In this document: piece after piece, positions 1 to 47,364 of the stretch
Position numbering within the stretch: position 1 is the stretch's first letter
Layout of the letters: every line of letters begins with the position of its first letter
Origin: Parcubacteria group bacterium
GTDB lineage: Bacteria > Patescibacteriota > Minisyncoccia > Moranbacterales > UBA11712
Assembly (NCBI GenBank): GCA_041662765.1
Contig: JBAZRT010000001.1
Location: forward strand, 1-47,364
Direction of reading: 5' to 3'
Length of the DNA: 47,364 nt
Notes under the pieces: generated by a model
Told to the model about the DNA's origin: nothing
The model's database searches: none
What the model saw: only the letters and a program-made list of their open reading frames with translations
Translations under genes and position numbers: made by a program

Positions 1-20
1 CTGCAAGCAAAAGCGCGCCG

Positions 21-419
21 GTGAGAAGCGCGCAACCTGTCCAATCTGTCCATGGATCAGACGACACTCGCACGATGTATCCCGCGAAATGCGCCACTTG
101 CGAAGCGGATATTCAAGTTCCGTTCAAACCGGATGCTTCGCGGCCGACTTTTTGCAAGGATTGCCTCAAGGACTATCAGCGCCAGCAAGCGCGTGTTCAG
201 CAAACGAAAAACGCAAGAGAGGAGAAACCGGTCAGAAGGCCTGGCGTATCATCAAGAAGCGAGGCCGACCGGCCGCGGCAAACTTTGACTATGAGCGAAG
301 CGACCAAGATGCAGCCCAGAAATTTCCGCCGCGAAAACAACCGCGAAAAGAAAAAAGTGGATCTTGTGGGAGTGAGAAGCCTGATCAAAGAAAGTTTGGA
401 TTCGAAAAATGGCAAATAA
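21..419 (+). CDS. CxxC-x17-CxxC zinc-ribbon domain protein; the 5' end is uncertain
   Basis: The motif CATC-x17-CKDC (..VPFKPDASRPTFCKDC..) is followed by a basic R/K-rich tail. The frame is open to the window edge and the first ATG is at 75. The stop overlaps the mnmA start by 11 nt. Confidence 0.6.
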   Translation: MRSAQPVQSVHGSDDTRTMYPAKCATCEADIQVPFKPDASRPTFCKDCLKDYQRQQARVQQTKNAREEKPVRRPGVSSRSEADRPRQTLTMSEATKMQPRNFRRENNREKKKVDLVGVRSLIKESLDSKNGK

Positions 420-1431
420 AAAAGTTCTCATTGCTCTTTCCGGCGGGGTGGACTCGGCGGTGAGCGCGGCGCTTCTCAAAAAACAGGGATTTCAGATCGT
501 TGGCGTCTTTTTTCGTTTTTTTGACGGATCAAGCGCCAAAAAGTCCTTGAGAAAAGCGAAAAAAGTAGCCGAAAGTCTCGACATTGATCTCGAGGTTGTT
601 GATGTCCGCAAAGAGTTCAAGAAAAAAATAGTCGATTATTTCATTGATTCATACAGAAAAGGCGTTACGCCGAATCCGTGCGTGGTTTGCAACAAGGAGA
701 TGAAATTCCGATCGCTGTTTGATTTGATGAAAGAATATAAAGCTGATTTTGTCGCAACCGGGCACTATGCCCGCAACGACAAACTCAAACTTCTTGAAGC
801 CAAGGACAAAACCAAAGACCAATCATATTTTCTGTACAGACTGGCCCAACGGGAATTGGCGAAAATTGTTTTTCCGCTCGGCGGTTTTGAAAAAACCGAA
901 ACGAGGAGAATAGCGAAGAAAATGAAACTGCCTGTTTTTGGGAACAAAGAGTCGCAAGATGTTTGCTTTTTGGCTGATAGCGGCATAAATCAATTCTTGC
1001 AAAAAAACATCAAGCTGCAGCCCGGAAATATCATCGATGAAAAGGGAAGCGTGCTCGCAAAGCACAAGGGACTGCCTTTTTATACCATCGGCCAGAGAAA
1101 AGGAATTGAAATTGGCGCAGCCGGGCCGTATTTCGTAATTGGAAAAAATTCAAGAAAAAATGAGCTTGTTGTTTCAAATGATCCGAAAAAGTTGCTTGTG
1201 AGAAAATTTTTCGTCAGCAAGGTCAATTGGATAAACAAAAAAACGAAACTGCCGCTCAGCGCTCAAATTCAGATCCGTTATCATGCCGAGAAGATTTCTG
1301 CTATAATCAAGTCAGGCAAGCCGGGGAAATTGATCGTCGAAACCAAAAAGCCTTTGCGGGCGGTGATGAAGGGCCAATCGGCGGTTTTCTATAAAAACAA
1401 AGAAGTTCTTGGGGGCGGGATAATTGCTTAA
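409..1431 (+). CDS. mnmA: tRNA 2-thiouridine(34) synthase MnmA
   Basis: It has the N-terminal PP-loop VLIALSGGVDSAVSAALL, plus NPCVVCN, ATGHYAR, KDQSYFL and a conserved C-terminal barrel. Its 340 aa is typical of MnmA. Confidence 0.9.
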   Translation: MANKKVLIALSGGVDSAVSAALLKKQGFQIVGVFFRFFDGSSAKKSLRKAKKVAESLDIDLEVVDVRKEFKKKIVDYFIDSYRKGVTPNPCVVCNKEMKFRSLFDLMKEYKADFVATGHYARNDKLKLLEAKDKTKDQSYFLYRLAQRELAKIVFPLGGFEKTETRRIAKKMKLPVFGNKESQDVCFLADSGINQFLQKNIKLQPGNIIDEKGSVLAKHKGLPFYTIGQRKGIEIGAAGPYFVIGKNSRKNELVVSNDPKKLLVRKFFVSKVNWINKKTKLPLSAQIQIRYHAEKISAIIKSGKPGKLIVETKKPLRAVMKGQSAVFYKNKEVLGGGIIA

Positions 1432-1440
1432 GATCCAAAT

Positions 1441-1752
1441 ATGGGAATACTCGATGATTATAAAAGCGATAATGAAGCAGCGGATGAGGAATCTTCCACG
1501 AGCGATCCAAGTGAGGCTCGCCGAAAACGCCTGGATATCGAACGGCAAATCGTGATTTTGGATGCGGATCTCAAAAAAATTCTGCGGGAAATCGAAGACC
1601 TTGAGGTTCAGAAACGGAAATTCAAAAAAGAAGAGGAACGCATTCGCATCGATCGAGACGATCTTGAAAAAACGCTCAAGAAAATAGGTACGAACCGGAT
1701 GTTTTTGGAAGAGGAGCTGCGAGGACTCAAAAAAAAGCTGAAATCGCTGTAG
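1441..1752 (+). CDS. Hypothetical coiled-coil protein (103 aa)
   Basis: The ORF has an acidic N-terminus followed by a heptad-like K/E/L-rich sequence. It is followed by a hairpin terminator. Confidence 0.5.
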   Translation: MGILDDYKSDNEAADEESSTSDPSEARRKRLDIERQIVILDADLKKILREIEDLEVQKRKFKKEEERIRIDRDDLEKTLKKIGTNRMFLEEELRGLKKKLKSL

Positions 1753-1784
1753 TAAAACCTTTTGAAAAAAAGACATATTTTCGG

Positions 1785-1816
1785 CTGTTCCGGGGCGCGT
1801 CCGGGGCAGTTTTTTC
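1785..1816 (+). terminator. Rho-independent terminator
   Basis: The hairpin ctgttccgggg-cgcg-tccggggcag has about 10 bp, including G-U pairs, and is followed by TTTTTTC. Confidence 0.6.
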
Positions 1817-1873
1817 TTTACATTCTTCAAGAAATTTGCTATTTTCATAATACTAAACACTAGAAACCAAAAA

Positions 1874-3694
1874 ATGACTGCAAACGAACTTCGCCAAAAA
1901 TATCTCGATTTTTTCAAAGAAAAAGGGCATGCGATCATTCCTTCGGCGCCTTTGGTGCCGGAAAATGATCCGACAGTGCTTTTCACGACCGCCGGAATGC
2001 ATCCGCTCGTTCCTTTTTTGATGGGTGAAAAACATCCGCTGGGAACGCGGCTTGCCAATGTCCAAAAATGCGTGCGAACTCCCGACATTGATGATGTGGG
2101 CGACAACCGGCATCTCACTTTTTTTGAAATGATGGGAAACTGGTCGCTCGGAGACTATTTCAAAAAAGAAGCGATCGAATGGAGCTTTGAGTTCTTGACC
2201 TCAGAAAAATGGCTTGGGCTTGATCCGCGCCGGCTCTATGTCACCGTTTTCGAAGGCGACGACGATGCGCCTCTTGACCAGGAATCGATCAATATCTGGC
2301 AAGAACAATTCAAAAAAGCCGGGATCGAAGCGAAAGTGGCCGAGAACGGGATCGTGGACTATGAAAAAAGAATAGTCCCGCTCGGGAAAGACGACAATTG
2401 GTGGGGACCGGCAGGGGAAACGGGACCGTGCGGGCCTGACAGCGAGATGTTCTATGATGTTTCGCCGGAAGATGGAGCGGTCGAAGGAAAATTCGGGGAT
2501 CTCAACGGTCCGCGATTGGTGGAGATATGGAATGATGTTTTCATGGAATACAACAAAAAAGCGGACGGAACTTTTGAAAAATTGGTTCAGCAAAATGTGG
2601 ATACCGGCATGGGTCTTGAGCGGACCCTTGTGACGCTGACGGGAAAAGAAAGTGTTTTTGAAACGGATATATTCCAGCCGATAATCAGAAAAGTCGAAGA
2701 AATATCTGGGAAGGAGTACAAAGAAGAAGAAAATCAAAAAGCAATGCGGATCATTTCCGATCACTTGCGAACCGCGACTTTCATGATCGCGGACGGAGTT
2801 GCGCCTTCGAACGTGGAAAGGGGATATATTTTGCGCCGGCTCATTCGCCGCGCCATCCGGCAGGGAAAAATTCTGGGGATCGAAAACAATTTTGCGGCAA
2901 AGATCGCGGAAGTGGTGATCTCTGAATACAAAGACGCCTATCCCGAGCTCGAGCGCGAAACGGAAAAGATCACCGAGGAGCTGAATCAGGAAGAAGTGAG
3001 ATTCCGAGAAACGCTTGAGAAAGGGCTCAAAAAGATAAAAGAAATCATTGCTGAGAGCCGCAAAGAGGAGCAAATTTCCGGAGAAAAGGCTTTTTATCTT
3101 TTTTCCACTTTTGGTTTCCCGCTGGAGCTGACGAAAGAAATCGCGAGTGAACACGATATGGCCGTTGATGAGGAAGGTTTTCACGAAGAATTCAAAAAGC
3201 ACCAGGAGCTTTCAAGGACTGTGTCAGCCGGAATGTTCAAGGGCGGACTGGCTGATGCGGGAGAAAATTCTGCAAAGTTGCACACGGCGACTCATTTGCT
3301 TTTGGCGGCGCTTCGAAAAGTTTTGGGAGAAAATGTTTCTCAAAAAGGATCAAACATCACAGGCGAAAGGCTGCGCCTTGATTTTTCCCATGACAAAAAA
3401 ATGACGCCGGAAGAGATCGAAAAAACAGAAAGCCTCGTGAACGAAGCGATCTCAAAAAATATTGAAGTCAAATGCGCCGAGATGACGCTTGAAGACGCGC
3501 AAAAAACCGGCGCGATCGGAGTTTTCGGCGAAAAATATGGAGAAAAAGTAAAAGTATATTCCATCTATGACTTTTCGACCGAGATCTGCGGCGGACCGCA
3601 TGCAGGATCGACAGGCGAGCTCGGCACGTTCAAGATCACGAAAGAAGAAGCCTCAAGCGCTGGAGTCAGAAGAATCAAAGCGGTGCTGGATTAA
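1874..3694 (+). CDS. alaS: Alanine--tRNA ligase, short form (606 aa) ending after the editing domain
   Basis: The class II AlaRS N-terminus is present (LRQKYLDFFKEKGHAIIPSAPLVP, FTTAGM, QKCVR, GNWSLGDYFK). The editing-domain motifs HTATHLL and CGGPH are also present. Nothing follows the editing domain, so the C-Ala/DHHA1-like part is missing. Confidence 0.9.
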   Translation: MTANELRQKYLDFFKEKGHAIIPSAPLVPENDPTVLFTTAGMHPLVPFLMGEKHPLGTRLANVQKCVRTPDIDDVGDNRHLTFFEMMGNWSLGDYFKKEAIEWSFEFLTSEKWLGLDPRRLYVTVFEGDDDAPLDQESINIWQEQFKKAGIEAKVAENGIVDYEKRIVPLGKDDNWWGPAGETGPCGPDSEMFYDVSPEDGAVEGKFGDLNGPRLVEIWNDVFMEYNKKADGTFEKLVQQNVDTGMGLERTLVTLTGKESVFETDIFQPIIRKVEEISGKEYKEEENQKAMRIISDHLRTATFMIADGVAPSNVERGYILRRLIRRAIRQGKILGIENNFAAKIAEVVISEYKDAYPELERETEKITEELNQEEVRFRETLEKGLKKIKEIIAESRKEEQISGEKAFYLFSTFGFPLELTKEIASEHDMAVDEEGFHEEFKKHQELSRTVSAGMFKGGLADAGENSAKLHTATHLLLAALRKVLGENVSQKGSNITGERLRLDFSHDKKMTPEEIEKTESLVNEAISKNIEVKCAEMTLEDAQKTGAIGVFGEKYGEKVKVYSIYDFSTEICGGPHAGSTGELGTFKITKEEASSAGVRRIKAVLD

Positions 3695-3722
3695 GAAAAT
3701 TTCCATTTTGAAAATTTTAAAA

Positions 3723-3757
3723 GCCATTCGGAAGAGGTTGCCCGAATGGCCTTTTTT
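3723..3757. terminator. Bidirectional hairpin terminator between convergent genes
   Basis: GCCATTCGG (3723-3731) pairs with CCGAATGGC (3742-3750). A T-run follows on the + strand and TTTT follows on the - strand. Confidence 0.65.
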
Positions 3758-3766
3758 GTCCCCAAA

Positions 3767-4093
3767 CTATTTTGAGGAAATAGACAGGAGACGAAGGAAA
3801 GAAATAATACAATTTCCGTTTCCGGCTGGTTTCAGCTGGACATAGATGGGCTGTTCGCGTTCAGCGGCGGCCATCAAGGGAAGTTGGTACAACTCCAGGT
3901 TCAAAATGTTTTGGATGAAGAATGTCCCTACTCGATCTGACACCGCCAGGGAATCTTCGCCGATGCCGGCAACCAGGCCGGCAATTGCAAAGGGCTTCTT
4001 GAGCTCGTCGGTCGTTTGGCTCCCGGCGTTGGCCGCCGGACAGGCGAGACCAAAAAGGAAGACAAAAACGAGAATAAACAAGGTGTTTTTCAA
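3767..4093 (-). CDS. Small secreted hypothetical protein (108 aa)
   Basis: It has the N-terminal signal peptide MKNTLFILVFVFLFGLACPAANA. No recognisable domain was seen. Confidence 0.5.
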   Translation of the reverse strand: MKNTLFILVFVFLFGLACPAANAGSQTTDELKKPFAIAGLVAGIGEDSLAVSDRVGTFFIQNILNLELYQLPLMAAAEREQPIYVQLKPAGNGNCIISFLRLLSISSK

Positions 4094-4176
4094 CTTTTCT
4101 ATCCTCCTGGTCGCAAGATGCTTTTACTATGGAGAAATATCCGCAATTTGTCAAAATATTCGCGATGCGGCAAAGA

Positions 4177-4833
4177 TCATTGGTTTTTCAAATATTTCTT
4201 GAAGAGATAGAGGAAATAGCTGAAAAACAGAAGAAGAAGGGCGATCCCGCCGGCAAAAAGAACATAGTTTTTTTGGACCAGCGCCTGTCCGGCATAGGCG
4301 GTGATGAAAGCGAAAATTATTTCGCCCAGCGTGATCGTGAGAAAATATTTGAGAAAATTGTAGCGCAAGGTTCCAAGGGTATAATTGGGCACTTCGGACG
4401 GCATCGACATAATGAAAAAGAAAACCAGCTTGAACTGGGCGTTCGGCGGGATTTTTTTGCGATAATAGTCGATTTTTTCAAGCGACGCAAATCTTTTGAG
4501 GATCGGATTTCCCGCGTAGTATCCGATGATATAGCTCAAAACGTCTCCGATCATCCAGCCGGCCAGAAGATAGAGCGCCACGGGGTTGCTTCCCCAAACG
4601 ATGACGGCGATCGGCACCAGAGGCGCGGACGAAAAAGAAGAAAGCATCGTGGACAAAGTTCCGAGACCAATAAAAACAAAAATGCTCAAAAACTCGTGTT
4701 CTCGGGTCAGATTTTCAAAGAGAGGCACGATTTTCGCGAAAAACGCCTGGAATTGGACAGAAGACCAGATCAAAAATCCGATGAAAAAGAAAGAAATAGT
4801 GATGGCAATATTTCTTTTGCTGAAGAGTTTCAT
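4177..4833 (-). CDS. DedA / VTT (SNARE-associated) family membrane protein
   Basis: The protein is polytopic and hydrophobic. Its core APLVPIAVIVWG...LLAGWMIGDVLSYIIGYYAG..ILKRF is typical of the TVP38/DedA family. Confidence 0.75.
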   Translation of the reverse strand: MKLFSKRNIAITISFFFIGFLIWSSVQFQAFFAKIVPLFENLTREHEFLSIFVFIGLGTLSTMLSSFSSAPLVPIAVIVWGSNPVALYLLAGWMIGDVLSYIIGYYAGNPILKRFASLEKIDYYRKKIPPNAQFKLVFFFIMSMPSEVPNYTLGTLRYNFLKYFLTITLGEIIFAFITAYAGQALVQKNYVLFAGGIALLLLFFSYFLYLFKKYLKNQ

Positions 4834-4889
4834 TGAATATGATTATACAGCAAAAAAAATCCAAGAGCAATTGGAGTTTTTGGCGAATA

Positions 4890-4924
4890 TGAAAAGGCCG
4901 TCCGGTGGTGCGCCGGGCGGCCTT
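4890..4924 (-). terminator. Hairpin terminator downstream of the small minus-strand gene
   Basis: AAGGCCGTCCGG (4894-4905) pairs with CCGGGCGGCCTT (4913-4924) in a 12-bp stem. On the - strand it is followed by TTTTC. Confidence 0.5.
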
Positions 4925-4974
4925 GGGGTCTTTTTGTTTATAATATTTTCTGGAAAGAACTGCGAGGCGATGCC

Positions 4975-5208
4975 TCAAACGGCAGCGATTTTCAGGGGAA
5001 TCGCCCCTTTGAGGCGATATCTGGATCCGTACTCTTTTCTCAACACGGCATGGGCTTCTTTTTGGGCAACTCTCCTGGCGTCGCGATTTGTCTTGCACTC
5101 AGCCAGTTCGGCGATCTCGAGGTCGAGCCGGTGCTCTTTCCTGCTCTGGCCAGGGCGAGTAAAACGAACCAGGACCACTTTGCCGAAACGTTGTTCAGTC
5201 TCACGCAT
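4975..5208 (-). CDS. Small basic hypothetical protein (77 aa from the ATG at 5208; the ORF extends to 5388)
   Basis: The locally GC-richer ORF reads MRETEQRFGKVVLVRFTRPGQSRKEHRLDLEIAELAE... A GAAGG lies about 11 nt upstream of the internal ATG. The longer N-terminal extension is covered by a 15-bp inverted repeat, so the start is uncertain. Confidence 0.4.
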   Translation of the reverse strand: MRETEQRFGKVVLVRFTRPGQSRKEHRLDLEIAELAECKTNRDARRVAQKEAHAVLRKEYGSRYRLKGAIPLKIAAV

Positions 5209-5537
5209 GACGGGTGCCTTCTTGGTAGTGTGGTGGAATTCTGTGATTTCTATGCTAGCAAATTCCTTGATTTTTGTCCATACCAACGGCAGCGAAAATT
5301 TATTTGACCGCTCCTCACCATTTTTTGTCTTGCAGCTATTGAAAAATGTATTACAACATAAAAATGGTGAGGAGGTGAACTTATCCACAGCTCCCTGGTT
5401 TGCATTCCGCGTTTTTTTTTTGCTTTGATGGGTATAGAAATAAAAACGACAAGCGAAAGGGACAAATCAGGAGGTCTTTTTTCTTTGTGCAAAAATGAAA
5501 TAATAATGCTGATTTGTGAAATACGGTGCAAATCGAA

Positions 5538-5589
5538 AGCCAACGCAAGGATGTTATCGTGGGGATAACAATTTTGCGCTGGCTTTTTT
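5538..5589 (+). terminator. Terminator-like compound hairpin in the region upstream of the TasA-like genes
   Basis: AGCCA+CGCAA (5538-5548) pairs with TTGCG+TGGCT (5574-5584). This encloses GTTATC/GATAAC and is followed by TTTTTT. Confidence 0.45.
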
Positions 5590-5790
5590 GTTATACGCAA
5601 ATCCGGAAATATTTTTTCCAATTGCGTGGATGAAAAAATAAGCAGCTGATATTCATGCCCTCTCAAGAGGGCAAGCCAATGCTGGAGGGCATAAAAATTT
5701 TGCTGCTTAATTATATATAAAAGCCACAAAGGTCGAAGGCGACTGGCTGCCTGTAAATGCGGAAATATAATCAATGAATAAAAAAATATT

Positions 5791-6324
5791 ATGAAAAACA
5801 TAATCAAAAGTCTCGTGATTGTCTTCGCCGTCGCGGCAATTGCCGGAGGAGCGACATACGCGTACTTCAACGATTCAAAAACTATCTCCAATAACACCTT
5901 TTCAGCTGGAACATTAACTCTCGACGTGACTTCTGGCGGCTCGATTCCATTCAGCTTCACAAATATGAAACCGGGAGACACCGGCGATCAGACATTTACA
6001 ATTGCGAACTCAGGGACAATCAATGGAGCGCTGAGTTTGACTGCGTTCAATGTTACGAATACGGGTGGCAAAGACAGCGTTGGAAATCTTGGAGATGCGG
6101 TATTGGTAAGTTTTCTGGATTCAAGCAATAACGTAATTGTTTCGCCAATGACATTGAATAATTTGGCCGCAGCAATCAGTTCTCTACCACAGGCGCTTGA
6201 TAACCTAAATGCAGCCACTTCGATGACTTATAAATTGCATTGGGAGCTTCCTTCAGGTACAGGAAATGAAGTTCAGGGCGATAGCGCAGTTATGAATGCA
6301 ACATTGAATCTCCAGCAAATCTAA
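5791..6324 (+). CDS. TasA/camelysin-like secreted protein with a SipW-type signal peptide (177 aa)
   Basis: The N-terminus MKNIIKSLVIVFAVAAIAGGATYAYFNDSKTISNNTFSAGTLTLDV parallels the B. subtilis TasA pre-sequence (..GGGTWAAFNDIKSKDATFASGTLDLSA). MKPGD..TIANSG follows. Confidence 0.8.
   Translation: MKNIIKSLVIVFAVAAIAGGATYAYFNDSKTISNNTFSAGTLTLDVTSGGSIPFSFTNMKPGDTGDQTFTIANSGTINGALSLTAFNVTNTGGKDSVGNLGDAVLVSFLDSSNNVIVSPMTLNNLAAAISSLPQALDNLNAATSMTYKLHWELPSGTGNEVQGDSAVMNATLNLQQI
5839..5915 (+). repeat. 77-nt block identical to 6435..6511 (copy 1)
   Basis: The sequence attgccggaggagcgacatacgcg...cagctggaacatt is identical in both TasA-like genes. Flanking codons differ. Confidence 0.9.
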
Positions 6325-6386
6325 TAGCGATATCCTAATAAAAGGATATATTTAATTTAGAATAAAACTAGAAAGGAAGGTGAATT

Positions 6387-7037
6387 ATGAAAAGAATAAT
6401 CAAAAGTCTGGTGGTGGTTTTTGCAGTCGCGGCGATTGCCGGAGGAGCGACATACGCGTACTTCAACGATTCAAAAACTATCTCCAATAACACCTTTTCA
6501 GCTGGAACATTGAGTATTGAATTGGATGCCAATGGAATCGTTAATAATAATTCCACAACCCCAACATTACCTGTTTCACTCACAAATCTCTATCCTGGAT
6601 ACAACAGCGCAGATACGGGAAACTATTATTACCCAGCTGTTGCCAATACGGGATCGCTTGATTTCAATTGGAAATTTGGCTTAATTCAAACCTCCAATGT
6701 TCCTGGGCCTAATCATGGTAACCTTAATGATGTTCTCCAAGTAAAAATTGAGGAAAGCTTGGAAAATGGTGGGCCATGGGCCTATCCTGCTGGAGGATCA
6801 TTTAACTGCCAAAATTCTGTTATTTGGTCGCCCATTACCTATCCAAATACAACCAATGTGGTTGTATATGATGGAAATGTTTCCGCTTATTCAGGTGCGG
6901 TTGATATGGGAACATTGGCGCCTGGAAAAGGCAGATGTTATCGAATGAGTTTTAGTCTGGATTCTTCTGTTGGTAATCCCTATCAAGGTTCTAGCGCGGA
7001 ATACACGATCGGTGTTGACGCTGAGTCTATTCATTAG
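6387..7037 (+). CDS. TasA/camelysin-like secreted protein with a SipW-type signal peptide, paralog 2 (216 aa)
   Basis: Its signal and N-terminal module is nearly identical to the one at 5791 (MKRIIKSLVVVFAVAAIAGGATYAYFNDSKTISNNTFSAGTL). The mature part is divergent. Confidence 0.8.
   Translation: MKRIIKSLVVVFAVAAIAGGATYAYFNDSKTISNNTFSAGTLSIELDANGIVNNNSTTPTLPVSLTNLYPGYNSADTGNYYYPAVANTGSLDFNWKFGLIQTSNVPGPNHGNLNDVLQVKIEESLENGGPWAYPAGGSFNCQNSVIWSPITYPNTTNVVVYDGNVSAYSGAVDMGTLAPGKGRCYRMSFSLDSSVGNPYQGSSAEYTIGVDAESIH
6435..6511 (+). repeat. 77-nt block identical to 5839..5915 (copy 2)
   Basis: Direct comparison of the two gene starts shows the blocks are identical. Confidence 0.9.
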
Positions 7038-7063
7038 GTCGATAGGTTGATCCAATCTCTTTT

Positions 7064-7130
7064 CACTCCGCGTTTTTTACGCGGGGTGAGTAGAGCGAGG
7101 AATCACCGATGCAAAGCATCGGAATTTCCA
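7064..7130 (+). terminator. Two tandem hairpins, a possible partial terminator after the TasA-like genes
   Basis: CACTCCGCG/CGCGGGGTG (7064-7088) forms the first hairpin. CCGATGC-AAA-GCATCGG (7106-7122) forms the second and is followed by AATTTCCAATTTC. Confidence 0.4.
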
Positions 7131-7165
7131 ATTTCAAAATCCCAATTTCCAATAAAATAAAAAAA

Positions 7166-7366
7166 ATGGAAAAAATACCAGGAGATAAGCAGGAAGAAAT
7201 AGCGCCGCAAGAAAAGCCCAAAAAGAAAATGATCAAAATAATTTGTTCAGAATGCAAAGCTTATTTGGGAGAAAAAGAGGGAGTGGAGACCGACAGGGAC
7301 ATCACGCACAGCTATTGTGAAAAGTGCAAAAACGAAGCTTTAGCCGAGCTGGAGAAATATAAGTAA
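7166..7366 (+). CDS. Small zinc-ribbon-like protein (66 aa)
   Basis: The motif CSEC-x20-CEKC follows a K/E-rich N-terminus. The ORF lies between the TasA-like genes and sipW. The start is uncertain because no clear SD was seen. Confidence 0.45.
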   Translation: MEKIPGDKQEEIAPQEKPKKKMIKIICSECKAYLGEKEGVETDRDITHSYCEKCKNEALAELEKYK

Positions 7367-7378
7367 TTTTTTGGAACA

Positions 7379-7966
7379 ATGAAAAAAATCGCAAAAATTT
7401 TTAAGATTGCAATCAATACAATTCTCGTCCTGCTGGTTCTCCTGGGCGTGTTTGTCGTGTTCTCATTCGTGCCGTTTCCGGGAAACTACAAAGTTTTCAC
7501 CGTGCAATCCGGTTCCATGGAGCCGACGATTCACACCGGGAGCATGATTTTTGTGAAGCCGGAAGCGGATTATAACGTCGGAGACATCATCACCAAACGA
7601 ACAGATGATTCAAAGATGACAGTAACGCACAGAATTGTTTCAAAAGAAGAACTGCAGGGGAAAGTTGCGTTTGAAACGAAAGGTGACGCGAACCAATCGG
7701 CCGATGGAGAGAAATTCACCAAAGAGGGGATCATTGGAAAGGAAATTTTCAAATTGCCGTATATCGGTTTTCCGGTGGGATACGCAAAGACCACTCCGGG
7801 ACTCATTTTGCTCATCATTATTCCGGCGGTGATTATTGTTTATGACGAAATGAATAAGATAAAAGACGAGATCAAGAAAAAGATTGATTATCGAAAAAGA
7901 GCCAAAAAGAGAGAGGAAAATAGCATTATATCTGATGATATTGAAGAAAAAAAAGAGGAAATATAA
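7379..7966 (+). CDS. sipW: Signal peptidase I, SipW (archaeal/ER) type
   Basis: An N-terminal TM segment is followed by VQSGSMEPTIHTGSMIFV (catalytic Ser box), VTHRIV, and ETKGDANQSADG (the KGDAN box of S26B enzymes). There is also a C-terminal TM segment. Confidence 0.85.
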   Translation: MKKIAKIFKIAINTILVLLVLLGVFVVFSFVPFPGNYKVFTVQSGSMEPTIHTGSMIFVKPEADYNVGDIITKRTDDSKMTVTHRIVSKEELQGKVAFETKGDANQSADGEKFTKEGIIGKEIFKLPYIGFPVGYAKTTPGLILLIIIPAVIIVYDEMNKIKDEIKKKIDYRKRAKKREENSIISDDIEEKKEEI

Positions 7967-7976
7967 ATCCGTGATC

Positions 7977-10088
7977 ATGAAAAGGATACGTGCGTCCGCC
8001 AAAAAAATCGGACTGGCTTTGTTTGTACTTTTTTTGATCGCGAATTTGAACAAGGTTCATCCGACAGATTCAGCCTTCACTGACACGGAAACCAGCGCCG
8101 GAAACAATTTCATTGCCGGGACATTTGATTTGGAATTGGATTCCAGTGTTTTGATGAATATTTCTGATTTTCGGGCCGGTGATGCGGTTGTCGGAAGCGT
8201 CAAAGCCAAGAACGCGGGAAGCGCGGATTTGCAATATAAATTGAATTTTCGAAAAATTTCAGGCGATGACACGCTCTGCCATGGGCTCCAGCTCGAAGCC
8301 GACAAAAACGGTTCGCTGGCATATTCCGGGGCGCTCGACGGACTGAATTTCAACGCGGGGAACCTGGCCTCCGGCCATTCGGACGAATGGGATTTCGATG
8401 TTTCGCTTCCGTCCACGGCGCCCCCAGGCCTTGAGGGACTCCAGTGCAAATTTTCTTTCGTTTTTTCGGCCTGGCAGGCGGAACTTCCCGACGGTTCCAG
8501 CGGCTTTTCCGATTCGGATGATTTTTCGGAAAACTTGATTGGTTCCGGAGACTGGACAGTGCCGGTGATTCTTGACAATGACATCGTCAAGGTTGCAGGC
8601 ACCAAAGGAACAACCAACGGAACGCAACCCAAAGCGATTGTTACCTGGCATACGAATGAAATGGCGACTTCAAACGTTGTTTATGACGCCAGTAGTTCAC
8701 ATCCGAGCTGCTCTGCATATGCCTTTCAATCTCCAATGCCTGCCGATACAAGCGCCGACAACATCGCTCATTCAGTTGAATTGCCAAATCTCACTGCCGG
8801 GACGACATATTATTATAAAATCCAGACTTCCGACGCGAGTGGCAATGAAAAGTGCTCGACCAGTCATTATTTCACTGTTCCGGTCTCAGTTTCGGATTCG
8901 CCGACCGGAAATATAGTTCTGAACGAAATTGTTCCCAATCCTTCAGGAAACGAAGCTGGTCCGATGCCCGGCGGGGAGTGGGTGGAAATATATAACAAAG
9001 GGACGACTTCGGCCGACGATATGGAGCTTGCCGGTTGGACGATCTATGACCATACGTTGGCGGGCGGTGTTGCCATAACATCAATAAATACGAATACCGG
9101 AGCGACGACATTGACTCACGGGGCGTGGCTCGCGGTTTATATGAATAAATCTTATCTTAGCAATGACTCCGACACGGTATATCTCTATAACGGCGCTAAA
9201 GGAGATGCGGGCGTGACGTTGGTTGACAGTCACGTCTGGACCGCATCAATACCTGATGACAAATCCATTGCCAGATTTCCCGACGGAACGGGGCCGTGGA
9301 TCGATCCTGAAAACACGCCGGGCGAAGAAAATAAATTGGGAGAAAAAGAGCTTGCTCAGTTCAGGACGATGACTCTCGAAAAATGTTTTGATGCGGAAGG
9401 GAAAGTGAAAAAAAGCAAAGAAGATGTTTGCCAACCGGAATTTTTGGTTTATCTTGGAATGCTCGGGAACAAAAAAGACAAAATGATGGACAAGGATATG
9501 AGGGATAAGCTTTTGGAGCCGAACTCTCCGCCGAACCAGGAAGGGGACACGACCCAAATTTCAAATGGAGAAAAATCGGATTCTGATATTCCGCCGACTG
9601 ACGGCGATGTGAACCCGCCAGCGATAGATGAGCCAAAAATAATTTCCAAAGAATTCGATATAAACCTCAAAGGAAAATTGAACGCGCCGGACGGATTCGA
9701 AGCGAGCGCGGATCAGAAATTGCAAAAAATCAAGCTTTCGTGTGAGGAAAGTGTGATAAATGACTTGAAAGATTTCGAAATTGATCTTGCGAAGGTCAAA
9801 ATTGATAAAGTCGGTAAAATTGAAATTTTGGTTTCCGATTTGAATTTGCCGAAAGACGTGGATTTGGTCACAGCCAAAAAGGATGACACAGTTGTTTTGA
9901 TAACGACCAGCGAAAAGCCGAAAGAGGAACCGAAAAAAGAAGAAATCAAAAAGGCCGACGCGGATCTTCCCAAAGCGGACAGCTTGAAAGATGATCCGAA
10001 AAAAGACGATTCTGGCGGCAATGGCGACAGCAGTACGGGTAGGGGAAGCGATCCGGCATCGAAAAGTGTTGATTCGGCAGAAGCATAA
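7977..10088 (+). CDS. Large secreted protein (703 aa) with a SipW-type signal/TasA-like N-domain, an FN3/PAP-N-like domain, a lamin-tail domain and a K/E/D/P-rich tail
   Basis: The pre-sequence is MKRIRASAKKIGLALFVLFLIANL..SAFTDTETSAGNNFIAGTFDLEL. The next domain reads IVTWHTNEMATSNVVYD...TTYYYKIQTSDASGN. The LTD-like stretch reads LNEIVPNPSGNE..GEWVEIYNKG...LAGWTIYD. The C-terminus is low complexity. Confidence 0.7.
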   Translation: MKRIRASAKKIGLALFVLFLIANLNKVHPTDSAFTDTETSAGNNFIAGTFDLELDSSVLMNISDFRAGDAVVGSVKAKNAGSADLQYKLNFRKISGDDTLCHGLQLEADKNGSLAYSGALDGLNFNAGNLASGHSDEWDFDVSLPSTAPPGLEGLQCKFSFVFSAWQAELPDGSSGFSDSDDFSENLIGSGDWTVPVILDNDIVKVAGTKGTTNGTQPKAIVTWHTNEMATSNVVYDASSSHPSCSAYAFQSPMPADTSADNIAHSVELPNLTAGTTYYYKIQTSDASGNEKCSTSHYFTVPVSVSDSPTGNIVLNEIVPNPSGNEAGPMPGGEWVEIYNKGTTSADDMELAGWTIYDHTLAGGVAITSINTNTGATTLTHGAWLAVYMNKSYLSNDSDTVYLYNGAKGDAGVTLVDSHVWTASIPDDKSIARFPDGTGPWIDPENTPGEENKLGEKELAQFRTMTLEKCFDAEGKVKKSKEDVCQPEFLVYLGMLGNKKDKMMDKDMRDKLLEPNSPPNQEGDTTQISNGEKSDSDIPPTDGDVNPPAIDEPKIISKEFDINLKGKLNAPDGFEASADQKLQKIKLSCEESVINDLKDFEIDLAKVKIDKVGKIEILVSDLNLPKDVDLVTAKKDDTVVLITTSEKPKEEPKKEEIKKADADLPKADSLKDDPKKDDSGGNGDSSTGRGSDPASKSVDSAEA

Positions 10089-10129
10089 TCATTGTTAGGC
10101 CTTGGAAGCCAAAAAATATAAAATTCTGT

Positions 10130-11176
10130 ATGAAAAAAATATCAATTATCATTTGTATTTTGTCGCTGGGACTGTTTTTTGCTGCCAATACGGCAAACGC
10201 GGCGCCAGATACGCCAAGACTTGAAGTCGTGTCAAACAAGCCGTTGTTCAATGTGTCAGATGCTGCGCCGGGAAAAGCATACCCTTCTCCCGTCACAATC
10301 AGAAATCACGGAGATAATGAAGAAAATTTTCAATTTGAGGTGACGATAAACGCGGATCCGTCGATTTTGGCCGATCACTTGTTTTTCAAAATCAATAAAG
10401 TGGAAACATTGGATCCGGTCGCTGGGGAAAGTTGCGCGTATGATTGCGATGGTAACGTGACAATGTCCAGTCTCAACGGAAGGGAGATATTTGTCAATCA
10501 TATTCCTCCGCACAGCACGAATTATTTCCTATTTTATCTGGTATTTGATCCGGAATCAGGAACCGGCCTTATGGGGGAAACGATGAACTTTGATATGATA
10601 TTGGGATACGAGGATCAAGATGGAAGTCAAGAAGATGGAGCAAATGATAGCAATAACAACAATATCACGATATCAACCAACGCGAATCCGGGTTTTTTTC
10701 AGAGTGTTCAATCATTTATTGGAAATGTCAGCGGTGCTGAAATTTCCGGAGAACAGGTTGTAGGCGGAGAAAATCAAGACAATCCAATTGCGAGAGATGG
10801 TATTGTGAAGGGAGAAGAAGCCTCAAATTGCCAAGGCTGGCCGAAATGGGTCTGGGTTTTGATGCTGATCGCGTATTTCGCCGCGTTTTTGTGGCGGACT
10901 TTTGACAAAATCAAGCAGCAAATTGAAAAGCGGGACATTCGCCGGAAATGGCAGGCGGCGCTGGCGATCGTGGCATTTCTCATTTGGTATTTTTTCGACA
11001 AGTGCCGGGAGTTTTGGTGGTTTGTGATTTTGGCGATGATCGGCGGAGCAGTGATATATCTTCTTTATCTTTATTTGTTCAGGAAAAATATTCGAGAGGA
11101 GCGCGCGAAAGTCGAAAGCGGATCCGGCCAAAATGCTCCAAAAGATCCGACCAATCAAATTCCGCCGGCAGTCTAA
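10130..11176 (+). CDS. Secreted protein with a TasA-like beta-sandwich motif and three C-terminal TM helices (348 aa)
   Basis: It has the Sec-type signal peptide ..FFAANTANA/AP. The stretch FNVSDAAPGKAYPSPVTIRNHGDNEENFQFEV resembles the PGD..N.G motif of the neighbouring TasA-like proteins. The C-terminal hydrophobic segments are WVWVLMLIAYFAAFLW, LAIVAFLIWYFF and WWFVILAMIGGAVIYLLYLYLF. Confidence 0.6.
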   Translation: MKKISIIICILSLGLFFAANTANAAPDTPRLEVVSNKPLFNVSDAAPGKAYPSPVTIRNHGDNEENFQFEVTINADPSILADHLFFKINKVETLDPVAGESCAYDCDGNVTMSSLNGREIFVNHIPPHSTNYFLFYLVFDPESGTGLMGETMNFDMILGYEDQDGSQEDGANDSNNNNITISTNANPGFFQSVQSFIGNVSGAEISGEQVVGGENQDNPIARDGIVKGEEASNCQGWPKWVWVLMLIAYFAAFLWRTFDKIKQQIEKRDIRRKWQAALAIVAFLIWYFFDKCREFWWFVILAMIGGAVIYLLYLYLFRKNIREERAKVESGSGQNAPKDPTNQIPPAV

Positions 11177-11199
11177 GCAAGAAGAGAAAAAATTCAAAA

Positions 11200-11236
11200 A
11201 ACAACCCCATTCAGCTTTCAGCGGGTTGTTTTTTGT
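11200..11236 (+). terminator. Rho-independent terminator
   Basis: AACAACCC (11200-11207) pairs with GGGTTGTT (11223-11230) and is followed by a T-run. Confidence 0.6.
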
Positions 11237-11304
11237 TTGCTGTTTATTAGTCTAAGTGCTAAAGTTATCTTCAAAGAGGTCTAATTATCAATAAAATAAA
11301 AAAA

Positions 11305-11997
11305 ATGAAAAAAACGCTATTCGCATCACTGTTGCTTATTTTTGGATTGAGCTTTCAAGTTCAAGCGGCAAGCACAAATCCCAATCAAGGGGCAAAGCAG
11401 GGACAGGCTGGTTCTCAAGCCCAAGGCAGTCAAACTGGAAATACTGTTCAGACGGAAGAAAAAAACAAGGTGATGAACCGAGGAGAAAGCAATCAGATCC
11501 AGACCCAGGAGCAAAACGCAGTTCAAGCTCAGGACAGCGCCGCCAAAGACAACGCAAGCAATGGCAAATCCAGCTCCAATCCATCGATACAAAAAAGAAG
11601 CCAAGTGGCGAACGCCGTCCAAGCTATGCTTCAAATAGCCGACAGAAATAGTGGGATCGGACAGCAAGTCAGGGTTATTGCCCAGAATCAAAACCAAAAT
11701 AAAATAAGGTTGGAACAAAACGTCGAGAAAATTCAAAGAAAAAGCGGATTTGCAAAGTTTTTCATGGGACCAAATTTCGGAGAAATAAATGACGCTCAAA
11801 AAACATTGGAGCAAAACAAAGAGCAGATTCGCCAGCTGAACCAAATCAAAACCCAGCTTTCCAACGAGGGTGATCAGCAGCAGCTCGCTGAGCAGATCAG
11901 AGTTCTGGAACAATCCAATCAAGAGATTGAAACTTTGCTTGCCGGCGCACAAGGCGGATTCAGTCTGTTTGGCTGGCTGAATAAGCTGATTTCATAG
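11305..11997 (+). CDS. Secreted Q/N-rich coiled-coil protein (230 aa)
   Basis: The signal peptide is MKKTLFASLLLIFGLSFQVQA. A Q/G/S/N-rich low-complexity region follows, then a heptad-like Q/E/L region. Confidence 0.6.
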   Translation: MKKTLFASLLLIFGLSFQVQAASTNPNQGAKQGQAGSQAQGSQTGNTVQTEEKNKVMNRGESNQIQTQEQNAVQAQDSAAKDNASNGKSSSNPSIQKRSQVANAVQAMLQIADRNSGIGQQVRVIAQNQNQNKIRLEQNVEKIQRKSGFAKFFMGPNFGEINDAQKTLEQNKEQIRQLNQIKTQLSNEGDQQQLAEQIRVLEQSNQEIETLLAGAQGGFSLFGWLNKLIS

Positions 11998-12503
11998 GAC
12001 AAAAATTTATTTTCATTTCCAATGGTTGACTGGAAATTATAATTGGATCAGGAAAGAATATATCTAAAAGGCGGAAAAAGAGATGCTATTTTTCTGGGAT
12101 GTATTCTGGGCGAAAAATTTGCCCAATTTGCAACTCTATGCCGGAGTTGTGCTGATCAGTTCTTTCTCAAAGATCATCGGAATCTCCCTTATTTTGATCA
12201 AAATTTTTGGCGCGTCAACCTAGGAGGATTGGCCAGCAAACATTTTATATCATCTCCGAAGGAGGTTCGCTATGGCAGGCAAGCAGTATGACGGCTTTAT
12301 TATTTTTTATTCATCGGCGGGTTGGCAACCATAGTTTGGCTTCCGGCAAAACAGGGCTGCAAAAAAGTGGCTGATTTTTTCCGGCAGCTTGCGGATGTGG
12401 CAATCAATCGGGCCATCTGGTCTTTGGTCGGCCGGAAGCTGATGTGAACGCGCTTTTTTTTCTGAAGTTGAAAGTCCCGAGTTCCAAGAAATTTGGGCGA
12501 GGC

Positions 12504-12538
12504 GAGGGGTGCAGAAGTCGTGCGCTCCTCTTTTTTTT
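12504..12538 (+). terminator. Rho-independent terminator closing a short non-annotated transcription unit
   Basis: GAGGGGTGC (12504-12512) pairs with GCGCTCCTC (12522-12530) over 9 bp, two of them G-U. TTTTTTTT follows. Confidence 0.6.
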
Positions 12539-12547
12539 GAAACAGCC

Positions 12548-12576
12548 TTGATCATTTTCGAAAAAGAAAGTAAGAT
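12548..12576 (+). promoter_or_regulatory. Sigma70-like promoter (TTGATC-N17-TAAGAT)
   Basis: The -35 lies at 12548-12553 and the -10 at 12571-12576, about 45 nt upstream of the 74-aa ORF. Confidence 0.45.
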
Positions 12577-12622
12577 GATATGAAACAAAAAATGCTGAAA
12601 AAGTAGGGAGGAAAAAACGGGG

Positions 12623-12847
12623 ATGTATATTTTGCCAGAGAGATATTCTTTCTGCAGGCAGTTCTTCAACCGCGGGCGCTGGCACATCAAGGACATACAG
12701 ACCAATGGAAGCGGTCTCTCGGTGCTTCCACTGTGCAGCGTCTCGGGAAAATTCCAATTCAATAAGTCCGAAATCGCTTTGGCGAGGCAGATTTGCCCGG
12801 TGTGTCTCAAAATTGCGAAAGAATCGGGAATCATTCCTCAAAGCTGA
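12623..12847 (+). CDS. Small Cys-containing hypothetical protein (74 aa)
   Basis: The ORF has the SD GGGAGG 9-10 nt upstream of the ATG, its own promoter and a strong terminator. It contains C11, C38 and CPVC (58-61). Confidence 0.5.
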   Translation: MYILPERYSFCRQFFNRGRWHIKDIQTNGSGLSVLPLCSVSGKFQFNKSEIALARQICPVCLKIAKESGIIPQS

Positions 12848-12867
12848 AAACAAAATTCGGGGGAGGC

Positions 12868-12904
12868 AAAGGGCGCGATCAACATCGGTTGCGCCCTTTT
12901 TTAT
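12868..12904 (+). terminator. Rho-independent terminator
   Basis: AAAGGGCGC...GCGCCCTTTTTTATTT: the stem GGGCGC/GCGCCC is extended by G-U/A-U pairs and followed by a T-run. Confidence 0.7.
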
Positions 12905-12931
12905 TTCTCCAGAAAACAGGAATTTGCCAAA

Positions 12932-12966
12932 TAAAAAAGCCGGGGTTTCCTCGCGAAAACCCCGGC
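12932..12966 (-). terminator. Rho-independent terminator (minus strand), convergent with the previous one
   Basis: GCCGGGGTTT (12939-12948) pairs with AAACCCCGGC (12957-12966). The - strand reads the hairpin followed by TTTTTTAT. Confidence 0.7.
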
Positions 12967-13011
12967 GTACCATCTCTTTCCCTGGAGGGGGATCCAGAGG
13001 AGAGAAAATCA

Positions 13012-13173
13012 TCATTTCGGCTGGGCAGCTTTTTCAGCTGCTTGAAGGAGCAGTTGATACTCGAAATTATCCATGTTCCGCTCACTCATTTGAGCCATGG
13101 TCACGAGGGAGTATATGACCAAACCCAGAAGACCGCCCAGGATGATCCCCGGAAAGATTAATGCCGTTGGCAT
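13012..13173 (-). CDS. Small membrane protein (53 aa), below the ORF-track cutoff
   Basis: The ORF reads MPTALIFPGIILGGLLGLVIYSLVTMAQMSERNMDNFEYQLLLQAAEKAAQPK. An AGGAGA SD lies 7 nt upstream of the ATG (cat at 13171-13173). The stop tca is at 13012-13014 and a terminator lies downstream. Confidence 0.45.
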   Translation of the reverse strand: MPTALIFPGIILGGLLGLVIYSLVTMAQMSERNMDNFEYQLLLQAAEKAAQPK

Positions 13174-13557
13174 GCTCGCTCTCCTAAAAATAAAATAACT
13201 GCATTTCTATTGGCGCTATTATATCACAGAGATAAGTCATTGTCAAATTGACGGCCGGAAATTCTTCGCATTTTTTCACAATTCGGAATTTAGCCAATAT
13301 GAACCAGGAAGGGTATGATGAGGCTAGTCGTCTAAATAATAAAAAACATCAACAGTTCTGCTTCCAGCGGGGCTGTTTTTTTGATTTGCGAATATTGGAG
13401 CGGATTTCAGATTTGTCAAAATTGCATAATGGCTTATATAAGGCAAAATAATTGTTTTTTCGCTTTTTTTACTTGACTTATTTAAAAAGGAGTGTTACAA
13501 AAATACGAAGTCCTTTGACAACTTCATGTTATAAATTCCCATAAGGATGGTGCAAAT

Positions 13558-14649
13558 ATGCGTCTATCACGGCTTTTGGATTGGAGGTGGTGGTTCGGCC
13601 TCAGGCCGAAATTTGCCATCGAACCGCCGGTCGCGAAGTATTCAATTACTATTGTCGTGCCGGCCTACAACGAAGAAGATTCAATAGGCGCCACCATCAG
13701 CAACCTGAAATTGCAGACGGTTCCGATTGAGGAAATCATCGTGGTTGATGATTGCTCCTCGGATGGAACCGGCGAAATTTCCAGGGAAATGGGCGTCACC
13801 GTTATCCGGACTCACAAAAATCAGGGATCAAAGGCGATGGCCCAGAATTATGTCATTCCGCAAATCGTGTCCGATCTTATCGTGACAATTGATGCGGATA
13901 CGATTCTGGCGCCGGATGCCATTGAGAAAACATTGCCCTGGTTCAACAGCCCGAAGACGGCTTCCGTATGCGGGTTTGTTATTCCGCAAAAAGTGGAAAC
14001 CCTTTGGGAAAGAGGGAGGTTTATCGAATACGTATTTGGCATATCGCTCCATAAGAGAGCCCAGCAGAATATAGGGCTGGTTATGGTTTCCTCCGGCTGT
14101 TTTTCCGTCTTTCGCACGGAACTGCTCAAGATGATGGGCGGTTTCGACGCGAGGACAATGGCCGAGGATATGGATCTCACTTGGAATTTCCTGCTCGAGG
14201 GATATGAGATCTATTGCGAGCAGACGGCCTATTGCTATCCGTTCGATCCACCGACGCTCAAAATATTCGTCAACCAGATCGACCGATGGTACCGGAGCTT
14301 TTTCCAGAACGTTTCCGTTCACAGCTTCAGAAAAAACAAGGGGCTGGGAATCATGATCTATGGATACCTCCTGGAACCGGCACTGGCACCGATTCTTGCC
14401 GTTGCGTTTCTCACGACGATGAAGTGGAATTTCTGGTGGCTAATCATGCTGGCCGCCGCTATCGATCTGACGATCGTGGCGATCCCGTGCCTCATCAAAG
14501 GCGCGGTTACCGGCATGACTGGAAAAGTTTTGACCTCCTTGCCGGCTTATTGGGTCATAAGATTTGTTAATATCTATGTCTTTTGGCGGTCCTTCTGGAG
14601 AGAGTGGATCATCAAAGACAAACTCAACAGCTGGAACAAGGGTCACTGA
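13558..14649 (+). CDS. Processive family-2 glycosyltransferase (PgaC/IcaA/NodC/cellulose-synthase-like synthase)
   Basis: Motifs seen are VVPAYNEE, VVDDCSSDGT, TIDADT (DxD), TMAEDMDL (ED) and VNQIDRWYRSF (QxxRW). C-terminal TM helices are present. The gene is GC-rich relative to its flanks. Confidence 0.85.
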   Translation: MRLSRLLDWRWWFGLRPKFAIEPPVAKYSITIVVPAYNEEDSIGATISNLKLQTVPIEEIIVVDDCSSDGTGEISREMGVTVIRTHKNQGSKAMAQNYVIPQIVSDLIVTIDADTILAPDAIEKTLPWFNSPKTASVCGFVIPQKVETLWERGRFIEYVFGISLHKRAQQNIGLVMVSSGCFSVFRTELLKMMGGFDARTMAEDMDLTWNFLLEGYEIYCEQTAYCYPFDPPTLKIFVNQIDRWYRSFFQNVSVHSFRKNKGLGIMIYGYLLEPALAPILAVAFLTTMKWNFWWLIMLAAAIDLTIVAIPCLIKGAVTGMTGKVLTSLPAYWVIRFVNIYVFWRSFWREWIIKDKLNSWNKGH

Positions 14650-14683
14650 AGTCTCAACCGCGAAATCAAAGAAGGAAAAAGTT

Positions 14684-15793
14684 ATGAGAAAGTGGATGTT
14701 GGTTTTGGCTTTGGCGGCCGCGTTGATGATTCCATCCGCGGCCATGAGCGCTCCGGCTCCGAAGGAAATTATCTTGGGAAAATCGAAGATCATTGTGCCG
14801 CCAGGCGCTTTGGTCGGCGCTCAGGTTGACCGGGTCACCCGCGATACCACTCTGCCTGATGGCAGTGATCTCAAGAACGCCTATCCCTTCCGGGTTGTCA
14901 CCGACAAGTCCGGGCTGGTTACCTACATGGAAGGCCGCCTGGCCGGCCAGCTGATTGATTACGCCAAAGTCCAGGTCGTAGGCCTGGGACCGGCGTATGC
15001 CAAATTAGTGGGCGAAACGGGCGACTTCTACACTGAAGACGGCGCCGGGAATTTCAAGTTCAGAGTGGATCCGTCCAAACTGAACTATTCCTCGGTGCTG
15101 TATGCCGACAAGCGGTCTTTTGCCGTGATGATCGACACCCACGGTTTCAACGCTGTGGCCGCACCGGCAATTCACCTGGCTCAATTGTCCAAGAAGAAAC
15201 TCAGCCTGGTGATTGCCTGCATGGACCTGCCTTCGAAAGCTGAAGCGGCCCTGTTTCTGGCCCAAAACGGCATCAACTGCTACGGGCCCTGCGACCTTTT
15301 CGGATCCCAGATCGTCGGCTACAAGAAAGACAATCCCAATGCCGCGACAGTCCTGGGGACCGCCCCTATCCGCAAGCTCAAAAAGGGCGGAGCGGTGATT
15401 GGGAATCAGTCGGTGCGTATCGCGCTGGCTGAAGAGATCGTGGTCCAAAAGACCGACAATGCCAAATATCCGGACCAGTACTGCGACGCGCCCTACAACT
15501 ATTTTCGTGCCGTGCAGGAAAAGCTGGGACTGGCCTTGAAGCTCACTCCCGTTGTGGCCACCATCGGCCAGACGGATAAGTTGGTCGCCAAAGCCAAAGA
15601 AGTCGGCGCCCAGGTGATTGGAGTGAGAGTCCTGAACGAAAAGGACGCGGCTCCGATCGCGGCGTGGCTCAAAGAAAACCCCAAAAATCGGGCCATTCTT
15701 TTTCACTCGGCTGCTTATGAGCCGGGCTATGACCTGTTTTTCCAATTCCCGAAGCAGACCAGCTTTGGGGACCTCAATCCACAAGTTCTGTAG
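14684..15793 (+). CDS. Secreted/periplasmic hypothetical protein (369 aa)
   Basis: The ATG at 14684 is preceded by GAAGGAAAAAG. The signal peptide is MRKWMLVLALAAALMIPSAAMSA. No recognisable motif was seen, and codon usage matches the island. Confidence 0.65.
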   Translation: MRKWMLVLALAAALMIPSAAMSAPAPKEIILGKSKIIVPPGALVGAQVDRVTRDTTLPDGSDLKNAYPFRVVTDKSGLVTYMEGRLAGQLIDYAKVQVVGLGPAYAKLVGETGDFYTEDGAGNFKFRVDPSKLNYSSVLYADKRSFAVMIDTHGFNAVAAPAIHLAQLSKKKLSLVIACMDLPSKAEAALFLAQNGINCYGPCDLFGSQIVGYKKDNPNAATVLGTAPIRKLKKGGAVIGNQSVRIALAEEIVVQKTDNAKYPDQYCDAPYNYFRAVQEKLGLALKLTPVVATIGQTDKLVAKAKEVGAQVIGVRVLNEKDAAPIAAWLKENPKNRAILFHSAAYEPGYDLFFQFPKQTSFGDLNPQVL

Positions 15794-15809
15794 TCAGAGG
15801 GGGTAAACG

Positions 15810-16295
15810 ATGAAGAAGGCAAGAAAGTGGCAATTTGTTGCGTTGGCGTTTGCGGTCATGTTCTTTCTGGCCGGCAGTGTTGCCATCGCAGGGGAAACTT
15901 ATCCCCAATTTCCCTGGTCCACCTGGGGCGAGGTATCCCAAACCATCGCGGGCAAGGATAATCCCGGGTTCAAAGCGGATGGGTATCTCGAGCAAGGTAT
16001 CGATTGGACGAAGTTCGGCAGCAGCTCGAAGTTCAGTCCGGTCCTCAATACCTTCGTGGGTTTCCGCTTCACCGCCAGCAATCACCCTGAGTACTGGTGG
16101 GACAACAAGCTCGGGCCTTGGTTTGGCGCCAAGCTGAAGTGGGATGTAAACCCCTATCCCGGAGCCTGGGGCCAGATCGCCCTCGGCATTCGCGGCGAGT
16201 ACTATACGTATTTCAGTACCGTCCGCGATCGGCCCTACAGCAACGACCTTCGCTGTGTCGCCTTTCTCCAATGGTCTTTTGGCGGCAAGTGGTAG
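15810..16295 (+). CDS. Small outer-membrane beta-barrel-like protein (161 aa)
   Basis: It has a signal peptide (..FFLAGSVAIAG). Amphipathic strands alternate along the sequence (FVGFRFTAS, WFGAKLKWDV, IALGIRGEYYTYF, RCVAFLQWSF). The C-terminus FGGKW is aromatic, as in OMP beta-signals. Confidence 0.55.
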   Translation: MKKARKWQFVALAFAVMFFLAGSVAIAGETYPQFPWSTWGEVSQTIAGKDNPGFKADGYLEQGIDWTKFGSSSKFSPVLNTFVGFRFTASNHPEYWWDNKLGPWFGAKLKWDVNPYPGAWGQIALGIRGEYYTYFSTVRDRPYSNDLRCVAFLQWSFGGKW

Positions 16296-16310
16296 GCGGG
16301 GGAGGCAGGC

Positions 16311-16910
16311 ATGTACAAGGGTAAAAGCGGATTATGCGGAACGGTAGCGCACGTGCTCCTCGCCTGTCCCATCCTGGCGGTGGTTCTGGGCGTGGGAGGT
16401 GCGGCACTTTACGTGAAATCTTATATCCGCGGGCAGCCTCCTCCTTATACGGTGGAGGTAACCGCCCAAAAGATCATGGCAGATCCTGCTTTCCAGGCCA
16501 AAGTTCGGGAGACTGAAAAAGTTCCCGGAGCCAGGGAGCTGACTGATGAGGCCGAAAAGGTCTTTCAGGGGATCGTTATGGTCGAAAGCGGAGACAAGGA
16601 GATCGGCGTCCATCCAGACGGCGTATCCCACGGTCCGGCGGGTCTCACCCTGCCGGCTCTCAAAGACGTGCATCGGCTGGTCTGCAATTCGAGCGAAAAG
16701 CTCGATTATCAGGCCATCCTGAAAAATCCGGTGGAGAGCAGGAAGTTTGCCAAGCTCTACTATCTGGAAATGGTGCACCGCTTTGGGGACGTGAAAACCG
16801 CGGCCATTGCCTATCACCACGGACCCACCCGGGTCTCGCGGTGGATAAGGCAGCACAAGTCTCTGCCGGATAGCTACTGGAACAAAGTCCAGGAGGCGAT
16901 GGGCGACTAA
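16311..16910 (+). CDS. Membrane-anchored SLT-domain lytic transglycosylase
   Basis: An N-terminal TM segment is followed by MVESGDKE (catalytic E-S), HGPAGLT and AIAYHHGP (AYNxGP-like). The SD is GGGGGAGG. Confidence 0.7.
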   Translation: MYKGKSGLCGTVAHVLLACPILAVVLGVGGAALYVKSYIRGQPPPYTVEVTAQKIMADPAFQAKVRETEKVPGARELTDEAEKVFQGIVMVESGDKEIGVHPDGVSHGPAGLTLPALKDVHRLVCNSSEKLDYQAILKNPVESRKFAKLYYLEMVHRFGDVKTAAIAYHHGPTRVSRWIRQHKSLPDSYWNKVQEAMGD

Positions 16911-16954
16911 CGGCCGTCCAAGAAAAGAGGAGGGAAAAGAAGCAAAGAAGTTCT

Positions 16955-16987
16955 GGCGGCATCACGCAATTCGATGCCGCCTTTTTT
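16955..16987 (+). terminator. Rho-independent terminator
   Basis: GGCGGCATC (16955-16963) pairs with GATGCCGCC (16973-16981) and is followed by TTTTTT. Confidence 0.8.
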
Positions 16988-17007
16988 AAACTTAAAAAAA
17001 CGCACAC

Positions 17008-17036
17008 TTGACAAATTGAAGACAATATATTACGAT
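17008..17036 (+). promoter_or_regulatory. Sigma70-like promoter (TTGACA-N17-TACGAT)
   Basis: The -35 lies at 17008-17013 and the -10 at 17031-17036, upstream of the BamD-like gene. Confidence 0.55.
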
Positions 17037-17115
17037 TAGCTGTTCGTTGAAATCGGCACAACGCTTAGAAATGGCAATTTTGCCAATAACGTTGAAAGAA
17101 TAGGAGATATTGCTC

Positions 17116-17742
17116 ATGACTAAGGTGGGGAAAATCAGGTTTTTGGCCGTGGTCTTTGCTCTGCTTCTTTGCTGGGGCTGTGGCGGGATGAGTTTCAGCT
17201 CCAAGCCGGAAGCGTCCAGCACTGAAGTCTTTGGTCCGATGCCAGCGGAACAGCTTCTCAAGATGGCCGAGGACCGCTTCAAGGCTGGCGACTATTTGGC
17301 CGCCATGCGCGCCTATGACGCGTTCGAAAAGGATCATCCCGGGAGCCAGCTCATGCCATTTTGCGTTTTCGGCCGTGGTCTCAGCTATATGCACGAAATG
17401 GAGACCATCGACCGCGACCAAGCCATGTGCCGCAAAGCCGCTGAGCAGTTTCAGCGGGTCGTGGACCGGTATCCGGATTGGAAGTACACGGCTGATGCGA
17501 AAGCGCATCTCAAAAAGTGCCGTGGCAACCTGGCGGAACACGAATTTTATGTGGGCTCCTATTATCAGCGGACCGGGCGCTATCGGGCCGCATTGGTTCG
17601 CTACCAGGGACTTGCCCGGGATTATCCGGAGTTCACCAAAGGAGCCGAAGTCAAAAAAGGCATCGCGGAATGCGAAGCCGAACTGGCCAAGGCGCCAAAG
17701 CCAAAGGGATTGATCGCCCAGCTCTTCGATGCCCAGTGGTAA
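17116..17742 (+). CDS. BamD/YfiO-like TPR outer-membrane lipoprotein (208 aa)
   Basis: The AGGAGA SD precedes the ATG at 17116. A lipobox-like LLLCWGC-GG is present. TPR-like repeats include AEDRFKAGDYLAAMRAYDAFEKDHPGS, AAEQFQRVVDRYPDWKY..DAKAHL and EHEFYVGSYYQRTGRYRAALVRYQGLARDYPEF, a typical BamD signature. Confidence 0.75.
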   Translation: MTKVGKIRFLAVVFALLLCWGCGGMSFSSKPEASSTEVFGPMPAEQLLKMAEDRFKAGDYLAAMRAYDAFEKDHPGSQLMPFCVFGRGLSYMHEMETIDRDQAMCRKAAEQFQRVVDRYPDWKYTADAKAHLKKCRGNLAEHEFYVGSYYQRTGRYRAALVRYQGLARDYPEFTKGAEVKKGIAECEAELAKAPKPKGLIAQLFDAQW

Positions 17743-17771
17743 AAGACAAGAAGTTCTTTTTGAGCAAAACC

Positions 17772-17807
17772 GAACCCCGATGCCGAGCATGGGGGTTCTT
17801 TATTTTT
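17772..17807 (+). terminator. Rho-independent terminator
   Basis: GAACCCC (17772-17778) pairs with GGGGTTC (17792-17798). An inner ATGC/GCAT helix is present, and CTTTATTTTT follows. Confidence 0.7.
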
Positions 17808-17882
17808 CCTGCTTTTTTTGGCGGGTTGTTTTTTTGGTTGATTTTTGATAGAATATTTCAAGTCGAAGCAATATTACAACAA

Positions 17883-18153
17883 GCCGTTGTAGCTCAGCTG
17901 GCAGAGCAACTCCATGGTAGGCAACTGCCCATAGGCGGAGAAATCCGTCAATGAATCCCGAATCACGGTTAAAGGCCCTAGCCGGGTCAAGACCGTAGCG
18001 CTTTCTTGGCGCTCGAACGACTGACAAGGGGAGCTAAATTTGTCAATTGGCAAATATGTTCAAGATACAGTCTAATCCTCTTATATGGTTGAATAACAAA
18101 AAAAGAGGTATAAATGAAGGAGTAGGTCCGCGGTCCGAATCCGCGCAACGGCT
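17883..18153 (+). tRNA. tRNA-Thr(GGU) interrupted in the anticodon loop by a 198-nt intron
   Basis: The 5' exon is GCCGTTG-TA-GCTC-AGCTGGCA-GAGC-A-ACTCC-ATGGT (17883-17918). The 3' exon is AA-GGAGT-AGGTC-CGCGG-TCCGAAT-CCGCG-CAACGGC-T (18117-18153). Acceptor, D, anticodon and T stems all pair. The spliced loop is AUGGUAA. Confidence 0.75.
17919..18116 (+). ncRNA. Group I-like self-splicing intron (no ORF)
   Basis: The 5' exon ends in U and the intron ends in G. The helices found are:
- P2: GGCGGA-GAAA-TCCGTC (17934-17949)
- P3: TCCC (17956-59) with GGGG (18028-31)
- P4: ACGGT (17965-69) with ACCGT (17992-96)
- P5: GGCCC/GGGTC
- P6: AGCGC/GCGCT (17997-18013)
- P7: GACTG (18019-23) with CAGTC (18068-72)
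- P8: ATTTGTC-AATT-GGCAAAT (18038-55)
- P9: CCTCTT/AAGAGG (18077-18108)
The order P3-P4-P5-P4'-P6-P7-P3'-P8-P7'-P9 is the group I topology. Confidence 0.6.
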
Positions 18154-18180
18154 CAAGGATAATTTTTTATTCGCAAAAAC

Positions 18181-19068
18181 ATGTCCGGAAAAAAAATATC
18201 GATATTCCTCGCTGTGCTGATCGTTATCATTGTCGGATTTTTGTGGTATCAAAAAGGGAAGGGCAAAAAAAATCAAAATACCCAGTCATCCGCGAAGCTG
18301 TCGTCTCTCAAGAATTCTCCCGCAGGGGACAACAGCGCGGCTGACGCGAATTCCGATCAGGCTATGGAGGATTTCGACGCGCAGTGCACGAACGGCCAAT
18401 GGGTGAAGATCGCCGATGTGGAAGGGGAAATGACAACTGCCAAAGGAGTGGTGCAAGCGGTCGATCCGGAAAATACCGCTACTGCGGCTTTCCAAAGTTA
18501 TCGAAATTATCTCGACGGAAGCGAGAAAATCGCGCTTGTTGATCCAAATGTGAAGACAGATACTGATGATAGCGATGTGGATCTTTTCCAGACCAGGGAA
18601 GTGGAAGTTCAGGGAGTGCTCGGCCAAGGCGCGGCAAAAGAAGCGAAAGTTTCCCAGATCAGATGCGCGGGCAAAGAAACGGACAAAAACGCGGCGGACG
18701 ATCGCACCAAAATTTTGAACTATATTTCGGCGAACATAAGCTCGATTGCTCCGGAAAAAGCTCCGCAGAAAAATTGGGTAGCTTCCTCGGTGGTCATTTT
18801 GGATGAAAAGGATGTTTATGTCGATTATTATGACGCTATCGAAGACGATGAAAACAGTGATCCGGAACTGGATACAACGCACAGGGTTCTGCTGGAGATC
18901 GCTCCCGGAGGGAATGGCAATTTCAATGCAAATGTGCTAGCCTATTGGGTCCCGGGTGAAGAAGATTTTGTGCTCAAGCAAGGGAATGACAAATTCAAAA
19001 ATCTCGATGAATTTTCTCTGCCGTCGTATTCCTATGATTCCGAGAGCAATTCATGGTCGAGAGACTAA
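18181..19068 (+). CDS. Membrane-anchored hypothetical protein (295 aa)
   Basis: It has an N-terminal TM segment (ISIFLAVLIVIIVGFLW) and an acidic extracytoplasmic region. No recognisable domain was seen. Confidence 0.55.
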   Translation: MSGKKISIFLAVLIVIIVGFLWYQKGKGKKNQNTQSSAKLSSLKNSPAGDNSAADANSDQAMEDFDAQCTNGQWVKIADVEGEMTTAKGVVQAVDPENTATAAFQSYRNYLDGSEKIALVDPNVKTDTDDSDVDLFQTREVEVQGVLGQGAAKEAKVSQIRCAGKETDKNAADDRTKILNYISANISSIAPEKAPQKNWVASSVVILDEKDVYVDYYDAIEDDENSDPELDTTHRVLLEIAPGGNGNFNANVLAYWVPGEEDFVLKQGNDKFKNLDEFSLPSYSYDSESNSWSRD

Positions 19069-19103
19069 GCCAAAAATTCTAAATTAATTTAATCCGAAAT
19101 ATT

Positions 19104-19259
19104 ATGTCGCAAGAAAATCTCGTCAAATTCAAATGTGAAGTTTGCAAATCTGTGAATTATCATTCCACCCGCAACAAAAAGAAGATCAAAGAAAAGATCG
19201 CTCTCAAGAAATTTTGCAAGAAATGCCGCAAACACACGCCGCACAAGGAATCGAAATAG
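19104..19259 (+). CDS. rpmG: 50S ribosomal protein L33 (51 aa), below the ORF-track cutoff
   Basis: MSQENLVKFKCEVCKSVNYHSTRNKKKIKEKIALKKFCKKCRKHTPHKESK shows the L33 pattern CxxC..NY...KN....L.LKK.C..C.KHT.H.E.K. Confidence 0.85.
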   Translation: MSQENLVKFKCEVCKSVNYHSTRNKKKIKEKIALKKFCKKCRKHTPHKESK

Positions 19260-19291
19260 CAGTCAATATCTGTATTTTGCCTGAATAATAT

Positions 19292-19365
19292 GCGGGCATA
19301 GTTAAGTGGTATAACAGTGGTCTCCAAAACCACAGTCGGGAGTCCGATTCTCTCTGCCCGTGCCA
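19292..19365 (+). tRNA. tRNA-Trp(CCA) with encoded CCA
   Basis: The cloverleaf is GCGGGCA-TA-GTTA-AGTGGTA-TAAC-A-GTGGT-CTCCAAA-ACCAC-AGTC-GGGAG-TCCGATT-CTCTC-TGCCCGT-G-CCA. It aligns closely with E. coli tRNA-Trp. Confidence 0.9.
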
Positions 19366-19376
19366 AGATCAAAAAA

Positions 19377-20156
19377 ATGAAAAGATTTTTTCTCTATTTT
19401 CTCCTGCTTTTGTTCATTGCCGGCTTGGCCGTGCTGGCTTTTGGTTTCTATAACGCGAAAAGGGTTCGCGTATGGGCTGGAGCGGCAGGGGAGATAAAAT
19501 CTCAGTATGATGTTTTTGCAAAGGAAAAAAATATAGAATCAAGATTTGATGCAAGTGGAGGAAAAAGCATGGAGGAAATCAAGACAGAACTGGCCGGGTT
19601 TTCGACGGATCTTGACGCCATAGTCAAAAAATCGGAAACAGCTCGAAAGGAAACCGACGAGCTGAACGGATCAGTGGCGACGAAATTTGTGCGCGGAGAA
19701 ATCGATGACTATTATCAACAGAGCGGCGATCAGGCAAAAAATATATCAAGCGTTGTGAAATTTATGAGCCAGCTCTTTGAAGTTGCGGTTATATTTGATA
19801 GAATAAAGTCTGACACCACCCTCGAAGAAATCCAGAAGATGATAAGCGAGGCAAAGGCCAAGAGCGGCGAGATAGACATCGGATCATTGCCGGAGAAGAT
19901 GAGGGATCAGGGAACTTCGCTCAAATTCGCGACGGATTCATTTTTGGCGGCAATGGAGCAAGCAGCAATAGGAAACATCGATGGAGATGAAGCGCTCAAC
20001 GCGAGCTATGCCGATTTTTCTCAAAAAGAAAACGATTTTTGGGAAGCGAGAAAAAATTTGGCGATTTTTGCAAATGTCAAAAACCTGGATTCATTTGGAA
20101 ACAAAATTGACAGTGATTTGCTTGTTTTGCAAAGGGTGCGGTTCAGCGTGAAATAA
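19377..20156 (+). CDS. Membrane-anchored helical hypothetical protein (259 aa)
   Basis: The ATG at 19377 lies just after the tRNA. The N-terminal TM segment is FFLYFLLLLFIAGLAVLAFGF. The remainder is K/E-rich and looks helical. Confidence 0.55.
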   Translation: MKRFFLYFLLLLFIAGLAVLAFGFYNAKRVRVWAGAAGEIKSQYDVFAKEKNIESRFDASGGKSMEEIKTELAGFSTDLDAIVKKSETARKETDELNGSVATKFVRGEIDDYYQQSGDQAKNISSVVKFMSQLFEVAVIFDRIKSDTTLEEIQKMISEAKAKSGEIDIGSLPEKMRDQGTSLKFATDSFLAAMEQAAIGNIDGDEALNASYADFSQKENDFWEARKNLAIFANVKNLDSFGNKIDSDLLVLQRVRFSVK

Positions 20157-20171
20157 ATTATTCAACTCTTC

Positions 20172-21485
20172 ATGCCAAAAAGAAAAACTATAATTTGGAT
20201 TGTTATTGGAGCGGCTGTGCTGATTGGCATAGTGTATTTTGCTTTTTTGCGTAAGCCGAAAGTTCAGTATAACACCGCTGAAGCGAAGAAGGGCGGTTTG
20301 ACGGAAACTGTTTCGGTGACGGGGACATTGAAATCCAATGATACTATATCGCTCGATTTTGAAACTAACGGACGAGTAAGGGCAGTGAATGTCAAGGTCG
20401 GACAAAAAGTCGCAAAAGGCGACCTGATCGGGTCTCTCGACGATTCAAGTCTTCAGCTGGAGGTTGATCAGGCCAAAGCCAATTTGGAAAAAGCGCAAGC
20501 TGACGCTGGTATCAGCTTTGACACTATTCACAGCGCTGAAGTAGGAAAAAGAAACGCGGAAAAATATCTTGAAGACACAAAAAGCCTCAACAAAAAAAAT
20601 ATCACGTCCGCCGAGCAGAAAGTGAGTGATGCGAAAAATTATCTTGAAGACGCCCAAAGCTATTATAATCAAGTGAAGTCAGACGACGGCGCCGACAGTT
20701 CAACGACAAAATCGGCCAGACTTACACTCGACACGGCTGAGTCTAGTTATAACGCAGCCAAAAAAGCGCTGGATGTTGCCGATCAAACAGCTGATCTTTC
20801 GGAAACCTCTGCCCAAAATTCTCTCGATACGGCTGAAGCAACGCGCGATGCGGCAAAATCAAAGTATATCGCGGCCTCAAAAGATGCCAACGTTGCCAGT
20901 TTCGAGGCGGCTTATCAATCGGCTCTCGTGGATATGGATCGGGCGGTTCTTCGGGCTCCCGCAAATGGAATAATAAAAGAAGTCAATTTCAAAACCGGAG
21001 AAGTGATCGGCGGGACAAGCGTCGAAGCATTTGCCAAAATGATTTCCTATGATTTTGTTCTTGAGGCGAAAGTTTCCGAATCGGATATAGCCAAAATCAA
21101 GTTGGACCAAAAAGCAACCCTCACTTTCGACGCTTTTGATCCGGATGAAAAATTCACGGCTTCAGTTGTTTCGATCGATCCCTCATCCACTGTTGTTCAG
21201 GACGTGGTGGATTATGTCGTGAAACTTGCGATGGACAAAGACGATTTGCGCCTCAAAGATGGCATGAGCGCCGATTTGGATGTGCTCGTCTTTGAAAAAA
21301 ATGACGTTTTGGCGATCCAAGAACGGTCAATAAAAGATGTTGATGGAAAGAAAATTGTGCAAATTCTTGAAAAAGGAAATCCGGTTGACAGAGAAGTAAA
21401 AACAGGAGCGAAGGGAGACGGAGGAATGATCGAGATCATTTCTGGATTGAAAGAAGGGGATATGGTGATCACTTCGACAAAATAG
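20172..21485 (+). CDS. HlyD/MacA-type periplasmic adaptor (membrane fusion) protein
   Basis: After an N-terminal TM segment it has a lipoyl-like hairpin (VSVTGTLKSND..FETNGRVRAVNVKVGQKVAKGDLIGSLD), a long coiled-coil and a C-terminal beta-barrel (LRAPANGIIKEVNFKTGE). Confidence 0.8.
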   Translation: MPKRKTIIWIVIGAAVLIGIVYFAFLRKPKVQYNTAEAKKGGLTETVSVTGTLKSNDTISLDFETNGRVRAVNVKVGQKVAKGDLIGSLDDSSLQLEVDQAKANLEKAQADAGISFDTIHSAEVGKRNAEKYLEDTKSLNKKNITSAEQKVSDAKNYLEDAQSYYNQVKSDDGADSSTTKSARLTLDTAESSYNAAKKALDVADQTADLSETSAQNSLDTAEATRDAAKSKYIAASKDANVASFEAAYQSALVDMDRAVLRAPANGIIKEVNFKTGEVIGGTSVEAFAKMISYDFVLEAKVSESDIAKIKLDQKATLTFDAFDPDEKFTASVVSIDPSSTVVQDVVDYVVKLAMDKDDLRLKDGMSADLDVLVFEKNDVLAIQERSIKDVDGKKIVQILEKGNPVDREVKTGAKGDGGMIEIISGLKEGDMVITSTK

Positions 21486-21502
21486 TTAAAAATCCAAATT
21501 CA

Positions 21503-22228
21503 ATGTTGATTTCCGTCCGTAATCTTTGCAAGGAATACGACAACGAAGGTGTTCTCACAAAAGCCCTCTGCGGGGTTTCTTTTGATATTGACAAGGGTGA
21601 ATTTGTGGCCATCATGGGTCCGAGCGGCAGCGGAAAATCAACACTGATGCAACTTTTGGGATTTCTGGACCGAGCCACCGCCGGGAAATATTTTTTTGAG
21701 GGACGCGACACAAAAAATTTTTCCGACGATGAGCTGGCATATTTTCGCAATCAAAAGATCGGCTTTGTTTTCCAATCTTTCAATCTTTTGCCCAGAACAA
21801 CTGTTTTTGAAAATGTGGAACTTCCGCTTTTATACGATGAACGGAAGGAATCGCAAAGCCTCATAAGGCAAAAAGTCGAGCAGGCGCTGAAAGCGGTGAA
21901 TCTCGAAAGCAGAATAGGCAATTTTTCCAATCAGCTTTCGGGCGGAGAACAGCAAAGAGTGGCGATTGCGAGGGCGCTTGTCAATGATCCGGCGCTTATT
22001 CTTGCTGACGAGCCAACGGGAAATCTTGATTCGAAAAACGGACTGCAAATAATGAAAATACTTCAAAAATTGAATGATGAGGGGCACACGATCGTGATGG
22101 TGACGCACGAAACCTATACATCCGAACACGCAAAAAGAATTATTGAAATGCTTGACGGAAATATTGTGAGAGACAGGCTTGTGGCAAAAAGAAGAATTGC
22201 GGACGGAGAAGAAAAGCTTTTGAAATAA
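21503..22228 (+). CDS. ABC transporter ATP-binding protein (MacB/LolD family)
   Basis: It has Walker [10 protein letters not shown], the Q-loop, the signature [15 protein letters not shown], Walker B LILADEPT and the H-loop VTHE. Confidence 0.9.
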
Positions 22229-22232
22229 TGTC

Positions 22233-23477
22233 ATGCGTTTTTATGACCCCGTCAAAATCGCCTACAAAAATCTTATCGCGGCCAAGTTCCGCTCTTTTTT
22301 GACTATTCTCGGGATTGTGATCGGAATTGCGTCCGTGATAATAATCATCGCCATCGGATCCAGCGCCCAGGAACTGATCCTGGACCAAGTAAAAGGCGTC
22401 GGATCCAATCTTATCGGAGTCTTGCCGGGCGCTTCCGAGGAGAAAGGCCCGCCGGCGAGCGCGATGGGGGTCATCATTACGACCCTCAAATACGACGACC
22501 TCAAGGCCATTCTTCAGAAGAGCAATGTTCCCAACGCGGCTGACGGAACGGCTTATATCAGCGGAAACAACACGGTCCAATTCGAAGACAAGGACAAGAA
22601 TTTCACTTTTCAGGGAACGACAGCCAGCTATATAAATGTTGAGAACGCTGAAATAGACAAGGGGCGGTTTTTCACCAAGGAAGAGGAAACGAGTTTGTCG
22701 CGTTTCGCCGTGCTTGGGTCGGAAGTGGCCTCTGATCTTTTCGGGGAAGGCGGCGACTCGGTCGGAAAAAGAATAAAAATCGGAAAACAAAATTTCGAAG
22801 TGATCGGAGTTTTCAAGAAACGCGGTTCAACTGCTTTTTCCAATCAGGACACGACTATTTTTATGCCTCTTTTCACGGCTCAAAAAGTGATGCTTGGGGT
22901 GGACTATCTCAACTTCGTCCGCGTCAAAGTCGATAGTGAAACGAATATCGATCGGGCAAAAGCGGACATTATCATGACTCTTCGCGATCAACACAACATC
23001 AAGAAAGCGAGCGACGATGATTTTTCGGTGCGCGATCAAAAGGCCGGACTTGACGCCATCACGAATATCACCGGAGCGATAAAATATTTTCTGGCGGCTA
23101 TCGCGGCAATTTCTCTTCTCGTCGGCGGAGTGGGAATAATGAACACGATGATTATTTCCGTCAACCAAAGAATTCGCGAAGTGGGTCTTCGCAAAGCCAT
23201 CGGAGCCAAAAACTCTCTGATCATGCTCCAGTTTTTGGTCGAGTCGATCTTTGTGACGCTTTTGGGCGGCGTGATTGGGATCATTATTGGGGTTCTGGTG
23301 ACTTTTTTGGCGGCGCTGATTATTCAAAAGCTGGGATATCATTGGCCGTTCATTGTCACGATATCGTCGATTTTGCTTGCAACCGGAATTTCCCTGCTCA
23401 TCGGAGTATTTTTCGGAATTTATCCGGCGCGCAAAGCCGCGAAGCTCAATATCGTGGAAGCGTTGAGATATGAGTAA
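22233..23477 (+). CDS. ABC transporter permease, MacB/FtsX type (paralog 1)
   Basis: It starts with a MacB_PCD-like N-terminal TM segment and a large extracytoplasmic domain. The C-terminal FtsX domain reads LLVGGVGIMNTMIISVNQRIREVGLRKAIGAK. Confidence 0.85.
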   Translation: MRFYDPVKIAYKNLIAAKFRSFLTILGIVIGIASVIIIIAIGSSAQELILDQVKGVGSNLIGVLPGASEEKGPPASAMGVIITTLKYDDLKAILQKSNVPNAADGTAYISGNNTVQFEDKDKNFTFQGTTASYINVENAEIDKGRFFTKEEETSLSRFAVLGSEVASDLFGEGGDSVGKRIKIGKQNFEVIGVFKKRGSTAFSNQDTTIFMPLFTAQKVMLGVDYLNFVRVKVDSETNIDRAKADIIMTLRDQHNIKKASDDDFSVRDQKAGLDAITNITGAIKYFLAAIAAISLLVGGVGIMNTMIISVNQRIREVGLRKAIGAKNSLIMLQFLVESIFVTLLGGVIGIIIGVLVTFLAALIIQKLGYHWPFIVTISSILLATGISLLIGVFFGIYPARKAAKLNIVEALRYE

Positions 23478-23482
23478 AGAAT

Positions 23483-24778
23483 ATGAGTCTAGATAATAAA
23501 AAAATTTTCAGGTTCGGAATCAGATCTCCTCACGAATGGGCGGTTGTTTTTCGCTTGGCTCTTCGCAATTTGCGCATGAACAAGATCAGAACCGCTCTCA
23601 CAGTGATTGGGGTCGTGATTGGGATCATGTCGGTGATAATCGTGATGGCTGGCGGAACCGGTCTCAAAAACTATGTTTTGGGGCAGGTTGATATTTTCGG
23701 AACGGACTATATTCAAGTGGAAGTGAAAGTTCCCGGTGTTTCTCAAAACTCGTCGGAAAATATCTCCGGCCGGGGGACGGGACTCGCTATCACAACGCTA
23801 AAAGAGAAAGATGCTGAAGCGGTCGCGAAGATTCCCAATGTCAGAACCTGGAGCGCGGGAAATGTGGATCAAGAATTGGTGAGCTACAACAGTACGAACA
23901 AAAGAGTGACGATCTTCGGCGTGAATCCCTCTTATGTTGAAATTGACCGCCAGATTCAGCCAGTCGAGGGAGCCTTTTTTTCCGAGGGCGATGAAGCCGG
24001 AGCTGCTCAAGTGGTGGTGATCGGTGCCGGGGTCAAAAAAAGTTTTTTCGGAGAAGGGGACGCTGCAGGGAAAAATATCAAGATAAAAGATCAGAATTAT
24101 CGAGTGGTCGGAGTGCTCAAAGAAAGGGGATCCGGTGGATTTTTCAATTTCGATGACGTTGTCTATGTTCCCTTCAAAACGCTCAACAAAAAATTGCTCG
24201 GGATCGATTATGCCCAATTCATCACGTTCAAGGTCAAAGATACCGCACGCATGGAGGAAACAGCCGTTGATATTCGGGAAACGATGCGGCGCGAGCACGA
24301 TATAACTGACGCGGCAAAAGACGATTTTGTGGTTATGTCTGCGGCAGAAGGGAAAAATATGATCGAAAAAGTTTTTGGAACAATCAATTATTTGCTTCTG
24401 GCGCTCACTTCGATTTCGCTTCTGGTCGGGGGAGTGGGAATCATGAATGTGATGTACGTGGCTGTCACAGAGCGGACTCGCGAGATCGGGCTTCGCAAGG
24501 CTTTGGGAGCAACAAATTCGGGAGTTTTGCGTCAATTTCTCTTTGAAGCCGTCATAGTGACATTTCTTGGCGGAGTAGTGGGGATTATTTTTGGAATAGT
24601 TTCGACCTATCTTCTCAATAATTTCTTGATACGTCTCGGCTATATGCTTCAATTTTCCGTTCCCGCCGGATCTATTTTGACGGCCGTCGGTTTTTCCGTC
24701 TTTACCGGACTTATTTTCGGCATCTATCCAGCGTGGAAAGCTTCTCAACTTTCTCCGATCGAGGCGTTGAGAAAATAA
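23483..24778 (+). CDS. ABC transporter permease, MacB/FtsX type (paralog 2)
   Basis: It has the same architecture as paralog 1. The FtsX domain reads LLVGGVGIMNVMYVAVTERTREIGLRKALGAT. Confidence 0.85.
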   Translation: MSLDNKKIFRFGIRSPHEWAVVFRLALRNLRMNKIRTALTVIGVVIGIMSVIIVMAGGTGLKNYVLGQVDIFGTDYIQVEVKVPGVSQNSSENISGRGTGLAITTLKEKDAEAVAKIPNVRTWSAGNVDQELVSYNSTNKRVTIFGVNPSYVEIDRQIQPVEGAFFSEGDEAGAAQVVVIGAGVKKSFFGEGDAAGKNIKIKDQNYRVVGVLKERGSGGFFNFDDVVYVPFKTLNKKLLGIDYAQFITFKVKDTARMEETAVDIRETMRREHDITDAAKDDFVVMSAAEGKNMIEKVFGTINYLLLALTSISLLVGGVGIMNVMYVAVTERTREIGLRKALGATNSGVLRQFLFEAVIVTFLGGVVGIIFGIVSTYLLNNFLIRLGYMLQFSVPAGSILTAVGFSVFTGLIFGIYPAWKASQLSPIEALRK

Positions 24779-24792
24779 GCTTTCGCATCAAA

Positions 24793-24815
24793 CAAAAAAA
24801 CAGCCCTAAAGGCTG
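24793..24815 (-). terminator. Weak minus-strand hairpin with a T-run
   Basis: CAGCC (24801-05) pairs with GGCTG (24811-15). The - strand reads the hairpin followed by TTTTTTTG. The stem is only 5 bp. Confidence 0.35.
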
Positions 24816-25145
24816 ACTTGTGAAACAATATTTTGTGAAACATTTTGTACTTTTGAAATAATTCCAAAGAAAAACCACCTCTCGCTCGTTGACATCAAAT
24901 CTCTTCGGTATCTCGGTTTGTTTGGAGTTTCTTCCATTTCGCATCTCGCTAACTGTCCCTCCCTCTTCAAGAAACAATCAACGTGACACAACTTTACTTT
25001 TAAGATCCCCCAAGAGGTGGCCACTTTAGTGGTGTAGCCATAGTTTTGTTTCGATTTTTAAGGTTTTTAGTTCCCTTCTCTGACTATATGTACGCAGGCT
25101 GGCTTCTTTGCTTTCATTTTTTGCCAAATTGAGTTCAGCGCCTCC

Positions 25146-25174
25146 TTGACAAGGATATTGTTTTTTGCTATGTT
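25146..25174 (+). promoter_or_regulatory. Sigma70-like promoter (TTGACA-N17-TATGTT)
   Basis: The -35 lies at 25146-25151 and the -10 at 25169-25174, upstream of the DUF4012 gene. Confidence 0.55.
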
Positions 25175-25245
25175 TAAACATTGAAAAAATTGAAAAAAAG
25201 CGTATTATCATATGTCTGGTAAAATAATGCTTATATAAAACATTT

Positions 25246-26649
25246 ATGACTTCTAAAACTGACAATTCAACCACGAAAAAAGCGAAAAAGATCAAGCAAA
25301 AAAGCTGGAAATTTTGGGTTTCTTTTTGGATAGTTTCGGTGTTTCTTCTCTTCTCCTGGTACGTATTTTTGCAAATAAGAAACAAAAACATTCAGAATCT
25401 GAAGCCTTTAACAGGCCTCTTGCCGGTAGGAAGCGAACGAAGAAACGAGCTTACGGTTCTGGCTGATGTTTTTGACAAGGCCGGCGGATTTGACAGCGAG
25501 AAAACTTTTCTGGTCCTTTTTCAAAATGACATGGAACTTCGCCCGGGCGGCGGATTTATCGGATCATTTGGAATACTCAAAACAAAAGGCGGAAAAGTGA
25601 GCGATTTTCAAATTCACGACACAGGTGTTTTTGATGGTCGTGTTCCCGACACGGAGCAGCCTCCGTATCCTATGGCGGAAATGCTTCATATAAAAAGTTG
25701 GCAGATGCGCGATTCCAACTGGTCGCCGGATTTCAAAGTCAATGCCGAAAAAGCGGAATATTTCTATAAGCTGGGACAAGGCGGTGAAAATTTTGACGGA
25801 GTAATTGCTATTAATACCGATGTTCTGAACTCAATCCTTGAAATCACAGGGCCGATCAAAATAGCCGATTATCCAGGGGAATACAACGACGAGTCGGCTA
25901 TTCTTCAGCTTGAATATCAGGTGGAAAAAGGTTATCAAGAGCAGGGCATTGCGAAAGGTGAACGGAAAAGCATCATGAAGGACATGGCCCAGGTTTTGAT
26001 CGAAAAAATTCATAATTTCAGCATTTCCGAGCAGTTGGAGCTGGCGAAAAAGCTGGAGGAAGACCTCAAGCAAAAAAATATCCAGATATTTTTCAAAGAT
26101 GAAAGCCTGCAATCTGAAGTGGAAGATATGAACTGGGCGGGACGGGTGAAAAGCTATAAGGGAGATTATTTGATGGCTGTTGACGCGAACCTCAATTCTT
26201 TGAAGAGTGATATCTGCATAAAGCGGGATATCAAATACGAAGTCGACTTGAGCGCTGAAAAGCCCACGGCGACATTGAACCTGACCTATGAACATACTTG
26301 CCGTGCGAAAGATTGGATGACGGCCAATTATAACGATTGGCTCAGAGTTTATGTTCCGGACGGAGCATGGCTGAATGAATCCAGTGTGCCTCAAGAAAAT
26401 CTTCGCTTTGACAATGATCTGGGCAAGAAAGTTATCGGTGTGCCGGTTTTTGTTGAAATCGGCAAAAAGGAAACCGTCACGTTGAAATATGATTTGCCTT
26501 CCGAACTGAAAAATGACAATTATAGCCTTTTTATCCAAAAGCAATCCGGATCAGGGGAAGTGCCGGTCAGCATCTCGGTGAAAAAGGCGGACGGATCAGT
26601 CAGCGAAGTGAATGAGGTGCTTTTAGAGGACAAAATGTTCAACTTCTAA
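25246..26649 (+). CDS. DUF4012-like membrane-anchored protein (467 aa)
   Basis: An N-terminal TM segment is followed by FLVLFQNDMELRPGGGFIGSFGILKTKGGKVSDFQIHDTGVFD, which I recognise as the DUF4012 core. This family is often found beside polysaccharide loci. Confidence 0.65.
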   Translation: MTSKTDNSTTKKAKKIKQKSWKFWVSFWIVSVFLLFSWYVFLQIRNKNIQNLKPLTGLLPVGSERRNELTVLADVFDKAGGFDSEKTFLVLFQNDMELRPGGGFIGSFGILKTKGGKVSDFQIHDTGVFDGRVPDTEQPPYPMAEMLHIKSWQMRDSNWSPDFKVNAEKAEYFYKLGQGGENFDGVIAINTDVLNSILEITGPIKIADYPGEYNDESAILQLEYQVEKGYQEQGIAKGERKSIMKDMAQVLIEKIHNFSISEQLELAKKLEEDLKQKNIQIFFKDESLQSEVEDMNWAGRVKSYKGDYLMAVDANLNSLKSDICIKRDIKYEVDLSAEKPTATLNLTYEHTCRAKDWMTANYNDWLRVYVPDGAWLNESSVPQENLRFDNDLGKKVIGVPVFVEIGKKETVTLKYDLPSELKNDNYSLFIQKQSGSGEVPVSISVKKADGSVSEVNEVLLEDKMFNF

Positions 26650-26666
26650 GGCCTGCTTTTTTAAGC

Positions 26667-26695
26667 TTGACAATCTTATCGGAATAATGTATACT
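26667..26695 (+). promoter_or_regulatory. Sigma70-like promoter (TTGACA-N17-TATACT)
   Basis: The -35 lies at 26667-26672 and the -10 at 26690-26695. Confidence 0.6.
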
Positions 26696-26725
26696 GATCT
26701 GTTGACTTAATAAATAAGCATTGTT

Positions 26726-27412
26726 ATGAACTATTCTCAATTTAAAGTCATTTTATCAAGAAAAATAGGCCTTATGATACTGATCGGGCTTCTTTTTGCG
26801 GCTATTTCATTTTGGGGGATAATGCTTCTTTCACCGAGATATCAGTCCAATTTTGATGTTCTTGTTGTTCAAAATCAAGAGGGTTTTGTCGATTCCTACA
26901 CGCTTGCCAAGTCTACGGAATATTTTTCGAAGCTGCTTTCAGAAAGCGTCTATACGGAAACTTTTCTCAATAAAGTCATAGAAAGCGATCCGGAACTTTC
27001 GAGAATATTGCCTGTTGGAAGAGAAGATCGCATGAAAGCTTGGGGAAAAATGGTTCAAACCTCGATCAATGTTGAGCTGGGAATGATCCATCTCAAGACT
27101 TTGGCGGATGACAAGACTCATGCTGAAATATTGTCGAAAACGATTGCAAATGTTCTCGCGGAAAACAACAATTTGTTCATCAGCGAAAACCAAAAAATCG
27201 AAGTGCGCATGATAAACGCGCCGCTGGTCAAGAGCAATCCGGGAACAAATACGCTGATTTTCACTGTCGTGGCGTCTTTTCTCATTGGAATGCTGCTTGT
27301 GTTCATGATCTCATTTTACAAAAATCTCATCAACCAAAAGAACTCAAAAGACGAATTTGAAAATATGATCGAGAGTGATGAGAATGGGGTTGAAAGTCTT
27401 TGGGAAGCATAA
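26726..27412 (+). CDS. Wzz/polysaccharide co-polymerase-like chain-length determinant (228 aa)
   Basis: It has the bitopic PCP topology: an N-terminal TM segment (IGLMILIGLLFAAISFWGIMLL), a helical loop and a C-terminal TM segment (LIFTVVASFLIGMLLVFMISFY). Confidence 0.55.
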   Translation: MNYSQFKVILSRKIGLMILIGLLFAAISFWGIMLLSPRYQSNFDVLVVQNQEGFVDSYTLAKSTEYFSKLLSESVYTETFLNKVIESDPELSRILPVGREDRMKAWGKMVQTSINVELGMIHLKTLADDKTHAEILSKTIANVLAENNNLFISENQKIEVRMINAPLVKSNPGTNTLIFTVVASFLIGMLLVFMISFYKNLINQKNSKDEFENMIESDENGVESLWEA

Positions 27413-27504
27413 GACATAAACTTCTTCCCGCCGAATATTTCGGGGGTTGAATCTCCCAAAAGCGTTTTTTGGAATATTCAACCCTTGAAAACGAGGGTAG
27501 CTCG

Positions 27505-27534
27505 TTGACAACTTATAATATTAATAAGTAAAAA
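27505..27534 (+). promoter_or_regulatory. Sigma70-like promoter (TTGACA-N18-TAAAAT)
   Basis: The -35 lies at 27505-27510 and the -10 at 27529-27534. It would give a leader of about 220 nt ahead of the 760-aa gene. Confidence 0.4.
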
Positions 27535-27609
27535 TATGCGACTCCGCCTGGGCGGAGTCAAAAACAAAAAATTTCATGCAACTCCGGTTTTTTCCGAAAG
27601 CATATACCG

Positions 27610-27690
27610 CAGATAATCCAGTGTTTTCTCATCTGGCTGCGAGAGCAAAATTTTGCTATTCAGATAATCCAGTGTTTTCTCATCTGGCTG
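27610..27690 (+). repeat. Two perfect 30-nt direct repeats separated by a 21-nt spacer containing a 14-nt palindrome
   Basis: cagataatccagtgttttctcatctggctg occurs at 27610-27639 and at 27661-27690. The spacer cgagAGCAAAATTTTGCTatt contains the palindrome. Each repeat carries CCAG..CTGG. Confidence 0.85.
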
Positions 27691-27758
27691 AAAAGAAACT
27701 ACACGCTCTTTGTTTTGCTTAGGATAAACGAAGGAGAAGCGAGAAGAGGGGTTCGACC

Positions 27759-30041
27759 ATGGTCAAAAATCTGTTAGCCACTGTGCTGCTCGGCCTTTCG
27801 CTGTTTTTCTGCAGCGGCCAGGCTCAAAGCGCAGACCCGATTCCCGGAGATTCCGGTGAGAAGGGTTGGTATAGGTGCTCCGGCGGCGGAGGAGAGGCTT
27901 CGACAGCCGCTTCCGCCGAAAAGTCTGATCCTGGTGTGGTCCGCGAGTGGAAAGATGCCCGCGACGGCCAAATTTATCAGGAAAGACTGAACCAGGAGAG
28001 CGGGCAGTTTTACACGGTCCGCAAACCCAACAAATGGGAAAGCGCTAAGAACGAAGATAGCGACAACCCGCGCAGGTACATCCAGCCTAACACCGACCAG
28101 CCCAAGCGAGTCATCTCGAGTCGCGCTCCCAAAAAGGGTGAAACCTGGACGGTGGGTGTGGTCAGAATGCCCAAGGCCATGCCAATTGCGGCCGGCAAAG
28201 GTCTCTTCTGGGGCGTTGGCCTCAACAAGGCCGAAAACAAGCTGGTTAAGGTGTCTTTGCTTCCGTTGGAAATGAAAGCGGATGACAAGAGCGACACCCG
28301 TCCGGCTGTTTTCATCGCCGAGGGCCAGCTGCCTGAGAACGCTCCGATCATTTGGGGCGACCGCTATCCCGAAAAAAGATGGTGGAAACGCATGGGCGAT
28401 GCCTATGGCGAAACCGTCATCTGGAACCGGGACGGGCAGCATTTCAAGCTGCTCAACGGGTTTTTTGATGAGCCGGAACGACTTGCCAAGTTTGTCGATG
28501 TTTACGGCGGCAAGATTCCGACGTCTAAGGCTCACATGGTCCAAGTGCCGGCCAACGAGGTTTTTCAACAGGCCAAGAAGCTTGGGTACAAAAACCTGAG
28601 CAATGGGGATATGTTGATGCCCGGCGCGGATCTCTATGATCTGCGCGAGCGGCATAGCCAGATTCCGGCGATCTACTTTTACCAGCGTCTCATGAAAACG
28701 GGATTCCCTACTTTCACGGTCCCGTTTGCCGCCGCCTCGTTTGGCATCGGCTCTGGAATACAGGTTGCCTCGGCATTGCTCGATACTCGGCAGTTCGATA
28801 TCGAGTGCCTCTCAAACCAAAAAGGCATGGAAGCCTTCGAGAGGATGCAGAGCAATCTGAAGAGCTCGTCTGCTCTGGCAAGTGTGACTCCGAGATATTC
28901 CGCCAAAGCGGGGATTTCGAGAGTTGCGAATGCACCTCCAGTCGATGACTGCGGGCGCATTCTGAGCCAGCTGACGGCTGGTGCATACCCAATGGGTTAT
29001 GCGGCCGACGAACTGCGGGAAATGCGGTGGCTTTATGACCGCGAGATCCGCAATGAAATGTTCGCCGGCGGCGGTTGGTCTAGTAGCAACGTGCCTCCTG
29101 GTACTGTTGCGACCAACAGTCGCGCAGCCAATTTCCATTGGCGTCCCTTCGGCGTCTATGATGCCGATAGTGGGTTCTGGTTTGGACCCACGTATGAGTA
29201 CGGCAACTGGGACTGGCATTATCGGTCCCGGGGATGGAACGGCGATGGTGAAGGCAGGCGCTGGGCTGCAGGGCTCTCATCTGTCTATACCACCAAAACG
29301 TCCTGGGGCGGGATAAAGTGGTATAACAAAGCCCTGTTTGCCCGCTTCTCTGACGGCCAGATCCATCGGGCGGAAGGCATCTTCGGCACCTATGTCGATG
29401 CCTGGCACAAGCCGCTCTGGCAAAACAAGAGTGAAAGCGTCCAACTCTTCTCCGGCTTTAGTGGAGGAGTAGAAGTGAATACCGGATCCGGATTGCTGGC
29501 GGACTTGAGTCCGACGGTATTGCGCATCAGGGTCTGCGGGGCGGACGCGCTTCGCATAGATCCGGGCATCCGGTTCCTCATGCCCTGGCCTGCAAAAACG
29601 AACTTGCTGGGCTGGGGCGTCAAAGTGATGGCGCTCGACGGAGGGATAGGCTGGTACGCCAATTTCTTCCCGGGCCACCTGAACTTCAAAACCTTCGGCG
29701 GATCTCTGCCGAGGCTGATCAACTTTGCGCGGCGCATTCAGGCCTGCGGAATCAAGGAAATACCGTTCCCGCCGGCCGATATTTGTCCGCCCACCCCGGT
29801 TGTAAAGGTGCCAGAAGCGCCTTGTCCGCCGAAAATCGTGCCGCCGCCTCCTCCGGCCCTCGAAACGCCGCCGGTGAAAATAAAGAAAAAGCGGCCGAGC
29901 AAGAAGAAGCTGCGCCTCCGGTGTCCGGTAGAAAAGCCGGAAATGCCGATCCAGGTGCCGCCTTTGCCTAAGCTGCAAAGCAAACTGTCGCTCCCTGATG
30001 GCCATCAGGCGAGCCGGCAAGTACCACCCAAGGTAATGTGA
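27759..30041 (+). CDS. Large secreted hypothetical protein (760 aa) with a W/G/Y-rich C-proximal region and a proline-rich basic tail
   Basis: The signal peptide is MVKNLLATVLLGLSLFFCSGQAQSA. The W/G/Y-rich stretch reads FHWRPFGVYDADSGFWFGPTYEYGNWDWHYRSRGWNGDG..GGIKWYN. The tail reads PPADICPPTPVVKVPEAPCPPKIVPPPPPALETPPVKIKKKRPSKKK. Composition is GC-rich. Confidence 0.65.
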   Translation: MVKNLLATVLLGLSLFFCSGQAQSADPIPGDSGEKGWYRCSGGGGEASTAASAEKSDPGVVREWKDARDGQIYQERLNQESGQFYTVRKPNKWESAKNEDSDNPRRYIQPNTDQPKRVISSRAPKKGETWTVGVVRMPKAMPIAAGKGLFWGVGLNKAENKLVKVSLLPLEMKADDKSDTRPAVFIAEGQLPENAPIIWGDRYPEKRWWKRMGDAYGETVIWNRDGQHFKLLNGFFDEPERLAKFVDVYGGKIPTSKAHMVQVPANEVFQQAKKLGYKNLSNGDMLMPGADLYDLRERHSQIPAIYFYQRLMKTGFPTFTVPFAAASFGIGSGIQVASALLDTRQFDIECLSNQKGMEAFERMQSNLKSSSALASVTPRYSAKAGISRVANAPPVDDCGRILSQLTAGAYPMGYAADELREMRWLYDREIRNEMFAGGGWSSSNVPPGTVATNSRAANFHWRPFGVYDADSGFWFGPTYEYGNWDWHYRSRGWNGDGEGRRWAAGLSSVYTTKTSWGGIKWYNKALFARFSDGQIHRAEGIFGTYVDAWHKPLWQNKSESVQLFSGFSGGVEVNTGSGLLADLSPTVLRIRVCGADALRIDPGIRFLMPWPAKTNLLGWGVKVMALDGGIGWYANFFPGHLNFKTFGGSLPRLINFARRIQACGIKEIPFPPADICPPTPVVKVPEAPCPPKIVPPPPPALETPPVKIKKKRPSKKKLRLRCPVEKPEMPIQVPPLPKLQSKLSLPDGHQASRQVPPKVM

Positions 30042-30194
30042 AAACCGAGTCTCGGCCGGAGCTTATCCCACAGCATGGGAAAGTAACCGGCCGTACCCGC
30101 GGTATAAATTGTTATAAGGAGAAGAATCACAAAATAAGGCAAAAACAACTAGACCCGCGATTTGTTCGCGGAGATCATCCAAGAGGAGAGGATT

Positions 30195-30584
30195 ATGAAG
30201 GCAATGACGAAGGCGTTGGTTCTGTTTTGTGCGCTGTCTCTCTGCTTTGTCGGCGTGGTCAGCGCCAAGGTTTTGGATGCCGGTGTGTTTCCCACGGCCG
30301 ATGCCCAGGGGAACGTGACCATCCCGCAACTGCCCAATGGCAAGATCCTCCAGATTTACGTCTGGAACGATAGCCAAGGCGCCGCGGAAAAGAAATTGGG
30401 CGCCACGCACAGCTTCAAGCTGAATCCCGGTGACGGTTTCAATTTCACCTGGAGCGGCCCCCAAGGCGTAGCCTGGCAGCTGGTGACCAGAGGTAGTCAG
30501 GTCGGTGGAAGCCTGGTCGTGGACGATTCCTGGAAGGACGCCAACGGCAAAGTCGGGTGCAAGTACCTTTTCCCGGGCAAATAG
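30195..30584 (+). CDS. Small secreted hypothetical protein (129 aa)
   Basis: The ATG at 30195 is preceded by GAGGAGAGG. The signal peptide is MKAMTKALVLFCALSLCFVGVVSA. The mature part is beta-rich. Confidence 0.6.
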   Translation: MKAMTKALVLFCALSLCFVGVVSAKVLDAGVFPTADAQGNVTIPQLPNGKILQIYVWNDSQGAAEKKLGATHSFKLNPGDGFNFTWSGPQGVAWQLVTRGSQVGGSLVVDDSWKDANGKVGCKYLFPGK

Positions 30585-30656
30585 ATCTCGGCCGGACCCC
30601 GGCCACACACCGCCCTCATAAGGAGGTAACAAAGGGAGCAAAGAAGTAGAAGTATT

Positions 30657-30718
30657 GAGCCGTATCAGAATGCTGTCCGCCATCGCGTGGACATGCTACT
30701 GATACGGCTCTTAATTTT
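30657..30718 (+). terminator. Long-stem rho-independent terminator
   Basis: GAGCCGTATCAG (30657-30668) pairs with CTGATACGGCTC (30699-30710) and is followed by TTAATTTT. Confidence 0.7.
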
Positions 30719-30759
30719 GGAAAAAATTAAAACGGCAAGCTGAAATCATGCTTGCCGTT
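30719..30759 (-). terminator. Rho-independent terminator (minus strand)
   Basis: AACGGCAAGC (30731-40) pairs with GCTTGCCGTT (30750-59). The - strand reads the hairpin followed by TTAATTTTTT. Confidence 0.7.
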
Positions 30760-31228
30760 AGTCTTGAGAGCGATCGCCATAAACAACAACCTTTGTTGCC
30801 TTTTCTTCCGCCCAGTCGAACAGTCGCTTGGCGTCTTTTTTCTCTCCCGCATGCACGCATCCGCGAGTGGCTTTCTGGCGGGTAACGTCTTTTTTCAGCG
30901 GAACAACTCCGGCGTGGATGGCCATTCGGGTGCGCTCATTCCAGATGAAAAACAGCGAAAAGGGCATCCAGGTGCTGTATTGGTTTGACCAATATTTTGG
31001 GTCTTTGCGCTCTACCCGATAGATTCCCTGCGGAGTTTTGAATTTTGCGTCCCCGGTGATAGCGGGGAAACGAAGTTGTTCTTTGCCATCCAGATAAGCG
31101 ATGATTTCCTGGCGATATTGATCCACAAAAATGACCTTCCCTCTCCAAAATTCTTCCGATGTCTCCGCGTGGAGAGCGGAAGCAGTGAAAAGAACGAAGA
31201 AGCAAATTATAAGATGAATTTTTTTCAT
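30758..31228 (-). CDS. L,D-transpeptidase (YkuD) domain protein (156 aa)
   Basis: It has the signal peptide MKKIHLIICFFVLFTASALHA. The YkuD active-site pattern HxG...(S/T)xGC(V/I)(H/R) is present as IHAGVVPL...ATRGCVH. Confidence 0.75.
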   Translation of the reverse strand: MKKIHLIICFFVLFTASALHAETSEEFWRGKVIFVDQYRQEIIAYLDGKEQLRFPAITGDAKFKTPQGIYRVERKDPKYWSNQYSTWMPFSLFFIWNERTRMAIHAGVVPLKKDVTRQKATRGCVHAGEKKDAKRLFDWAEEKATKVVVYGDRSQD

Positions 31229-31407
31229 CTCCCATCCTCCTTTTTGGCCTCAATGTCCCAGTATAGCTGTATATACAGGAAAAGCAAGTTTCCAAAAAGG
31301 GATCGAAATAAAACCTCAAATATACGTTTTTGAGCAACTCTATCGCCGTGTTCAGGAAAATACCAGCTAAATAGGAAAATAATGCTTTATATAAGCCGTA
31401 ATAACAC

Positions 31408-31436
31408 TTGACAAAGTTATTGCAAAATGATATTAT
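31408..31436 (+). promoter_or_regulatory. Sigma70-like promoter (TTGACA-N17-TATTAT)
   Basis: The -35 lies at 31408-31413 and the -10 at 31431-31436. Confidence 0.6.
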
Positions 31437-31449
31437 ATGCAGTTAAAAC

Positions 31450-32934
31450 ATGAATTTTATGAAGGCCATATTTAACGATAAATTAAGCAAAAAAGAGATC
31501 TCTGTTGAAACATCCACCGTTATTTTCATAATCGCGGCGGTTTCGCTTTTTGTTCTGTCGAATTTCATTGTCGGATTCAGTTTGCCGCTCTATCTTTTCG
31601 CGGTCCTGTTTGGTTTTGCGCTCTCGATTGTTTTTCCAAGAAGCGGATTTTACGCCATTGTTTTTCTGACTGTCGTCTTTGAAAGGTTTTTCACCCTGGT
31701 CCCGATATATTGGAATCGAGCGGAATACAAGATATATCCTCTTGATATTCTTTTTGTCGGTGTGATATTGGGGACGATCTATCAATTGATAAAAAATGGT
31801 CTGCCGAGAAAGCTAAAGATCGCTGATTATTTGGTTGCTATATTTATTCTCGCGAGCGGAGCTTATTTCATCGCCAGTGCTTTTCTTCTTCACACTGATG
31901 GAGCGATAGCCTTCAGTACGTTCAAAAACTATGCTTTCTATGGACTTTTCTATTTTGCCGTCGTGTTTCTATTCGATAGCAAAGAAAAGCTTCTCAGGCT
32001 TCTCAAGTTTTTTTTGGCCGGCGCGATTGTTGCATCAGTATTTGTTTTCATCGGAATCATCCGCGGCGAAGGCTTGTGGACCGAATTTACTCCGCTTTCA
32101 ACTCCGGGGACAAGAATTCTTGCTTTTCCGCACGCCTTCTTTTTCACGATGGCACTTTTGATCTCGCTCCTTTGGATTGCATTGCGAAAAGACAGCTACT
32201 CGGATTTTCTCAAAATAATGATCCCAATATGGATAATTGGGATTGTTGGCTCTCTTATGCGCCATCTTTGGATAAGCCTATTTATTTCCGTTGTTTTCCT
32301 TTTTTTCCTTCTTCCGAAAAAAAACAAGAAAGTCCTGAAAAATATCTTTTTTCATTATGCCTTTTTTGCGGCCGCGCTGTTTGTCTTGGTCGCCTATGTA
32401 TCGTTTCTTTTTCCGCAGGCGAGCATTTCCAAAGTTTTCAATGGCGCGCTTGGGGTGGCCGGACAGAGATTTGTGTCCACAGCTCAAGTCAGTTCCGACG
32501 AAAGTTTGAACTGGAGAAGAAGCGTTTGGCAAGCGACCTGGAAGGATTTCCAGCATTCACTCGTGTTCGGGTTGGGATATGGAAAGAAAATTTCCGTTGA
32601 AATCGGTTTGAAATACAAAGATTTCGTTGAAGTGCGAAATATCCACAATTCCCTCCTCACGATTTTCATCCAGATGGGGCTCTGGAGCGTGGCTCTTGTG
32701 GTCGCGATGCTCTGGTTTCTTTTCAAATCTGTGTATTTCGCGCTCAGAAAATCAAGAGAGAAATTGGGCGATACTGCATTTTTGCGGCTGGCATTTCTTG
32801 CGTTGTTTGTGAACTATCTGGCCGCGTTTCTTTTTCAGACTTATCTGGAAACCAATCTTCTGGGAATATTTTTCTGGATAATTCTGGGAGGATTGTCCGA
32901 GTTGGGTAATAATGAAATTGATGAAGCCAAATAA
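31450..32934 (+). CDS. O-antigen ligase / Wzy-like polytopic membrane protein
   Basis: It has more than 10 hydrophobic segments. The Wzy_C-like motif is IHNSLLTIFIQMGLWS. Confidence 0.7.
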   Translation: MNFMKAIFNDKLSKKEISVETSTVIFIIAAVSLFVLSNFIVGFSLPLYLFAVLFGFALSIVFPRSGFYAIVFLTVVFERFFTLVPIYWNRAEYKIYPLDILFVGVILGTIYQLIKNGLPRKLKIADYLVAIFILASGAYFIASAFLLHTDGAIAFSTFKNYAFYGLFYFAVVFLFDSKEKLLRLLKFFLAGAIVASVFVFIGIIRGEGLWTEFTPLSTPGTRILAFPHAFFFTMALLISLLWIALRKDSYSDFLKIMIPIWIIGIVGSLMRHLWISLFISVVFLFFLLPKKNKKVLKNIFFHYAFFAAALFVLVAYVSFLFPQASISKVFNGALGVAGQRFVSTAQVSSDESLNWRRSVWQATWKDFQHSLVFGLGYGKKISVEIGLKYKDFVEVRNIHNSLLTIFIQMGLWSVALVVAMLWFLFKSVYFALRKSREKLGDTAFLRLAFLALFVNYLAAFLFQTYLETNLLGIFFWIILGGLSELGNNEIDEAK

Positions 32935-34107
32935 ATGAAAATTCTCGAAATCAACAAATTTAATCACATCCGTGGCGGAGCCGACAAGCACTTCATTGAT
33001 CTCGCGCGCCTTTTTGAGTCGAACGGAGACGAAGTGGGAGTTTTTGCGATGAGTCATCCGGAAAATCTGCATTCTGATTTCTCGAAGTATTTTGTCAGCC
33101 GGGTGGACTTTGAAAACGGAAGCCTTTTCAACAAAATGAAAGGGGCGTTTCGCGTTTTCTGGTCATTTGAAGCAACGCGAAAAATCGCGAAACTGCTGGA
33201 TGAATTTCAGCCCGACGTTATCCATATTCACAATATCTATCATCAAATATCGCCGTCCATTCTTCTTGAAATAAAAAAGCGCCGGATCCCGATCGTCATG
33301 ACGGTCCATGATTGGAAGCTGATTTGTCCGAATTATCTTTTGAACTGCGAAGAGCCATATTGCAAGAAATGCGTCGCTGGAAAATATTGGCACTGCGTCT
33401 CAAAAAAATGCGTGAAAAATTCTTATGCCAAAAGCTTGATCGCTGTTTTGGGCCTTTATTTCCATCGCTGGCTCAAAATCTATGAAAAAAATGTCGATTT
33501 GTATATTGCGCCGAGCCGGTTCGTGAAAAACATTCTTGTCCAAGCGGGCTTTCCGGAAAAGAAGATCAAAGTTTTGGCTCACTTCGCGAGCGTTCAAGAC
33601 TCGCAAAACGGGAAAGATGCAAACGGGGAAAATTATGCGCTTTATTTCGGCCGCATTTCAAAAGAAAAAAATGTTGATGAACTGATCGAAATATTCAAGA
33701 GCTTGCCGATCAAGCTTGTTCTGGCGGGCAATAGGGAAGCTGGTTTTGAAATTCCGCGTCACCCGAACATCAAATATGCCGGTTTCAAGAACAGTGTCGA
33801 GCTGGCGAAGCTTATCAAAAATTCCAGCTTCGTTGTTTCAGCCTCAAAGCTTGCGGAAACTTTTGGCCTGGTTGCTCTTGAGGCGATCAGTGCGGAAAAG
33901 CCTTTCGTCGGATATGATGTCGGAGGATATGGTGAAATGATTGAAAATGGCGCGAATGGGTATCTGGTGAAAAATAAAGAGGAATTCAAAAGCAAAATCC
34001 TGGAATATGCGTCGGGAAAAGCGACCAAATTCAAGTTTCAGGCCGATAAGTTCAGTCCGGAAAGGTACTATGTGGGGATAGTTGACATTTTTCAGTCTAT
34101 TTGCTAA
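32935..34107 (+). CDS. Glycosyltransferase family 4 (GT-B)
   Basis: The N-terminus reads GGADKHFIDLARLFESNGDEV. The C-terminal EX7E region reads ASKLAETFGLVALEAIS.EKPFVGYDVGGYGEMI.NG.NGYLV. Confidence 0.85.
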   Translation: MKILEINKFNHIRGGADKHFIDLARLFESNGDEVGVFAMSHPENLHSDFSKYFVSRVDFENGSLFNKMKGAFRVFWSFEATRKIAKLLDEFQPDVIHIHNIYHQISPSILLEIKKRRIPIVMTVHDWKLICPNYLLNCEEPYCKKCVAGKYWHCVSKKCVKNSYAKSLIAVLGLYFHRWLKIYEKNVDLYIAPSRFVKNILVQAGFPEKKIKVLAHFASVQDSQNGKDANGENYALYFGRISKEKNVDELIEIFKSLPIKLVLAGNREAGFEIPRHPNIKYAGFKNSVELAKLIKNSSFVVSASKLAETFGLVALEAISAEKPFVGYDVGGYGEMIENGANGYLVKNKEEFKSKILEYASGKATKFKFQADKFSPERYYVGIVDIFQSIC

Positions 34108-34142
34108 TCTATAAGGTCAATTTTAATCAATAAATCAATCCT

Positions 34143-34745
34143 ATGAAAATCGTGAAAACAGTCATTTCAATCATTGTCGCCAGCGGCATACTGGCCGCCT
34201 CGACCGCGTTTGCCGGATGCGGCGACCCCCAACTTTATAGGCTCTCAAAATATAGTGGTTTTGCGGGCGAAAAGATCAAGATCACAGGAATAAATTTTGG
34301 AAACAGAAAAGGGAAGGTCATGTTTGATGACTGGACAAAAGCCGAAATTGTCAGCTGGGGAAAAAAGAAAATCACTATCCTTGTTCCGGATGTTGAGGTG
34401 ACGGAGGCGCACAAAGTTCGCGTTTGCGACAGAAACAATGACTGCACGCGGTCCCAAAAATTTTTCGTGAAAAGAGCGGGCCCCGAGCTTTGGAAGATCA
34501 AAAATTTGAGCGGCTCAAAAAATTATCAGGGAAAACCGGGAGATGTGTTGAAGCTGACCGGGCAAAACTTCGGGGCCAATGACATCTCGGTTCTTTTTGG
34601 CAGTACTTCGGCGAGAATCATTGCCCGGAAGAAAACATGGATGAAAGTTGTTGTTCCTGAGCTGGAGCGCAACAAGACATACGCGGTCAAAGTGACTGAC
34701 GGAGCTCCTGATTCCAACACCCAAGACTTTTTTGTGATTCCGTAG
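34143..34745 (+). CDS. Secreted protein with two IPT/TIG-like domains (200 aa)
   Basis: It has a signal peptide or lipobox (..STAFAGC). Two repeats of the pattern G..IKITG.NFG......V.F......I.SW....I.V.VP......Y.V.V are present. Confidence 0.6.
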   Translation: MKIVKTVISIIVASGILAASTAFAGCGDPQLYRLSKYSGFAGEKIKITGINFGNRKGKVMFDDWTKAEIVSWGKKKITILVPDVEVTEAHKVRVCDRNNDCTRSQKFFVKRAGPELWKIKNLSGSKNYQGKPGDVLKLTGQNFGANDISVLFGSTSARIIARKKTWMKVVVPELERNKTYAVKVTDGAPDSNTQDFFVIP

Positions 34746-34809
34746 GGAAATAAAGGAATTGTTCCGGGTGTATCTAAGGATTAGGCGGGCTTATTATCAA
34801 ATATAAATT

Positions 34810-36006
34810 ATGAAAATCGCATATATTGGACAAAAAGGAATTCCTGCCCACATAGGCGGCGTGGAAAGATACGTCGACGAAGTGGCGGTTCGAATGGCAA
34901 AGAAGGGCCATGAGGTTTTTGTCTATGTGAGAGATCATTATACTCCAAAAAATTTGAAAAACTATAAAGGAGTAAAGCTGGTCCATCTGCCGACGATCAA
35001 AACCAAGCATCTTGATGCCATCACGCATACATTCCTCTCAACGATCCATGCTCTTTTTCAGAATTATGATGCTATCCATTATCATTCCTTGGGACCGTCG
35101 ACTCTTTCTTTCATCCCAAAAATTTTCTGCCGCAAAACTGCTGTCATATCCACCTATCAGTCCCAGGACTATGGACATCACAAGTGGGGTTTTTTTGCGC
35201 GAACTTATTTGCGGATGGGTGAAATGATCACTCTCAAGGTTCCCGACAAGACAATTTCTGTTACGGATTATTTGAGAAATTATGGACTCAAGCAATATGA
35301 AGAAGATTCGATTGTTATTCCCAACGGCGTGACATTGTTCAAAAAAGCGTCATCGCTGAATGTTTTCAAGAAGTGGTCGCTCAAGAAAAAAATGTATGTA
35401 TTGGCCGTCAGCCGCTTGGTTGCGCACAAAGAAATTCATACTCTTTTCCAGGCATTCATCAATCTCAAAGCGCTCGGAAAAATCGACAAAGAATTCAAGC
35501 TGGTGGTTGCCGGGGGTGGCAGCTATACGGACAGCTATGTGCGGGAGTTGAAAACCATGATCAGAGGCCGAAAAGATATTGTCCTGGCTGGAGTGCAAAA
35601 GGGAGAAAAATTGGCGTCTCTTTATAAAAACGCGGCTTTCTTTGTCCAGCCCTCTCGAGCGGAAGGTTTGTCTCTTGCGCTTCTTGAAGCGATGGGGATG
35701 GGACTTGCTCCGCTTGTCAGCGATATTTCAGAAAATCTTTCGGCTATTTATGGAAATGGTTATGTTTTTCGGATGGGCGACATTTTTGACCTTATGAGCA
35801 AGCTCGAATATTCGATAAGTCATCCGACAGAAATGAGAGTAATGGGAGAAAAGGCCCGCCAGATGGCGAAAGAAGCATACAACTGGGACAAAATAGTTGA
35901 TGATATTGAGAGTGTGTATGATGAAGCCGTAATAGAAAAATGGAAAAAAACGAATTTGAAGGGAAAGAAACAAATTCTTTCTCATCGTCGGGGAACCTGT
36001 CTCTAA
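34810..36006 (+). CDS. Glycosyltransferase family 4 (GT-B)
   Basis: The N-terminus reads KIAYIGQKGIPAHIGGVERYVDEVAVRMAKKGHEV. The C-terminal region reads PSRAEGLSLALLEAMGMGLAPLVSDI. Confidence 0.85.
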   Translation: MKIAYIGQKGIPAHIGGVERYVDEVAVRMAKKGHEVFVYVRDHYTPKNLKNYKGVKLVHLPTIKTKHLDAITHTFLSTIHALFQNYDAIHYHSLGPSTLSFIPKIFCRKTAVISTYQSQDYGHHKWGFFARTYLRMGEMITLKVPDKTISVTDYLRNYGLKQYEEDSIVIPNGVTLFKKASSLNVFKKWSLKKKMYVLAVSRLVAHKEIHTLFQAFINLKALGKIDKEFKLVVAGGGSYTDSYVRELKTMIRGRKDIVLAGVQKGEKLASLYKNAAFFVQPSRAEGLSLALLEAMGMGLAPLVSDISENLSAIYGNGYVFRMGDIFDLMSKLEYSISHPTEMRVMGEKARQMAKEAYNWDKIVDDIESVYDEAVIEKWKKTNLKGKKQILSHRRGTCL

Positions 36007-36027
36007 AATTTTATATAGATTAAAAAA

Positions 36028-36918
36028 ATGTTTTATCAACGAAATCAATTCAAGAGTTTCCTCAGTTACGCCATATTCACGGGCGCCGTGACAATGCTTG
36101 TTGTTTTTTTGATCTCACTTTTCTTGCCCAAAGAGTGGCTGGTGAGCGGAAAAATTGTTGTTTTTCCTTCCGGACAGCCGGCGAGTGCTTCGCAAAATCT
36201 TTTGGCGGAGACAGGAAACACGGCCGAGATCGTCAAAAGCGAATCTTTTCGAAAAGCGAATTTCGGCGGTCGGGCTGCAAATTTTGCAGGTGCAAAAGTT
36301 TTGAAAAATTCTTCCATGGTTCTGGTGAAATTTCGCAGCGGCGGAAATGATATCCGATCGTATGAAGATTTGATCGTGAAAATTCCGGGCCAAGTCGACG
36401 AATATGCGCGAGACCTTTATAGCGGTTCGCCTTTCAAATACAAAATAGTAAGCGATCCTGAAATTTCAGCAAGTCCCGTGCGGCCAAACCTTCTTCTCAA
36501 CTCGATCTTTGGATTTTTGGGCGGCGCGCTGCTTTATATGATCTATTATTGGACCGGATTTGAGTCCAAGCAGCCGGAGGGCGAAGAAATTGATGCGGAG
36601 ACAGAAAAAGTTGTTGCAATAGTTTCTCCGGAGATCAAGCTGACTGAAAAAGCTGAGAAAAAAGAGGCAAAGACCGGAAAGCTGACCTCGCCCAGTCTAG
36701 GCGGAGGAAAAGTAGTGGTTGAAAAAGGAAAACCGCATTTCGCGCCGGGCGAAAAAACCGAGACAATCGAGAAAAGAACAATTTTTCCAAAAAGCAATTC
36801 TGCCGCACCTGATAATCTTCCTTTTGTGGATGAAATGATCTCTTCCTCCAGCATTCAAGAGCCATCAGACGATGAAGTGAAAGAGCGGTTGAATCGGCTG
36901 ATGCGAGGAGAATTGTAA
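36028..36918 (+). CDS. Wzz/PCP-like bitopic membrane protein with a K/E-rich C-terminal extension
   Basis: The N-terminal TM segment is AIFTGAVTMLVVFLISLFL and the second is LLLNSIFGFLGGALLYMIYYW. This is the same topology as the protein at 26726. Confidence 0.5.
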   Translation: MFYQRNQFKSFLSYAIFTGAVTMLVVFLISLFLPKEWLVSGKIVVFPSGQPASASQNLLAETGNTAEIVKSESFRKANFGGRAANFAGAKVLKNSSMVLVKFRSGGNDIRSYEDLIVKIPGQVDEYARDLYSGSPFKYKIVSDPEISASPVRPNLLLNSIFGFLGGALLYMIYYWTGFESKQPEGEEIDAETEKVVAIVSPEIKLTEKAEKKEAKTGKLTSPSLGGGKVVVEKGKPHFAPGEKTETIEKRTIFPKSNSAAPDNLPFVDEMISSSSIQEPSDDEVKERLNRLMRGEL

Positions 36919-36956
36919 AAATAGAAAAGTATTTTGAATAAAGCTTTGTATCGAAG

Positions 36957-36982
36957 AGCGTCCATGATCGGGCGCTTTTTTG
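36957..36982 (+). terminator. Rho-independent terminator
   Basis: AGCGTCC (36957-63) pairs with GGGCGCT (36970-76) and is followed by TTTTT. Confidence 0.65.
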
Positions 36983-37041
36983 ATTTTTTGGAGGAAATGT
37001 ATTAGCATAAAAATACTAAACGATTTTAACCGCAAATACAT

Positions 37042-37497
37042 ATGATCAATGGAGTAAAAATAAAGCAAATCAAAAGATTTTCCGATGACCGCGGATTTTT
37101 TTGCGAGGTTATTAAATTCGGGGAGGATACTTTTTGCGAGGTGAAACAGACGAGCTATACGGAAACCTATCCGGGCGTGATCAAAGCTTTTCATTGGCAC
37201 AAAAAACAGATCGATGTCTGGTTCCCGATCAAAGGAAATATGCAGATCGTTCTCTTTGATATGCGAGAAGATTCACCGACCAAAGGCGAGACACAGGTGA
37301 TATACGGAGGAGAAAACAATCCGATTCAAATTTTGATCCCAATCGGCGTTGCGCACGGATATCGCGTTCTCGGAAACAAGCCGGCGACGCTTTTCTATCA
37401 CACAAGCGAAGCCTACGACCCGGCTGATCCCGACGAAGAAAGAATTCCCTTTGACGATCCGAAAATAGGATTCGATTGGACGACAAAAAATAAATAA
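37042..37497 (+). CDS. rfbC: dTDP-4-dehydrorhamnose 3,5-epimerase (short cupin form)
   Basis: Motifs seen are DDRGFF.E, FHWHKKQ.DVW, G.MQIVLFDMREDSPTKGE and IPIGVAHGY. Confidence 0.8.
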   Translation: MINGVKIKQIKRFSDDRGFFCEVIKFGEDTFCEVKQTSYTETYPGVIKAFHWHKKQIDVWFPIKGNMQIVLFDMREDSPTKGETQVIYGGENNPIQILIPIGVAHGYRVLGNKPATLFYHTSEAYDPADPDEERIPFDDPKIGFDWTTKNK

Positions 37498-37508
37498 GAT
37501 TATAAATT

Positions 37509-38513
37509 ATGAAGTTGCTTGTCACTGGAGGTGCGGGGTTCATTGGCTCGAATTTCGTCCGCTATATCCTCAAAAAATATCCGGACTATGAGATCGTCAA
37601 TCTTGACCTTTTGACTTACGCGGGAAATTTGGAAAATTTGAAAGATATCGAAAAGAACAAAAATTATAAATTTGTGAAAGGCGACATAGCCGATAAGGAG
37701 CTGGTTCAGAGCTTGGTAAAAGATTCGGATGTGATCGTGAACTTTGCCGCTGAATCGCATGTTGACCGGTCAATTCTTGACAGTTCGGATTTTATCAGGA
37801 CAAATATTGTCGGGACGCACAATCTTCTCGAAGCGGCGAAAAAGAACGGCCTCAAGAGATTTCATCATATCTCTACAGATGAGGTTTTTGGCCATTTGGG
37901 GCCGAATGACCCCGCCTTCAATGAGCGCGCGCCCTACGCTCCCAGAAGCCCCTACAGCGCGTCCAAAGCGGCTTCTGACCACTTGGTCCGGGCATATTTC
38001 CATACCCACGGCTTGCCGATCACCATTTCCAACTGCTCAAACAATTATGGCCCTTTTCATTTTCCGGAAAAGCTGATCCCGCTTGCGATCACCAATCTCA
38101 TCGAAGGCAAGAAGATTCCGGTATACGGGGATGGGATGCAGGTTCGCGACTGGCTTTTTGTTGAGGATCACTGCGAAGCGATTGATCTGATTATTCAAAA
38201 AGGCAAGATCGGCGAAACATATTGCATTGGCGGAAATTCCGAAAAAACGAACATGGAGATCGTGAAAAAAATCCTCGAGCTTCTCAACAAAGGTGAAGAG
38301 ATGATAGAATATGTGAAGGACCGTCCCGGCCACGACCGTCGCTATGCGATTGATTTTTCGAAAATAAGAACAGAGCTCAACTGGCAGCCGCGGACAAGCT
38401 TTGAAGACGGGATGCGGGAAACGGTTGATTGGTACAAAACGAATGTTGACTGGTGGCACGATGTGAAAAGCGGGGATTATCAAAAATATTACGAAAAACA
38501 ATATGGCAAATAG
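37509..38513 (+). CDS. rfbB: dTDP-glucose 4,6-dehydratase
   Basis: Motifs seen are [42 protein letters not shown] and CSNNYGP. Confidence 0.9.
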
Positions 38514-39372
38514 GATCCTAATCATCGGTTCTCACGGAATGCTCGGACAAGACCTTGTGCGCATGTTTGATGCTGACCAGAGTTGGGAGGTTTTTGCGTA
38601 TGACCGCGACCAGATCGATATCGCTTCAAAAGAAAGTCTGCGAAAAAAGATCGAAGAAGTCAGGCCAAAAGCGGTGATCAACGCGGCCGGATACAACGCC
38701 GTGGACAAATGCGAATCGGATGAAATTGAATTTGAACTTGCCAAAAAGATCAATGGATATGGTCCGGGAATTTTGGCCAAAATATGCAAGGAAAAAGATA
38801 TTCCGATCGTCCACTTCGTGAGCGATTATGTTTTCGACGGGGAAAAGGGGGAATATACGGAGAGCGACAAACCCAGTCCGATCAGCAATTATGGCCGATC
38901 AAAGCTTCTCGGGGAAGAAGAAATAAAAAAGAATACGGACAAATATTTTTTGATCCGCACTTCGAAGCTGTTTGGAAAACCCGGAGCATCGCCGATGTCC
39001 AAGAAAAGTTTTTTTGATACGATGATCTCGCTTGCCAAGGACAACAGTGTTTTGAAAATAGTCGATGAAGAAAAAAGCTGTTTCACATATACGCCGGATC
39101 TTGCGCTTGAAACCAAGAAAATGATCGAAGAAAAAGTTCCGTTTGGAATATACCATGTCGTGAACGAAGGTGCTTGTACGTGGTACGAAGCTGCCTGTGA
39201 GCTGTTCAAGCTTGCAAAAATGGATATCGAAGTGATTCCGGTGAGTTCAAATGAATTTCCGCGTCCGGCCAAGCGCCCAAACTCGTCTGTGCTTCTCAAC
39301 ACGAAACTGAAGCCGCTGAGAAATTATGAAAAAGCGCTGAAAGAATACTTGGAAGAAAATTATTCTATATAA
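38503..39372 (+). CDS. rfbD: dTDP-4-dehydrorhamnose reductase
   Basis: Motifs seen are [42 protein letters not shown] and RPKRP-like [10 protein letters not shown]. The gene overlaps rfbB by 11 nt. Confidence 0.85.
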
Positions 39373-39378
39373 ATCCGT

Positions 39379-40185
39379 ATGAACAAAATGAAAGGCATCG
39401 TTCTTGCCGGAGGGACGGCGACAAGATTGTTTCCTCTCACGGCGACGACCTCAAAACAGCTTCTGCCGGTGTACAATCGCCAAATGATCTTTTATCCCCT
39501 CAATGTTTTGGTGAAAGCGGGGATCAAAGATATTTTGATGATCGTCACGCCTGAGCATTCGGGTCAGTTCGTCAATCTGCTGGGACGGATTTTTGAGCGG
39601 CATAAAGTGCATCTCGAATTCAAAGTGCAGAGCGTCCCGCGCGGGCTCGCTGACGCGTTCATTTTGGGAGAAAGTTTCATTGACAACAACAATGTGGCGA
39701 TGATCTTGGGGGACAATATTTTTGAGGACGATTTTTCGGACATTATCAAGACTTTCAAGAGTGGCGGACATGTTTTCGCCAAAAAAGTGCCGGATCCGGA
39801 AAGATATGGCGTCGTGAAATTTGACGAAGCGGGAAAAGCTATCCAAATTGTCGAAAAGCCGGTGGAATGGATCAGTGACTATGCCATTCCCGGTCTTTAT
39901 GTTTTTGACAACAAAGTATCCGAAATCGCAAAAAAATCAAAACCTTCCGAGCGCGGGGAAATTGAAATAACGGATCTTATGAATTTCTATCTCGAGAAGG
40001 GGGAATTGCAAGTCAGTCCGATCAAGGGCGAATGGCTTGACGCCGGAACGTTTGACACATTGCTTGAAGCGGGACGGATCGTGAAAGAAAAAGAAATATA
40101 CAAAAATTTCGACCCGCAAATCGAGCGTGCGATCGAAGAATTCAACGCGGAAATTAAAACGATTGCCAAAAAACAACTGCTATAA
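39379..40185 (+). CDS. rfbA: Glucose-1-phosphate thymidylyltransferase
   Basis: Motifs seen are MKGIVLAGGTATRLFPLT...KQLLPVYN..MI.YPL, LGDNIF and E.PERYGVV.FD. The start could also be the ATG at 39388. Confidence 0.85.
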   Translation: MNKMKGIVLAGGTATRLFPLTATTSKQLLPVYNRQMIFYPLNVLVKAGIKDILMIVTPEHSGQFVNLLGRIFERHKVHLEFKVQSVPRGLADAFILGESFIDNNNVAMILGDNIFEDDFSDIIKTFKSGGHVFAKKVPDPERYGVVKFDEAGKAIQIVEKPVEWISDYAIPGLYVFDNKVSEIAKKSKPSERGEIEITDLMNFYLEKGELQVSPIKGEWLDAGTFDTLLEAGRIVKEKEIYKNFDPQIERAIEEFNAEIKTIAKKQLL

Positions 40186-40194
40186 TTTGCGAGG

Positions 40195-40285
40195 CTCGCG
40201 AAAAAATAATTTCTCGAGTAGGCTACCCGTCGGCAAAGCCGGACGGGCACACGCAATACTCTCGAAATTTATTTTTTCACTCGCC
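40195..40285. repeat. Imperfect palindromic element of about 90 nt (AT-rich outer arms around a GC-rich hairpin)
   Basis: The outer arms are ctcgcGAAAAAATAATTTCtcgag and ctcgAAATTTATTTTTTCactcg. The inner hairpin is CCCGTCGGC-AAA-GCCGGACGGG (40226-40247). Confidence 0.5.
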
Positions 40286-40329
40286 AGTATGATATTTCGT
40301 ATTTTTGTTAATTTCGTAGTTCGTAAATC

Positions 40330-41190
40330 ATGAAGATCAAAAAAGCCATTATTGCCGTCGCCGGTTCCGGAACCAGATTTTTGCCTGTGACGAAAGCAAT
40401 GCCCAAGGAAATGCTTCCGATTGTTGACAAGCCGATCATTCAATTGGTTGTCGAAGAGCTTGTTGAAGCCGGAATCGAAGATATAATTCTCGTCACAAAA
40501 TGGGATAAAAAGCCCCTGGAGGATCATTTCGATCACTCCTGGGCGCTTGAAAACGAACTGGAAAAAGCGGGGAAAACGGAAAGATTAAATGCAGTGAAAA
40601 GGGTGGCGGACATGGCCAATTTCATATATGTTCGCCAGAAAGGACCGTACGGAAATGGAACGCCGGTGCTTTCGGCAGCCAGTCTTGTTGATGACGAGCC
40701 GTTCGTGTTCGTTTGGGGGGATGATCTCGTGAAATCGAAGATCTCTTTCACAAAACAAATGGTTGAAGACTATGAAAAAAACGGCCAGCCTATGATCGGA
40801 GTGCAGAAAGTTGCCAAAGAGGATGTTGTGCGATACGGGATCGTGAAATTGCGCGAAGGAACAAACGAAATTGAAGATATCATCGAAAAACCTTCGATCG
40901 AAGAAGCGCCGTCTCAGCTGGCGGATTTTGGACGAATGATCTTGAATCAGGATATCATTGATGTGCTCAAAGGAACCGCGCTTGGAAAAGGAAATGAGCT
41001 TTGGATCACTGACGCGATCAAAAAATATGTTCAAGACGGCGGAATTTTTTTGGCGAAAGAGATCGAAGACGGAGAATGGCTCACGACGGGAGATCCTTTG
41101 AATTATCTCAAAGCGCTTCTCACCTATGCGGCGGACAGGGAGGATATTGGCAAGGAACTCAAAGAATACACGCAGAAATTATTTCGTTAA
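40330..41190 (+). CDS. galU: UTP--glucose-1-phosphate uridylyltransferase
   Basis: Motifs seen are KAIIAVAGSGTRFLPVTKAMPKEMLPIVDKP.IQ and YVRQ..P.G.G, plus a VEKP-like IEKP. Confidence 0.85.
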   Translation: MKIKKAIIAVAGSGTRFLPVTKAMPKEMLPIVDKPIIQLVVEELVEAGIEDIILVTKWDKKPLEDHFDHSWALENELEKAGKTERLNAVKRVADMANFIYVRQKGPYGNGTPVLSAASLVDDEPFVFVWGDDLVKSKISFTKQMVEDYEKNGQPMIGVQKVAKEDVVRYGIVKLREGTNEIEDIIEKPSIEEAPSQLADFGRMILNQDIIDVLKGTALGKGNELWITDAIKKYVQDGGIFLAKEIEDGEWLTTGDPLNYLKALLTYAADREDIGKELKEYTQKLFR

Positions 41191-41199
41191 GATCGTTTT

Positions 41200-42312
41200 A
41201 TGCGTATTGCTGTCAATGCCGCTGATCTCGATCATTCGCGGATCGACGGTACGCGGATCTATATTTATAATCTTCTCAAAAATTTTGGCCCCGCTGGCTG
41301 GCGGGACCGGTTTTTGATTTATCACAAAAAAGAATTCAATTCCCAGTTGAAATTTCCGGTTTTTGAAAATTATGAAATCGCCGATATGCCGTTTCCTTTT
41401 TGGTGGACGCAGACGAGATTTGCCTGGGAAATGGTTTGCGAAAAGCCGGAGATTCTTTTCATGCCGATGCACTCGCTTCCTTTTCTGCGATCTAAAAAGA
41501 CAAAAACAGTCGTCACGATCCATGACCTCGCCTTCAAATTTTTTCCGGACCACTTTCCCAAAAAAGATCTGCGTCGTCTGAACTTTTTCACGGATTATGC
41601 GGTGATCAATGCGGACAAGATCATCGCCATATCGAACTCAACCAAAAATGATCTGCTGAAAACATATCCAAAAATAAAGGACGAAAAAATAAAGGTCATC
41701 CATCACGGCTATGACAAGGAGCTGTTCAACGAAAATATCTCACCGGAAAAAGTAGAAGAAGCAAAAACCAAATACAATTTGCCGGATACCAGATACATAA
41801 TCTTCGTCGGCACTATCCAGCCTCGCAAAAATATCGAGACGTTGCTTGAGGCATTTGAAACTTTGCGGCGCAAAAAAGAATATAAGGATTTGGGACTCGT
41901 GATCGCGGGACCCGAGGGATGGCTTGCGGAAAATATCATCGAAAAAATAAAGAATACTCCTGGCGCGGTCATGACCGGAAAATTTGAAACGGAAGATTTG
42001 CCGGCGCTTGTGAAGGGCGCCGAAATTTTTGTCCTGCCTTCGCTCTATGAAGGTTTTGGCTTGCCCGTGCTTGAAGCGATGGCTTGCGGCATACCAGTTG
42101 CCGTTGCGGACAATTCAAGCTTGAGCGAAGTGGCAGGGAAGGCTGGAATACTTTTTGACGCCCATTCAAAGAGCAAAATGGCCGAAGCAATCCAAGATAT
42201 TCTTGATGATGACCAATTGCGAAATGACCTCAGAGAAAAAGGCTTGGACCAGGTGAAGAATTTCAGCTGGGAAAAATGCGCGAAGGAAACGCTGGAATGG
42301 TTGAAAACGTAG
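41200..42312 (+). CDS. Glycosyltransferase family 4 (mannosyltransferase-like)
   Basis: Motifs seen are MRIAVNA...GTRIY..NLL, FVGTIQPRKN and PSLYEGFGLPVLEAMACG.PV. Confidence 0.85.
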   Translation: MRIAVNAADLDHSRIDGTRIYIYNLLKNFGPAGWRDRFLIYHKKEFNSQLKFPVFENYEIADMPFPFWWTQTRFAWEMVCEKPEILFMPMHSLPFLRSKKTKTVVTIHDLAFKFFPDHFPKKDLRRLNFFTDYAVINADKIIAISNSTKNDLLKTYPKIKDEKIKVIHHGYDKELFNENISPEKVEEAKTKYNLPDTRYIIFVGTIQPRKNIETLLEAFETLRRKKEYKDLGLVIAGPEGWLAENIIEKIKNTPGAVMTGKFETEDLPALVKGAEIFVLPSLYEGFGLPVLEAMACGIPVAVADNSSLSEVAGKAGILFDAHSKSKMAEAIQDILDDDQLRNDLREKGLDQVKNFSWEKCAKETLEWLKT

Positions 42313-42344
42313 AGTACGAGGCACTGCCTCGCCTCTACTCTTTT
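42311..42344. terminator. Hairpin terminator between convergent genes
   Basis: AGAGTA+CGAGGC pairs with GCCTCG+TACTCT (42311-42341), with a 4-nt bulge, and is followed by TTTT. Confidence 0.5.
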
Positions 42345-42703
42345 ACCAAAATATTTTCCGCGCCAATAAGAAGTGGAATTGAAATGACGGTTACGACCGC
42401 AATTTGCCAAATTTGCATCTTATAAAGGCTCAAAACGAGCATAATTGCGATCGTGAAAAGGATGATGTTCAGGAGATTGCGGGATATGGCCTGGAATTTG
42501 GTTTTTTCGGCTGTTTTGAACGACTTTCCAAATTCAGCGAAAAAGAATCCAATGATGAAAATAACGGCCAAGAGATATTTCGGATCGAAATGGGAGCTTA
42601 CGATTCCCGGGAGAACAAGCTCCGGGATGATCAGCAGGAAATAAGTGATCACCAAAGAAATAAGCAGGTCCTTTGTCAGTTTGTAGGAATATTTTTGCCA
42701 CAT
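42335..42703 (-). CDS. Small polytopic membrane protein (122 aa)
   Basis: It has four hydrophobic segments. No recognisable domain was seen. Confidence 0.5.
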   Translation of the reverse strand: MWQKYSYKLTKDLLISLVITYFLLIIPELVLPGIVSSHFDPKYLLAVIFIIGFFFAEFGKSFKTAEKTKFQAISRNLLNIILFTIAIMLVLSLYKMQIWQIAVVTVISIPLLIGAENILVKE

Positions 42704-42707
42704 AAAA

Positions 42708-43700
42708 TTATTGCTTGAAAAAATATCGGTTCAAAGCCGAGGCCGCGATAGTCTGAAGGGAATCTTTGATGGTTGCCATGGACCGTTCGGAAAAAAAGCG
42801 GATCCGGGAATTGTCGGGATGCACGCTGACAAGCGAGCATTTTTCGGGAAATTTTATCGAAAAATGATAGTATCTTCCAAGACCGGAAAGTGTGGCAGAG
42901 TCGAAATAGCAGGAAATGTTATTCTTTGATCCGGTAGCCTTGCATTTTGCGACATCTTCCTCGTCCGAGTCGCTTACCGGGATGGAATAGTTTTCCGGCC
43001 AGACTTTGTCGATCAACTCCTTGTTTGCGATCGGATATTTCTTTCCATCAAAAACTATATAAAGAGTATGTGATGGAAAAGATTGAAAAATTGTTCCATC
43101 CGGATGGGACATTGACCACAAAAATATTTTTTGTTCGGCGTCGGGAAGCGGGTCAAGATCGGATTTTTGGACCTCGACCAAATTATCAAAGCTATATCCG
43201 AAAGCCTGAAAAATTTCCGGGCCAGGGAAAAGAATTTTCTGTCCGTGGCTCACGAAAAATACTTCGTTGGTGGGGTTCAGGTGGAGCAGAGAACCGTTTG
43301 GAAATTTTGTTTTATTGGAGTCAAAAAGGATTTCACGCAGCCGGTTCTCATCTGTTATTGTTTCTCCGGAAGGAAAAAGAAAGGCTTGGTAGGTTTTTTG
43401 AAGAGTTATTTCAGCGTTTGAGGCTTGGCAGCTTTCTTCTTCATTTTTTTTGAAATTCATTGAAAGGTCGATATAACGATAGCTGCGAATCGGAAAAACG
43501 CCGAATGAAAGCTCTTTTGCCTGCGTATCTTTCGTGATCTCAAATTTTGAAAGCTTTTGATCGGTCGGATAGAAATTGTAGGTGTCGACGGGGAACAAAA
43601 CCAGATACATTCCGACAATCACAACCAAAGCGGGAATAGCGAAAATTGCGGTTTGGACAACTTTATAAATTTTTTTCATTTTTTCTTCTCGCATGGGCAT
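42708..43700 (-). CDS. Membrane-anchored hypothetical protein (330 aa)
   Basis: It has an N-terminal TM segment (VVQTAIFAIPALVVIVGMYLVLF) and a large extracytoplasmic part. It appears translationally coupled to the 122-aa gene. Confidence 0.55.
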   Translation of the reverse strand: MPMREEKMKKIYKVVQTAIFAIPALVVIVGMYLVLFPVDTYNFYPTDQKLSKFEITKDTQAKELSFGVFPIRSYRYIDLSMNFKKNEEESCQASNAEITLQKTYQAFLFPSGETITDENRLREILFDSNKTKFPNGSLLHLNPTNEVFFVSHGQKILFPGPEIFQAFGYSFDNLVEVQKSDLDPLPDAEQKIFLWSMSHPDGTIFQSFPSHTLYIVFDGKKYPIANKELIDKVWPENYSIPVSDSDEEDVAKCKATGSKNNISCYFDSATLSGLGRYYHFSIKFPEKCSLVSVHPDNSRIRFFSERSMATIKDSLQTIAASALNRYFFKQ

Positions 43701-43746
43701 GTTTTTATGTTAGCTGAATAAGACCAATGAGTCAAAATAGAAAAAA

Positions 43747-43775
43747 TTGTCAAGTTGCATTATTTTAGGTATAAT
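43747..43775 (+). promoter_or_regulatory. Sigma70-like promoter (TTGTCA-N17-TATAAT)
   Basis: The -35 lies at 43747-43752 and the -10 at 43770-43775, immediately upstream of ftsA. Confidence 0.6.
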
Positions 43776-43786
43776 TCAACTCAGAT

Positions 43787-45052
43787 ATGGCATTATTCTC
43801 CAAAATATTTCGCAGGCGAAGCGGGACCGGGTACGCGCTGGCTCTTGATATTGGAACAGAGGTAGTGAAGGCGCTTGTTTTCAAAATTGATGAAGAGGCG
43901 GAAAAAGGAATCGTTGTCGGTGTCGGCCGGGTACATCAAAAATTGGGAGACATGCAATCGGGAGCGGTCAGTGATATATCGGGCGTTGTTTCATCCTGCG
44001 AACGGGCTATTGCGGCGGCTGAAGAAATGGCCGGTGTGAAAAGAGTGGAACAGGCGATCATCGGGATCGCCGGGGAGCTTGTGAAAGGATCAACCACCAC
44101 AGTCCACTATGAAAGATTGAAGCCGGAAGTCCGAATCGATCTGCCGGAGCTCAAGAATATCGTCCAAAAAGTGCAGTGGAAGGCATTCGACCGCATTCGG
44201 CAGCAGCTTGCTTGGGAAACGGGACACAATGAGATCGATGTGAAGCTCATCAATGCCGCGATCGTGGACGTTCGTATTGACGGCTATCGCGTGACAAACC
44301 CTCTCGGATTTCAAGGACGCGATGTTTCAATCGGTATTTTCAATGCTCATGCGCCAATGGTGCATTTGGGAGCGCTTCAGACCATCGCTGAAGAGCTTGA
44401 TCTCGATCTTTTGAGCATTGCTGCCGAGCCCTATGCGGTTGCTCGTTCGATGGGCCTTGAAAATGCTGTTGATTTTAGCACTATTTTCATTGATATCGGG
44501 GGCGGAACGACTGATATTGCTGTGGTGCGCGGCGGTGGACTCGAGGGAACGAAGATGTTCGCGCTTGGCGGGCGAGCCTTCACAAAAAGGCTGGCGCAAG
44601 AATTGAATATCAATTTCGAGGAAGCGGAACTTCTCAAAATCAGATACGGACGATCCGAACTCGGACGCGAAGTTTCTTTGAGGCTGGAAAAAATATTTGA
44701 AGAAGATTGCCAGGTATGGCTTGATGGCGTGGAGCTTTCTCTTTCCGAATACGCCGAGAATGACCTTTTGCCCCCAAGAATTCTTCTCTGCGGAGGCGGA
44801 TCGGCTCTCCCGGGCATAAAAAAAGTTCTTCTGAGTCCCGGATGGCTCAAAAATCTCTCTTTTGCCAAGCCGCCCAATGTCAGTTTTCTGCAGCCCAAAG
44901 ACGTTGTGAATATATCGGATGCGACCAGTCTTCTTCGTGATCCGCAGGATATCACCCCGATGGGGCTCGCCAATCTGGCGATCGATTTGGTTGGAGAAGA
45001 AAAAGCTCTCTCCGCGATGCTGCGGCGAGCCGTAAAAATGATGCAAAATTAA
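43787..45052 (+). CDS. ftsA: Cell division protein FtsA (actin-like ATPase)
   Basis: Motifs seen are ALDIGTEVVKALVF (phosphate 1), FIDIGGGTTDIAVV (phosphate 2) and LCGGGSALPGI (adenosine). The C-terminal amphipathic helix is LSAMLRRAVKMMQN. Confidence 0.8.
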   Translation: MALFSKIFRRRSGTGYALALDIGTEVVKALVFKIDEEAEKGIVVGVGRVHQKLGDMQSGAVSDISGVVSSCERAIAAAEEMAGVKRVEQAIIGIAGELVKGSTTTVHYERLKPEVRIDLPELKNIVQKVQWKAFDRIRQQLAWETGHNEIDVKLINAAIVDVRIDGYRVTNPLGFQGRDVSIGIFNAHAPMVHLGALQTIAEELDLDLLSIAAEPYAVARSMGLENAVDFSTIFIDIGGGTTDIAVVRGGGLEGTKMFALGGRAFTKRLAQELNINFEEAELLKIRYGRSELGREVSLRLEKIFEEDCQVWLDGVELSLSEYAENDLLPPRILLCGGGSALPGIKKVLLSPGWLKNLSFAKPPNVSFLQPKDVVNISDATSLLRDPQDITPMGLANLAIDLVGEEKALSAMLRRAVKMMQN

Positions 45053-45064
45053 TTTTGAATTTAT

Positions 45065-46984
45065 ATGCACAAAACTCTCCACATTGATATAGATGAAGAA
45101 ATAACTTCCATAATCGACCGCGTCAGAAAGGCCGAGGTGCGGGAAGTCATTGTGGTTGCGCCGAAAAATGCTCTGCTTCTTCAGGGCATTGTCAACTTGA
45201 AATTGCTCAAGAAAGAAGCCGATCGGAGAAAAAAACAAATAATGATCATCACGCAAGATAAGGTAGGAAAAAAACTCATCGAAAAGGCGGGTATTTTGGT
45301 GCAAAGCAAGACGCCAAATGACGAATATATTGAAAATGGTCCGGAGGAAGAGGTTTATGAGTCGAAATATACAAAGGAAGCAGCTGAAATAAAACAGGAG
45401 TTGCAGGAAGAAGAAGACAAAAGAGATATTGGATCGGCTGACTTTTTTGCCGAGCCCGCAATAGAAAAAAAGCCGGAGAACTCCCAGGAAATCGCAAAGG
45501 AAGCGACAAACAAGCCGGAAATTAAAAAAGTTGAGAAAAAAAGAACGCCTGTTTCAGCTCCAAAAACAAAAAAGATCCCTCCTCGTCAACGGACAAGAAT
45601 GTCGGATATCGTGACGGGCCAGCCGGAATTTGAAATGAAGGAGGCTGAAGGCTTGGTTATTCAGGAAGAAACAGTTGAAAATGAAATTGCCGTCAAGCCG
45701 CAGAATTTTTTCGCCGAATCCCTCAGTGAGTCAAATGCCCAGCCTTCAAAAATAAGCCAGGTTTCCATGAAGAAGGCGGAAAAATTTTTCCGCGGAGCGA
45801 GGCGGATGAAAAAAGATATTGAAGTGGCCAGGGTGAACGGAAACGCAAAAAAATATTTCTTTTTTTTCGCGGGTGTCTTTATTTTGCTCGCAGGTCTTGC
45901 CGGGGCGTATTTCCTCCTTCCCAAGGCGACAATTGCCCTGGAACTCAAAAATCAGGGAAAATCTGCGGCTTTGGATATCACGGCCGACGTACAATCCGGA
46001 AGTACTGATTCCGGCAACAAGATCATACCGGCAAAGATTGAGCAAACCGAACAAGAAATAACTGGCGATTTTGATTCAACTGGTTCAAAATCAGGCGGCG
46101 CGAATGCTGCCGGAAAAGTTGTGATATACAACGAGTTTAGTCCGGAAAATCAACCGCTCGTTGCGACAACGCGCCTTGAAACAGCGGACGGAAAAATTTT
46201 TCGAATCACAAAAAATGTGGTTGTTCCGGGCGTGACCAAGGTCGGAACTGAAACCCAGCCTGGCGCGATCGAGGTGGATGTTGTTGCGGACAAAGCCGGA
46301 GAGGATATGAACATAGGCCCGTCCGATTTCAGAATTTCAGGATTCAAAAACAATCCGTCTAAATATGAAAAATTCTATGCCAAATCGACGAAAGCAATGG
46401 AAAGCGGAGGAGCAGGAGAAGCGAAAGTGATCACCGCGAGCGATATCGATAAGGCCAAGGGCGAGATCACTGCCTCTGCCAAAAAAGCGGCTGTGGCAGC
46501 GCTGAAGCAAGGTCTTGAAGCTGATCGCAAGATCTTTGACGATTCGGCCAATGTTGAAGTTTTGTCTGTTGCAATGTCGGACAATGCCGGCGCGGAAAAA
46601 GAAAAAATTTCGGCTACTGCCAAAGTACGGGCTAGTGTGCTGTCTTTTAGCCAATTGGATGTAAAAGAGATGTTGAAAAATGATCTGGCGCGCCAGGGAG
46701 CAAGCGAAGGCGCAATTTCTTTTGACGAGCCGATAAACTATATTCTGAGCGATTTTGACAATCAGCAAAAAACCTTGAAATTTTCGGCCAAAGCTGATGC
46801 CAACGCGATTTCCGGTATAGATATCGAAAATTTCAAGAAAGGAATTCTTGGAAAAACCAACGAAGAAGCGCAAAATTATGCCAAGAACTTTCCGGCGATC
46901 CAAAAGACAGACATCTCTTTTTGGCCGTTTTTCGCCAGCCGCATCCCGATGAACGGGGGAAGGGTGGATGTCGAGGTGAAGTGA
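45065..46984 (+). CDS. Bitopic hypothetical protein (639 aa) downstream of ftsA
   Basis: It has a cytoplasmic N-domain, a K/E/P-rich linker, a single TM segment (YFFFFAGVFILLAGLAGAYFLL) and an extracytoplasmic domain of about 360 aa. Confidence 0.6.
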   Translation: MHKTLHIDIDEEITSIIDRVRKAEVREVIVVAPKNALLLQGIVNLKLLKKEADRRKKQIMIITQDKVGKKLIEKAGILVQSKTPNDEYIENGPEEEVYESKYTKEAAEIKQELQEEEDKRDIGSADFFAEPAIEKKPENSQEIAKEATNKPEIKKVEKKRTPVSAPKTKKIPPRQRTRMSDIVTGQPEFEMKEAEGLVIQEETVENEIAVKPQNFFAESLSESNAQPSKISQVSMKKAEKFFRGARRMKKDIEVARVNGNAKKYFFFFAGVFILLAGLAGAYFLLPKATIALELKNQGKSAALDITADVQSGSTDSGNKIIPAKIEQTEQEITGDFDSTGSKSGGANAAGKVVIYNEFSPENQPLVATTRLETADGKIFRITKNVVVPGVTKVGTETQPGAIEVDVVADKAGEDMNIGPSDFRISGFKNNPSKYEKFYAKSTKAMESGGAGEAKVITASDIDKAKGEITASAKKAAVAALKQGLEADRKIFDDSANVEVLSVAMSDNAGAEKEKISATAKVRASVLSFSQLDVKEMLKNDLARQGASEGAISFDEPINYILSDFDNQQKTLKFSAKADANAISGIDIENFKKGILGKTNEEAQNYAKNFPAIQKTDISFWPFFASRIPMNGGRVDVEVK

Positions 46985-46998
46985 AAAGAAACGGGCTA

Positions 46999-47026
46999 TT
47001 GACAAAAAATACTGAGAGTTTATAAT
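46999..47026 (+). promoter_or_regulatory. Sigma70-like promoter (TTGACA-N16-TATAAT)
   Basis: The -35 lies at 46999-47004 and the -10 at 47021-47026. Confidence 0.55.
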
Positions 47027-47135
47027 AACTCCAGAGTTAAAAACAGCTCAAAAGAAAGATATTCAAGCCCTTGGATTGATCCGCAGACAGTGAAGAAACG
47101 ATCTTCTAATGGGGCAAAGGCCTTTGTTTTTATTT

Positions 47136-47354
47136 ATGTCAAATGACAAGGAAATAATCAGGTTGGACGGGGTGGTGAGAGAAACCCTCCCAAGCACCAC
47201 TTTCAAGGTGGAACTTGAAAATGGACACGAGATTTTGGCGCATATTTCCGGTCGCATGAGGGTGAACTACATCCGTCTTCTGCCGGGAGACAAAGTCACC
47301 GTCGAAATGAGCCCCTACGACCTGACAAAAGGACGAATAGTAAAACGACTATGA
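47136..47354 (+). CDS. infA: Translation initiation factor IF-1
   Basis: [72 protein letters not shown] is 72 aa with the canonical S1-fold IF-1 sequence. The ATG at 47136 lies within the longer ORF. Confidence 0.9.
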
Positions 47355-47364
47355 AAGTACGAGC

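Follow-up and report, generated by a model that had tools for sequence, protein, structure and literature searches.

[quoted passage not shown] In haloarchaea, the tat-fimbriae (tafi) consist of the TafC tip, the TafE adapter, the TafA shaft and the TafF terminator, with TafD as the peptidase, and it is for these archaeal fibres that a tip, adapter, shaft and transmembrane terminator scheme was proposed earlier (PMC11821415). The TasA superfamily is also represented by the AbpX/AbpA archaeal bundling pili and by AbpX-like bacterial loci (bioRxiv 10.64898/2026.01.04.697558; PMC9245690), and donor-strand exchange between Ig-like subunits is the principle of the chaperone-usher pili (Fim, Pap). 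Here we describe a six-gene operon (A-F, 5791-11176, + strand) from an ultra-small Moranbacteria-type bacterium (CPR/Patescibacteria) which, on balance, we favour as encoding a TasA-superfamily surface fibre assembled by donor-strand exchange. The window, that is, the whole stretch of DNA that was analysed, spans 47,364 nucleotides, and the features that concern this report are the following.

5791..6324, + strand: gene A, TasA-like subunit of 177 aa (PF12389, TIGR04088, AF2/Foldseek)
6387..7037, + strand: gene B, TasA-like paralog of 216 aa (PF12389, TIGR04088)
7053..7101, + strand: conserved RNA stem-loop CAAUCUCUUUUCACUCCGCG-loop-CGCGGGGUGAGUAGAGCGAGGA, starting 15 nt past the stop codon of B
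7099..7129, + strand: second hairpin, core CCGAUGC-AAA-GCAUCGG, specific to this window
7166..7366, + strand: gene C, cytoplasmic CxxC..CxxC zinc-ribbon protein of 66 aa (homologues at the same position)
7379..7966, + strand: gene D, SipW-like S26B (ER/archaeal-type) signal peptidase I of 195 aa (TIGR02228)
7977..10088, + strand: gene E, 703 aa (PF12389, FN3-like, LTD)
10130..11176, + strand: gene F, 348 aa (hhalign, A2 family alignment, AF2/Foldseek)
11219..11242, + strand: terminator-like hairpin with a T-run, downstream of F
11305..11997, + strand: gene G, neighbouring Q/N-rich secreted protein of 230 aa

All seven ORFs (A-G) lie on the + strand as the first-pass annotation of this DNA had placed them. 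That annotation had joined them into a single locus, a view that stands for A-F: the operon is real and conserved, the gene order of the cassette being kept in more than 13 Moranbacteria/Parcubacteria (CPR) contigs, and it probably ends at the terminator-like hairpin. The Q-rich G, which had been counted as a fibre component, has to be set apart as a separate unit, since it lies outside the conserved cassette and past the terminator with a promoter-like site of its own. G contains 17% Q and a conserved C-terminal domain but no SipW-type motif; it adjoins F only in two related loci (L007 and L010), and in the closest relative the two are three genes apart.

The small proteins A and B link the operon to TasA. 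Searches with the Peptidase_M73/TasA and SipW-cognate models, which had been suggested as a check, placed both above the curated cut-offs: A reaches 69.4 bits (4.6e-19) and B 36.0 bits (8e-9) against Pfam Peptidase_M73 (PF12389, gathering cut-off 22.5 bits), and the corresponding values for the SipW-cognate signal peptide model TIGR04088 (cut-off 19 bits) are 38.1 bits (1.2e-9) and 35.5 bits (7e-9). The TasA equivalog NF046066, with a cut-off of 450 bits, is not reached (A 31.7, B 17.6 bits), nor is the Bacillus SipW equivalog NF046067 (cut-off 190 bits) by D, at 113 bits, so the three proteins are distant relatives of TasA and SipW. The signal peptide of A is of the SipW type, with a predicted cleavage at ..GGATYA|YFNDSKTISNNTFSAGTL, and such a pre-sequence is found only in A, B and E. 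In the AF2 model of A, residues 44-176 form a confident beta-sandwich (core pLDDT 77-94) and residues 1-37 are disordered; Foldseek retrieved the TasA fibre 8AUR as the best PDB match (E 2.4e-6, TMq 0.59), with 5OF1 also listed, and the next matches, Sulfolobus threads and Fim/Pap pilins, are donor-strand polymers as well. The modelled fold of A is thus of the TasA-like jelly-roll/beta-sandwich kind, as had been expected of the small subunits. The profile of the TasA-like family alignment (A1), which includes B, aligns over the full length of TasA 5OF1 (7e-9), including the C-terminal motif GNxxQG..F..F.L.Q, and its N-terminal motif shows the conservation of the TasA donor strand. A is likely a shaft subunit, and B is proposed to be a second shaft or adapter subunit. 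The first 42 residues of the two are almost identical, while their bodies share 26% identity, that of B being closest to paralog 2 of L010. At the nucleotide level, 5839..5915 of A (+ strand) is identical over 77 nt to 6435-6511 of B, a stretch that specifies the donor-strand segment together with the cleavage site; loci with two paralogs elsewhere have at most 14 identical nt in common, and a recent gene conversion is the likely origin of the identity.

The S26B assignment of D was borne out by a match to TIGR02228 (archaeal-type signal peptidase I) of 114.9 bits (3e-33), above the cut-off of 51.85, and by an alignment to human SEC11A in which Ser46, His84 and Asp103 are in register (motifs SGS46MEP and TH84R), giving a catalytic pair of the Ser/His and not the Ser/Lys kind. 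D has one membrane helix at its N terminus and another at its C terminus. Its strict co-location with TasA-like precursors in 13 loci suggests that D cuts A, B and E. Upstream of D, gene C is read from the ATG at 7166 within an ORF that spans 7109-7366, and carries its cysteines at C27/C30/C51/C54. Homologues of C stand at this position in four related loci (L004, L005, L010 and L015), all of them keeping the CxxC..CxxC core, and also in the closest relative; the MEKIPGD start is kept in L004 and L005. No Pfam/NCBIfam family matches C, and it lacks a hydrophobic segment.

The tandem hairpins that the first-pass annotation had noted after the small paralogs correspond to a real fold, of which the first element is conserved, covarying and position-specific. 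The region of the two hairpins (about 7057-7129) has a minimum free energy of -41.4 kcal/mol (z -4.86), and none of 200 shuffles folds equally well. In the alignment of the stem-loop at 7053..7101, 96.6% of cells are paired and five compensatory pairs are present, a result matched by 0 of 500 shuffles. The motif is unique within the window; a scan of 295 kb of related loci with its covariance model (R1) found it only immediately 3' of TasA-like genes, and every metagenome match to the full motif has a TasA-like ORF upstream. No counterpart of the second hairpin was seen in the related loci. The conserved stem-loop is not followed by a U-tract, which sets it apart from canonical intrinsic terminators; judged from sequence, the position and conservation of the stem-loop would fit a raised expression of the shaft subunits.

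The two large proteins of the operon differ in the very segment on which strand exchange would depend. E matches PF12389 at its N-terminus (30.1 bits), and its Pfam domains are Peptidase_M73, a Pur_ac_phosph_N/FN3-like domain (216-300) and a lamin-tail domain (LTD, 308-422), followed by a C-terminal tail rich in K, D, E and P. It has a SipW-type pre-sequence with the donor-strand motif (SA|FTDTETSAGNNFIAGTFDL) and, despite that motif, is not detected in the TIGR04088 search. E-like proteins combining this motif with an LTD occur at the same position in at least 11 loci, and all E-like large LTD proteins carry the motif. E is proposed to be the tip or initiator; the A1 profile spans its whole TasA-like domain, and this full groove domain in the E of the window counts against the fibre explanation. 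A SipW-type pre-sequence in F was not borne out: its signal peptide is of the ordinary AxA type (ANA|AP), the SipW-type motif is absent and so is the donor-strand segment. The description of F as a TasA-like protein ending in three membrane helices fared better. Although F has no Pfam or NCBIfam match, hhalign assigns it to the TasA-like family (97.1%, E 5.5e-11) in an alignment that begins at the 'AGTLxL' strand, after the donor segment, and in F-like proteins no match to the A1 HMM starts before profile position 26, the donor-strand segment being missing in all 14. The AF2 model, mediocre as it is (mean pLDDT 61), shows three C-terminal helices, and Foldseek relates it to N-truncated CanA (1.6e-4) and to the TasA fibre (3.9e-4); the F profile gave no direct sequence match in the PDB. 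Between the TasA-like ectodomain and the membrane helices lies a disordered, low-complexity linker, N/G/E/Q-rich here and Gly-rich in relatives. The C-terminal three-helix membrane module is nearly invariant in the family alignment (A2) and also terminates adhesin-like proteins of 1175-1424 aa, from which it appears to behave as an anchor. F is proposed to be an acceptor-only terminator combined with a membrane anchor. The tip and anchor roles earlier ascribed to the 703-aa and 348-aa proteins thus come with the predicted pattern: the donor motif is always in the LTD protein and never in the membrane protein, and a scheme running from tip to shaft to acceptor-only terminator fits this distribution.

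What the analysis establishes is family membership, the predicted fold, the catalytic residues of D, the conserved gene order, which proteins have the strand motif and which lack it, and the covariation of the RNA; that D does the cutting, that the subunits polymerise and with which polarity, which proteins act as tip and anchor, and what the hairpin does are inferred. A, B and E would be exported by Sec and cut by D past ..A-T-Y-A or ..D-S-A, so that a strand of about 15 residues, equivalent to TasA residues 28-38, would become free at the N terminus. The chain would start with E, whose strand would enter the first shaft subunit, leaving E at the distal tip; A or B, on receiving a strand, would hand its own to the next subunit, until a strand enters F, where the groove domain is present but no strand is available to continue. 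F would be tethered to the membrane via the flexible linker and the three helices. The stem-loop past the shaft genes may reduce read-through or stabilise the upstream mRNA, so that shaft subunits would be made in excess of D, E and F.

The comparison with Bacillus subtilis shows both kinship and rearrangement. The subunit family PF12389, the signal peptide TIGR04088 and a dedicated peptidase of the Ser/His S26B type with two membrane helices are common to both systems, and the N-terminal segment here matches TasA donor strand 28-38. Each also has an accessory protein with a donor-strand-like N-terminus (TapA in Bacillus, E here), but the tip protein is built of FN3-like and LTD domains here instead of the TapA fold. 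Unlike in Bacillus, the subunit genes come first and not last, there are two shaft paralogs, the operon has a zinc-ribbon gene as well as a conserved 3' hairpin, and F provides a membrane-integrated acceptor-only subunit that has no equivalent there. With the archaeal tafi, the bacterial system shares the four-part logic, the match being one of architecture only: the tip combines a donor strand with an adhesin-like domain, there are two small subunits, the dedicated peptidase is of the Ser/His type, and the terminal subunit, which has a Sec signal peptide, joins an acceptor domain of some 140 aa to membrane helices at its C terminus. The peptidase has two membrane helices here and four in tafi, the tip domain is LTD here and laminin-G there, and the DUF5305 partner of tafi is absent. 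Tat export as in tafi does not apply, since no protein has an RR in its first 20 residues and the signal peptides are of the Sec type. In AbpX-like loci, too, a dedicated TIGR02228 peptidase occurs together with minor subunits, tip proteins and anchors, and the A1 profile matches AbpX 9SJ2 (7e-6); however, the AbpX-linked peptidase has about 10 membrane helices against two here, and the bacterial anchors of those loci are SLH or LPXTG wall anchors instead of an integral membrane module. Chaperone-usher pili, whose Fim/Pap pilins are among the structural neighbours of the A and F models and are unrelated in sequence, are built from the tip adhesin onward, many shaft subunits being added before a special terminator, PapH, closes the chain; PapH does this by means of a groove that is not exchangeable, whereas F would do so for want of a strand to donate. 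The chaperone, usher and outer membrane of those pili are all lacking here.

Other readings of the locus have to be weighed against an anchored fibre. TasA forms a secreted fibre of the matrix and can also be provided externally (PMC9674648), and released, 'non-finalised' chains were also considered by the tafi authors (PMC11821415), so that the locus might produce TasA-like matrix fibres that are released without an anchor, like those of Bacillus biofilms, with F as a membrane-bound assembly factor, for example one that keeps freshly cut subunits close to the peptidase, gripping their free strand until they are passed on. The membrane module of F is more conserved than its ectodomain, which hints at specific protein contacts over passive anchoring. 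We nonetheless consider this reading unlikely: the same module sits at the end of large adhesin-like proteins, where a chaperone role is implausible, the long disordered linker is typical of a wall-spanning spacer, and a chain terminator would need just such an acceptor-only domain. Slightly less probable still is that A, B and E do not polymerise at all, being simple adhesins or camelysin-type proteases, secreted or on the cell surface, that share only a special signal peptide cut by D. PF12389 does take its name from camelysin, described as a metalloprotease (PMC9245690), and relatives carry the JGI label 'ribosomally synthesized peptide with SipW-like signal peptide', but A has neither HExxH nor any other metal site, with one His and no Cys, its N-terminal segment is conserved like the TasA donor strand, and its structural neighbours are fibre subunits; moreover, the presence of the strand in E and its absence from F across loci would serve no purpose without strand exchange.

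It is very improbable that the subunits are joined covalently, by the intermolecular isopeptide bonds known from Clostridium perfringens BsaA or from sortase pili, in place of donor-strand exchange alone. BsaA is SipW-dependent and forms such bonds (PMC11580942), and A weakly matches the BsaA family model TIGR04090 (2e-4); yet its 21.1 bits are far under the cut-off of 60, and the best structural match of A is the TasA fibre. An LPXTG-like motif is absent from all seven proteins A-G, and a Pfam scan of 37 ORFs of the window found no sortase, both of which count against covalent assembly and against sortase-assembled pili. The same Pfam scan of the 37 ORFs found no N_methyl prepilin signal and no PilB/PilC-type genes, and hence no mark of type IV pili among them. 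The only related protein is an FtsA/PilM-like actin-fold protein encoded at 43787-45052, with FtsA as its best match.

The product of the operon is most likely a thin membrane-anchored surface fibre made of TasA-like subunits with its own signal peptidase. The fibre-system reading of the first-pass annotation is supported as a whole, each of its proposed checks that was run having given the predicted outcome, and the fibre is a bacterial counterpart of those known from Bacillus and archaea, not a new type of machine. More tentatively, and as a joint proposition that we regard as possible but doubtful, the cassette may be a monoderm, chaperone-free counterpart of the chaperone-usher systems, dependent on Sec and S26B, with an LTD tip adhesin, a fast-evolving shaft and a strand-less subunit that would end elongation and also hold the fibre in the membrane, the latter through a lineage-specific three-helix module shared with giant CPR adhesins, and with a dedicated 3' RNA stem-loop not described before that would govern the subunit ratios. 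If this is true and the fibre holds host cells, it would constitute a second attachment organelle of ultra-small bacteria, beside type IV pili.

All the open reading frames described in the first-pass annotation were found, on the + strand, and the searches that it had proposed for the Peptidase_M73/TasA family, the SipW-cognate signal peptide and an S26B peptidase bore out its assignments of A, B and D. The proteins of the locus are as follows (slash, cleavage site):

5791-6324, + strand: A, small TasA-like protein of 177 aa, above the curated thresholds of Pfam Peptidase_M73/TasA and NCBIfam TIGR04088 (SipW-cognate signal peptide)
6387-7037, + strand: B, small TasA-like protein of 216 aa, above the curated thresholds of Pfam Peptidase_M73/TasA and NCBIfam TIGR04088
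ATG at 7166, + strand: C, zinc-ribbon protein, best read as 66 aa
7379-7966, + strand: D, signal peptidase above the threshold of TIGR02228 (archaeal/ER-type signal peptidase I)
7977-10088, + strand: E, proposed tip of 703 aa, with a signal peptide and then the motif SA/FTDTETSAGNNFIAGTFDL
10130-11176, + strand: F, proposed membrane terminator of 348 aa
11305-11997, + strand: G, Q-rich protein

When D is aligned with human SEC11A, its catalytic positions are occupied by Ser46, His84 and Asp103, and its hydrophobic helices lie one at the N-terminus and one at the C-terminus. The CxxC..CxxC core of C is kept in the homologues of four related loci, and its MEKIPGD start is also present in the related contigs L004 and L005. 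LPXTG, HExxH and twin-arginine motifs are absent from all the proteins of the locus, and on these grounds, together with Pfam scans, the locus was not taken for a set of metalloproteases, for a sortase-assembled or type IV pilus, or for a Tat-dependent system. Weak matches of the E tail to ribosomal L25/TL5 and of C to assorted zinc fingers were dismissed as compositional. At the nucleotide level, A and B share a perfectly identical run of 77 nt (5839-5915 and 6435-6511, respectively) spanning the cleavage site and the codons of the donor strand, the N-terminal segment that would fill the groove of the next subunit. The adjoining codons differ, synonymous sites included, and the protein bodies are 26% identical. 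The shared run looks like a recent gene conversion of the 5' end; its being a conserved family trait was ruled out by the paralog pairs of four other loci, which share at most 14 nt.

Structure prediction supports a TasA-like fold for the small subunit, as the first-pass annotation had suggested. The AF2 model of A, obtained from a 22-sequence alignment, displays a confident beta-sandwich at residues 44-176 and disorder at residues 1-37 (signal peptide and strand segment). In Foldseek searches with this model the TasA fibre 8AUR ranks first (E 2.4e-6), followed by the Sulfolobus threads and by donor-strand-complemented Fim/Pap/CFA pilins. The profile of the TasA-like family aligns with TasA from the N-terminal strand through the C-terminal motif (7e-9), and it also matches AbpX. 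In E, the motif is followed by a complete TasA-like domain (family profile positions 3-193) and then by an FN3-like domain, a lamin-tail domain (LTD) and a 280-residue K/D/E/P-rich tail.

The case of F is different. It has no match in Pfam or NCBIfam, and its profile finds nothing among PDB sequences. A profile built from 17 family sequences (38-73% identity) nevertheless matches the TasA-like family in profile-profile comparison with 97.1% probability (E 5.5e-11), the common motifs including PLFxVxNAAPG..N.G and a C-terminal GNxFQ..FDM. This match starts only at the strand equivalent to AGTLxL, which is preceded by about 5 residues in F versus 14-15 in A, B, E and TasA. In place of a SipW-type pre-sequence the protein carries an ordinary AxA signal peptide (ANA/AP), and the donor-strand segment is absent. 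It has been demonstrated that the donor strand of TasA comprises residues 28-38 and that its removal disrupts the fibres (PMC9674648). Since F has no segment equivalent to this strand, it reads as an acceptor domain lacking a donor strand of its own. AF2 yielded a modest model of F (mean pLDDT 61), in which the ectodomain scores 70-88, the linker at 162-237 is disordered and three helices occupy 239-329; among PDB structures the model lies closest to N-terminally truncated CanA and the TasA fibre, and then to Fim and Pap pilins. Positive charges are placed on the predicted cytoplasmic loop and tail. The two invariant cysteines, C234 and C292, are both predicted to face outward and could form a disulfide. 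The nearly invariant three-helix module (..C-Q-S-W-P-K-W..FDKCREF..) also stands at the C-terminal end of Moranbacteria proteins 1175-1909 aa long, among them P0058, P0084, P0093 and those encoded on three related contigs:

L016, 245-4519: giant protein with the F module
L017, 4578-8489: giant protein with the F module
L018, 4824-8351: giant protein with the F module

These giant proteins contain HYR, SdrD_B, SpaA-type and thrombospondin domains, and the module seems to be a lineage-specific membrane anchor of surface proteins.

Homologues of A and F occur almost only in Candidatus Moranbacteria/Moraniibacteriota, Parcubacteria and unclassified Patescibacteria MAGs. A search with the F profile in a library of 1.84 billion proteins returned 1,893 representative clusters, and in cluster look-ups hardly any of the distant relatives carry names. 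The same gene order, on a single strand, recurs in more than 13 independent loci: a TasA-like gene or a pair of them leads, a C-like gene comes next in about half of the cases, and the series is completed by a D-like peptidase, a donor-motif protein bearing an LTD and an F-like membrane protein. The donor-strand motif and the LTD are kept in all E-like proteins, several of which can be considered TapA-like because other domains directly follow the strand, and the strand is absent from all F-like proteins. Conservation is high for D and for F (43-73% identity between F and its closer relatives); the bodies of the shaft subunits are only 26-35% identical, as would be expected of exposed subunits. 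In one Moranbacteria MAG, the cassette is followed by a gene for a 3,515-aa protein (L001, 13787-20609; VWA, SpaA-type and CLIPPER domains), and there seems to be a clustering of giant adhesin genes around such operons. In another contig (L002, 3387-9040) type IV pilus genes (T2SSE, T2SSF, N_methyl pilins) immediately precede the cassette, and none like these were found in the window. BsaA of C. perfringens reportedly depends on T4P-associated secretion.

PF12389 proteins in Patescibacteria have been noted before (PMC9245690), and some relatives already carry the NCBI name 'TasA family protein'. The TasA superfamily includes TasA, AbpA, AbpX, threads, cannulae and tafi, and its loci often contain a dedicated TIGR02228 peptidase, minor subunits, tip proteins and anchors (bioRxiv 10.64898/2026.01.04.697558). 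For the haloarchaeal tafi, a tip/shaft/terminator scheme with TafC, TafE, TafA and TafF was proposed from AlphaFold models (PMC11821415). The order of parts there is essentially that of the present model, in which E, with its donor strand, would stand at the tip, followed by the shaft subunits and by F as a strand-less, Sec-exported membrane terminator. The present system departs from the tafi in belonging to bacteria, in being of Sec type instead of Tat, in having a two-helix peptidase, an LTD on the tip and an integral three-helix module as anchor, and in the zinc-ribbon gene and RNA motif that accompany it. Orthology with TasA and with Bacillus SipW was rejected, both equivalog cut-offs having been missed. 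No description of this cassette in CPR bacteria was found in the open-access text searched.

The subunit genes are also marked at the RNA level. The tandem hairpins pointed out after the small paralogs (about 7057-7129) are real, being far stabler than shuffled sequences (z -4.86), and a strong hairpin lies a few bases 3' of the last TasA-like stop codon in all related loci. Ten such hairpins fall into distinct sequence classes that could not be aligned jointly (MAFFT/RNAalifold), so that alignments per class and a covariance model were used. Class 1, which includes the first hairpin of the window, has 15 pairs with 5 compensatory changes among four loci; the second class has the same shape. 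In two-paralog loci, class-1 hairpins follow the first paralog:

L005, 6007-6053
L007, 4569-4618
L010, 4267-4316
L001, 9853-9901

The second paralog is followed by the second class (GAUCACAUCUC..) in three of these four loci (L005, L007 and L010) and by class 1 again in L001 (10612-10658), which gives each subunit gene its own 3' stem-loop. Searching 295 kb of the window and loci, the class-1 covariance model gave eight + strand matches at E <1e-6 and a weaker ninth (L001, 9853-9901; E 3e-4), every one directly 3' of a TasA-like gene, the first of two paralogs included, and none elsewhere apart from reverse-strand echoes. In the resulting alignment 96.6% of cells pair versus 45-69% in slid controls, and none of 500 shuffles reached the covariation score, which is somewhat favoured by fitting the alignment to the model. 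The core pattern matched 44 metagenome contigs, 5 of them with the full flanked motif; in all 4 of those that extend far enough upstream, a TasA-like ORF stops within 20 nt. The 39 bare matches, regarded as chance and used as a negative control, have no such ORF. Rfam assigned no family to the hairpins, and a single sub-threshold miRNA match at 5307-5380 was regarded as noise. A repeat or terminator in general use by the genome was rejected as an explanation of the hairpin, which is unique in the window; given its lack of a U-tract, it is interpreted as a site of partial termination or of processing, or as an element stabilising the 3' end, and it may raise the expression of the shaft subunits.

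G, in turn, had been counted among the fibre components, an assignment against which its position argues: it sits beyond a terminator-like hairpin (11219-11242) with its own promoter-like site, and a G-like gene adjoins F in only two other loci. In the closest relative it is three genes off, the two intervening genes encoding a 357-aa protein and a 349-aa caspase-like Peptidase_C14. Its conserved C-terminal domain of about 110 aa (..RSxxxxFLxGxxY..IRxLxQ..QIR..SLFGW..) is found in:

window, 11305-11997: G
L007, 9258-10748: protein adjoining F
L010, 9029-9877: protein adjoining F

The N-terminal sequence of the L007 protein, as read by a simple ORF caller, resembles a RelA/SpoT-type synthetase. 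A match of G to Bd0108 (E 0.011, below the cut-off) was dismissed as compositional. Beyond G, about 1.5 kb (11998-13557) hold no convincing ORF, and Rfam returned no family for 11950-13600; the region may be decayed or rearranged. Two GC-rich islands (0.54-0.57 versus about 0.44) were possibly acquired horizontally: 14001-18000, with a GT2 glycosyltransferase, two proteins matching no family and an SLT lytic transglycosylase, and 28001-30000, which falls within the gene of a 760-aa secreted protein (27759-30041) that has a Pro-rich tail and matches nothing in Pfam. The region 19292-47364 is devoted to cell-envelope biology, with tRNA-Trp, a MacB-type ABC exporter and HlyD-like adaptor, Wzz/Wzy-like proteins, several GT4 transferases, rhamnose-pathway enzymes, an L,D-transpeptidase and FtsA.

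A life in attachment to other cells is attributed to the CPR/Patescibacteria, and attachment has so far been tied mainly to type IV pili. As far as computation goes, the interpretation of the locus as a fibre system is supported, with polymerisation, the cutting of precursors by D and the functions of E, F, C and the hairpin standing as proposals. It would constitute a conserved second fibre system whose tip, shaft and anchor can each be expressed and tested, and it carries into bacteria a tip/shaft/terminator scheme so far only modelled for the archaeal tafi. The natural pair of subunits with and without a donor strand could be used to probe how TasA-type fibres start and stop. Annotators may find a use for two by-products, the stem-loop motif confined to these subunit genes and the anchor module common to F and the giant adhesins. 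The finding would gain weight if the fibre were indeed a host-attachment organelle of CPR bacteria.

Follow-up and report, generated by a model that had tools for sequence, protein, structure and literature searches.

The 47-kb window analysed here, a contig of an NCBI metagenome-assembled genome named 'Parcubacteria group bacterium' (Moranbacteria-related, CPR) in which its proteins are annotated, is a genuine contig without misassembly. It probably carries two old, vertically inherited blocks of envelope genes. One of them, island 1, would be an exopolysaccharide operon derived from a diderm, and the other, island 2, a clade-specific pair of secreted proteins.

Both blocks stand out by their composition. 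The GC content was 0.540 in island 1 (13558-17742) and 0.567 in island 2 (27759-30584), compared with 0.444 in the remaining window. The GC3 of the 7 island genes was between 0.64 and 0.75, whereas the 32 backbone genes ranged from 0.35 to 0.58. GCC codons had a share of 0.48 and 0.49 in the two islands and 0.27 in the backbone, CTG codons of 0.39 and 0.43 versus 0.20, and AAA codons of 0.43 and 0.40 versus 0.71. When tetranucleotide distances to the backbone were calculated in 2-kb windows, the islands were found at 0.035-0.045 and the backbone itself at 0.018 +/- 0.0034, which places the islands 5-8 SD beyond the backbone variation. The region from 17.8 to 27.7 kb between them had ordinary backbone composition. 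The distance between island 1 and island 2 was 0.018, the same as the backbone-to-backbone noise, and their third-position composition was near-identical. Islands of other lineages were 0.013-0.018 away from the islands of the window and 0.033-0.040 away from its backbone. The two islands thus carry one common oligonucleotide signature. These values bear out the initial annotation, made from the letters of the window, which had seen GC-rich islands in a GC-poorer backbone, with GCC and CTG favoured in the former and AAA in the latter, and had suggested the tetranucleotide and codon-usage comparison as a check. Its hand counts on single 60-nt lines (31/60, 34/60 and 24/60) were exact on recount. 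It had let the islands extend from 12300 to 31300; two GC-rich blocks are indeed present there, but island 1 begins at about 13.5 kb and not at 12.3 kb, and the YkuD gene at the right end has the composition of the backbone.

A sharp change of composition at intergenic regions in a metagenome-assembled genome is also what would be seen if the assembly had fused GC-richer pieces of a diderm genome to a CPR backbone. Four false joins would be required for this. However, four further assemblies made from different samples (the 254-kb contig L061, the 291-kb contig L062, L072 and a 35-kb JGI contig) contained island 2 with both of its junctions, flanked each time by the same Wzz-like and YkuD/Wzy genes. 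The contig L001, from a Logan assembly, was 100% identical across the right junction of island 1, and L001 and L035, which come from other assemblies, matched parts of island 1 and this junction with 100% identity. The junction is also kept with the tRNA-Thr gene in L004 and L005, and the cassette in L002/L003 likewise lies within low-GC flanks. For the left junction of island 1, independent support covered only about 90 nt upstream of the first gene. A false join is therefore refuted at three of the four junctions, and we give virtually no credence to it. The judgement of the initial annotation that the islands are not a chimeric join was upheld, since they recur in independent assemblies of related genomes and are GC-rich in every case.

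Island 1 consists of five genes on the plus strand. The first (13558-14649, 363 aa, GC3 0.64) encodes a predicted membrane-embedded, processive family-2 glycosyltransferase, GT2. The motifs DDCSSD, DADT, AEDMD and QIDRW, the last of the QxxRW type, were read in its translation, and C-terminal transmembrane helices were located with segments at 265-320, so that the protein has the features of an inner-membrane synthase with a transmembrane channel of its own. GT2 matched Glycos_transf_2 (E 1e-29), Glyco_trans_2_3 (E 3e-20) and Chitin_synth_2 in Pfam, and in the PDB 6yv7, a minimal cellulose-synthase-like GT2, and BcsA. The top NCBIfam match was PgaC_IcaA with E 2.9e-37, under the cut-off; with 128.6 bits against a cut-off of 422.3 for TIGR03937, GT2 stays below the level of a PgaC/IcaA equivalog. 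The NodC model gave 57 bits against a cut-off of 550.

The second gene (14684-15793, 369 aa, GC3 0.70) encodes sec369, a secreted protein with a type-I signal peptide that had no match in Pfam, NCBIfam or the PDB. Its family comprises 152 representative clusters and is also present in Altiarchaeales. Elsewhere the domain is fused to CE4 deacetylase (as in P0034), TPR, S-layer or PMT_2 domains, and in many loci it adjoins GT2. The third gene (15810-16295, 161 aa) encodes omp161, a small beta-rich secreted protein that ends with FGGKW and whose homologs in sister lineages bear a lipobox (LLAGC). An AlphaFold2 model with a pLDDT of 82.5 showed the signal helix and six long strands, which are amphipathic, and the C-terminus is aromatic. 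Foldseek against the PDB returned nothing significant (E >1); the closest outer-membrane protein folds were the OmpA transmembrane domain (TM 0.42/0.48, probability 0.44) and OmpW (0.38), all at E >1. The fourth gene (16311-16910, 199 aa) encodes a predicted glycan-cleaving glycosidase of the lysozyme fold with a hydrophobic anchor at the N-terminus. It matched Pfam SLT with E 1e-6 and 28.7 bits against a cut-off of 21.3, and would provide the cassette with a polymer-modifying or -cleaving enzyme of its own.

The fifth gene (17116-17742, 208 aa) has a promoter-like site of its own at 17008-17036 and encodes a TPR lipoprotein. This protein matched Pfam YfiO (PF13525) with E 2.4e-26 and 93.2 bits against 25, the TIGR03302 subfamily with 137 bits (cut-off 81.4), and, in the PDB, chains of E. 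coli BamD at E 3e-13. With the E. coli-type equivalog NF008119 it reached just 54 bits, where the cut-off is 363. The lipobox cysteine at position 22 (LLCWGC|GG) is shared without exception by the cassette copies and the canonical BamDs P0004 and P0005. When aligned with canonical BamDs, about 28 residues corresponding to TPR1 were absent, and the HMM and PDB matches begin at profile positions 37-61. The protein retains TPR2-5 as well as the conserved motifs RDQ and LAEHEF, and it ends with a clade-specific LFDAxW motif. Its close clusters are rare, about 4 among 5.8 billion proteins, and its dN/dS was 0.08 against the copy in L006. By its sequence, the protein is a true member of the BamD family that has four of the five repeats. 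The initial annotation had listed BamD-like, OMP-like and TPR lipoprotein functions; the BamD-like assignment stood, with YfiO, TIGR03302 and the PDB in its favour, and there is no separate TPR lipoprotein, the BamD-like protein being that protein. As for the OMP-like assignment, omp161 may be a barrel protein, but its model has six strands, where a closed outer-membrane barrel has at least eight.

The five genes were found in identical order in L002/L003, L004/L005 and L007, and the cassette was GC-rich wherever its flanks were visible. Its copies differed by a dN of 0.13-0.31 and a dS of at least 1 (range 1-2), with a dN/dS of 0.08 for the closest pair. The identity of GT2 was 81% to its counterparts in L002 and L007 and 57-66% to those in loci of Nitrospirota and Bdellovibrionales. 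The omp161-SLT-GT2 module, in part with sec369, occurs in genomes of Thermodesulfovibrionales, Nitrospiraceae and Bdellovibrionales at their native GC content, and there the SLT-like gene invariably follows the omp161 homolog. Genes for GH18 chitinases, CE4 deacetylases, GerE and PilZ proteins neighbour the module in these diderms; in L066 and L068 it is adjoined by CE4 and GH18 genes. This distribution suggests that the core of island 1 is of diderm ancestry and that it was acquired long ago, perhaps in a single transfer towards the CPR clade. Since neither a donor with more than 66% identity nor a diderm locus matching the island signature was found, the direction and the source of the transfer are read solely from distribution and composition.

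In its make-up the cassette resembles the synthase-dependent systems PgaABCD, BcsABZC, Alg8/44/K/E/L and Pel. These likewise have a processive membrane GT2 with the D, DxD, ED and QxxRW motifs, and combine in one operon a glycan-cleaving enzyme, a TPR lipoprotein and a beta-rich secreted protein; CE4, GH18 and PilZ genes stand beside the module in the Nitrospirota relatives. There are also differences. The GT2 of the window is far under the PgaC, NodC and BcsA equivalog cut-offs, and the window lacks a 16-18-strand porin and a PilZ or c-di-GMP receptor gene, PilZ being found only near the Nitrospirota versions. In its mature form the beta protein has just about 130 residues; six strands are predicted, and no solved barrel was matched significantly. 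The TPR protein is of the BamD family and not of the AlgK, PgaA or BcsC type, the sec369 domain is an addition, and the host is a CPR bacterium. A comparison with GlcNAc polymer synthesis of the NodC/NodB or chitin-synthase type gave a similar picture. Here, too, the synthase is a cellulose-synthase-like GT2, NodC is among the NCBIfam matches, and the diderm versions of the module neighbour CE4 and GH18 genes; however, the window has no CE4 or GH18 gene, and its GT2 scores low with the NodC model.

We propose that GT2 would polymerise a GlcNAc-type sugar and thread the polymer through the cytoplasmic membrane. A polymer of this type, chitin- or PNAG-like, is suggested by the genes for GH18 chitinase and CE4 deacetylase that are found with the module elsewhere. 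Beyond the membrane, sec369 and the anchored SLT-like glycosidase would process the polymer, and the BamD-family lipoprotein together with the small beta-rich protein may form a scaffold or conduit, in parallel to the pairs of TPR protein and beta-barrel in the Alg, Pga, Bcs and Pel systems. An ancestor of this CPR subclade would have gained the four-gene core from a diderm lineage. A BamD paralogue without TPR1 may have been added with its own promoter, and the whole cassette would then have been kept by purifying selection.

CPR bacteria are generally described as single-membrane organisms that no longer have an outer membrane. The backbone of the window is of the monoderm type, with TasA/SipW genes, a MacAB of the YknX type without a TolC partner, DUF4012 and a short AlaRS; the CxxC-x17-CxxC, DUF4012, SipW/TasA-like and short AlaRS (606 aa) features that the initial annotation had pointed out in it are all present. 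No genes for BamA/Omp85, Lpt, Lol, Tol or secretin components were found in the 47-kb window or in related loci, which were read in pieces of +/-10 kb and amount to about 100 kb. The BamD homolog resembles BamD (YfiO) in its family scores, lipobox and retained motifs, but differs from it in its length, the loss of TPR1, the LFDAxW end and its place in a polysaccharide operon with no BamA in view. Could these Parcubacteria nevertheless have an outer or outer-like layer in which the BamD homolog and the beta protein act as in diderms? A BamD match above curated cut-offs with a conserved lipobox, under purifying selection, and long amphipathic strands with an aromatic C-terminus would fit such a layer. 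Against the monoderm-type backbone and the lack of partner genes in the loci read, we consider it very unlikely, and the genes of the window do not demonstrate an outer membrane. That the island genes only make sense with one, as had been claimed, was overstated; the cassette can be read as an exopolysaccharide operon of the synthase-dependent type, which could also function on the surface of a monoderm if its lipoproteins were anchored in the cytoplasmic membrane.

Island 2 is preceded by a conserved leader or promoter region (27413-27758, plus strand), in which a 30-nt sequence is directly repeated without mismatch (27610-27639 and 27661-27690). L061 has a leader of 86% identity with both repeat copies, and no Rfam family matched the region. 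The first gene (27759-30041, plus strand, GC3 0.66) encodes big760, a secreted protein of 760 aa with a beta-rich C-terminal third and a proline- and lysine-rich tail. It had no match in Pfam, NCBIfam or the PDB, and its AlphaFold2 model was unusable (pLDDT 35). Six homologs were found, all on contigs of Parcubacteria or Moraniibacteriota and none outside the clade; big760 is syntenic in L061, L062, L072 and JGI 3300075153. The second gene (30195-30584, plus strand, GC3 0.75) encodes a small secreted protein, 129 aa long when counted from the ATG. Lineages differ in this slot: L072 has a homolog, and tblastn found none in L061 and L062, where other small GC-rich secreted genes occupy the slot. 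At the right edge of the island, between the convergent hyp140 and YkuD genes, lies a hairpin with 22-nt arms (30657-30710), likely a bidirectional terminator as judged from its sequence. The following gene (30758-31228, minus strand) encodes a YkuD L,D-transpeptidase with a signal peptide (Pfam YkuD, E 3e-16). With a GC of 0.48 and a GC3 of 0.52 it lies outside the GC-rich block; in L061 and L062 it is conserved in the same syntenic position with 69-75% identity. The whole island is embedded in a surface-polysaccharide locus with Wzz, Wzy, GT4 and Rml genes.

In four genomes, the four-fold-site distances of big760 were compared with the distances of DUF4012 and Wzz, the genes on its flanks, and matched in 6 of the 6 genome pairs (for example 0.38 for big760 against 0.38 and 0.53 for the flanks, or 1.19 against 1.23 and 0.82). 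Because its four-fold divergence equals that of the flanks, island 2 was vertically inherited, was already present in the common ancestor and has not been re-imported. Diderm envelope proteins had been proposed for both islands. For island 1, with its BamD-like protein and diderm-type core, this was supported; in island 2 no diderm or outer-membrane function was detected with Pfam, NCBIfam or the PDB. Island 2 is a clade-specific, fast-evolving pair of secreted proteins, and solely the signature that it has in common with island 1 would point to a foreign origin.

The initial annotation had read the islands as insertions. A reading of this kind would take them as recent mobile islands that entered site-specifically, for instance at tRNA genes, and are still unameliorated. 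Genomic islands are reported to be common in Patescibacteria (PMC12455944), and the window resembles these cases in that a compositionally atypical block with its nearest outside relatives in diderms lies in a streamlined CPR genome. Using ARAGORN with the intron option, a tRNA-Thr(GGU) gene with a 198-nt intron at position 36/37 was located at the right border of island 1 (17883-18154, plus strand). Its 5' end points towards the island, unlike an insertion at a tRNA 3' end, and in L004 and L005 the 5' half of this tRNA-Thr gene likewise comes after the cassette. The context differs in L002, where a tRNA-Arg gene stands 1.4 kb upstream of the cassette. The atypical composition and the tRNA genes near the cassette (tRNA-Thr in the window and L004, tRNA-Arg in L002) would agree with recently inserted mobile islands. 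However, domain searches found no integrase, recombinase or transposase in the window and no phage or defence matches, and a repeat search found no flanking direct repeats beyond chance at the islands, as the initial annotation had also noted. Cassette copies at a dS of 1-2 still keep their order and the adjacency to tRNA-Thr, and island 2 and its flanks have the same synonymous divergence in each genome pair. The islands of the window also differ from the reported ones in that they lack mobility genes, predate the divergence of several lineages, evolve at the synonymous rate of their flanks and have a signature common to two unlinked islands and to several lineages. A recent insertion is therefore hardly credible. 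The description of the islands as domesticated agrees with the lack of mobility genes, a dN/dS well below 1, the presence in several lineages and their own promoters and terminators, provided that it is not taken to mean recent. As for the promoters and terminators claimed at the junctions, such sites were no commoner than in shuffled sequence, but good single sites were present at 31408-31436, 13246-13218 and 17808-17825.

From the vertical inheritance and the purifying selection it follows that the islands are old, selected and stably atypical. Simple amelioration predicts that the GC excess decays over the observed synonymous divergence. When synonymous changes were polarised, strong-to-weak changes numbered 56 against 45 in the reverse direction when one outgroup was used, and 7 against 11 when there were two, small counts from a parsimony that is biased at such divergence. 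With no clear strong-to-weak excess, the retained GC may have another cause. A codon dialect of highly expressed genes was ruled out, as on a related contig the gene for a ribosomal protein has a GC3 of just 0.51. The excess could be a gene-specific equilibrium, set by codon or mRNA selection or by GC-biased gene conversion at recombining loci for surface proteins, and then at least island 2 would be native. It lasts to four-fold distances of 1.2 on the same clock as the flanks and is accompanied by a signature common even to proteins that are just 32-35% identical; the products of both islands are all surface or envelope proteins, and no homologs of island 2 were found beyond the clade. On the other hand, the module in Nitrospirota and Bdellovibrionales shows no GC excess, so its proteins do not need GC-rich codons. 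The other secreted proteins of the backbone (TasA-like, LTD and hyp348) have backbone GC, and the small polarisation counts add little. We regard an equilibrium of this kind as unlikely, though a serious candidate, and favour two old blocks of envelope genes, the first of them derived from a diderm. A further reading, for which we see only a slim chance, is that the long-kept diderm-type set of a BamD paralogue without TPR1, an amphipathic beta protein and a GlcNAc-polymer synthase builds, together with the surface proteins of island 2, an outer layer or a structure for contact between symbiont and host, for example by insertion into or docking on the outer membrane of a diderm host, and that the GC dialect is actively maintained. 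If this were true, one tiny genome would hold two stable compositional compartments, and a BAM component would be reused outside a classical outer membrane.

The four-gene module of GT2, sec369, the small beta protein and the SLT-like protein, common to Nitrospirota, Bdellovibrionales and a CPR clade, is newly defined here and uncharacterised; no description of it was found in the searchable literature. Two unlinked blocks share a foreign-looking signature and evolve at the synonymous rate of their flanks, and therefore atypical GC in these genomes should not be read as recent transfer or contamination in the curation of metagenome-assembled genomes. A BamD-family lipoprotein that is under selection in several lineages of Parcubacteria and linked to a polysaccharide operon of probable diderm origin raises the question of what a BAM component does without the membrane expected for BAM, and bears on how CPR episymbionts make their surface and contact their hosts.

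The 1-kb sliding profile of the window showed two plateaus with a GC content of 0.50-0.59, at about 13.5-18 kb and 27.5-31 kb, over a background of 0.39-0.48. Computed after the genes had been delimited, the GC content was 0.540 for island 1 (13558-17742), 0.567 for island 2 (27759-30584) and 0.444 for the remaining window. The seven island genes have a GC3 of 0.64-0.75 versus 0.35-0.58 for the 32 backbone genes. The tetranucleotide distance to the backbone was 0.035-0.045 for island windows versus 0.018 +/- 0.0034 for backbone windows, and the islands lie 5-8 SD outside the backbone variation. Between the two islands the distance was 0.0177, compared with 0.019 +/- 0.004 for random backbone pairs. 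The third-position bases are near-identical in both islands (A.13, C.35, G.32, T.20; backbone A.24, C.24, G.25, T.27). The initial annotation had proposed two GC-rich blocks from three hand counts over 60 nt, all exact on recount, and from codon preferences that were borne out by the codon counts. The blocks were confirmed, but the proposed span was too broad and included backbone-like stretches. The region 12.0-13.5 kb has backbone GC with only small ORFs and hairpin terminators, 17.8-27.7 kb between the islands is plain backbone, and the YkuD gene (30758-31228) matches the backbone in composition and lies outside the GC-rich block. In the 1.5 kb at 12000-13557, several small ORFs were seen, some with CxxC pairs, and a convincing large gene is absent. 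Strong hairpin terminators are found there on both strands (12504-12530, 12868-12899 and 12966-12939). On the minus strand, a 12/12 sigma-70 promoter with a TG extension (13246-13218) precedes an ORF for a 53-aa membrane peptide (13173-13012).

Misassembly was ruled out by independent assemblies that hold the same islands. The order DUF4012-Wzz-like-big-small-YkuD(-)-Wzy-GT4-TIG-GT4 around island 2, where big is the 760-aa secreted protein big760, is common to the window and four other contigs: L061 (ENA, 254 kb, ERZ27247363 k141_479711), L062 (JGI/NCBI Parcubacteria, 291 kb, Ga0376277_0000296), L072 (Logan) and a 35-kb JGI contig. In all four the block is GC-rich with low-GC flanks. Across the right junction of island 1, positions 16486-18038 are 100% identical in a Logan contig from SRR18595301, and the JGI contig L035 has 99-100% identity over three genes of the island-1 cassette. 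The complete five-gene cassette was found with its order kept in the related loci L002/L003, L004/L005 and L007 at 57-82% protein identity. Wherever the flanks were visible in these loci, the cassette had a GC content of 0.52-0.56 versus 0.34-0.45 for the flanks. At the left junction, independent support reaches only about 90 nt.

The backbone encodes MnmA, a 606-aa AlaRS and a treble-clef zinc-finger protein, as well as DUF4012, Wzz-like and Wzy proteins, several GT4, RmlABCD and FtsA. It also codes for an ABC exporter of the MacAB type, whose adaptor is YknX-like and which lacks a TolC, and for three camelysin/TasA-like (Peptidase_M73) proteins. These three are clustered with a SipW-type signal peptidase at 5791-10088; the largest has 734 aa and also contains lamin-tail and purple-acid-phosphatase-N domains. 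The window proteins are database entries of a Parcubacteria group bacterium MAG, and a near relative of big760 was deposited under Candidatus Moraniibacteriota. From this record and those of the window proteins, the assignment of the host to the CPR holds. The backbone genes are of the monoderm type. An outer membrane in this clade is a less likely, though possible, alternative; in the roughly 150 kb examined in the window and the related loci, no Omp85, Lpt, Lol or Tol genes were found.

Island 1 encodes a glycosyltransferase (GT2), a secreted 369-aa protein (sec369), a small beta-rich protein of 161 aa (omp161), an SLT-like glycosidase and a BamD-like lipoprotein. GT2 (363 aa) matched Glycos_transf_2 and Glyco_trans_2_3 in Pfam and the minimal cellulose-synthase-like GT2 and BcsA in the PDB, and its top NCBIfam match was PgaC/IcaA, far under the cut-off. 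The translation contains DDCSSD, DADT, AEDMD and QIDRW, followed by hydrophobic segments. This motif set is the signature of the processive, self-translocating synthases of the cellulose, chitin, hyaluronan and PNAG group. Sec369 has a type-I signal peptide and no match to a family in Pfam or NCBIfam or to a structure in the PDB. In an exhaustive search its family comprised 152 representative clusters at 50% identity, one relative being from Candidatus Altiarchaeales, and the domain also occurs in larger proteins fused to CE4 polysaccharide deacetylase, TPR, archaeal S-layer, PMT_2 and YwiC. In many metagenome contigs sec369 adjoins a related GT2. The sec369 genes (clusters P0031-P0180; loci L008-L060) are nearly always a few percent GC-richer than their own contig.

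The AF2 model of omp161, made from 19 sequences, had a pLDDT of 82.5 and showed a signal helix and six long amphipathic strands. Foldseek found nothing significant in the PDB, and the OmpA transmembrane domain scored a TM of 0.42-0.48. In sister lineages the protein is of the lipoprotein type with the canonical lipobox LLAGC, whereas the window has LAGS. The SLT-like glycosidase has a membrane anchor at its N-terminus. The BamD-like lipoprotein scored above the cut-offs of Pfam YfiO and TIGR03302 and matched solved BamD chains at E 3e-13. Its lipobox cysteine is invariant and about 28 residues corresponding to TPR1 are absent. The gene is separated from gene 4, encoding the SLT-like protein, by 205 nt with a promoter-like site, and only about 4 close clusters were found among 5.8 billion proteins.

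Where the other four genes came from was approached with omp161. A GTDB scan matched seven genomes, and the homologs outside the clade include those in the diderm Nitrospirota (Thermodesulfovibrionales, Nitrospiraceae) and Bdellovibrionales genomes; a GTDB scan with sec369 motifs confirmed no relative. The diderm loci have the order omp161-SLT-GT2, often with sec369 close by, and their GT2 is 57-66% identical to that of the window. They share the GC of their own genome, at 0.34 or at 0.58 alike. Their neighbours are GH18 chitinases, a CE4 deacetylase, GerE regulators, PilZ proteins and an OEP gene, and no BamD gene was found beside the module. In the Nitrospirota loci L066 (6009-12554) and L068 (7089-13754), omp161-SLT-GT2 is flanked by GH18, CE4, GerE and OEP genes, and the locus looks like an uncharacterised chitin-like exopolysaccharide locus of diderms. 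The occurrence in diderms, the gene order, the native GC and the neighbours mark the four genes without the BamD-like gene as a conserved polysaccharide unit of diderm bacteria, undescribed so far as we found. From the company of GH18 and CE4, its polymer would be of the GlcNAc type.

Within the CPR clade, only a handful of lineages have the module, and its composition is foreign there. This is most economically read as a transfer from a diderm into an ancestor of the clade, where a shortened BamD paralogue would have joined the module. The search gave no close donor, and the island signature was matched by no diderm locus; among the 72 fetched loci none outside the clade did so, the nearest being L031 at 0.023.

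Based on the family assignments and the gene order, we infer that GT2 polymerises and translocates a GlcNAc-type glycan, which the sec369 and SLT-like proteins would process outside the membrane. In the wall zone, the small beta protein and the BamD paralogue might serve as a scaffold or conduit, by analogy to AlgK/AlgE, PgaA, BcsC and PelB/C; if the cell is monoderm, both would be anchored to the outer face of the cytoplasmic membrane.

The cassette adjoins a tRNA-Thr gene in the window and in L004/L005, whereas the context in L002 differs and is near a tRNA-Arg. In the window, ARAGORN run with its intron option detected tRNA-Thr(GGU) at 17883-18154 on the plus strand, split between positions 36 and 37 by an intron of 198 nt. 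This interrupted gene was missed by default ARAGORN and by Rfam, and its precursor fold has a z of -4.5. The last base of the 5' exon is U and that of the intron is G, as in group I tRNA introns; the intron matched no Rfam family. By locus-tag arithmetic, the gene is apparently unannotated in the NCBI record. L004 (3607-4358, with an equivalent in L005) has a 750-bp AT-rich insertion between the cassette terminator and the tRNA-Thr, containing a 204-aa ORF with a LAGLIDADG-like motif (GLGIGLYWGEGTK). Further downstream, tRNA-Trp(CCA) followed by the gene hyp279 is kept in the window (19292-19365) and in L061 (226-299). Upstream of the tRNA-Trp, L061 has an HTH_23 protein in place of hyp295, tRNA-Thr and island 1, and the island-1 site may be empty or different there.

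A phage or prophage origin was rejected, since three viral-contig scans with the sec369, big760 and omp161 profiles gave no match. In PHROGs, a weak endolysin-like match for SLT and a match of unknown function for BamD were observed. A defence system was likewise discarded, as PADLOC found nothing. Rfam at gathering thresholds reported only the tRNA-Trp, and with E up to 1 nothing in 11990-13560, 17800-18250 and 27400-27770. Repeats flanking the islands were at chance level only.

Island 2 consists of big760 and a small secreted gene that varies among lineages. Big760 carries a signal peptide; its C-terminal third is beta-rich and its tail is rich in proline and lysine. Its six homologs are all within this clade, and neither a family nor a solved structure was matched in sequence and profile searches, including the PDB. 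Built from six sequences, the AF2 model had a pLDDT of 35 and was unusable. The 350-nt leader of big760 (27413-27758) is 86% identical to that of L061 and better kept than the synonymous sites. It contains a perfect 30-nt direct repeat, CAGATAATCCAGTGTTTTCTCATCTGGCTG, at 27610-27639 and 27661-27690 with a spacing of 51 nt. The L061 leader also has the repeat, with the same single-base difference in both copies. The leader has no match in Rfam; it may represent an operator pair or a regulatory RNA. L061 and L062 contain extra small GC-rich genes between MacB and DUF4012 with no counterpart in the window (GC 0.61 in L062, 0.60 in L061), and in L062 there is a further gene, of the bAvd/23S_rRNA_IVP type, that might be an accessory of a diversity-generating retroelement. 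The positions concerned are 5982-6677 (minus strand) and 21747-22100 (plus strand) in L062 and 6491-6769 in L061. Nothing links island 2 to an outer membrane. The observation in the initial annotation is essentially right; its reading of both islands as coding for diderm envelope proteins is firm for one gene, plausible for island 1 and does not apply to island 2.

By their synonymous and four-fold-site distances, the insertions are ancient and not recent. The cassette orthologs have a dN of 0.13-0.31 with a dS of at least 1, and the dN/dS is 0.08 in the closest pair, which shows that the cassette genes are functional and old. For island 2, four-fold sites are as distant in big760 as in DUF4012 and Wzz in 6/6 pairs of the window, L072, L061 and L062, over a span of 0.38 to about 1.2. 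Island 2 was therefore present in the common ancestor and inherited vertically. Recurrent import from one donor pool, as the shared signature could suggest, is rejected for island 2 on these distances. Between the window (27759-30041) and L062 (10001-12568), big760 is only 32-35% identical, whereas the flanking proteins are 65-80% identical at equal four-fold distances. As a protein, big760 is evolving very fast at an unchanged synonymous rate. Where it has fallen to 35% identity the flanks retain 65-70%, a pattern compatible with relaxed or diversifying selection on a surface protein.

In every lineage the islands have a tetranucleotide distance of 0.013-0.018 to the window islands and of 0.033-0.040 to the backbones, and this shared signature persists even where the proteins barely align. 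Simple amelioration at such a synonymous turnover would predict that most of the GC excess is gone. Polarised synonymous changes in big760 (strong-to-weak vs weak-to-strong) were 56 vs 45 with one outgroup and 7 vs 11 with two agreeing outgroups, and 46 vs 86 and 32 vs 44 in the flanks, all of these being small counts from a parsimony that the long outgroup branch biases at these distances. They are suggestive, with no clear sign of ongoing GC decay in big760. The excess may persist because the donor was very GC-rich and the decay is slow. Alternatively, selection may maintain it, or GC-biased gene conversion where surface loci recombine. Since the module has the native GC in diderms and the secreted proteins of the backbone are at backbone GC, the proteins themselves do not impose the bias.

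Horizontal gene transfer and genomic islands are reported to be frequent in Patescibacteria (PMC12455944), so islands of this kind are already known. Our literature search found no relevant work on BamD, BamA or outer-membrane proteins of Patescibacteria or Moranbacteria. New are a CPR clade in which a BamD-family gene and a diderm polysaccharide module are fixed, the four-gene module as defined here, and one stable compositional signature common to two unlinked, vertically inherited blocks.

Follow-up and report, generated by a model that had tools for sequence, protein, structure and literature searches.

From our analysis of the window, a stretch of 47,364 nucleotides from contig JBAZRT010000001.1, an ORF check returned five intact co-directional genes on the plus strand between 13558 and 17742, laid out as the first-pass annotation had described: g1 (13558-14649, 363 aa), g2 (14684-15793, 369 aa counted from ATG), g3 (15810-16295, 161 aa), g4 (16311-16910, 199 aa), and g5 (17116-17742, 208 aa from ATG, or 210 aa from TTG at 17110), with spacers of 34, 16, 15, and ∼200 bp in that order. 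The GC-rich composition that the five were said to share is evident, with a GC content of 50-57% and a GC3 of 0.64-0.71 against 42-48% and 0.44-0.58 in neighbouring genes. An intrinsic terminator claimed at 16955 lies at exactly that position and closes g1-g4 (16955-16988, plus strand); it has a 9-bp GC-rich stem and a 9-nt loop (GGCGGCATC-9 nt-GATGCCGCC at 16955-16981, then T6), and a pattern scan did not match it solely because of the 9-nt loop. Conservation with a related locus (L076) around this terminator runs to 16988. The separate signals proposed for g5 were also found on the plus strand, namely a predicted sigma-70-like promoter at 17008-17036 (TTGACA-17-TACGAT, 10/12 matches, a consensus match only) and a terminator at 17772-17798 (GAACCCC...GGGGTTC, then a T-rich tail) read directly in the sequence.

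The g1 product is a membrane GT2 synthase in which a GT-A domain is followed by two or three C-terminal TM helices (segments predicted at 267-322), with matches to Pfam Glycos_transf_2 (1e-29) and Glyco_tranf_2_3 (1e-25). The motifs that had led to its description as a processive-type GT2 are present (DDCSSD at 64, DAD at 112 as the DxD, ED at 203-204, and QIDRW at 240). Its best NCBIfam model is PgaC_IcaA (128.6 bits, cut-off 422), followed by NodC (57 bits) and the CelA models (27-39 bits), and all equivalog scores are far under their cut-offs. TM prediction gave none of the N-terminal helices of PgaC, and a Pfam search of the five genes found no PilZ or other c-di-GMP module. Among PDB sequences, the best match is 6yv7 (3e-12), a 355-aa GT2 which we take to be an archaeal mannosyltransferase that acts non-processively and has a minimal fold of the cellulose synthase type, ahead of BcsA (6e-9).

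The neighbouring g2 encodes a secreted or anchored protein with an N-terminal signal-like segment, and it has no Pfam, NCBIfam, or PDB sequence match, which agrees with the earlier remark that it carries no recognisable motif. It belongs to a widespread unnamed family (>165 homologues) and is the conserved partner of g1, whose orthologues it adjoins in CPR, archaea, and other bacteria. Its AF2 model is of high confidence (pLDDT 95), and the structure search detected no solved protein of similar fold (best PDB TM-score <0.3). The family has invariant residues at H153, C179, D181, K185, C203, D204, H341, and D363. A CE4 deacetylase is fused to g2 in ANME-1 and CPR, L014 is a locus with such a fusion, and one homologue (L044) is fused to TPR and a long N-terminal extension with no other Pfam matches. 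In some relatives, a CE4 gene sits in the gene-order position of g2 instead of being fused to it.

The 161-aa g3 product likewise has an N-terminal signal-like segment and no Pfam or NCBIfam match. Its model (pLDDT 80) has six long strands (36-44, 54-68, 78-90, 100-113, 119-134, and 146-159); for g3 alone, this structure model does not predict a closed barrel. Foldseek found no significant PDB match for it, the best being the OmpA TM domain (TMq 0.40). The alternating amphipathic strands that had been noticed hold up statistically, as none of 1000 shuffles reached the observed alternation of hydrophobic and polar faces, and the protein ends in ...FGGKW. Alternating strands occur in soluble sandwiches too. 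Tandem duplicates of g3 lie within one ORF at L010, L107/108, and L109/110/112, while long distant relatives (800-1055 aa) consist of TPR arrays followed by two C-terminal g3 repeats, and others of SPOR followed by two g3 repeats. We found g3 in Nitrospirota and Chlorobiaceae loci and in a MAG labelled Gammaproteobacteria, and it is absent from CPR and archaeal g1-g2 loci; Nitrospirota and Chlorobiaceae are outer-membrane lineages. On account of the amphipathic strands, the tandem fusions, the TPR and SPOR architectures, and this distribution, we propose g3 as a candidate pore subunit that would oligomerise in the outer membrane. Together, g2 and g3 are two parts without a recognised fold family.

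The description of g4 as a membrane-anchored SLT-fold protein was borne out, with a Pfam SLT score of 28.7 bits (cut-off 21.3) and one N-terminal TM segment (15-39). It is a divergent, lysozyme-like member of the GH23 type, with a Glu-Ser (VES) at residues 91-93 and two invariant family motifs (GVHPDGxSxGPxGLT and AYxxGPT). The catalytic Glu is not family-wide, being replaced in Nitrospirota-type homologues. g4 adjoins g3 in at least 20 loci.

We found the full five-gene order repeated in two other loci (L002 and L076), so the genes do co-occur elsewhere. Of the five-gene module proposed earlier, the linkage of g1-g4 stands across many loci, whereas g5 is tied to the closest clade only. Among the g3-anchored contigs whose length allows flanking genes to be seen, most have g1, g2, g3, and g4 side by side in varied orders, and such neighbourhoods are also present in named Nitrospirota and Chlorobiaceae genomes. 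The g1-g2 pair occurs in bacteria, CPR, and archaea, while g3 and g4 accompany g1 in Nitrospirota, one Chlorobiaceae genome, and many metagenome contigs. Several of these relatives carry additional genes: a stand-alone PilZ gene that in 11 loci lies immediately or a short way upstream of g3, a CE4 gene between g1 and g3 (L078, L097), upstream of g3 (L095, L107), or after g1 (L015), a GH18 gene after g1 (L088, L103), and a LuxR-type regulator in eight loci and, by a weaker match, in one more. The PilZ, CE4, and GH18 genes supply features typical of synthase-dependent systems that the five genes do not include. The presence of PilZ, CE4, GH18, and LuxR genes points to a c-di-GMP-controlled, GlcNAc-type polymer, and GH18 may hint at a beta-1,4 rather than a beta-1,6 linkage.

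Synthase-dependent systems follow a four-part blueprint (PMC7112194). The earlier statement that the locus matches none of the named systems holds, with g1 at 129 bits against the 422 of PgaC_IcaA and no PgaA, PgaB, BcsB, BcsC, AlgE, or AlgK family match among the five proteins in Pfam or NCBIfam. The closest comparison is with PNAG (PgaABCD in E. coli, IcaADBC in staphylococci), as the catalytic domain of g1 is most similar to PgaC/IcaA, cluster relatives carry CE4 de-N-acetylases as do PgaB/IcaB, a c-di-GMP receptor is a control element there as PilZ would be in the relatives, and distant g3 relatives have the TPR-then-beta architecture of PgaA, also seen in BcsC and PelB. Unlike PNAG, however, the locus has a synthase lacking N-terminal TM helices, no PgaD/IcaD, no CE4 or GH153 domain, a glycosidase-like part of SLT type, and a 161-aa six-strand unit as its candidate pore in place of a 16-strand barrel. 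As in alginate (AlgK/AlgE), the TPR lipoprotein (g5) and the beta protein (g3) are separate and lie beside a synthase and a polymer-cleaving type of enzyme, but the synthase is not Alg8/Alg44, g5 is of the BamD family with repeat-family matches only to TPR/YfiO, and g3 has only a third of the length of AlgE, with neither sequence nor fold searches relating the two. The cellulose system (BcsA-BcsB-BcsZ-BcsC) shares the processive GT2 motifs, an obligatory extracytoplasmic partner whose gene adjoins that of the synthase (g2 here, BcsB there), an operon gene of glycosidase type, and TPR-plus-beta-domain proteins among the g3 relatives, whereas g1 has no PilZ domain and scores poorly with the CelA models, and g2 matches no solved fold.

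Taken as a whole, we consider it reasonably probable that the five genes are a compact member of a widespread, uncharacterised synthase-dependent exopolysaccharide family, built for a two-membrane envelope and acquired horizontally. The reading of the locus as an export module is thereby largely supported, with three corrections which concern its insertion, the larger family to which it belongs, and g5. In the scheme that we propose, g1, a minimal cellulose-synthase-like GT2 with a catalytic domain closest to PgaC/IcaA, would polymerise a sugar, most likely GlcNAc-based, and thread the chain across the cytoplasmic membrane, where g2 as the constant extracytoplasmic partner would take up or modify the nascent chain. 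g4 could trim the polymer or open the peptidoglycan for its passage, g3 may oligomerise into an outer-membrane pore, and the BamD-derived g5 may scaffold the periplasmic path or aid the insertion of g3.

The part of g5 is the least certain, since it travels only with the closest clade and has no counterpart in any cluster further away. It had been called a TPR lipoprotein of the BamD/AlgK type, of which the BamD half stands: YfiO scores 93 bits, the BamD subfamily model TIGR03302 137 bits (cut-off 81.4), and PDB BamD matches reach 3e-13, with an alignment that begins after TPR1, covers TPR2-5 of E. coli BamD, and keeps an Arg aligned with R197. For the AlgK half, there is no AlgK-type family match, and g5 is perhaps a BamD and not a scaffold of the AlgK kind. 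A signal peptide and [GS]-C-G-G are conserved in its three copies. The strongest rival reading, which we regard as a serious though less probable one, is that g1-g4 alone form the module and g5 is the housekeeping bamD of the donor, which adjoined the operon and came with it, having no role in polysaccharide export. Besides the subfamily match and the restriction to one clade, its own promoter and terminator and the variable g4-g5 spacer (200-700 bp, with another small ORF in L076) favour this. Nevertheless, g5 is kept in all three copies despite unrelated flanks, with a dN/dS of 0.14-0.28 in the two pairs that allowed an estimate of dS, and the nearest BamDs outside such cassettes share no more than 36-45% identity with it and exceed it by 30 aa. 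Compared with BamD (YfiO) itself, it is ∼35 residues shorter, lacks TPR1, scores 54 bits with the E. coli-type equivalog model (cut-off 363), and lies on a mobile unit within a CPR genome, whereas the BamD of L007, for example, has a housekeeping setting. Moreover, a TPR partner is to be expected because g3 relatives are physically fused to TPR arrays.

A second rival, which we think improbable, takes g1 as a membrane GT2 for a lipid or lipid-linked acceptor (a glycolipid or a polyprenol-linked sugar), with g2-g4 using or remodelling its product or the cell wall. The lead of 6yv7 over BcsA, the small size of g1, its want of N-terminal TM helices and PilZ, and the low equivalog scores would fit, and QxxRW-type motifs are found in lipid glycosyltransferases too. 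On the other hand, PgaC_IcaA is by far its top family model, and the relatives link g1 to PilZ, CE4, GH18, an SLT-like protein, and a beta protein with TPR-fused relatives, a set that covers every component of polymer secretion systems.

The 4.3-kb block is a discrete, recent, horizontally acquired cassette in the genome of a tiny-celled Parcubacterium (CPR). The contig is labelled Parcubacteria by NCBI, and the genes flanking the cassette look CPR-like (DUF4012, LTD, and a short AlaRS). As a mobile unit, it spans ∼13469-17800 on the plus strand by its similarity limits: at both the DNA and the protein level, L002 and L076 are similar to it from 13469/13577 to 17742 and have unrelated flanks, these two loci share the cassette only (∼72% nucleotide identity), and from 17814 on the sequence is again similar to that of a host relative (L115), a point ∼70 bp beyond the stop codon of g5 and just 3' of the g5 terminator, which forms the right end of the foreign DNA. 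In a sister genome of the same gene order, the whole stretch is absent and the 230-aa and 295-aa flanking genes are 275 bp apart, against 6.2 kb in the window. The cassette of L002 likewise forms a GC-rich island in a low-GC context, seen in two independent runs. All five genes are under purifying selection (dN/dS of 0.07-0.28 where dS could be estimated). The first-pass annotation had not recognised the block as a recent insertion. That it is an assembly artefact, a chimera of a CPR contig and GC-rich diderm DNA from the same sample, is very improbable, for although the composition jump is sharp and a separate 1.6-kb same-sample contig carries an identical g3-g4 and a 99% identical partial g2, the L002 island is of the same kind in another low-GC context, and host synteny continues on both sides, so that an artefact would need two precise chimeric joins.

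CPR hosts are expected to have one membrane and to be without BamA and an outer membrane, so that part or all of the cassette may be inert. In this host, a working context is likely for the g1-g2(-g4) half only, and the half that belongs to the outer membrane probably lacks one. To the left of the cassette lies a gene-poor leader (11998-13468), also absent from the sister genome, in which no ORF has a Pfam match and which is without similarity to any locus that we fetched. The cassette is flanked by an imperfect direct repeat, with the left copy at 13367-13388 (GCGGGGCTGTTTTTTTGATTTG) and the right copy at 17820-17840, which is T-rich and may thus have occurred by chance; the right copy is host sequence upstream of tRNA-Thr and is identical to the uninterrupted site in L115.

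From our analysis of the GC-rich block of the Parcubacteria contig, five intact genes were found on the + strand between 13558 and 17742 of the window, separated by spacers of 34, 16, 15, and ∼200 bp. They encode a GT2 synthase (g1, 13558-14649), a 369-aa protein (g2), a 161-aa beta protein (g3), an SLT-like membrane-anchored protein (g4), and a BamD-type TPR lipoprotein (g5). The GC content of these genes is 50-57% with GC3 of 0.64-0.71, as against 42-48% and 0.44-0.58 in the neighboring genes. The first-pass annotation had placed a terminator after g4, which we recovered as a 9-bp GC-rich hairpin followed by T6 at 16955-16981; it had also given g5 a promoter and a terminator of its own, and both are borne out by a promoter-like TTGACA-17-TACGAT (17008-17036) and a second hairpin terminator 3' of the gene (17772-17798). 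Its list of domains agrees with our domain calls for all five proteins. The five genes are intact in each of the three copies of the cassette (the window, L002, and L076), and dN/dS was 0.07-0.28 in every comparison of the cassette genes among these copies that allowed an estimate of the saturated dS. In essence, the cassette represents a genuine and conserved variant of synthase-dependent exopolysaccharide machinery that has so far not been described; a literature search of limited coverage returned no described equivalent of it and no BamD in CPR.

Synthase-dependent exopolysaccharide systems follow a blueprint of four parts, namely a synthase, a c-di-GMP receptor, periplasmic modifying enzymes, and a TPR protein with a pore, and five such systems were listed in 2020 (PMC7112194). 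Of these parts, the cassette carries a synthase, a glycosidase-type protein, a TPR lipoprotein (g5), and a pore candidate (g3). Searches of Pfam and NCBIfam found no PilZ, GGDEF, or other known receptor domain in any of the five proteins, whereas relatives of the cassette have a stand-alone PilZ gene next to g3. The candidate periplasmic enzymes of the cassette are g4, with its SLT fold, and g2; CE4 and GH18 enzymes occur in the relatives only. None of the cassette proteins qualified as a Pga, Bcs, Alg, or Pel component in Pfam and NCBIfam. Judged by this comparison, the cassette appears to work like a synthase-dependent system and to belong to no named one. The family would extend the list of five systems with one that is spread over Nitrospirota, Chlorobiaceae, CPR, and archaea and that combines a minimal synthase with two conserved parts (g2 and g3) lacking a family or fold assignment.

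The g1 protein has GT2 domains with the motifs DDCSSD, DAD (DxD), ED, and QIDRW, followed by C-terminal TM helices, which by the blueprint are indicative of an inner-membrane synthase that is presumably processive. The best family model, TIGR03937 (PgaC/IcaA equivalog), gave 128.6 bits, below its curated cut-off of 422.3. Its match to 6yv7 would suggest a lipid-directed GT2 as the main alternative for g1, but such a role does not fit easily with the PilZ, CE4, GH18, and TPR-pore proteins that accompany g1 in the relatives. A PilZ gene above the Pfam threshold, encoding 110-128 aa, lies 5' of g3 in 11 Nitrospirota-type loci (L006 and L084-L093; e.g., L090 1001-1330 and L087 3913-4242) and directly adjoins it in several. 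A divergent LuxR/GerE regulator gene, usually adjoining the PilZ gene, is present upstream in eight loci, and a ninth locus gave a weaker match. Both loci with enough sequence downstream of g1 (L088 and L103) have a GH18 gene there, and a CE4 polysaccharide deacetylase gene was found between g1 and g3 (L078 and L097), upstream of g3 (L095 and L107), or after g1 (L015), or fused to g2 (ANME-1 and several CPR proteins). Together with the PgaC/IcaA-like catalytic domain, these additions argue for an N-acetylhexosamine polymer under the control of c-di-GMP. Since beta-1,4-linked GlcNAc/MurNAc is the substrate of GH18 as well as of the GH23-type fold, we infer that a chitin- or chitosan-like chain would be at least as likely as beta-1,6 PNAG.

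The g2 protein had no Pfam or NCBIfam match. In its model (pLDDT 95), alpha/beta lobes come after a beta region at the N terminus, and for this model Foldseek returned from the PDB only weak periplasmic-binding-protein-like lobes with TM-scores of at most 0.28. PDB sequence searches with the g2 profile, the g3 profile, and g4 gave nothing usable. Because it has a signal peptide and some of its His, Asp, Cys, and Lys residues are invariant, g2 looks like an extracytoplasmic enzyme or a polymer-handling subunit.

Likewise, no Pfam or NCBIfam family matched g3. Its model (pLDDT 80) has a signal peptide and then six strands of 9-16 residues, whose residues point alternately to a hydrophobic and a polar face, to a degree reached by none of 1000 shuffles; the protein is rich in aromatic residues and ends in Trp. 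Foldseek gave no significant match for this model, the nearest shapes being the OmpA TM domain (TMq 0.40, E 1.5) and pore-forming hairpins. In its signal peptide, its amphipathic strands, and its final Trp, g3 resembles an OmpA/OmpX-type monomeric barrel, but it falls outside that class with six predicted strands against at least eight. Six strands are too few to close a normal barrel. Two g3 units share one ORF in at least three lineages, and about one-third of the representatives of the g3 family have two repeats. Of seven long family members tested, six are proteins of 800-1055 aa in which a TPR array at the N terminus precedes two g3 repeats at the C terminus, and two other members have an N-terminal SPOR peptidoglycan-binding domain. 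PgaA, BcsC, and PelB are designed in this order, with an outer-membrane beta domain behind a TPR region; the long g3 proteins nevertheless showed no match to known barrel families, and the one searched against the PDB (P0262, TPR with two g3 repeats) had no match there. The tandem and TPR-fused relatives suggest that an oligomeric g3 barrel is possible. Considering the amphipathic strands, the tandem units, and the TPR-g3 fusions, we lean toward g3 being a subunit of an oligomeric outer-membrane pore. It is a rather unlikely extension that six-strand g3 units (single, tandem, or TPR-fused) assemble into an outer-membrane polysaccharide pore of a new class, with g5 as the cassette's own BamD-derived factor that docks g3 onto the BAM of the recipient and thereby makes export portable; that the Parcubacteria recipient really uses g3 and g5 in its envelope would be a bolder corollary still. 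With g3 and its relatives fused to TPR arrays, the idea of an export pore made of small repeated units becomes testable.

The SLT domain of g4 (PF01464) is preceded by one TM helix and scored 28.7 bits, weak but above the cut-off of 21.3. The Glu-Ser of the catalytic motif (VES, residues 91-93) is kept in g4 of the cassette clade, L010, and L065, and the Nitrospirota-type homologues have Ser or Cys at the Glu position; the motifs GVHPDGxSxGPxGLT and AYxxGPT are invariant. As the Glu is kept in some members and replaced in others, the g4 family may be glycan-binding as a whole, with cleavage confined to some of its members. The g5 protein scored 137 bits with TIGR03302 (BamD subfamily; cut-off 81.4) and 54 bits with the enterobacterial equivalog NF008119, below the cut-off of 363. 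It is 208 aa long, as against 245 aa in E. coli BamD, with which it aligns from TPR2 on, after TPR1, and it has a conserved lipobox-like [GS]-C-G-G and an Arg aligned with R197 of E. coli BamD, a residue that contacts BamA. The TIGR03302 match and the alignment to E. coli BamD are specifically BamD-like, and a merely generic TPR protein was rejected. Among the 118 fetched loci, g5 was found only with the three copies of the cassette, and its nearest other relatives (36-45% identity) lie in ordinary housekeeping contexts. It forms a separate transcription unit, and the length of the g4-g5 spacer varies; the spacer is only 200-260 bp in the window and L002, and in L076 it is a low-GC stretch of 700 bp (3579-4274) with a small membrane-protein ORF (3799-4122). 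The g5 protein may be a scaffold like AlgK, a factor dedicated to the assembly of g3, or simply a co-transferred bamD. No Omp85/POTRA match was found among the scanned ORFs of the 47-kb window.

We then compared gene orders across the 118 fetched loci, scanned with tblastn and family HMMs. The order g1-g2-g3-g4-g5 is shared by the window, L002, and L076, and g1-g2-g3(-g4) occurs in L009, L010, and L079. Eight Nitrospirota-type loci (L005, L077, L082, L087, L088, L090, L091, and L103) have g3-g4-g1, and L092 has all four genes in a shuffled order. In a 'Firmicutes UBA2203' MAG (L065) the order is g1-g2-g4, and in a Chlorobiaceae genome (L012) g3 lies near g1-g2. A serine resolvase gene (2858-3406) separates g3 from g1-g2 in L012, a hint of mobility or rearrangement of the cluster in this genome as well. 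Pairs of g1 and g2 lacking the other parts were found in Saccharibacteria, ANME-1, a halobacterial MAG, and others, and the pair may be an ancient core common to cells with one membrane and cells with two. Members of the g3 family are rare, with 19 matches by word-indexed search and 193 by profile search of 1.84 billion representatives, and the g2 family is large, with members in CPR, Methanobacteriaceae, ANME-1, Altiarchaeales, Bacillota, Acidobacteriota, and other lineages. A constant companionship of g2 with g1 was rejected, since Methanobacteriaceae and Acidobacteriota have g2 alone or within larger fusion proteins. At least two g2-family copies per genome, with no g1-type GT2 adjoining, occur in Methanobacteriaceae (L037/L041, both on CAVYVR010000005.1; L052/L074 on CP099988.1), and proteins of 560-1300 aa in Acidobacteriota and DPANN-type archaea have the g2 domain as their C-terminal part. 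The g2 family therefore has roles outside the cluster.

The block is foreign DNA and a recent cargo in the genome of a Parcubacteria (CPR) host. NCBI assigns the contig to a Parcubacteria MAG, and the remainder of the window fits this label (MnmA, a short AlaRS, DUF4012, LTD and camelysin-like surface proteins, a MacAB-type transporter, a Wzz/Wzy/GT4/Rml glycan locus, and FtsA). An 85-kb sister contig has the same gene order, with AlaRS, DUF4012, and 756-aa proteins at least 90% identical; in it, 275 bp separate the genes for the 230-aa (window 11305-11997) and 295-aa (window 18181-19068) proteins, which are 6.2 kb apart in the window. In L115, a more distant relative without the cassette, similarity restarts at window 17814 (92% over 106 bp) and runs into a tRNA-Thr gene; the left junction was placed via gene order, L076, and the more distant L115 alone. 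The copies in L002 and L076 match the window only from 13469/13577 to 17742 (∼72% nucleotide and 57-82% amino-acid identity) between unrelated flanks, and in L002 the five genes are again a GC-rich island, in surroundings of 38-45% GC. A chimeric assembly is unlikely because host synteny runs on at both sides. A phage or plasmid origin was rejected, as no relatives of g2 or g3 were present in IMG/VR and the search for plasmid DNA gave no match.

A T-rich imperfect direct repeat (∼21/23 aligned positions) lies on either side of the foreign block, at 13367-13388 and 17820-17840, and its right copy is uninterrupted sequence in L115. This repeat is suggestive of site-specific insertion and could be due to chance; no long att-like or inverted repeats were found at the ends of the cassette, no flanking direct repeat was found around the L002 copy, and the 1.5-kb leader to the left (11998-13468) had no integrase, transposase, or other recognizable gene. 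The g1 of the cassette is 55-68% identical to g1 of g3-linked loci and only 40-45% identical to g1 of CPR, archaeal, and other loci with the g1-g2 pair but no g3; the donor was therefore a g3-bearing lineage, probably with an outer membrane, and the cassette is not the CPR's own version. CPR cells are thought to be without an outer membrane, so the g3/g5 half is probably functionless in this host, while g1-g2, a pair native to other CPR, could function. The insertion of a diderm-type cassette, with a BamD homologue among its genes, into a CPR genome illustrates gene flow into reduced episymbionts in a clean and datable way, and one may ask what role such cargo has in its host.

Several minor features surround the cassette. 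The otherwise gene-poor leader has on its - strand a 53-aa single-TM ORF (13012-13173; 12939-13246 with its signals). Its promoter (13246-13218) is a perfect TTGACA-17-TATAAT and has a TG extension, and its terminator (12966-12939) is a hairpin of 12 bp. Immediately to the right of the cassette, the tRNA-Thr(GGU) gene (17883-18153) is 271 nt long, with ∼197 nt inserted after the anticodon (roughly 17921-18117), and is intact in L115 (74 nt, 14041-14114). The split gene was not detected by ARAGORN and had no group I intron or other match in Rfam at E up to 1. The interval from AlaRS/VTT to tRNA-Thr is hypervariable among close relatives (window 4856-17813 vs. L115 12999-13972), and L115 and L116 lack the cassette as well as the LTD/camelysin-like, caspase-like (Peptidase_C14 in a sister genome), and Gln/Asn-rich surface-protein genes of the window. 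A second GC-rich stretch (27759-30041, 55-59% GC) encodes a 760-aa signal-peptide protein without a Pfam match, with a Trp/Gly/aromatic-rich C-terminal half and a Pro-rich tail; as it is conserved in sister genomes at 756-761 aa, this stretch is older than the cassette. The 206-aa ORF opposite it (30063-30683, - strand) looks spurious. Downstream of the cassette, the host has its own Wzz/O-antigen-ligase-like/GT4/RmlA-B-D glycan locus (26726-42312), and the cassette is therefore a second, mechanistically different polysaccharide pathway.

Follow-up and report, generated by a model that had tools for sequence, protein, structure and literature searches.

A probable small group I intron after the anticodon of tRNA-Thr(GGU) in a Parcubacteria group genome, and its family across Patescibacteria

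The split tRNA-Thr(GGU) gene and its surroundings

The window, that is, the whole stretch of DNA analysed here, is the entire 47,364-bp contig of a Parcubacteria group MAG. With introns allowed, ARAGORN called a tRNA-Thr(GGU) gene spanning 17883-18154 and interrupted at position 37 by an intron of 198 nt, and no second tRNA-Thr(GGU) gene was found by this search within the 47 kb of the window. Run without introns, the program called tRNA-Trp alone (19292-19365) and missed the split gene. The gene consists of the following parts:

17883-17918, + strand: 5' exon of tRNA-Thr(GGU), with acceptor, D arm, 5' anticodon stem and loop bases 32-36, ending in anticodon GGU (ARAGORN and match to uninterrupted orthologues)
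17919-18116, + strand: 198-nt ORF-less insert, very probably a group I intron (family profile, covariation, MFE fold)
18117-18153, + strand: 3' exon of tRNA-Thr(GGU), starting with A37 A38 (ARAGORN and orthologues; exon 2 begins AA in 111/111 relatives)

The insert lies at anticodon-loop position 36/37, directly after anticodon base 36, and no credible ORF was found inside its 198 nt. An original prediction made from the sequence had proposed such an ORF-less interruption of the anticodon loop and had suggested a tRNA call on the manually spliced sequence. When 17883-17918 and 18117-18153 are joined, ARAGORN indeed calls the resulting 73 nt as tRNA-Thr(GGU). The joined exons fold into a perfect cloverleaf, whose acceptor has 7 bp (GCCGTTG/CAACGGC) and whose anticodon arm consists of the stem ACTCC/GGAGT and the loop AUGGUAA. 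From this join, the spliced junction is predicted to read ...CUCCAUGGU/AAGGAGU... in RNA and CTCCATGGT/AAGGAGT in DNA, the slash marking the splice point.

Further evidence for the split comes from contigs encoding homologues of the downstream ORF (18181-19068), which were compared with the window. Four related genomes (L001, L003/L004, L005 and L006) retain the order tRNA-Thr, downstream ORF, rpmG, and in all four the tRNA-Thr(GGU) gene is uninterrupted. L001 and L003/L004 have the anticodon arm CTCCATGGTAAGGAG, the same as in the spliced window sequence, whereas the arm reads TTCCATGGTAAGGAA in L005 and L006. Since the orthologous gene is uninterrupted, the window carries a precise 198-nt insertion, and the orthologues agree with ARAGORN on the predicted split. 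At a syntenic Moraniibacteriota locus (L071), where the downstream ORF is 42.6% identical, the intron is present, so that its distribution at this one orthologous locus is patchy.

About 40 nt upstream of the window tRNA-Thr resemble the upstream region of L001, and the GC content falls from 54% to 44% some 60-80 bp upstream of the gene. The region 13500-17900 forms a 54% GC block within a 44% GC contig and encodes a GT2 glycosyltransferase, an SLT transglycosylase and a BamD/YfiO-like outer-membrane lipoprotein, a set that is unusual for a CPR bacterium. A terminator-like hairpin (17808-17835) closes the block just upstream of tRNA-Thr, and relatives have different genes there; the block may reflect an island transferred next to the tRNA, or else a mis-join. 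No Pfam match was obtained for a second GC-rich ORF (27759-30041), in a stretch of 57% GC (28001-30000). On the other side of the split gene, rpmG (L33) is followed by tRNA-Trp (19104-19365). The arrangement tRNA-Thr...tuf/rpmG-tRNA-Trp-secE is a conserved bacterial neighbourhood that the window order echoes, with a membrane protein and a MacAB-like transporter downstream of tRNA-Trp in place of secE-nusG. Among intron carriers, the genes around the tRNA-Thr vary from one to the next, with no linked cofactor gene.

A family of introns at one site

Relatives of the insert were sought by scanning one genome per GTDB species with the pattern ACGACTRACAA-N(18-48)-AAGATAYAGTC, which covers the P7 5' strand and J7/3, followed by J8/7 and the P7 3' strand. 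The scan returned at least 120 loci, with about ten chance matches estimated for the pattern. Among the matches listed, 115 lie in tRNA genes called split by ARAGORN, and four more loci run off the end of the available sequence but are hit by the family profile with E values of 1e-32 to 1e-41; a further match, L037, was set aside as a chance occurrence of the P7/J8-7 pattern. The intron is present at the same site in more than 100 other public genomes (at least 119 relatives).

Carriers among the matches listed are almost all Patescibacteria MAGs. Paceibacterota carriers include Yanofsky-, Kaiser-, Wolfe-, Jorgensen-, Nomura-, Taylor- and Vogelbacteria, and others are Moraniibacteriota, Komeili-, Uhr-, Davies-, Doudna- and Peregrinibacteria/Peribacteria, with many labelled Saccharibacteria and a few under other labels. 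One carrier stands outside Patescibacteria: a family member lies in the tRNA-Thr(GGU) gene of Niastella populi CCTCC AB 208238, a cultured Bacteroidota isolate (L075, 5196-5450, - strand, on a 300-kb contig), where it adjoins a tyrosine-integrase ORF (4264-5331, - strand).

All 111 loci that were re-parsed read GGT/intron...G/AA, splice to a tRNA-Thr(GGU) and start with GCC; the last base of the 5' exon (U-1), the last intron base (omega-G) and A37 are the same in all 111. ARAGORN in intron mode named 55 of them Arg(GCG), His(GUG), Pro(GGG) or Leu(GAG) (within L020-L139; e.g., L029 80-302 and L022 4685-4912), a boundary artefact caused by a G or T at the start of the intron. Across the family, the first base of the intron may be A, G or U, while exon 2 always begins with AA. 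Only a 36/37 boundary keeps A at position 37, which settles a one-base ambiguity in the window.

With the window copy left out of its construction, a family profile finds 17921-18116 with nhmmer (E=2.8e-41) as its sole match in the window. Furthermore, 86 columns are conserved to 90% or more among the other 110 members, and the window copy matches every one of them and so shows no decay. The original prediction had set against itself an intact second tRNA-Thr(GGU) together with decay at this locus; neither a second gene in the 47 kb nor a single deviation at the 86 conserved columns was seen. Intron and exon distances correlate weakly (Mantel r=0.12, p=0.001), too weakly to separate vertical from horizontal spread. 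As judged from these sequences, the Thr(GGU) intron is a large family at one site across Patescibacteria, patchy among close relatives.

Several split tRNA genes occur per genome in Patescibacteria carriers. Nine canonical introns that score 63-103 bits with the covariance model R1, described below, share contigs with family members (L121 6222-6364, L066 1953-2107, L085 2144-2298, L083 2792-2936, L038 7702-7823, L096 7235-7367, L105 982-1125, L028 2940-3077 and L040 2727-2885). They sit in genes that ARAGORN calls tRNA-Met/fMet(CAU), Leu(CAA), Tyr(GUA), Ser and Asp.

Secondary structure and comparison with canonical models

The structure was derived from the window and tested on a 111-sequence alignment, A3, in which the window is included. 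Its elements are as follows:

17916-17929, + strand: P1, G34 G35 U36 (17916-18) with the internal guide GCC (17927-29), loop 17919-26; pairs GC, GC and UG invariant in 111/111
17930-17953, + strand: P2, 17930-32 and 17934-39 with 17944-49 and 17951-53; 9/9 pairs compensated, 88.6% paired
17957-17959, + strand: P3 5' strand CCC, pairing with 18028-18030; 99.7% paired, both-side changes in 5-7 sequences per pair at 3/3 pairs
17965-17996, + strand: P4/J4/5/P5/J5/4, with P4 (17965-70/17991-96) enclosing J4/5 AAA, P5 (17974-78/17984-88) and J5/4 AA
17997-18013, + strand: P6 hairpin, 17997-18001/18009-13; 4/5 pairs compensated, 94.5% paired
18017-18023, + strand: P7 5' strand A(C)GACUG with bulged C18018, pairing with 18068-18073; perfectly complementary and invariant, partly set by the search pattern
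18028-18030, + strand: P3 3' strand GGG, crossing P7 to give a pseudoknot
18031-18061, + strand: P8, 18031-34 and 18038-44 with 18049-55 and 18058-61; 11/11 pairs compensated
18062-18073, + strand: J8/7 AAGAUA (18062-67) and P7 3' strand CAGUCU (18068-73); matches the Rfam consensus AAGAUAUAGUC
18075-18115, + strand: P9.0 (18075-76 with 18114-15) enclosing P9 (18077-82/18103-08); P9 6/6 pairs compensated
18116, + strand: omega-G, the last intron base; G in 111/111 re-parsed relatives

Over the 111 sequences, the 54 pairs are standard in 93.0% of cases; shuffling the partners lowers this to 77.0%, and sliding the 3' partner by 1-3 columns lowers it to 30-43%. Kinship among the sequences inflates the shuffle statistics, so that the slid-partner controls are the fairer comparison. 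Changes on both sides were found at 38 of the 54 pairs. The MFE fold alone yields P2 and P4-P9 (-66 kcal/mol, z=-3.41). This covariation upholds the order P1-P2(GAAA)-P3-P4-P5-P6-P7-P3'-P8-P7'-P9 that the original prediction had given. Exact helix limits required correction: P1 comprises only GGU/GCC, and CAU (17930-32) belongs to P2. The predicted wobble between U17918 and G17927 at the 5' splice site was likewise recovered, as UG in every one of the 111 family members.

Helices differ in how they speak to the fold. The invariance of P1 is fixed by the anticodon, and P4 is 100% paired and almost invariant (n=111), whereas P5 has compensatory changes at four of its five pairs. For P7, the search pattern imposed the invariance of 18062-18072, and U18073 alone is conserved independently; because the pattern largely fixed this helix, its conservation is not judged from the 111-sequence set. 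A metagenome scan requiring a non-G at the last P7 pair returned one locus, L140, in which that pair varies (GACUU...AAGUCU, a compensated U-A) and P3 is CCG/CGG, also compensated. Complementarity and this one compensated variant are what point to P7, and the pair G18019-C18072 beside the bulge is presumed to be the guanosine-binding site. P9.0 is 97.7% paired, as GC in 66 and AU in 39 sequences at one pair and CG in 60 and UA in 39 at the other, with about 40 double changes per pair. Pairing of the P9.0 type is specific to group I introns.

A tertiary contact is also suggested. L2 is a GAAA tetraloop in the window (17940-43) and GNRA in most family members, and P8 contains an asymmetric internal loop, UAA (18035-37)/AU (18056-57), that resembles the 11-nt GAAA-tetraloop receptor. 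A C-UAA-R/UAUG asymmetric P8 loop occurs in 30 of 42 members with a GAAA L2 and in none of the 69 others (Fisher 1e-17), whereas CC:GG in P8 accompanies a GUAA/GCAA L2 in 38 of 69 members and GAAA in 1 of 42 (Fisher 2e-9), p-values that common ancestry inflates. Such co-variation is expected for a tetraloop-receptor contact. In the Azoarcus intron, a GNRA L2 is presumed to dock on P8, and the L2-P8 co-variation seen here supports a likeness between the two.

General models of group I introns see little of this. At the gathering threshold, Rfam matched only tRNA-Trp in the window and nothing on the intron. With permissive settings, Intron_gpI (RF00028) reached 10.2 bits (gathering score 50; E=5.9) over 17978-18093, in an alignment convincing only at the J8/7-P7 stretch UCAAGAUACAGUCUAA, and it gave no match on 14 relatives. 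The original prediction had made its reading depend on a group I covariance-model hit; this rule proved too strict, as Intron_gpI stays below threshold, yet the comparative evidence is strong. A second source of models was the 26-sequence structural alignment of bacterial tRNA and tmRNA group I introns that serves as the Williams seed (Williams, 2020; bioRxiv 10.1101/2020.01.27.920355). An nhmmer sequence profile of this alignment gave no match on the window intron. R1, a covariance model rebuilt from the trimmed core of the seed alignment and different from the author's own model, gave the window intron 10.4 bits (E=0.3), a noise-level score that ranked third among its matches in the window.

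Run on 100 loci, R1 matched 22 Thr(GGU) introns at E<0.01 and about 28 more at E<1, with 13-30 bits; every match extends along the whole model and falls on the intron. In addition, it recovered 13 further introns at 50-103 bits, nine of them inside tRNA genes that ARAGORN names Met, Leu, Tyr, Ser or Asp; the other four had no split-tRNA call. Recovery of these 13 canonical introns indicates that the model works, and its lower-scoring matches to the Thr(GGU) introns mark the family as related to the classical tRNA introns of bacteria but divergent from them. The lengths of the junctions are at most one base off the Williams consensus, and P7 reads A(C)GACUG/CAGUCU against the consensus G(A)GACUA/UAGUCC, with two pairs changed on both sides. 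The group I reading of the original prediction gains support from the covariation, including the P3 pseudoknot and P9.0, from the invariant U-1, wobble G and omega-G, and from the core-model matches to 22 relatives.

Other motif matches were mostly put down to chance. The stretch 22871-22949 (- strand), inside a MacB-like gene, carries an GAGAUAGUCCA motif like J8/7-P7 and was the top but non-significant match of both canonical models (E 0.2-0.4), which is treated as chance. A scan of viral contigs with the 16-mer TCAAGATACAGTCTAA gave 12 matches, eleven of which look like chance in coding DNA; L013, from the same scan, may be an unrelated group I intron.

Interpretation and relation to known introns

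Altogether, 17919-18116 is very probably a group I intron, small and ORF-less, of the type found in bacterial tRNA genes (IC3-like), inserted between U36 and A37 of tRNA-Thr(GGU) in a Parcubacteria/Moranbacteria-type genome. Its fold, splice-site bases, P9.0 and exon junction are established by comparison among the sequences, and the chemical steps are inferred from established group I introns. By this analogy, transcription of the gene would yield a 271-nt precursor, in which the anticodon GGU and the intron guide GCC would form the 3-bp P1 with a U-G wobble at the splice site. The P3-P9 core would then fold, with P3 and P7 making the pseudoknot and L2 docking on P8. Free guanosine bound at G18019-C18072 of P7 would attack after U17918, and P9.0 would set omega-G18116 into the same pocket. 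Finally, the freed 5' exon would attack after G18116, giving a mature tRNA with the loop AUGGUAA and releasing the intron. P1 and P3 have only 3 bp and P10 is weak, so that the intron may require assistance to splice efficiently in vivo.

This last point leads to a variant of the group I reading, in which the fold is accepted but splicing in vivo requires a protein chaperone or maturase, or serves as a control point, e.g., guanosine-nucleotide sensing that tunes the tRNA-Thr supply. The short helices and weak P10 speak for it, as does the retention of a single site across a phylum with reduced genomes, which could mean a function beyond selfish persistence. However, the differing neighbours of carriers offer no linked cofactor gene, and similar small tRNA introns, such as that of Azoarcus (205 nt), self-splice efficiently in vitro (PMC13168695). 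We consider this variant unlikely. The view that the insert is a dead relic and the locus a pseudogene is more improbable still: the sub-threshold Rfam score would fit it, but the exons form a perfect cloverleaf, the copy is free of deviations at conserved columns, helices are maintained by compensatory change in 111 genomes, and the 47 kb hold no second tRNA-Thr(GGU) that could replace it.

Two remaining alternatives have hardly any probability. A protein-spliced archaeal/eukaryal bulge-helix-bulge intron at the canonical 37/38 position could be entertained from the window copy, where the insert and exon 2 both begin with A and the boundary slides by one base. It is contradicted by the family comparison, which fixes the boundary at 36/37: a 37/38 boundary would place G or U at position 37 in many family tRNA-Thr genes, U-1 and omega-G are invariant, and the conserved structure is a group I core with no bulge-helix-bulge motif. 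An assembly artefact or chimeric join at the tRNA, to which the nearby fall in GC content might point, is hard to reconcile with exon halves that match each other and their orthologues, an upstream flank like that of L001, and more than 100 independent assemblies in which this intron occupies this site.

With the group I reading preferred, the closest parallel is the IC3 intron of Azoarcus sp. BH72 tRNA-Ile(CAU), which also interrupts the anticodon loop just after the third base of the anticodon, is about 200 nt long (205 nt) and ORF-less, and forms a short P1 using the anticodon itself. The Azoarcus intron has P2-P9 and P9.0 and self-splices in vitro (PMC13168695). The two differ in host tRNA, in P3 (3 bp in the window against 6), in J6/7-P7 (CGA-A(C)GACUG in the window, GUA-G(A)GACUA in Azoarcus) and in P4 (ACGGUU against UCGGCG), and a core model that includes Azoarcus scores the window at noise.

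Introns of this general kind have been described before. One preprint raises the bacterial tRNA intron settings from 4 to 21, and its seed includes Rba53.Thr.5Ug, at 36/37 after GGU, as well as Thr.3Ug, Thr.2Ug and the tRNA-Leu setting Leu.3Ug (Williams, 2020; bioRxiv 10.1101/2020.01.27.920355). Group I introns in CPR tRNAs have been mentioned (PMC8172020), and tRNA introns in CPR genomes have been noted (PMC8694215). The list of four tRNA settings in the original prediction is superseded by these 21, one of which is at Thr 36/37. Its statement that it knew of no tRNA-Thr example and none in such genomes does not stand either, as both kinds had been reported and at least 119 other public genomes carry the intron. 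The family as such, phylum-wide, at one site and invisible to Rfam, may be new.

The Thr.5Ug class (Rba53) shares with the window the gene type, the site, a 5' exon ending in GGU, U-1 and omega-G. It differs in a canonical GC-rich core (AAAUUCGGGGAAA, GUAGAGACCA, AAGGGAUGGUCC), and a profile that includes Rba53 misses the window intron, which is therefore either a lineage of its own that occupies this site or a branch that has diverged strongly. Canonical IC3 introns of other Patescibacteria tRNA genes share contigs with the family, but score 50-103 bits against 13-30 bits for the Thr(GGU) introns. The cyanobacterial and plastid tRNA-Leu(UAA) intron is small, occupies one site phylum-wide and is sporadically absent, as in the Thr(GGU) family. 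It differs in its site (34/35) and its tRNA, and it is readily found by Rfam-type models; moreover, its ancient vertical inheritance is documented, whereas intron and exon distances in the Thr(GGU) family are only loosely related. We advance it only tentatively, as a doubtful rather than a favoured proposition, that the intron is a distinct, old group I lineage at tRNA-Thr(GGU) 36/37 across most Patescibacteria classes, with outliers such as Niastella and a standing comparable to that of the cyanobacterial tRNA-Leu intron. Under that proposition, the lineage would have stayed undescribed because the Rfam model is blind to it and tRNA finders miss the gene or name it Arg(GCG) or His(GUG).

The useful part of these results is the family picture: a phylum-wide set of introns that is invisible to Rfam and miscalled by ARAGORN. 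For annotation, tRNA-Thr(GGU) will look missing or misnamed in many CPR genomes, which affects statements on CPR tRNA sets and genome completeness. For RNA biology, it supplies over 100 naturally occurring versions of a minimal ribozyme, about 160-240 nt long, in which P1 and P3 measure 3 bp each, and because the Niastella populi carrier is cultured, splicing could be tested there. For evolution, one site that is phylum-wide yet patchy makes a good case for weighing ancient inheritance with loss against repeated gain by reverse splicing.

A further observation concerns L140 (metagenome contig Ga0180732_1008899, 35% GC), where at least seven related introns lie within 2 kb (2180-4148; nhmmer E 2e-6 to 3e-18). 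They lie downstream of an ORF that reads as helicase-like, and no tRNA was found there. The exon ends in GGT at both 5' splice sites that were read, and the single exon with an intron on either side measures 48 nt and, with the preceding stretch, reads as a hydrophobic peptide. The locus may be a protein gene with an unusual density of introns, and a phage is a possible source.

Follow-up and report, generated by a model that had tools for sequence, protein, structure and literature searches.

A modular secreted protein with a predicted autotransporter-like β-barrel at an envelope locus of Patescibacteria

Single-chain 12-stranded β-barrels of the autotransporter kind are, to our knowledge and as far as they have been described, confined to outer membranes and dependent on BamA. 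In Hyphomicrobiales, Omp25 and Omp2b of Brucella are peptidoglycan-tethered barrels with a mature Ala-Asp start and a dedicated L,D-transpeptidase, according to the work of Godessart et al. (2021) as it is cited in PMC12729407. S-layer genes pair a surface domain that varies with an anchor that is conserved, and they are linked to wall-polymer genes (bioRxiv 10.1101/2025.04.02.646754). We describe a locus of a Parcubacteria group bacterium that shares features with each of these systems. The window is the whole stretch of DNA that was analysed, 47,364 nucleotides of contig JBAZRT010000001.1 (assembly GCA_041662765.1, genome G000 below).

Layout and composition of the two-gene unit

The unit consists of a 760-aa ORF (27759-30041, forward strand) and a 129-aa ORF (30195-30584, forward strand). 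The first-pass annotation had described both ORFs with their signal peptides, a W/G/Y-rich stretch, a Pro/Lys tail with four Cys and a closing hairpin, all of which are present, and had put the intergenic gap at about 150 nt, which measures 153 nt. As for the hairpin, its terminator-like character stands, but the 12-bp stem assigned to it does not, the arms being longer and less perfect. The features of the locus are as follows.

27438..27490, forward strand: hairpin with 24-nt arms 3' of the Wzz-like gene, set between this gene and the separate upstream region of the large gene
27610..27690, forward strand: direct repeat of 30 nt in two perfect copies (27610-27639 and 27661-27690), 70-150 nt 5' of the start codon
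27759..27830, forward strand: signal peptide, aa 1-24, by direct reading; SPase I cut predicted before Ala25; conserved ...A-x-[SAC] / A-[DE]-P-I-P-G
27831..28058, forward strand: N-module, aa 25-100; mature start Ala-Asp-Pro-Ile-Pro-Gly, then a three-strand β-unit
28059..29048, forward strand: body, aa 101-430; first half β-rich (pLDDT ~70-80), second half helical or of low confidence
29049..29708, forward strand: predicted 12-stranded β-barrel, autotransporter-like, aa ~431-650, from the AlphaFold model and structural superposition
29709..30041, forward strand: short amphipathic helix (aa 650-663), followed by a polybasic, disordered tail rich in Pro and Lys up to aa 760; stop codon
30195..30584, forward strand: 129-aa secreted β-sandwich protein ("small family X") in a variable slot
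30657..30710, forward strand: terminator-like hairpin, 22-nt arms, 82% complementary, then TTAATTTT; closes the two-gene unit
30758..31228, reverse strand: stand-alone secreted YkuD L,D-transpeptidase, 156 aa, convergent with the two-gene unit; catalytic His and the Cys of ..TRGCVH.. present

The genes are ordered DUF4012, Wzz-like, 760-aa gene, small gene, YkuD, Wzy and glycosyltransferases, and the same order is found in four further loci (L001-L004) and on contigs of P0005, P0017 and P0003. The 30-nt direct repeats, of which none would be expected by chance, occur in this genome only, among the loci compared, and possibly represent an operator or promoter element.

Both products carry typical Sec signal peptides, with cuts predicted between AQS and ADPIPG in the large protein and between VSA and KVLDAG in the small one. 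Neither signal peptide contains a proper lipobox; a lipoprotein reading of the 760-aa protein was rejected, as the Cys in its signal peptide lacks a proper lipobox and is absent in homologues. The W/G/Y-rich stretch covers residues ~455-650 (G 15%, W 6.4%, F 6.8%). The final 110 residues comprise 25.5% Pro and 12.7% Lys with a net charge of +14 and four Cys, of which C722 alone is invariant across the family. The core of the polybasic tail (PPVKIKKKRP.KK.LR.RC) is the best-conserved part of the protein across allele types, and the tail of the allele from genome G047 is even more basic.

Pfam, NCBIfam and PDB sequence searches with single sequences and the 12-sequence profile returned no family for either protein, in agreement with the first-pass annotation, which could assign neither. 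The Pfam search of the 760-aa protein and its family detected none of the anchor domains SLH, CWB2, SH3 and LysM. An ESM-Atlas feature search with aa 25-430 gave no usable match, no copies of the tail or the N-module were found in other proteins of the same genome, and our literature search found no paper describing the family.

The predicted barrel and the missing insertion machinery

The W/G/Y-rich region, likened in the first reading to a barrel, is predicted to be an outer-membrane-type, autotransporter-like 12-strand barrel by AlphaFold, Foldseek, VIA-align and ESM-Atlas. In the AlphaFold model, aa ~430-650 form 12 strands of 8-26 residues with a pLDDT of 75-90 over 220 consecutive residues; this is one model from a 12-sequence alignment, with an overall pLDDT of 55.7 and a pTM of 0.39. 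Superposition with VIA-align gave the highest score for BrkA (Z 19.4, rmsd 2.3 Å over 199 residues), followed by AIDA-I (Z 18.4) and Hbp (Z 18.2), the three lying at 2.3-2.7 Å over 199-218 aa. EstA, EspP and NalP scored Z 15, and the autotransporter set as a whole superimposed at 2.3-3.6 Å over ~200 residues. The background of Z 7-8 is far below the barrel matches at Z 18-19. All top Foldseek matches were outer-membrane barrels, invasin among them, and the ESM-Atlas clusters ranked top for the barrel were PF03797 autotransporters. The two-residue alternation of hydrophobic and polar positions is kept across the 12-sequence family, including alleles only ~20% identical, and the hydrophobic face is weaker in strands 1-6 than in strands 7-12. 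Short helices (aa 397-426) lie upstream of the barrel, within a segment of pLDDT <50 (aa 370-429). The final strand ends near aa 648 and is followed by the helix and a 97-aa disordered tail with the C-terminus ...PPKVM.

None of the 12 family members matched PF03797 at E<=1, and a six-frame search of the genome for this family was likewise empty, with the controls matched. The alignment of the 760-aa family with E. coli Ag43 by hhalign reached a probability of 0.05. Clear homology to autotransporters, which had been named beforehand as counting against novelty, is found at the level of the fold and is missing at the level of sequence.

Omp85 (BamA), LpxC and OEP/TolC are absent from the genome itself, which is 90% complete, in searches whose controls matched. 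Omp85 is also absent from the four other genomes that carry the gene (G054, G068, G047 and G089; 89-99% complete), by a search that matched 7 of 14 control genomes.

Distribution, selection and cassette exchange

The 760-aa protein has 12 representatives among 1.84 billion proteins, and all that could be named or placed belong to one Patescibacteria family; no homologue outside this clade was found among these representatives. Five of the 19 genomes of the taxonomic family carry the gene, and 282 other genomes of the order gave no convincing match. A second GC-rich block in the window carries a gene for a BamD-like lipoprotein, which occurs in one of the same 19 genomes, so that the 760-aa family is independent of it. 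On these counts, we rejected the idea that the window's two GC-rich blocks are functionally linked. In a sister genus, the same slot is filled by an LPATG protein and a sortase-like gene, a monoderm way of anchoring.

In all relatives, which span four genera, the 760-aa gene is found at one and the same syntenic position, even at 19-30% identity, and it is under purifying selection. Within one allele type, dN/dS lies at 0.03-0.15 (body 0.07, barrel 0.13 and 0.03), compared with 0.05-0.16 for the neighbouring genes. Between lineages, the neighbours are 60-88% identical, whereas the 760-aa protein is 28-32% identical and its body and barrel alone 19-30%. The identities of the modules are discordant: the N-module is 79-81% identical to that of alleles whose body is 19% identical, and 36% identical to that of an allele whose body is 89% identical. 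The N-module is swapped separately from the body. Recurrent DNA breakpoints lie at ~28050-28063, ~29827-29847 and 30588, and from 30588 onward the DNA is conserved again in all relatives. The N-module, the body with the barrel, the tail and the downstream gene have thus been exchanged as separate cassettes between lineages. A diversity-generating retroelement was rejected as the source of variation, as a template/variable repeat pair is lacking throughout the window.

A gene for a small secreted protein lies 3' of the large gene in every locus that extends far enough, as the first reading had led us to expect. The 129-aa protein is, however, not the fixed partner it was taken for: its slot holds four unrelated small-gene families across loci, the 129-aa family and three others, and since that family is replaced elsewhere, a fixed large/small pair is not conserved. 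Complex prediction with aa 25-665 and the 129-aa protein scored 0.02, which is under the mark and speaks neither for nor against binding. Two candidate relationships of the small protein were rejected: FN3/CBM56-like proteins, represented by generic β-sandwich matches below chance level (Z ~6, Foldseek E >= 0.02), and the Hia Trp-ring model, a sub-threshold match of 10 residues (E 0.04).

The unit also shows a real compositional jump. The large and small genes have a GC of 0.57 and 0.58 and a GC3 of 0.66 and 0.75, respectively, against ~0.45-0.50 GC3 for their neighbours. The GC3 of the large gene is the third-highest of 726 ORFs in the genome (mean 0.486, sd 0.061). It is equally high in relatives' alleles of 19-30% identity, as it is in the unrelated small genes that occupy the slot. 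Expression-driven codon bias was rejected as the cause, as RpoB/C, AtpD, enolase and RecA have an ordinary GC3 of 0.46-0.55.

Proposed anchoring, alternatives and comparison with known systems

Cleavage at the predicted site would give a mature N-terminus of ADPIPG for the protein of the window and for allele types A and C; for types B and E it would be AEPIPG. This A-[DE]-P-I-P-G start is kept in allele types only 19-30% identical; elsewhere in the genome the motif is absent. The adjacent 156-aa YkuD protein matches PF03734 (E 3e-16); it carries the TRGCVH motif and a signal peptide. Its close orthologues (46-86% identity) are found only in G000, G089, G054 and G068, which are exactly the Ala-Asp carriers. 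The G047 allele lacks the Ala-Asp end, and its genome lacks a YkuD of the 156-aa type; other genomes contain only a ~400-aa YkuD of 22-28% identity. No YkuD gene adjoins two Ala-Glu alleles, those of the P0017 contig and of L026. The Ala-Asp end and the small L,D-transpeptidase suggest, by analogy, a link of the N-terminus to the wall. The association may, however, be plain linkage, given adjoining genes, related genomes and small numbers. Were the body to pass to the outside through the barrel, as it does in classical autotransporters, the N-terminus would come to lie distally, and such a link could not form.

On balance, we favour the reading of the 760-aa product as a modular protein of the cell envelope that is exported by Sec and restricted to a few genera of one Moranbacteria-type Patescibacteria family. 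Its two better-conserved ends would hold it on the cell. One of them, the polybasic tail, would attach to the membrane or to an anionic polymer of the wall; at the other, the adjacent small YkuD enzyme would cross-link the N-terminal amine of Ala-Asp to peptidoglycan, as in the barrel proteins of Brucella and Agrobacterium. The swappable body and barrel might then make up the part of an outer protein layer that is exposed and forms a lattice or pores, and phages, hosts or competitors would exert the pressure under which it is replaced as a whole, in the manner of S-layer gene cassettes. The small downstream β-sandwich protein could be a variable accessory of the same layer. A bolder extension, which we regard as rather unlikely, is that some Patescibacteria have an outer, largely proteinaceous layer of single-chain outer-membrane-type barrels that fold without BAM. 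These would be fixed to the wall at both ends, by Ala-Asp via a dedicated L,D-transpeptidase and by the polybasic tail, with the barrel swapped like S-layer cassettes. The result would be a second layer, "toga-like" or rudimentary, in a lineage regarded as strictly monoderm.

Several other explanations were weighed against the favoured envelope protein. The 760-aa product could be a classical outer-membrane protein, either in a lipid-containing outer layer of this bacterium or placed by an epibiont in the outer membrane of a Gram-negative host, with the barrel as translocator or pore and the N-terminal 400 aa as passenger. The best structural matches are indeed type Va translocator domains, a helical low-confidence linker precedes the barrel, and a hydrophobic/aromatic face alternates with a polar one in a 12-strand barrel presumably too wide for a hydrophobic core; the BamD-like lipoprotein of the second GC-rich block would also fit. 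However, with Omp85, LpxC and TolC absent from the genome, Omp85 absent from the other carriers, and PF03797 unmatched, we consider this reading improbable. Moreover, the barrel is followed by 110 residues, so that the usual terminal β-signal is missing, the BamD-like gene is confined to one of 19 genomes, and the sister genus fills the slot in the monoderm manner. If the barrel were an artefact of modelling, the W/G/Y-rich region would have another β-rich surface fold, such as a sandwich array or a solenoid, and the protein would be an ordinary orphan adhesin. This would be in line with the small alignment, the low overall pLDDT and pTM, and the first six strands without a clear hydrophobic face. 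The local pLDDT across the whole barrel, the close superposition on solved barrels well above background, and the periodicity kept in alleles ~20% identical make this quite doubtful.

A released effector directed at a host or competitor, with a barrel that inserts itself into the target membrane as a pore and a polybasic tail that binds an anionic target surface, would account for secretion, allele types as hypervariable as in an arms race, the strongly cationic tail (more so in G047) and the insertion machinery not being encoded. We think it unlikely, as the gene resides in a wall-polysaccharide locus and not with secretion or immunity genes, and there is no conserved immunity-like partner, the downstream gene being itself secreted and variable. 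In addition, the pore-forming toxins known to us build their barrels from oligomers, not as a single-chain 12-strand barrel. The least credible alternative takes the unit for a foreign island without function that arrived recently from a GC-rich diderm donor. It would suit the base composition and the diderm-type fold, and resembles the "island cargo" of the first-pass annotation. This reading fails because the gene has the same position in all relatives of four genera, is under purifying selection and shares its GC3 excess with divergent alleles and unrelated slot genes. The lack of homologues outside the clade among the 1.84 billion representatives also speaks against it, and neither mobility genes nor flanking repeats were found. 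The 760-aa gene is an old, lineage-specific, swappable part of the envelope locus and not a recent import.

The predicted outer-membrane-type barrel fold is conserved, under purifying selection, in an ultra-small bacterium without BamA and LPS. This poses the questions of how such a barrel reaches its fold when BAM is missing and of which materials form the outer envelope of CPR bacteria. The exchange of the N-module, body with barrel, tail and downstream gene provides a clean natural example of cassette evolution in a surface protein of uncultured symbionts. The Ala-Asp end with its dedicated L,D-transpeptidase yields a specific biochemical prediction for which recombinant proteins suffice, with no need to culture the organism.

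Among known systems, the type Va autotransporters (BrkA 3QQ2, AIDA-I 4MEE, Hbp 3AEH, EspP, NalP and EstA) share with the 760-aa protein a single-chain 12-stranded antiparallel barrel of ~220-250 residues in the C-terminal part, Sec export and a large N-terminal region. They differ in sequence, as the PF03797 and Ag43 comparisons indicate, and end on an aromatic residue, whereas here a helix and Pro/Lys tail of 110 aa follow the barrel. In addition, no β-helix passenger is apparent in the model, whose confidence is low just before the barrel, and the genome has neither BamA nor an LPS pathway. Inverse autotransporters of type Ve (intimin/invasin; 5G26, 4E1T) are alike in their 12-strand barrel, short helix or linker, C-terminal extension and wall-proximal N-terminal part. 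The intimin match (VIA-align Z 13.0) reaches residue 656 and takes in the start of the post-barrel helix. Unlike them, the 760-aa protein lacks LysM and Big domains by Pfam, has a disordered polybasic tail in place of C-terminal Ig or lectin domains, and has an N-terminal part of 400 aa rather than ~150 aa. The resemblance to TonB proposed in the first-pass annotation holds for the composition of the extended Pro- and Lys-rich segment. It does not extend to the N-terminal membrane anchor, replaced here by a cleavable signal peptide, or to the C-terminal domain; TonB_N and TonB_C gave no match, and there is no ExbBD context.

The tethered barrels of the Brucella type likewise have a mature Ala-Asp start, a barrel after it and a dedicated secreted L,D-transpeptidase, which is here encoded by the next gene and co-occurs with Ala-Asp alleles. 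They are true porins of a diderm outer membrane inserted by BAM, whereas the tether of the 760-aa protein is inferred. Furthermore, their acidic residue is Asp, whereas some alleles here have Glu and some have no adjacent enzyme. The S-layer cassettes of Firmicutes (C. difficile slpA and the modular SLLPs of Peptostreptococcaceae; bioRxiv 10.1101/2025.04.02.646754) show the same combination of a hypervariable surface part, conserved anchoring parts, an envelope locus and modules exchanged between close relatives. The 760-aa protein differs from them in having no SLH, CWB2 or SH3 anchor and in a variable part that holds a predicted single-chain barrel of the membrane type.

A two-gene unit within an envelope polysaccharide locus

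The large and the small gene form a unit closed by a hairpin and faced by an L,D-transpeptidase gene:

27759-30041, + strand: large ORF, 760 aa, with a Sec-type signal peptide
30195-30584, + strand: small ORF, 129 aa, with a Sec-type signal peptide, 153 nt after the large ORF
30657-30710: hairpin with 22-nt arms at the end of the two-gene unit
30758-31228, convergent with the unit: YkuD L,D-transpeptidase gene, 156 aa, secreted product

Direct reading confirmed the first-pass annotation of both ORFs, their signal peptides, and the closing hairpin. Neither protein has a sequence match in Pfam, NCBIfam, or among solved chains, and we found no paper on this protein family in the literature. A word-indexed search of 5.8 billion proteins returned six relatives of the large protein, and an exhaustive search with a profile, run on 1.84 billion representatives, returned twelve; the named ones belong to 'Candidatus Moraniibacteriota' or the 'Parcubacteria group'. 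In a set with a single genome for each species, 5 of the 19 genomes and 4 of the 11 genera of the window's taxonomic family carry the protein family, and 282 further genomes of the order gave no convincing match.

Gene order is identical in every relative with enough flanking DNA. Genes for a MacA/MacB-type ABC exporter, DUF4012, and a Wzz-like 228-aa protein precede the large gene, which is followed by the small secreted-protein gene, YkuD on the opposite strand, a Wzy-like polymerase, glycosyltransferases with a TIG protein, and the dTDP-rhamnose genes. The large gene therefore resides in a cell-envelope polysaccharide locus, where its position is kept across relatives, and not in a free-floating island. 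In L017 (G003:C25, 2250-6250), from a sister genus that lacks the barrel gene, the slot after DUF4012 is filled by a YkuD-like fragment, two GC-rich genes whose products are Pro-rich secreted or lipoproteins, a Ser/Gln-repeat protein with LPATG, a hydrophobic stretch, and a basic tail at its end, and a sortase-like gene. The LPATG protein and the sortase-like gene represent a monoderm style of surface anchoring, and the slot hosts variable surface proteins in general.

Two perfect 30-nt direct repeats (27610-27639 and 27661-27690; chance expectation, none), each with an inner palindrome CAGAT...ATCTG, lie 70-150 nt upstream of the large gene. Exact copies were absent from all related loci fetched. 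DNA similarity between the window and the related locus L008 picks up again at 27608, near these repeats.

Mosaic evolution and composition of the slot

Between the window and the related loci L001 or L003, flanking proteins are 60-88% identical, but the large protein merely 28-32%. Its body and barrel co-vary, in at least five allele types. The N-module (aa 25-100) is 79-81% identical to that of alleles with a 19% identical body, yet 36% identical to that of an allele with an 89% identical body; the polybasic tail is best kept across types. Along the DNA, similarity to one relative or another is lost and regained at recurrent sites:

~28050-28063: where the N-module meets the body
~29827-29847: where the polybasic tail begins
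30588: four bases past the stop codon of the small gene

Compared with L004, the small ORF alone is swapped (30208-30587). The 129-aa protein, previously regarded as a partner, is thus no member of a fixed pair but one occupant of a slot holding four unrelated small secreted proteins, differing by locus: family X in the window, L001, L021, and L022 (with a 38%-identical version in L028), Y in L004, Z in L009 and L026, and V in L003. The X, Y, and Z proteins (window 30195-30584; L004 12528-12911; L026 3522-3884) have a Cys near the end, then a short basic/hydrophobic stretch (..GCKYLFPGK, ..ACLKVKAG.., ..GCRLIVK), a hint that these families, with no detectable homology in sequence, have a C-terminal feature in common. 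A gene resembling bAvd/23S_rRNA_IVP (L003 21747-22100) is located ~10 kb downstream from the homologous locus of the related genome G054; diversity-generating retroelements use bAvd as an accessory protein. The window itself showed no template/variable repeat.

The large and small genes have a GC of 0.57 and 0.58 and a GC3 of 0.66 and 0.75, compared with about 0.45-0.52 for the GC3 of their neighbours and a genome mean of 0.486 (sd 0.061); among 726 ORFs, the large gene has the third-highest GC3. Relatives share this excess, including alleles at 19-30% identity and unrelated small slot genes (0.65-0.80; very high GC3 at L001 12411-12797, L004 12528-12914, and L003 12573-13145), which speaks against a recent import. 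GC-richness belongs to the slot and not to a single gene lineage. Because housekeeping genes show ordinary GC3 in the window's genome, simple expression bias does not explain it; repeated import or recombination-associated GC bias is possible. Beyond the window, a 269-aa ORF on genome contig C2 (93-899, - strand; GC 0.56, GC3 0.665, second-highest in the genome) is a further candidate compositional outlier.

A predicted barrel and a conserved N-terminus

Built on an alignment of 12 sequences, the AlphaFold2 model of the large protein has low overall quality (mean pLDDT 55.7), but residues ~430-650 reach 75-90 and fold into 12 long antiparallel strands; a helix (650-663) and the disordered tail come next. 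Foldseek against the PDB returned outer-membrane barrels alone, with autotransporter beta-domains, FapF, OmpG, and invasin at the top. An exhaustive VIA-align search (stated background Z of 7-8) aligned BrkA with a Z of 19.4 (rmsd 2.3 Å, 199 aa), followed by AIDA-I (18.4), Hbp (18.2), EstA/EspP/NalP (~15), and intimin (13), and PF03797 clusters head the ESM-Atlas shape search. The W/G/Y-rich region described as barrel-like is thus a predicted 12-strand barrel, with no sequence-level link to autotransporters found; the TonB likeness of the Pro-rich tail proved compositional only. Type Va translocator domains are closest by fold, but the protein falls outside that family for three reasons: its sequence does not match, its barrel does not lie at the C-terminus, and BAM is absent. 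The small protein was modeled as a generic FN3/CBM-like beta-sandwich with no significant structural match.

The predicted mature N-terminus of the large protein is Ala-Asp-Pro-Ile-Pro-Gly. A-[DE]-P-I-P-G is retained in types sharing ~20-30% identity and was not found elsewhere in the genome. The adjacent YkuD, small, stand-alone, and secreted, with catalytic His and Cys in place, is the second in the genome, the other having ~400 aa. In a comparison of small counts, kindred genomes, and linked genes, its close orthologues (46-86%) occur only in the four Ala-Asp carriers (the window's own genome, G089, G054, and G068). G047, where the allele start differs, has no small YkuD, and the remaining genomes carry only the ~400-aa YkuD (22-28% identity). 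Among metagenome loci, Ala-Asp alleles have the small YkuD next door wherever the contig reaches, and Ala-Glu alleles in one of three. The G047 allele lacking this start (L009, G047:C9, 1339-3666) is much more basic in its tail, where K/R runs are long, and has a family-Z small partner, with no YkuD before Wzy.

According to the review PMC12729407, citing Godessart et al. 2021, L,D-transpeptidases of Hyphomicrobiales cross-link barrel outer-membrane proteins to peptidoglycan via a conserved N-terminal alanyl-aspartyl motif. Based on this precedent, we propose with rather low confidence the same chemistry here, in which the small YkuD would cross-link the Ala-Asp N-terminus.

A working model of an anchored surface protein

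In the working model that we consider most likely, Sec would export the large protein, and one of its two conserved ends, the N-terminus, would fix it to the wall, perhaps covalently. The other end, the polybasic Pro-rich tail, would attach by charge to an anionic polymer from the flanking genes or to the membrane, and the exchangeable body and barrel would face outward and supply the lattice or pore of an outer protein layer. An even-stranded barrel places both chain ends on the same side, compatible with two cell-proximal anchors; if the body instead passed through the pore in autotransporter fashion, a tether at the N-terminus would not work.

In the foremost rival, the protein would be a genuine membrane barrel, seated either in the outer membrane of a host or in an outer layer that has gone unrecognised. 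Hydrophobic/aromatic and polar columns alternate every two residues along the strands, family-wide. Since a 12-strand barrel is too wide for a hydrophobic core, the hydrophobic face should point outward, to lipid or to a neighbouring protein. When the window's genome (765 kb, 90% complete) was searched in six frames, no hit was obtained for Omp85/BamA, LpxC, TolC-type OEP, or PF03797, with signal from control genomes in each search, and Omp85 is absent from the four other carrier genomes (89-99% complete). The window's other GC-rich block encodes a BamD/YfiO-like lipoprotein (17110-17742; Pfam YfiO, E 2e-26). Searches that started from the lipoprotein found its gene in one of 19 family genomes, the window's own, so this block is strain-specific, the barrel family is independent of the lipoprotein gene, and the two GC-rich blocks have separate histories.

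A released pore-forming effector ranks next. Third comes a modelling artefact, for which the low overall pLDDT may speak and to which we oppose the family-wide strand pattern. A dead foreign island, in keeping with the deviant composition, ranks last and is contradicted: within a single allele type, purifying selection acts on the large gene. The dN/dS values, rough with dS near saturation, are 0.07 for the body and 0.13 for the barrel against L004 (neighbouring genes, 0.05-0.16), and 0.03 for the barrel against L007.

The anchored outer-layer protein that we favour would be similar to S-layer cassettes, in which conserved anchors occur together with variable surface domains and the genes are linked to those for wall polymers (bioRxiv 10.1101/2025.04.02.646754); the likeness lies in its conserved ends, its variable surface part, and its wall-polymer linkage.
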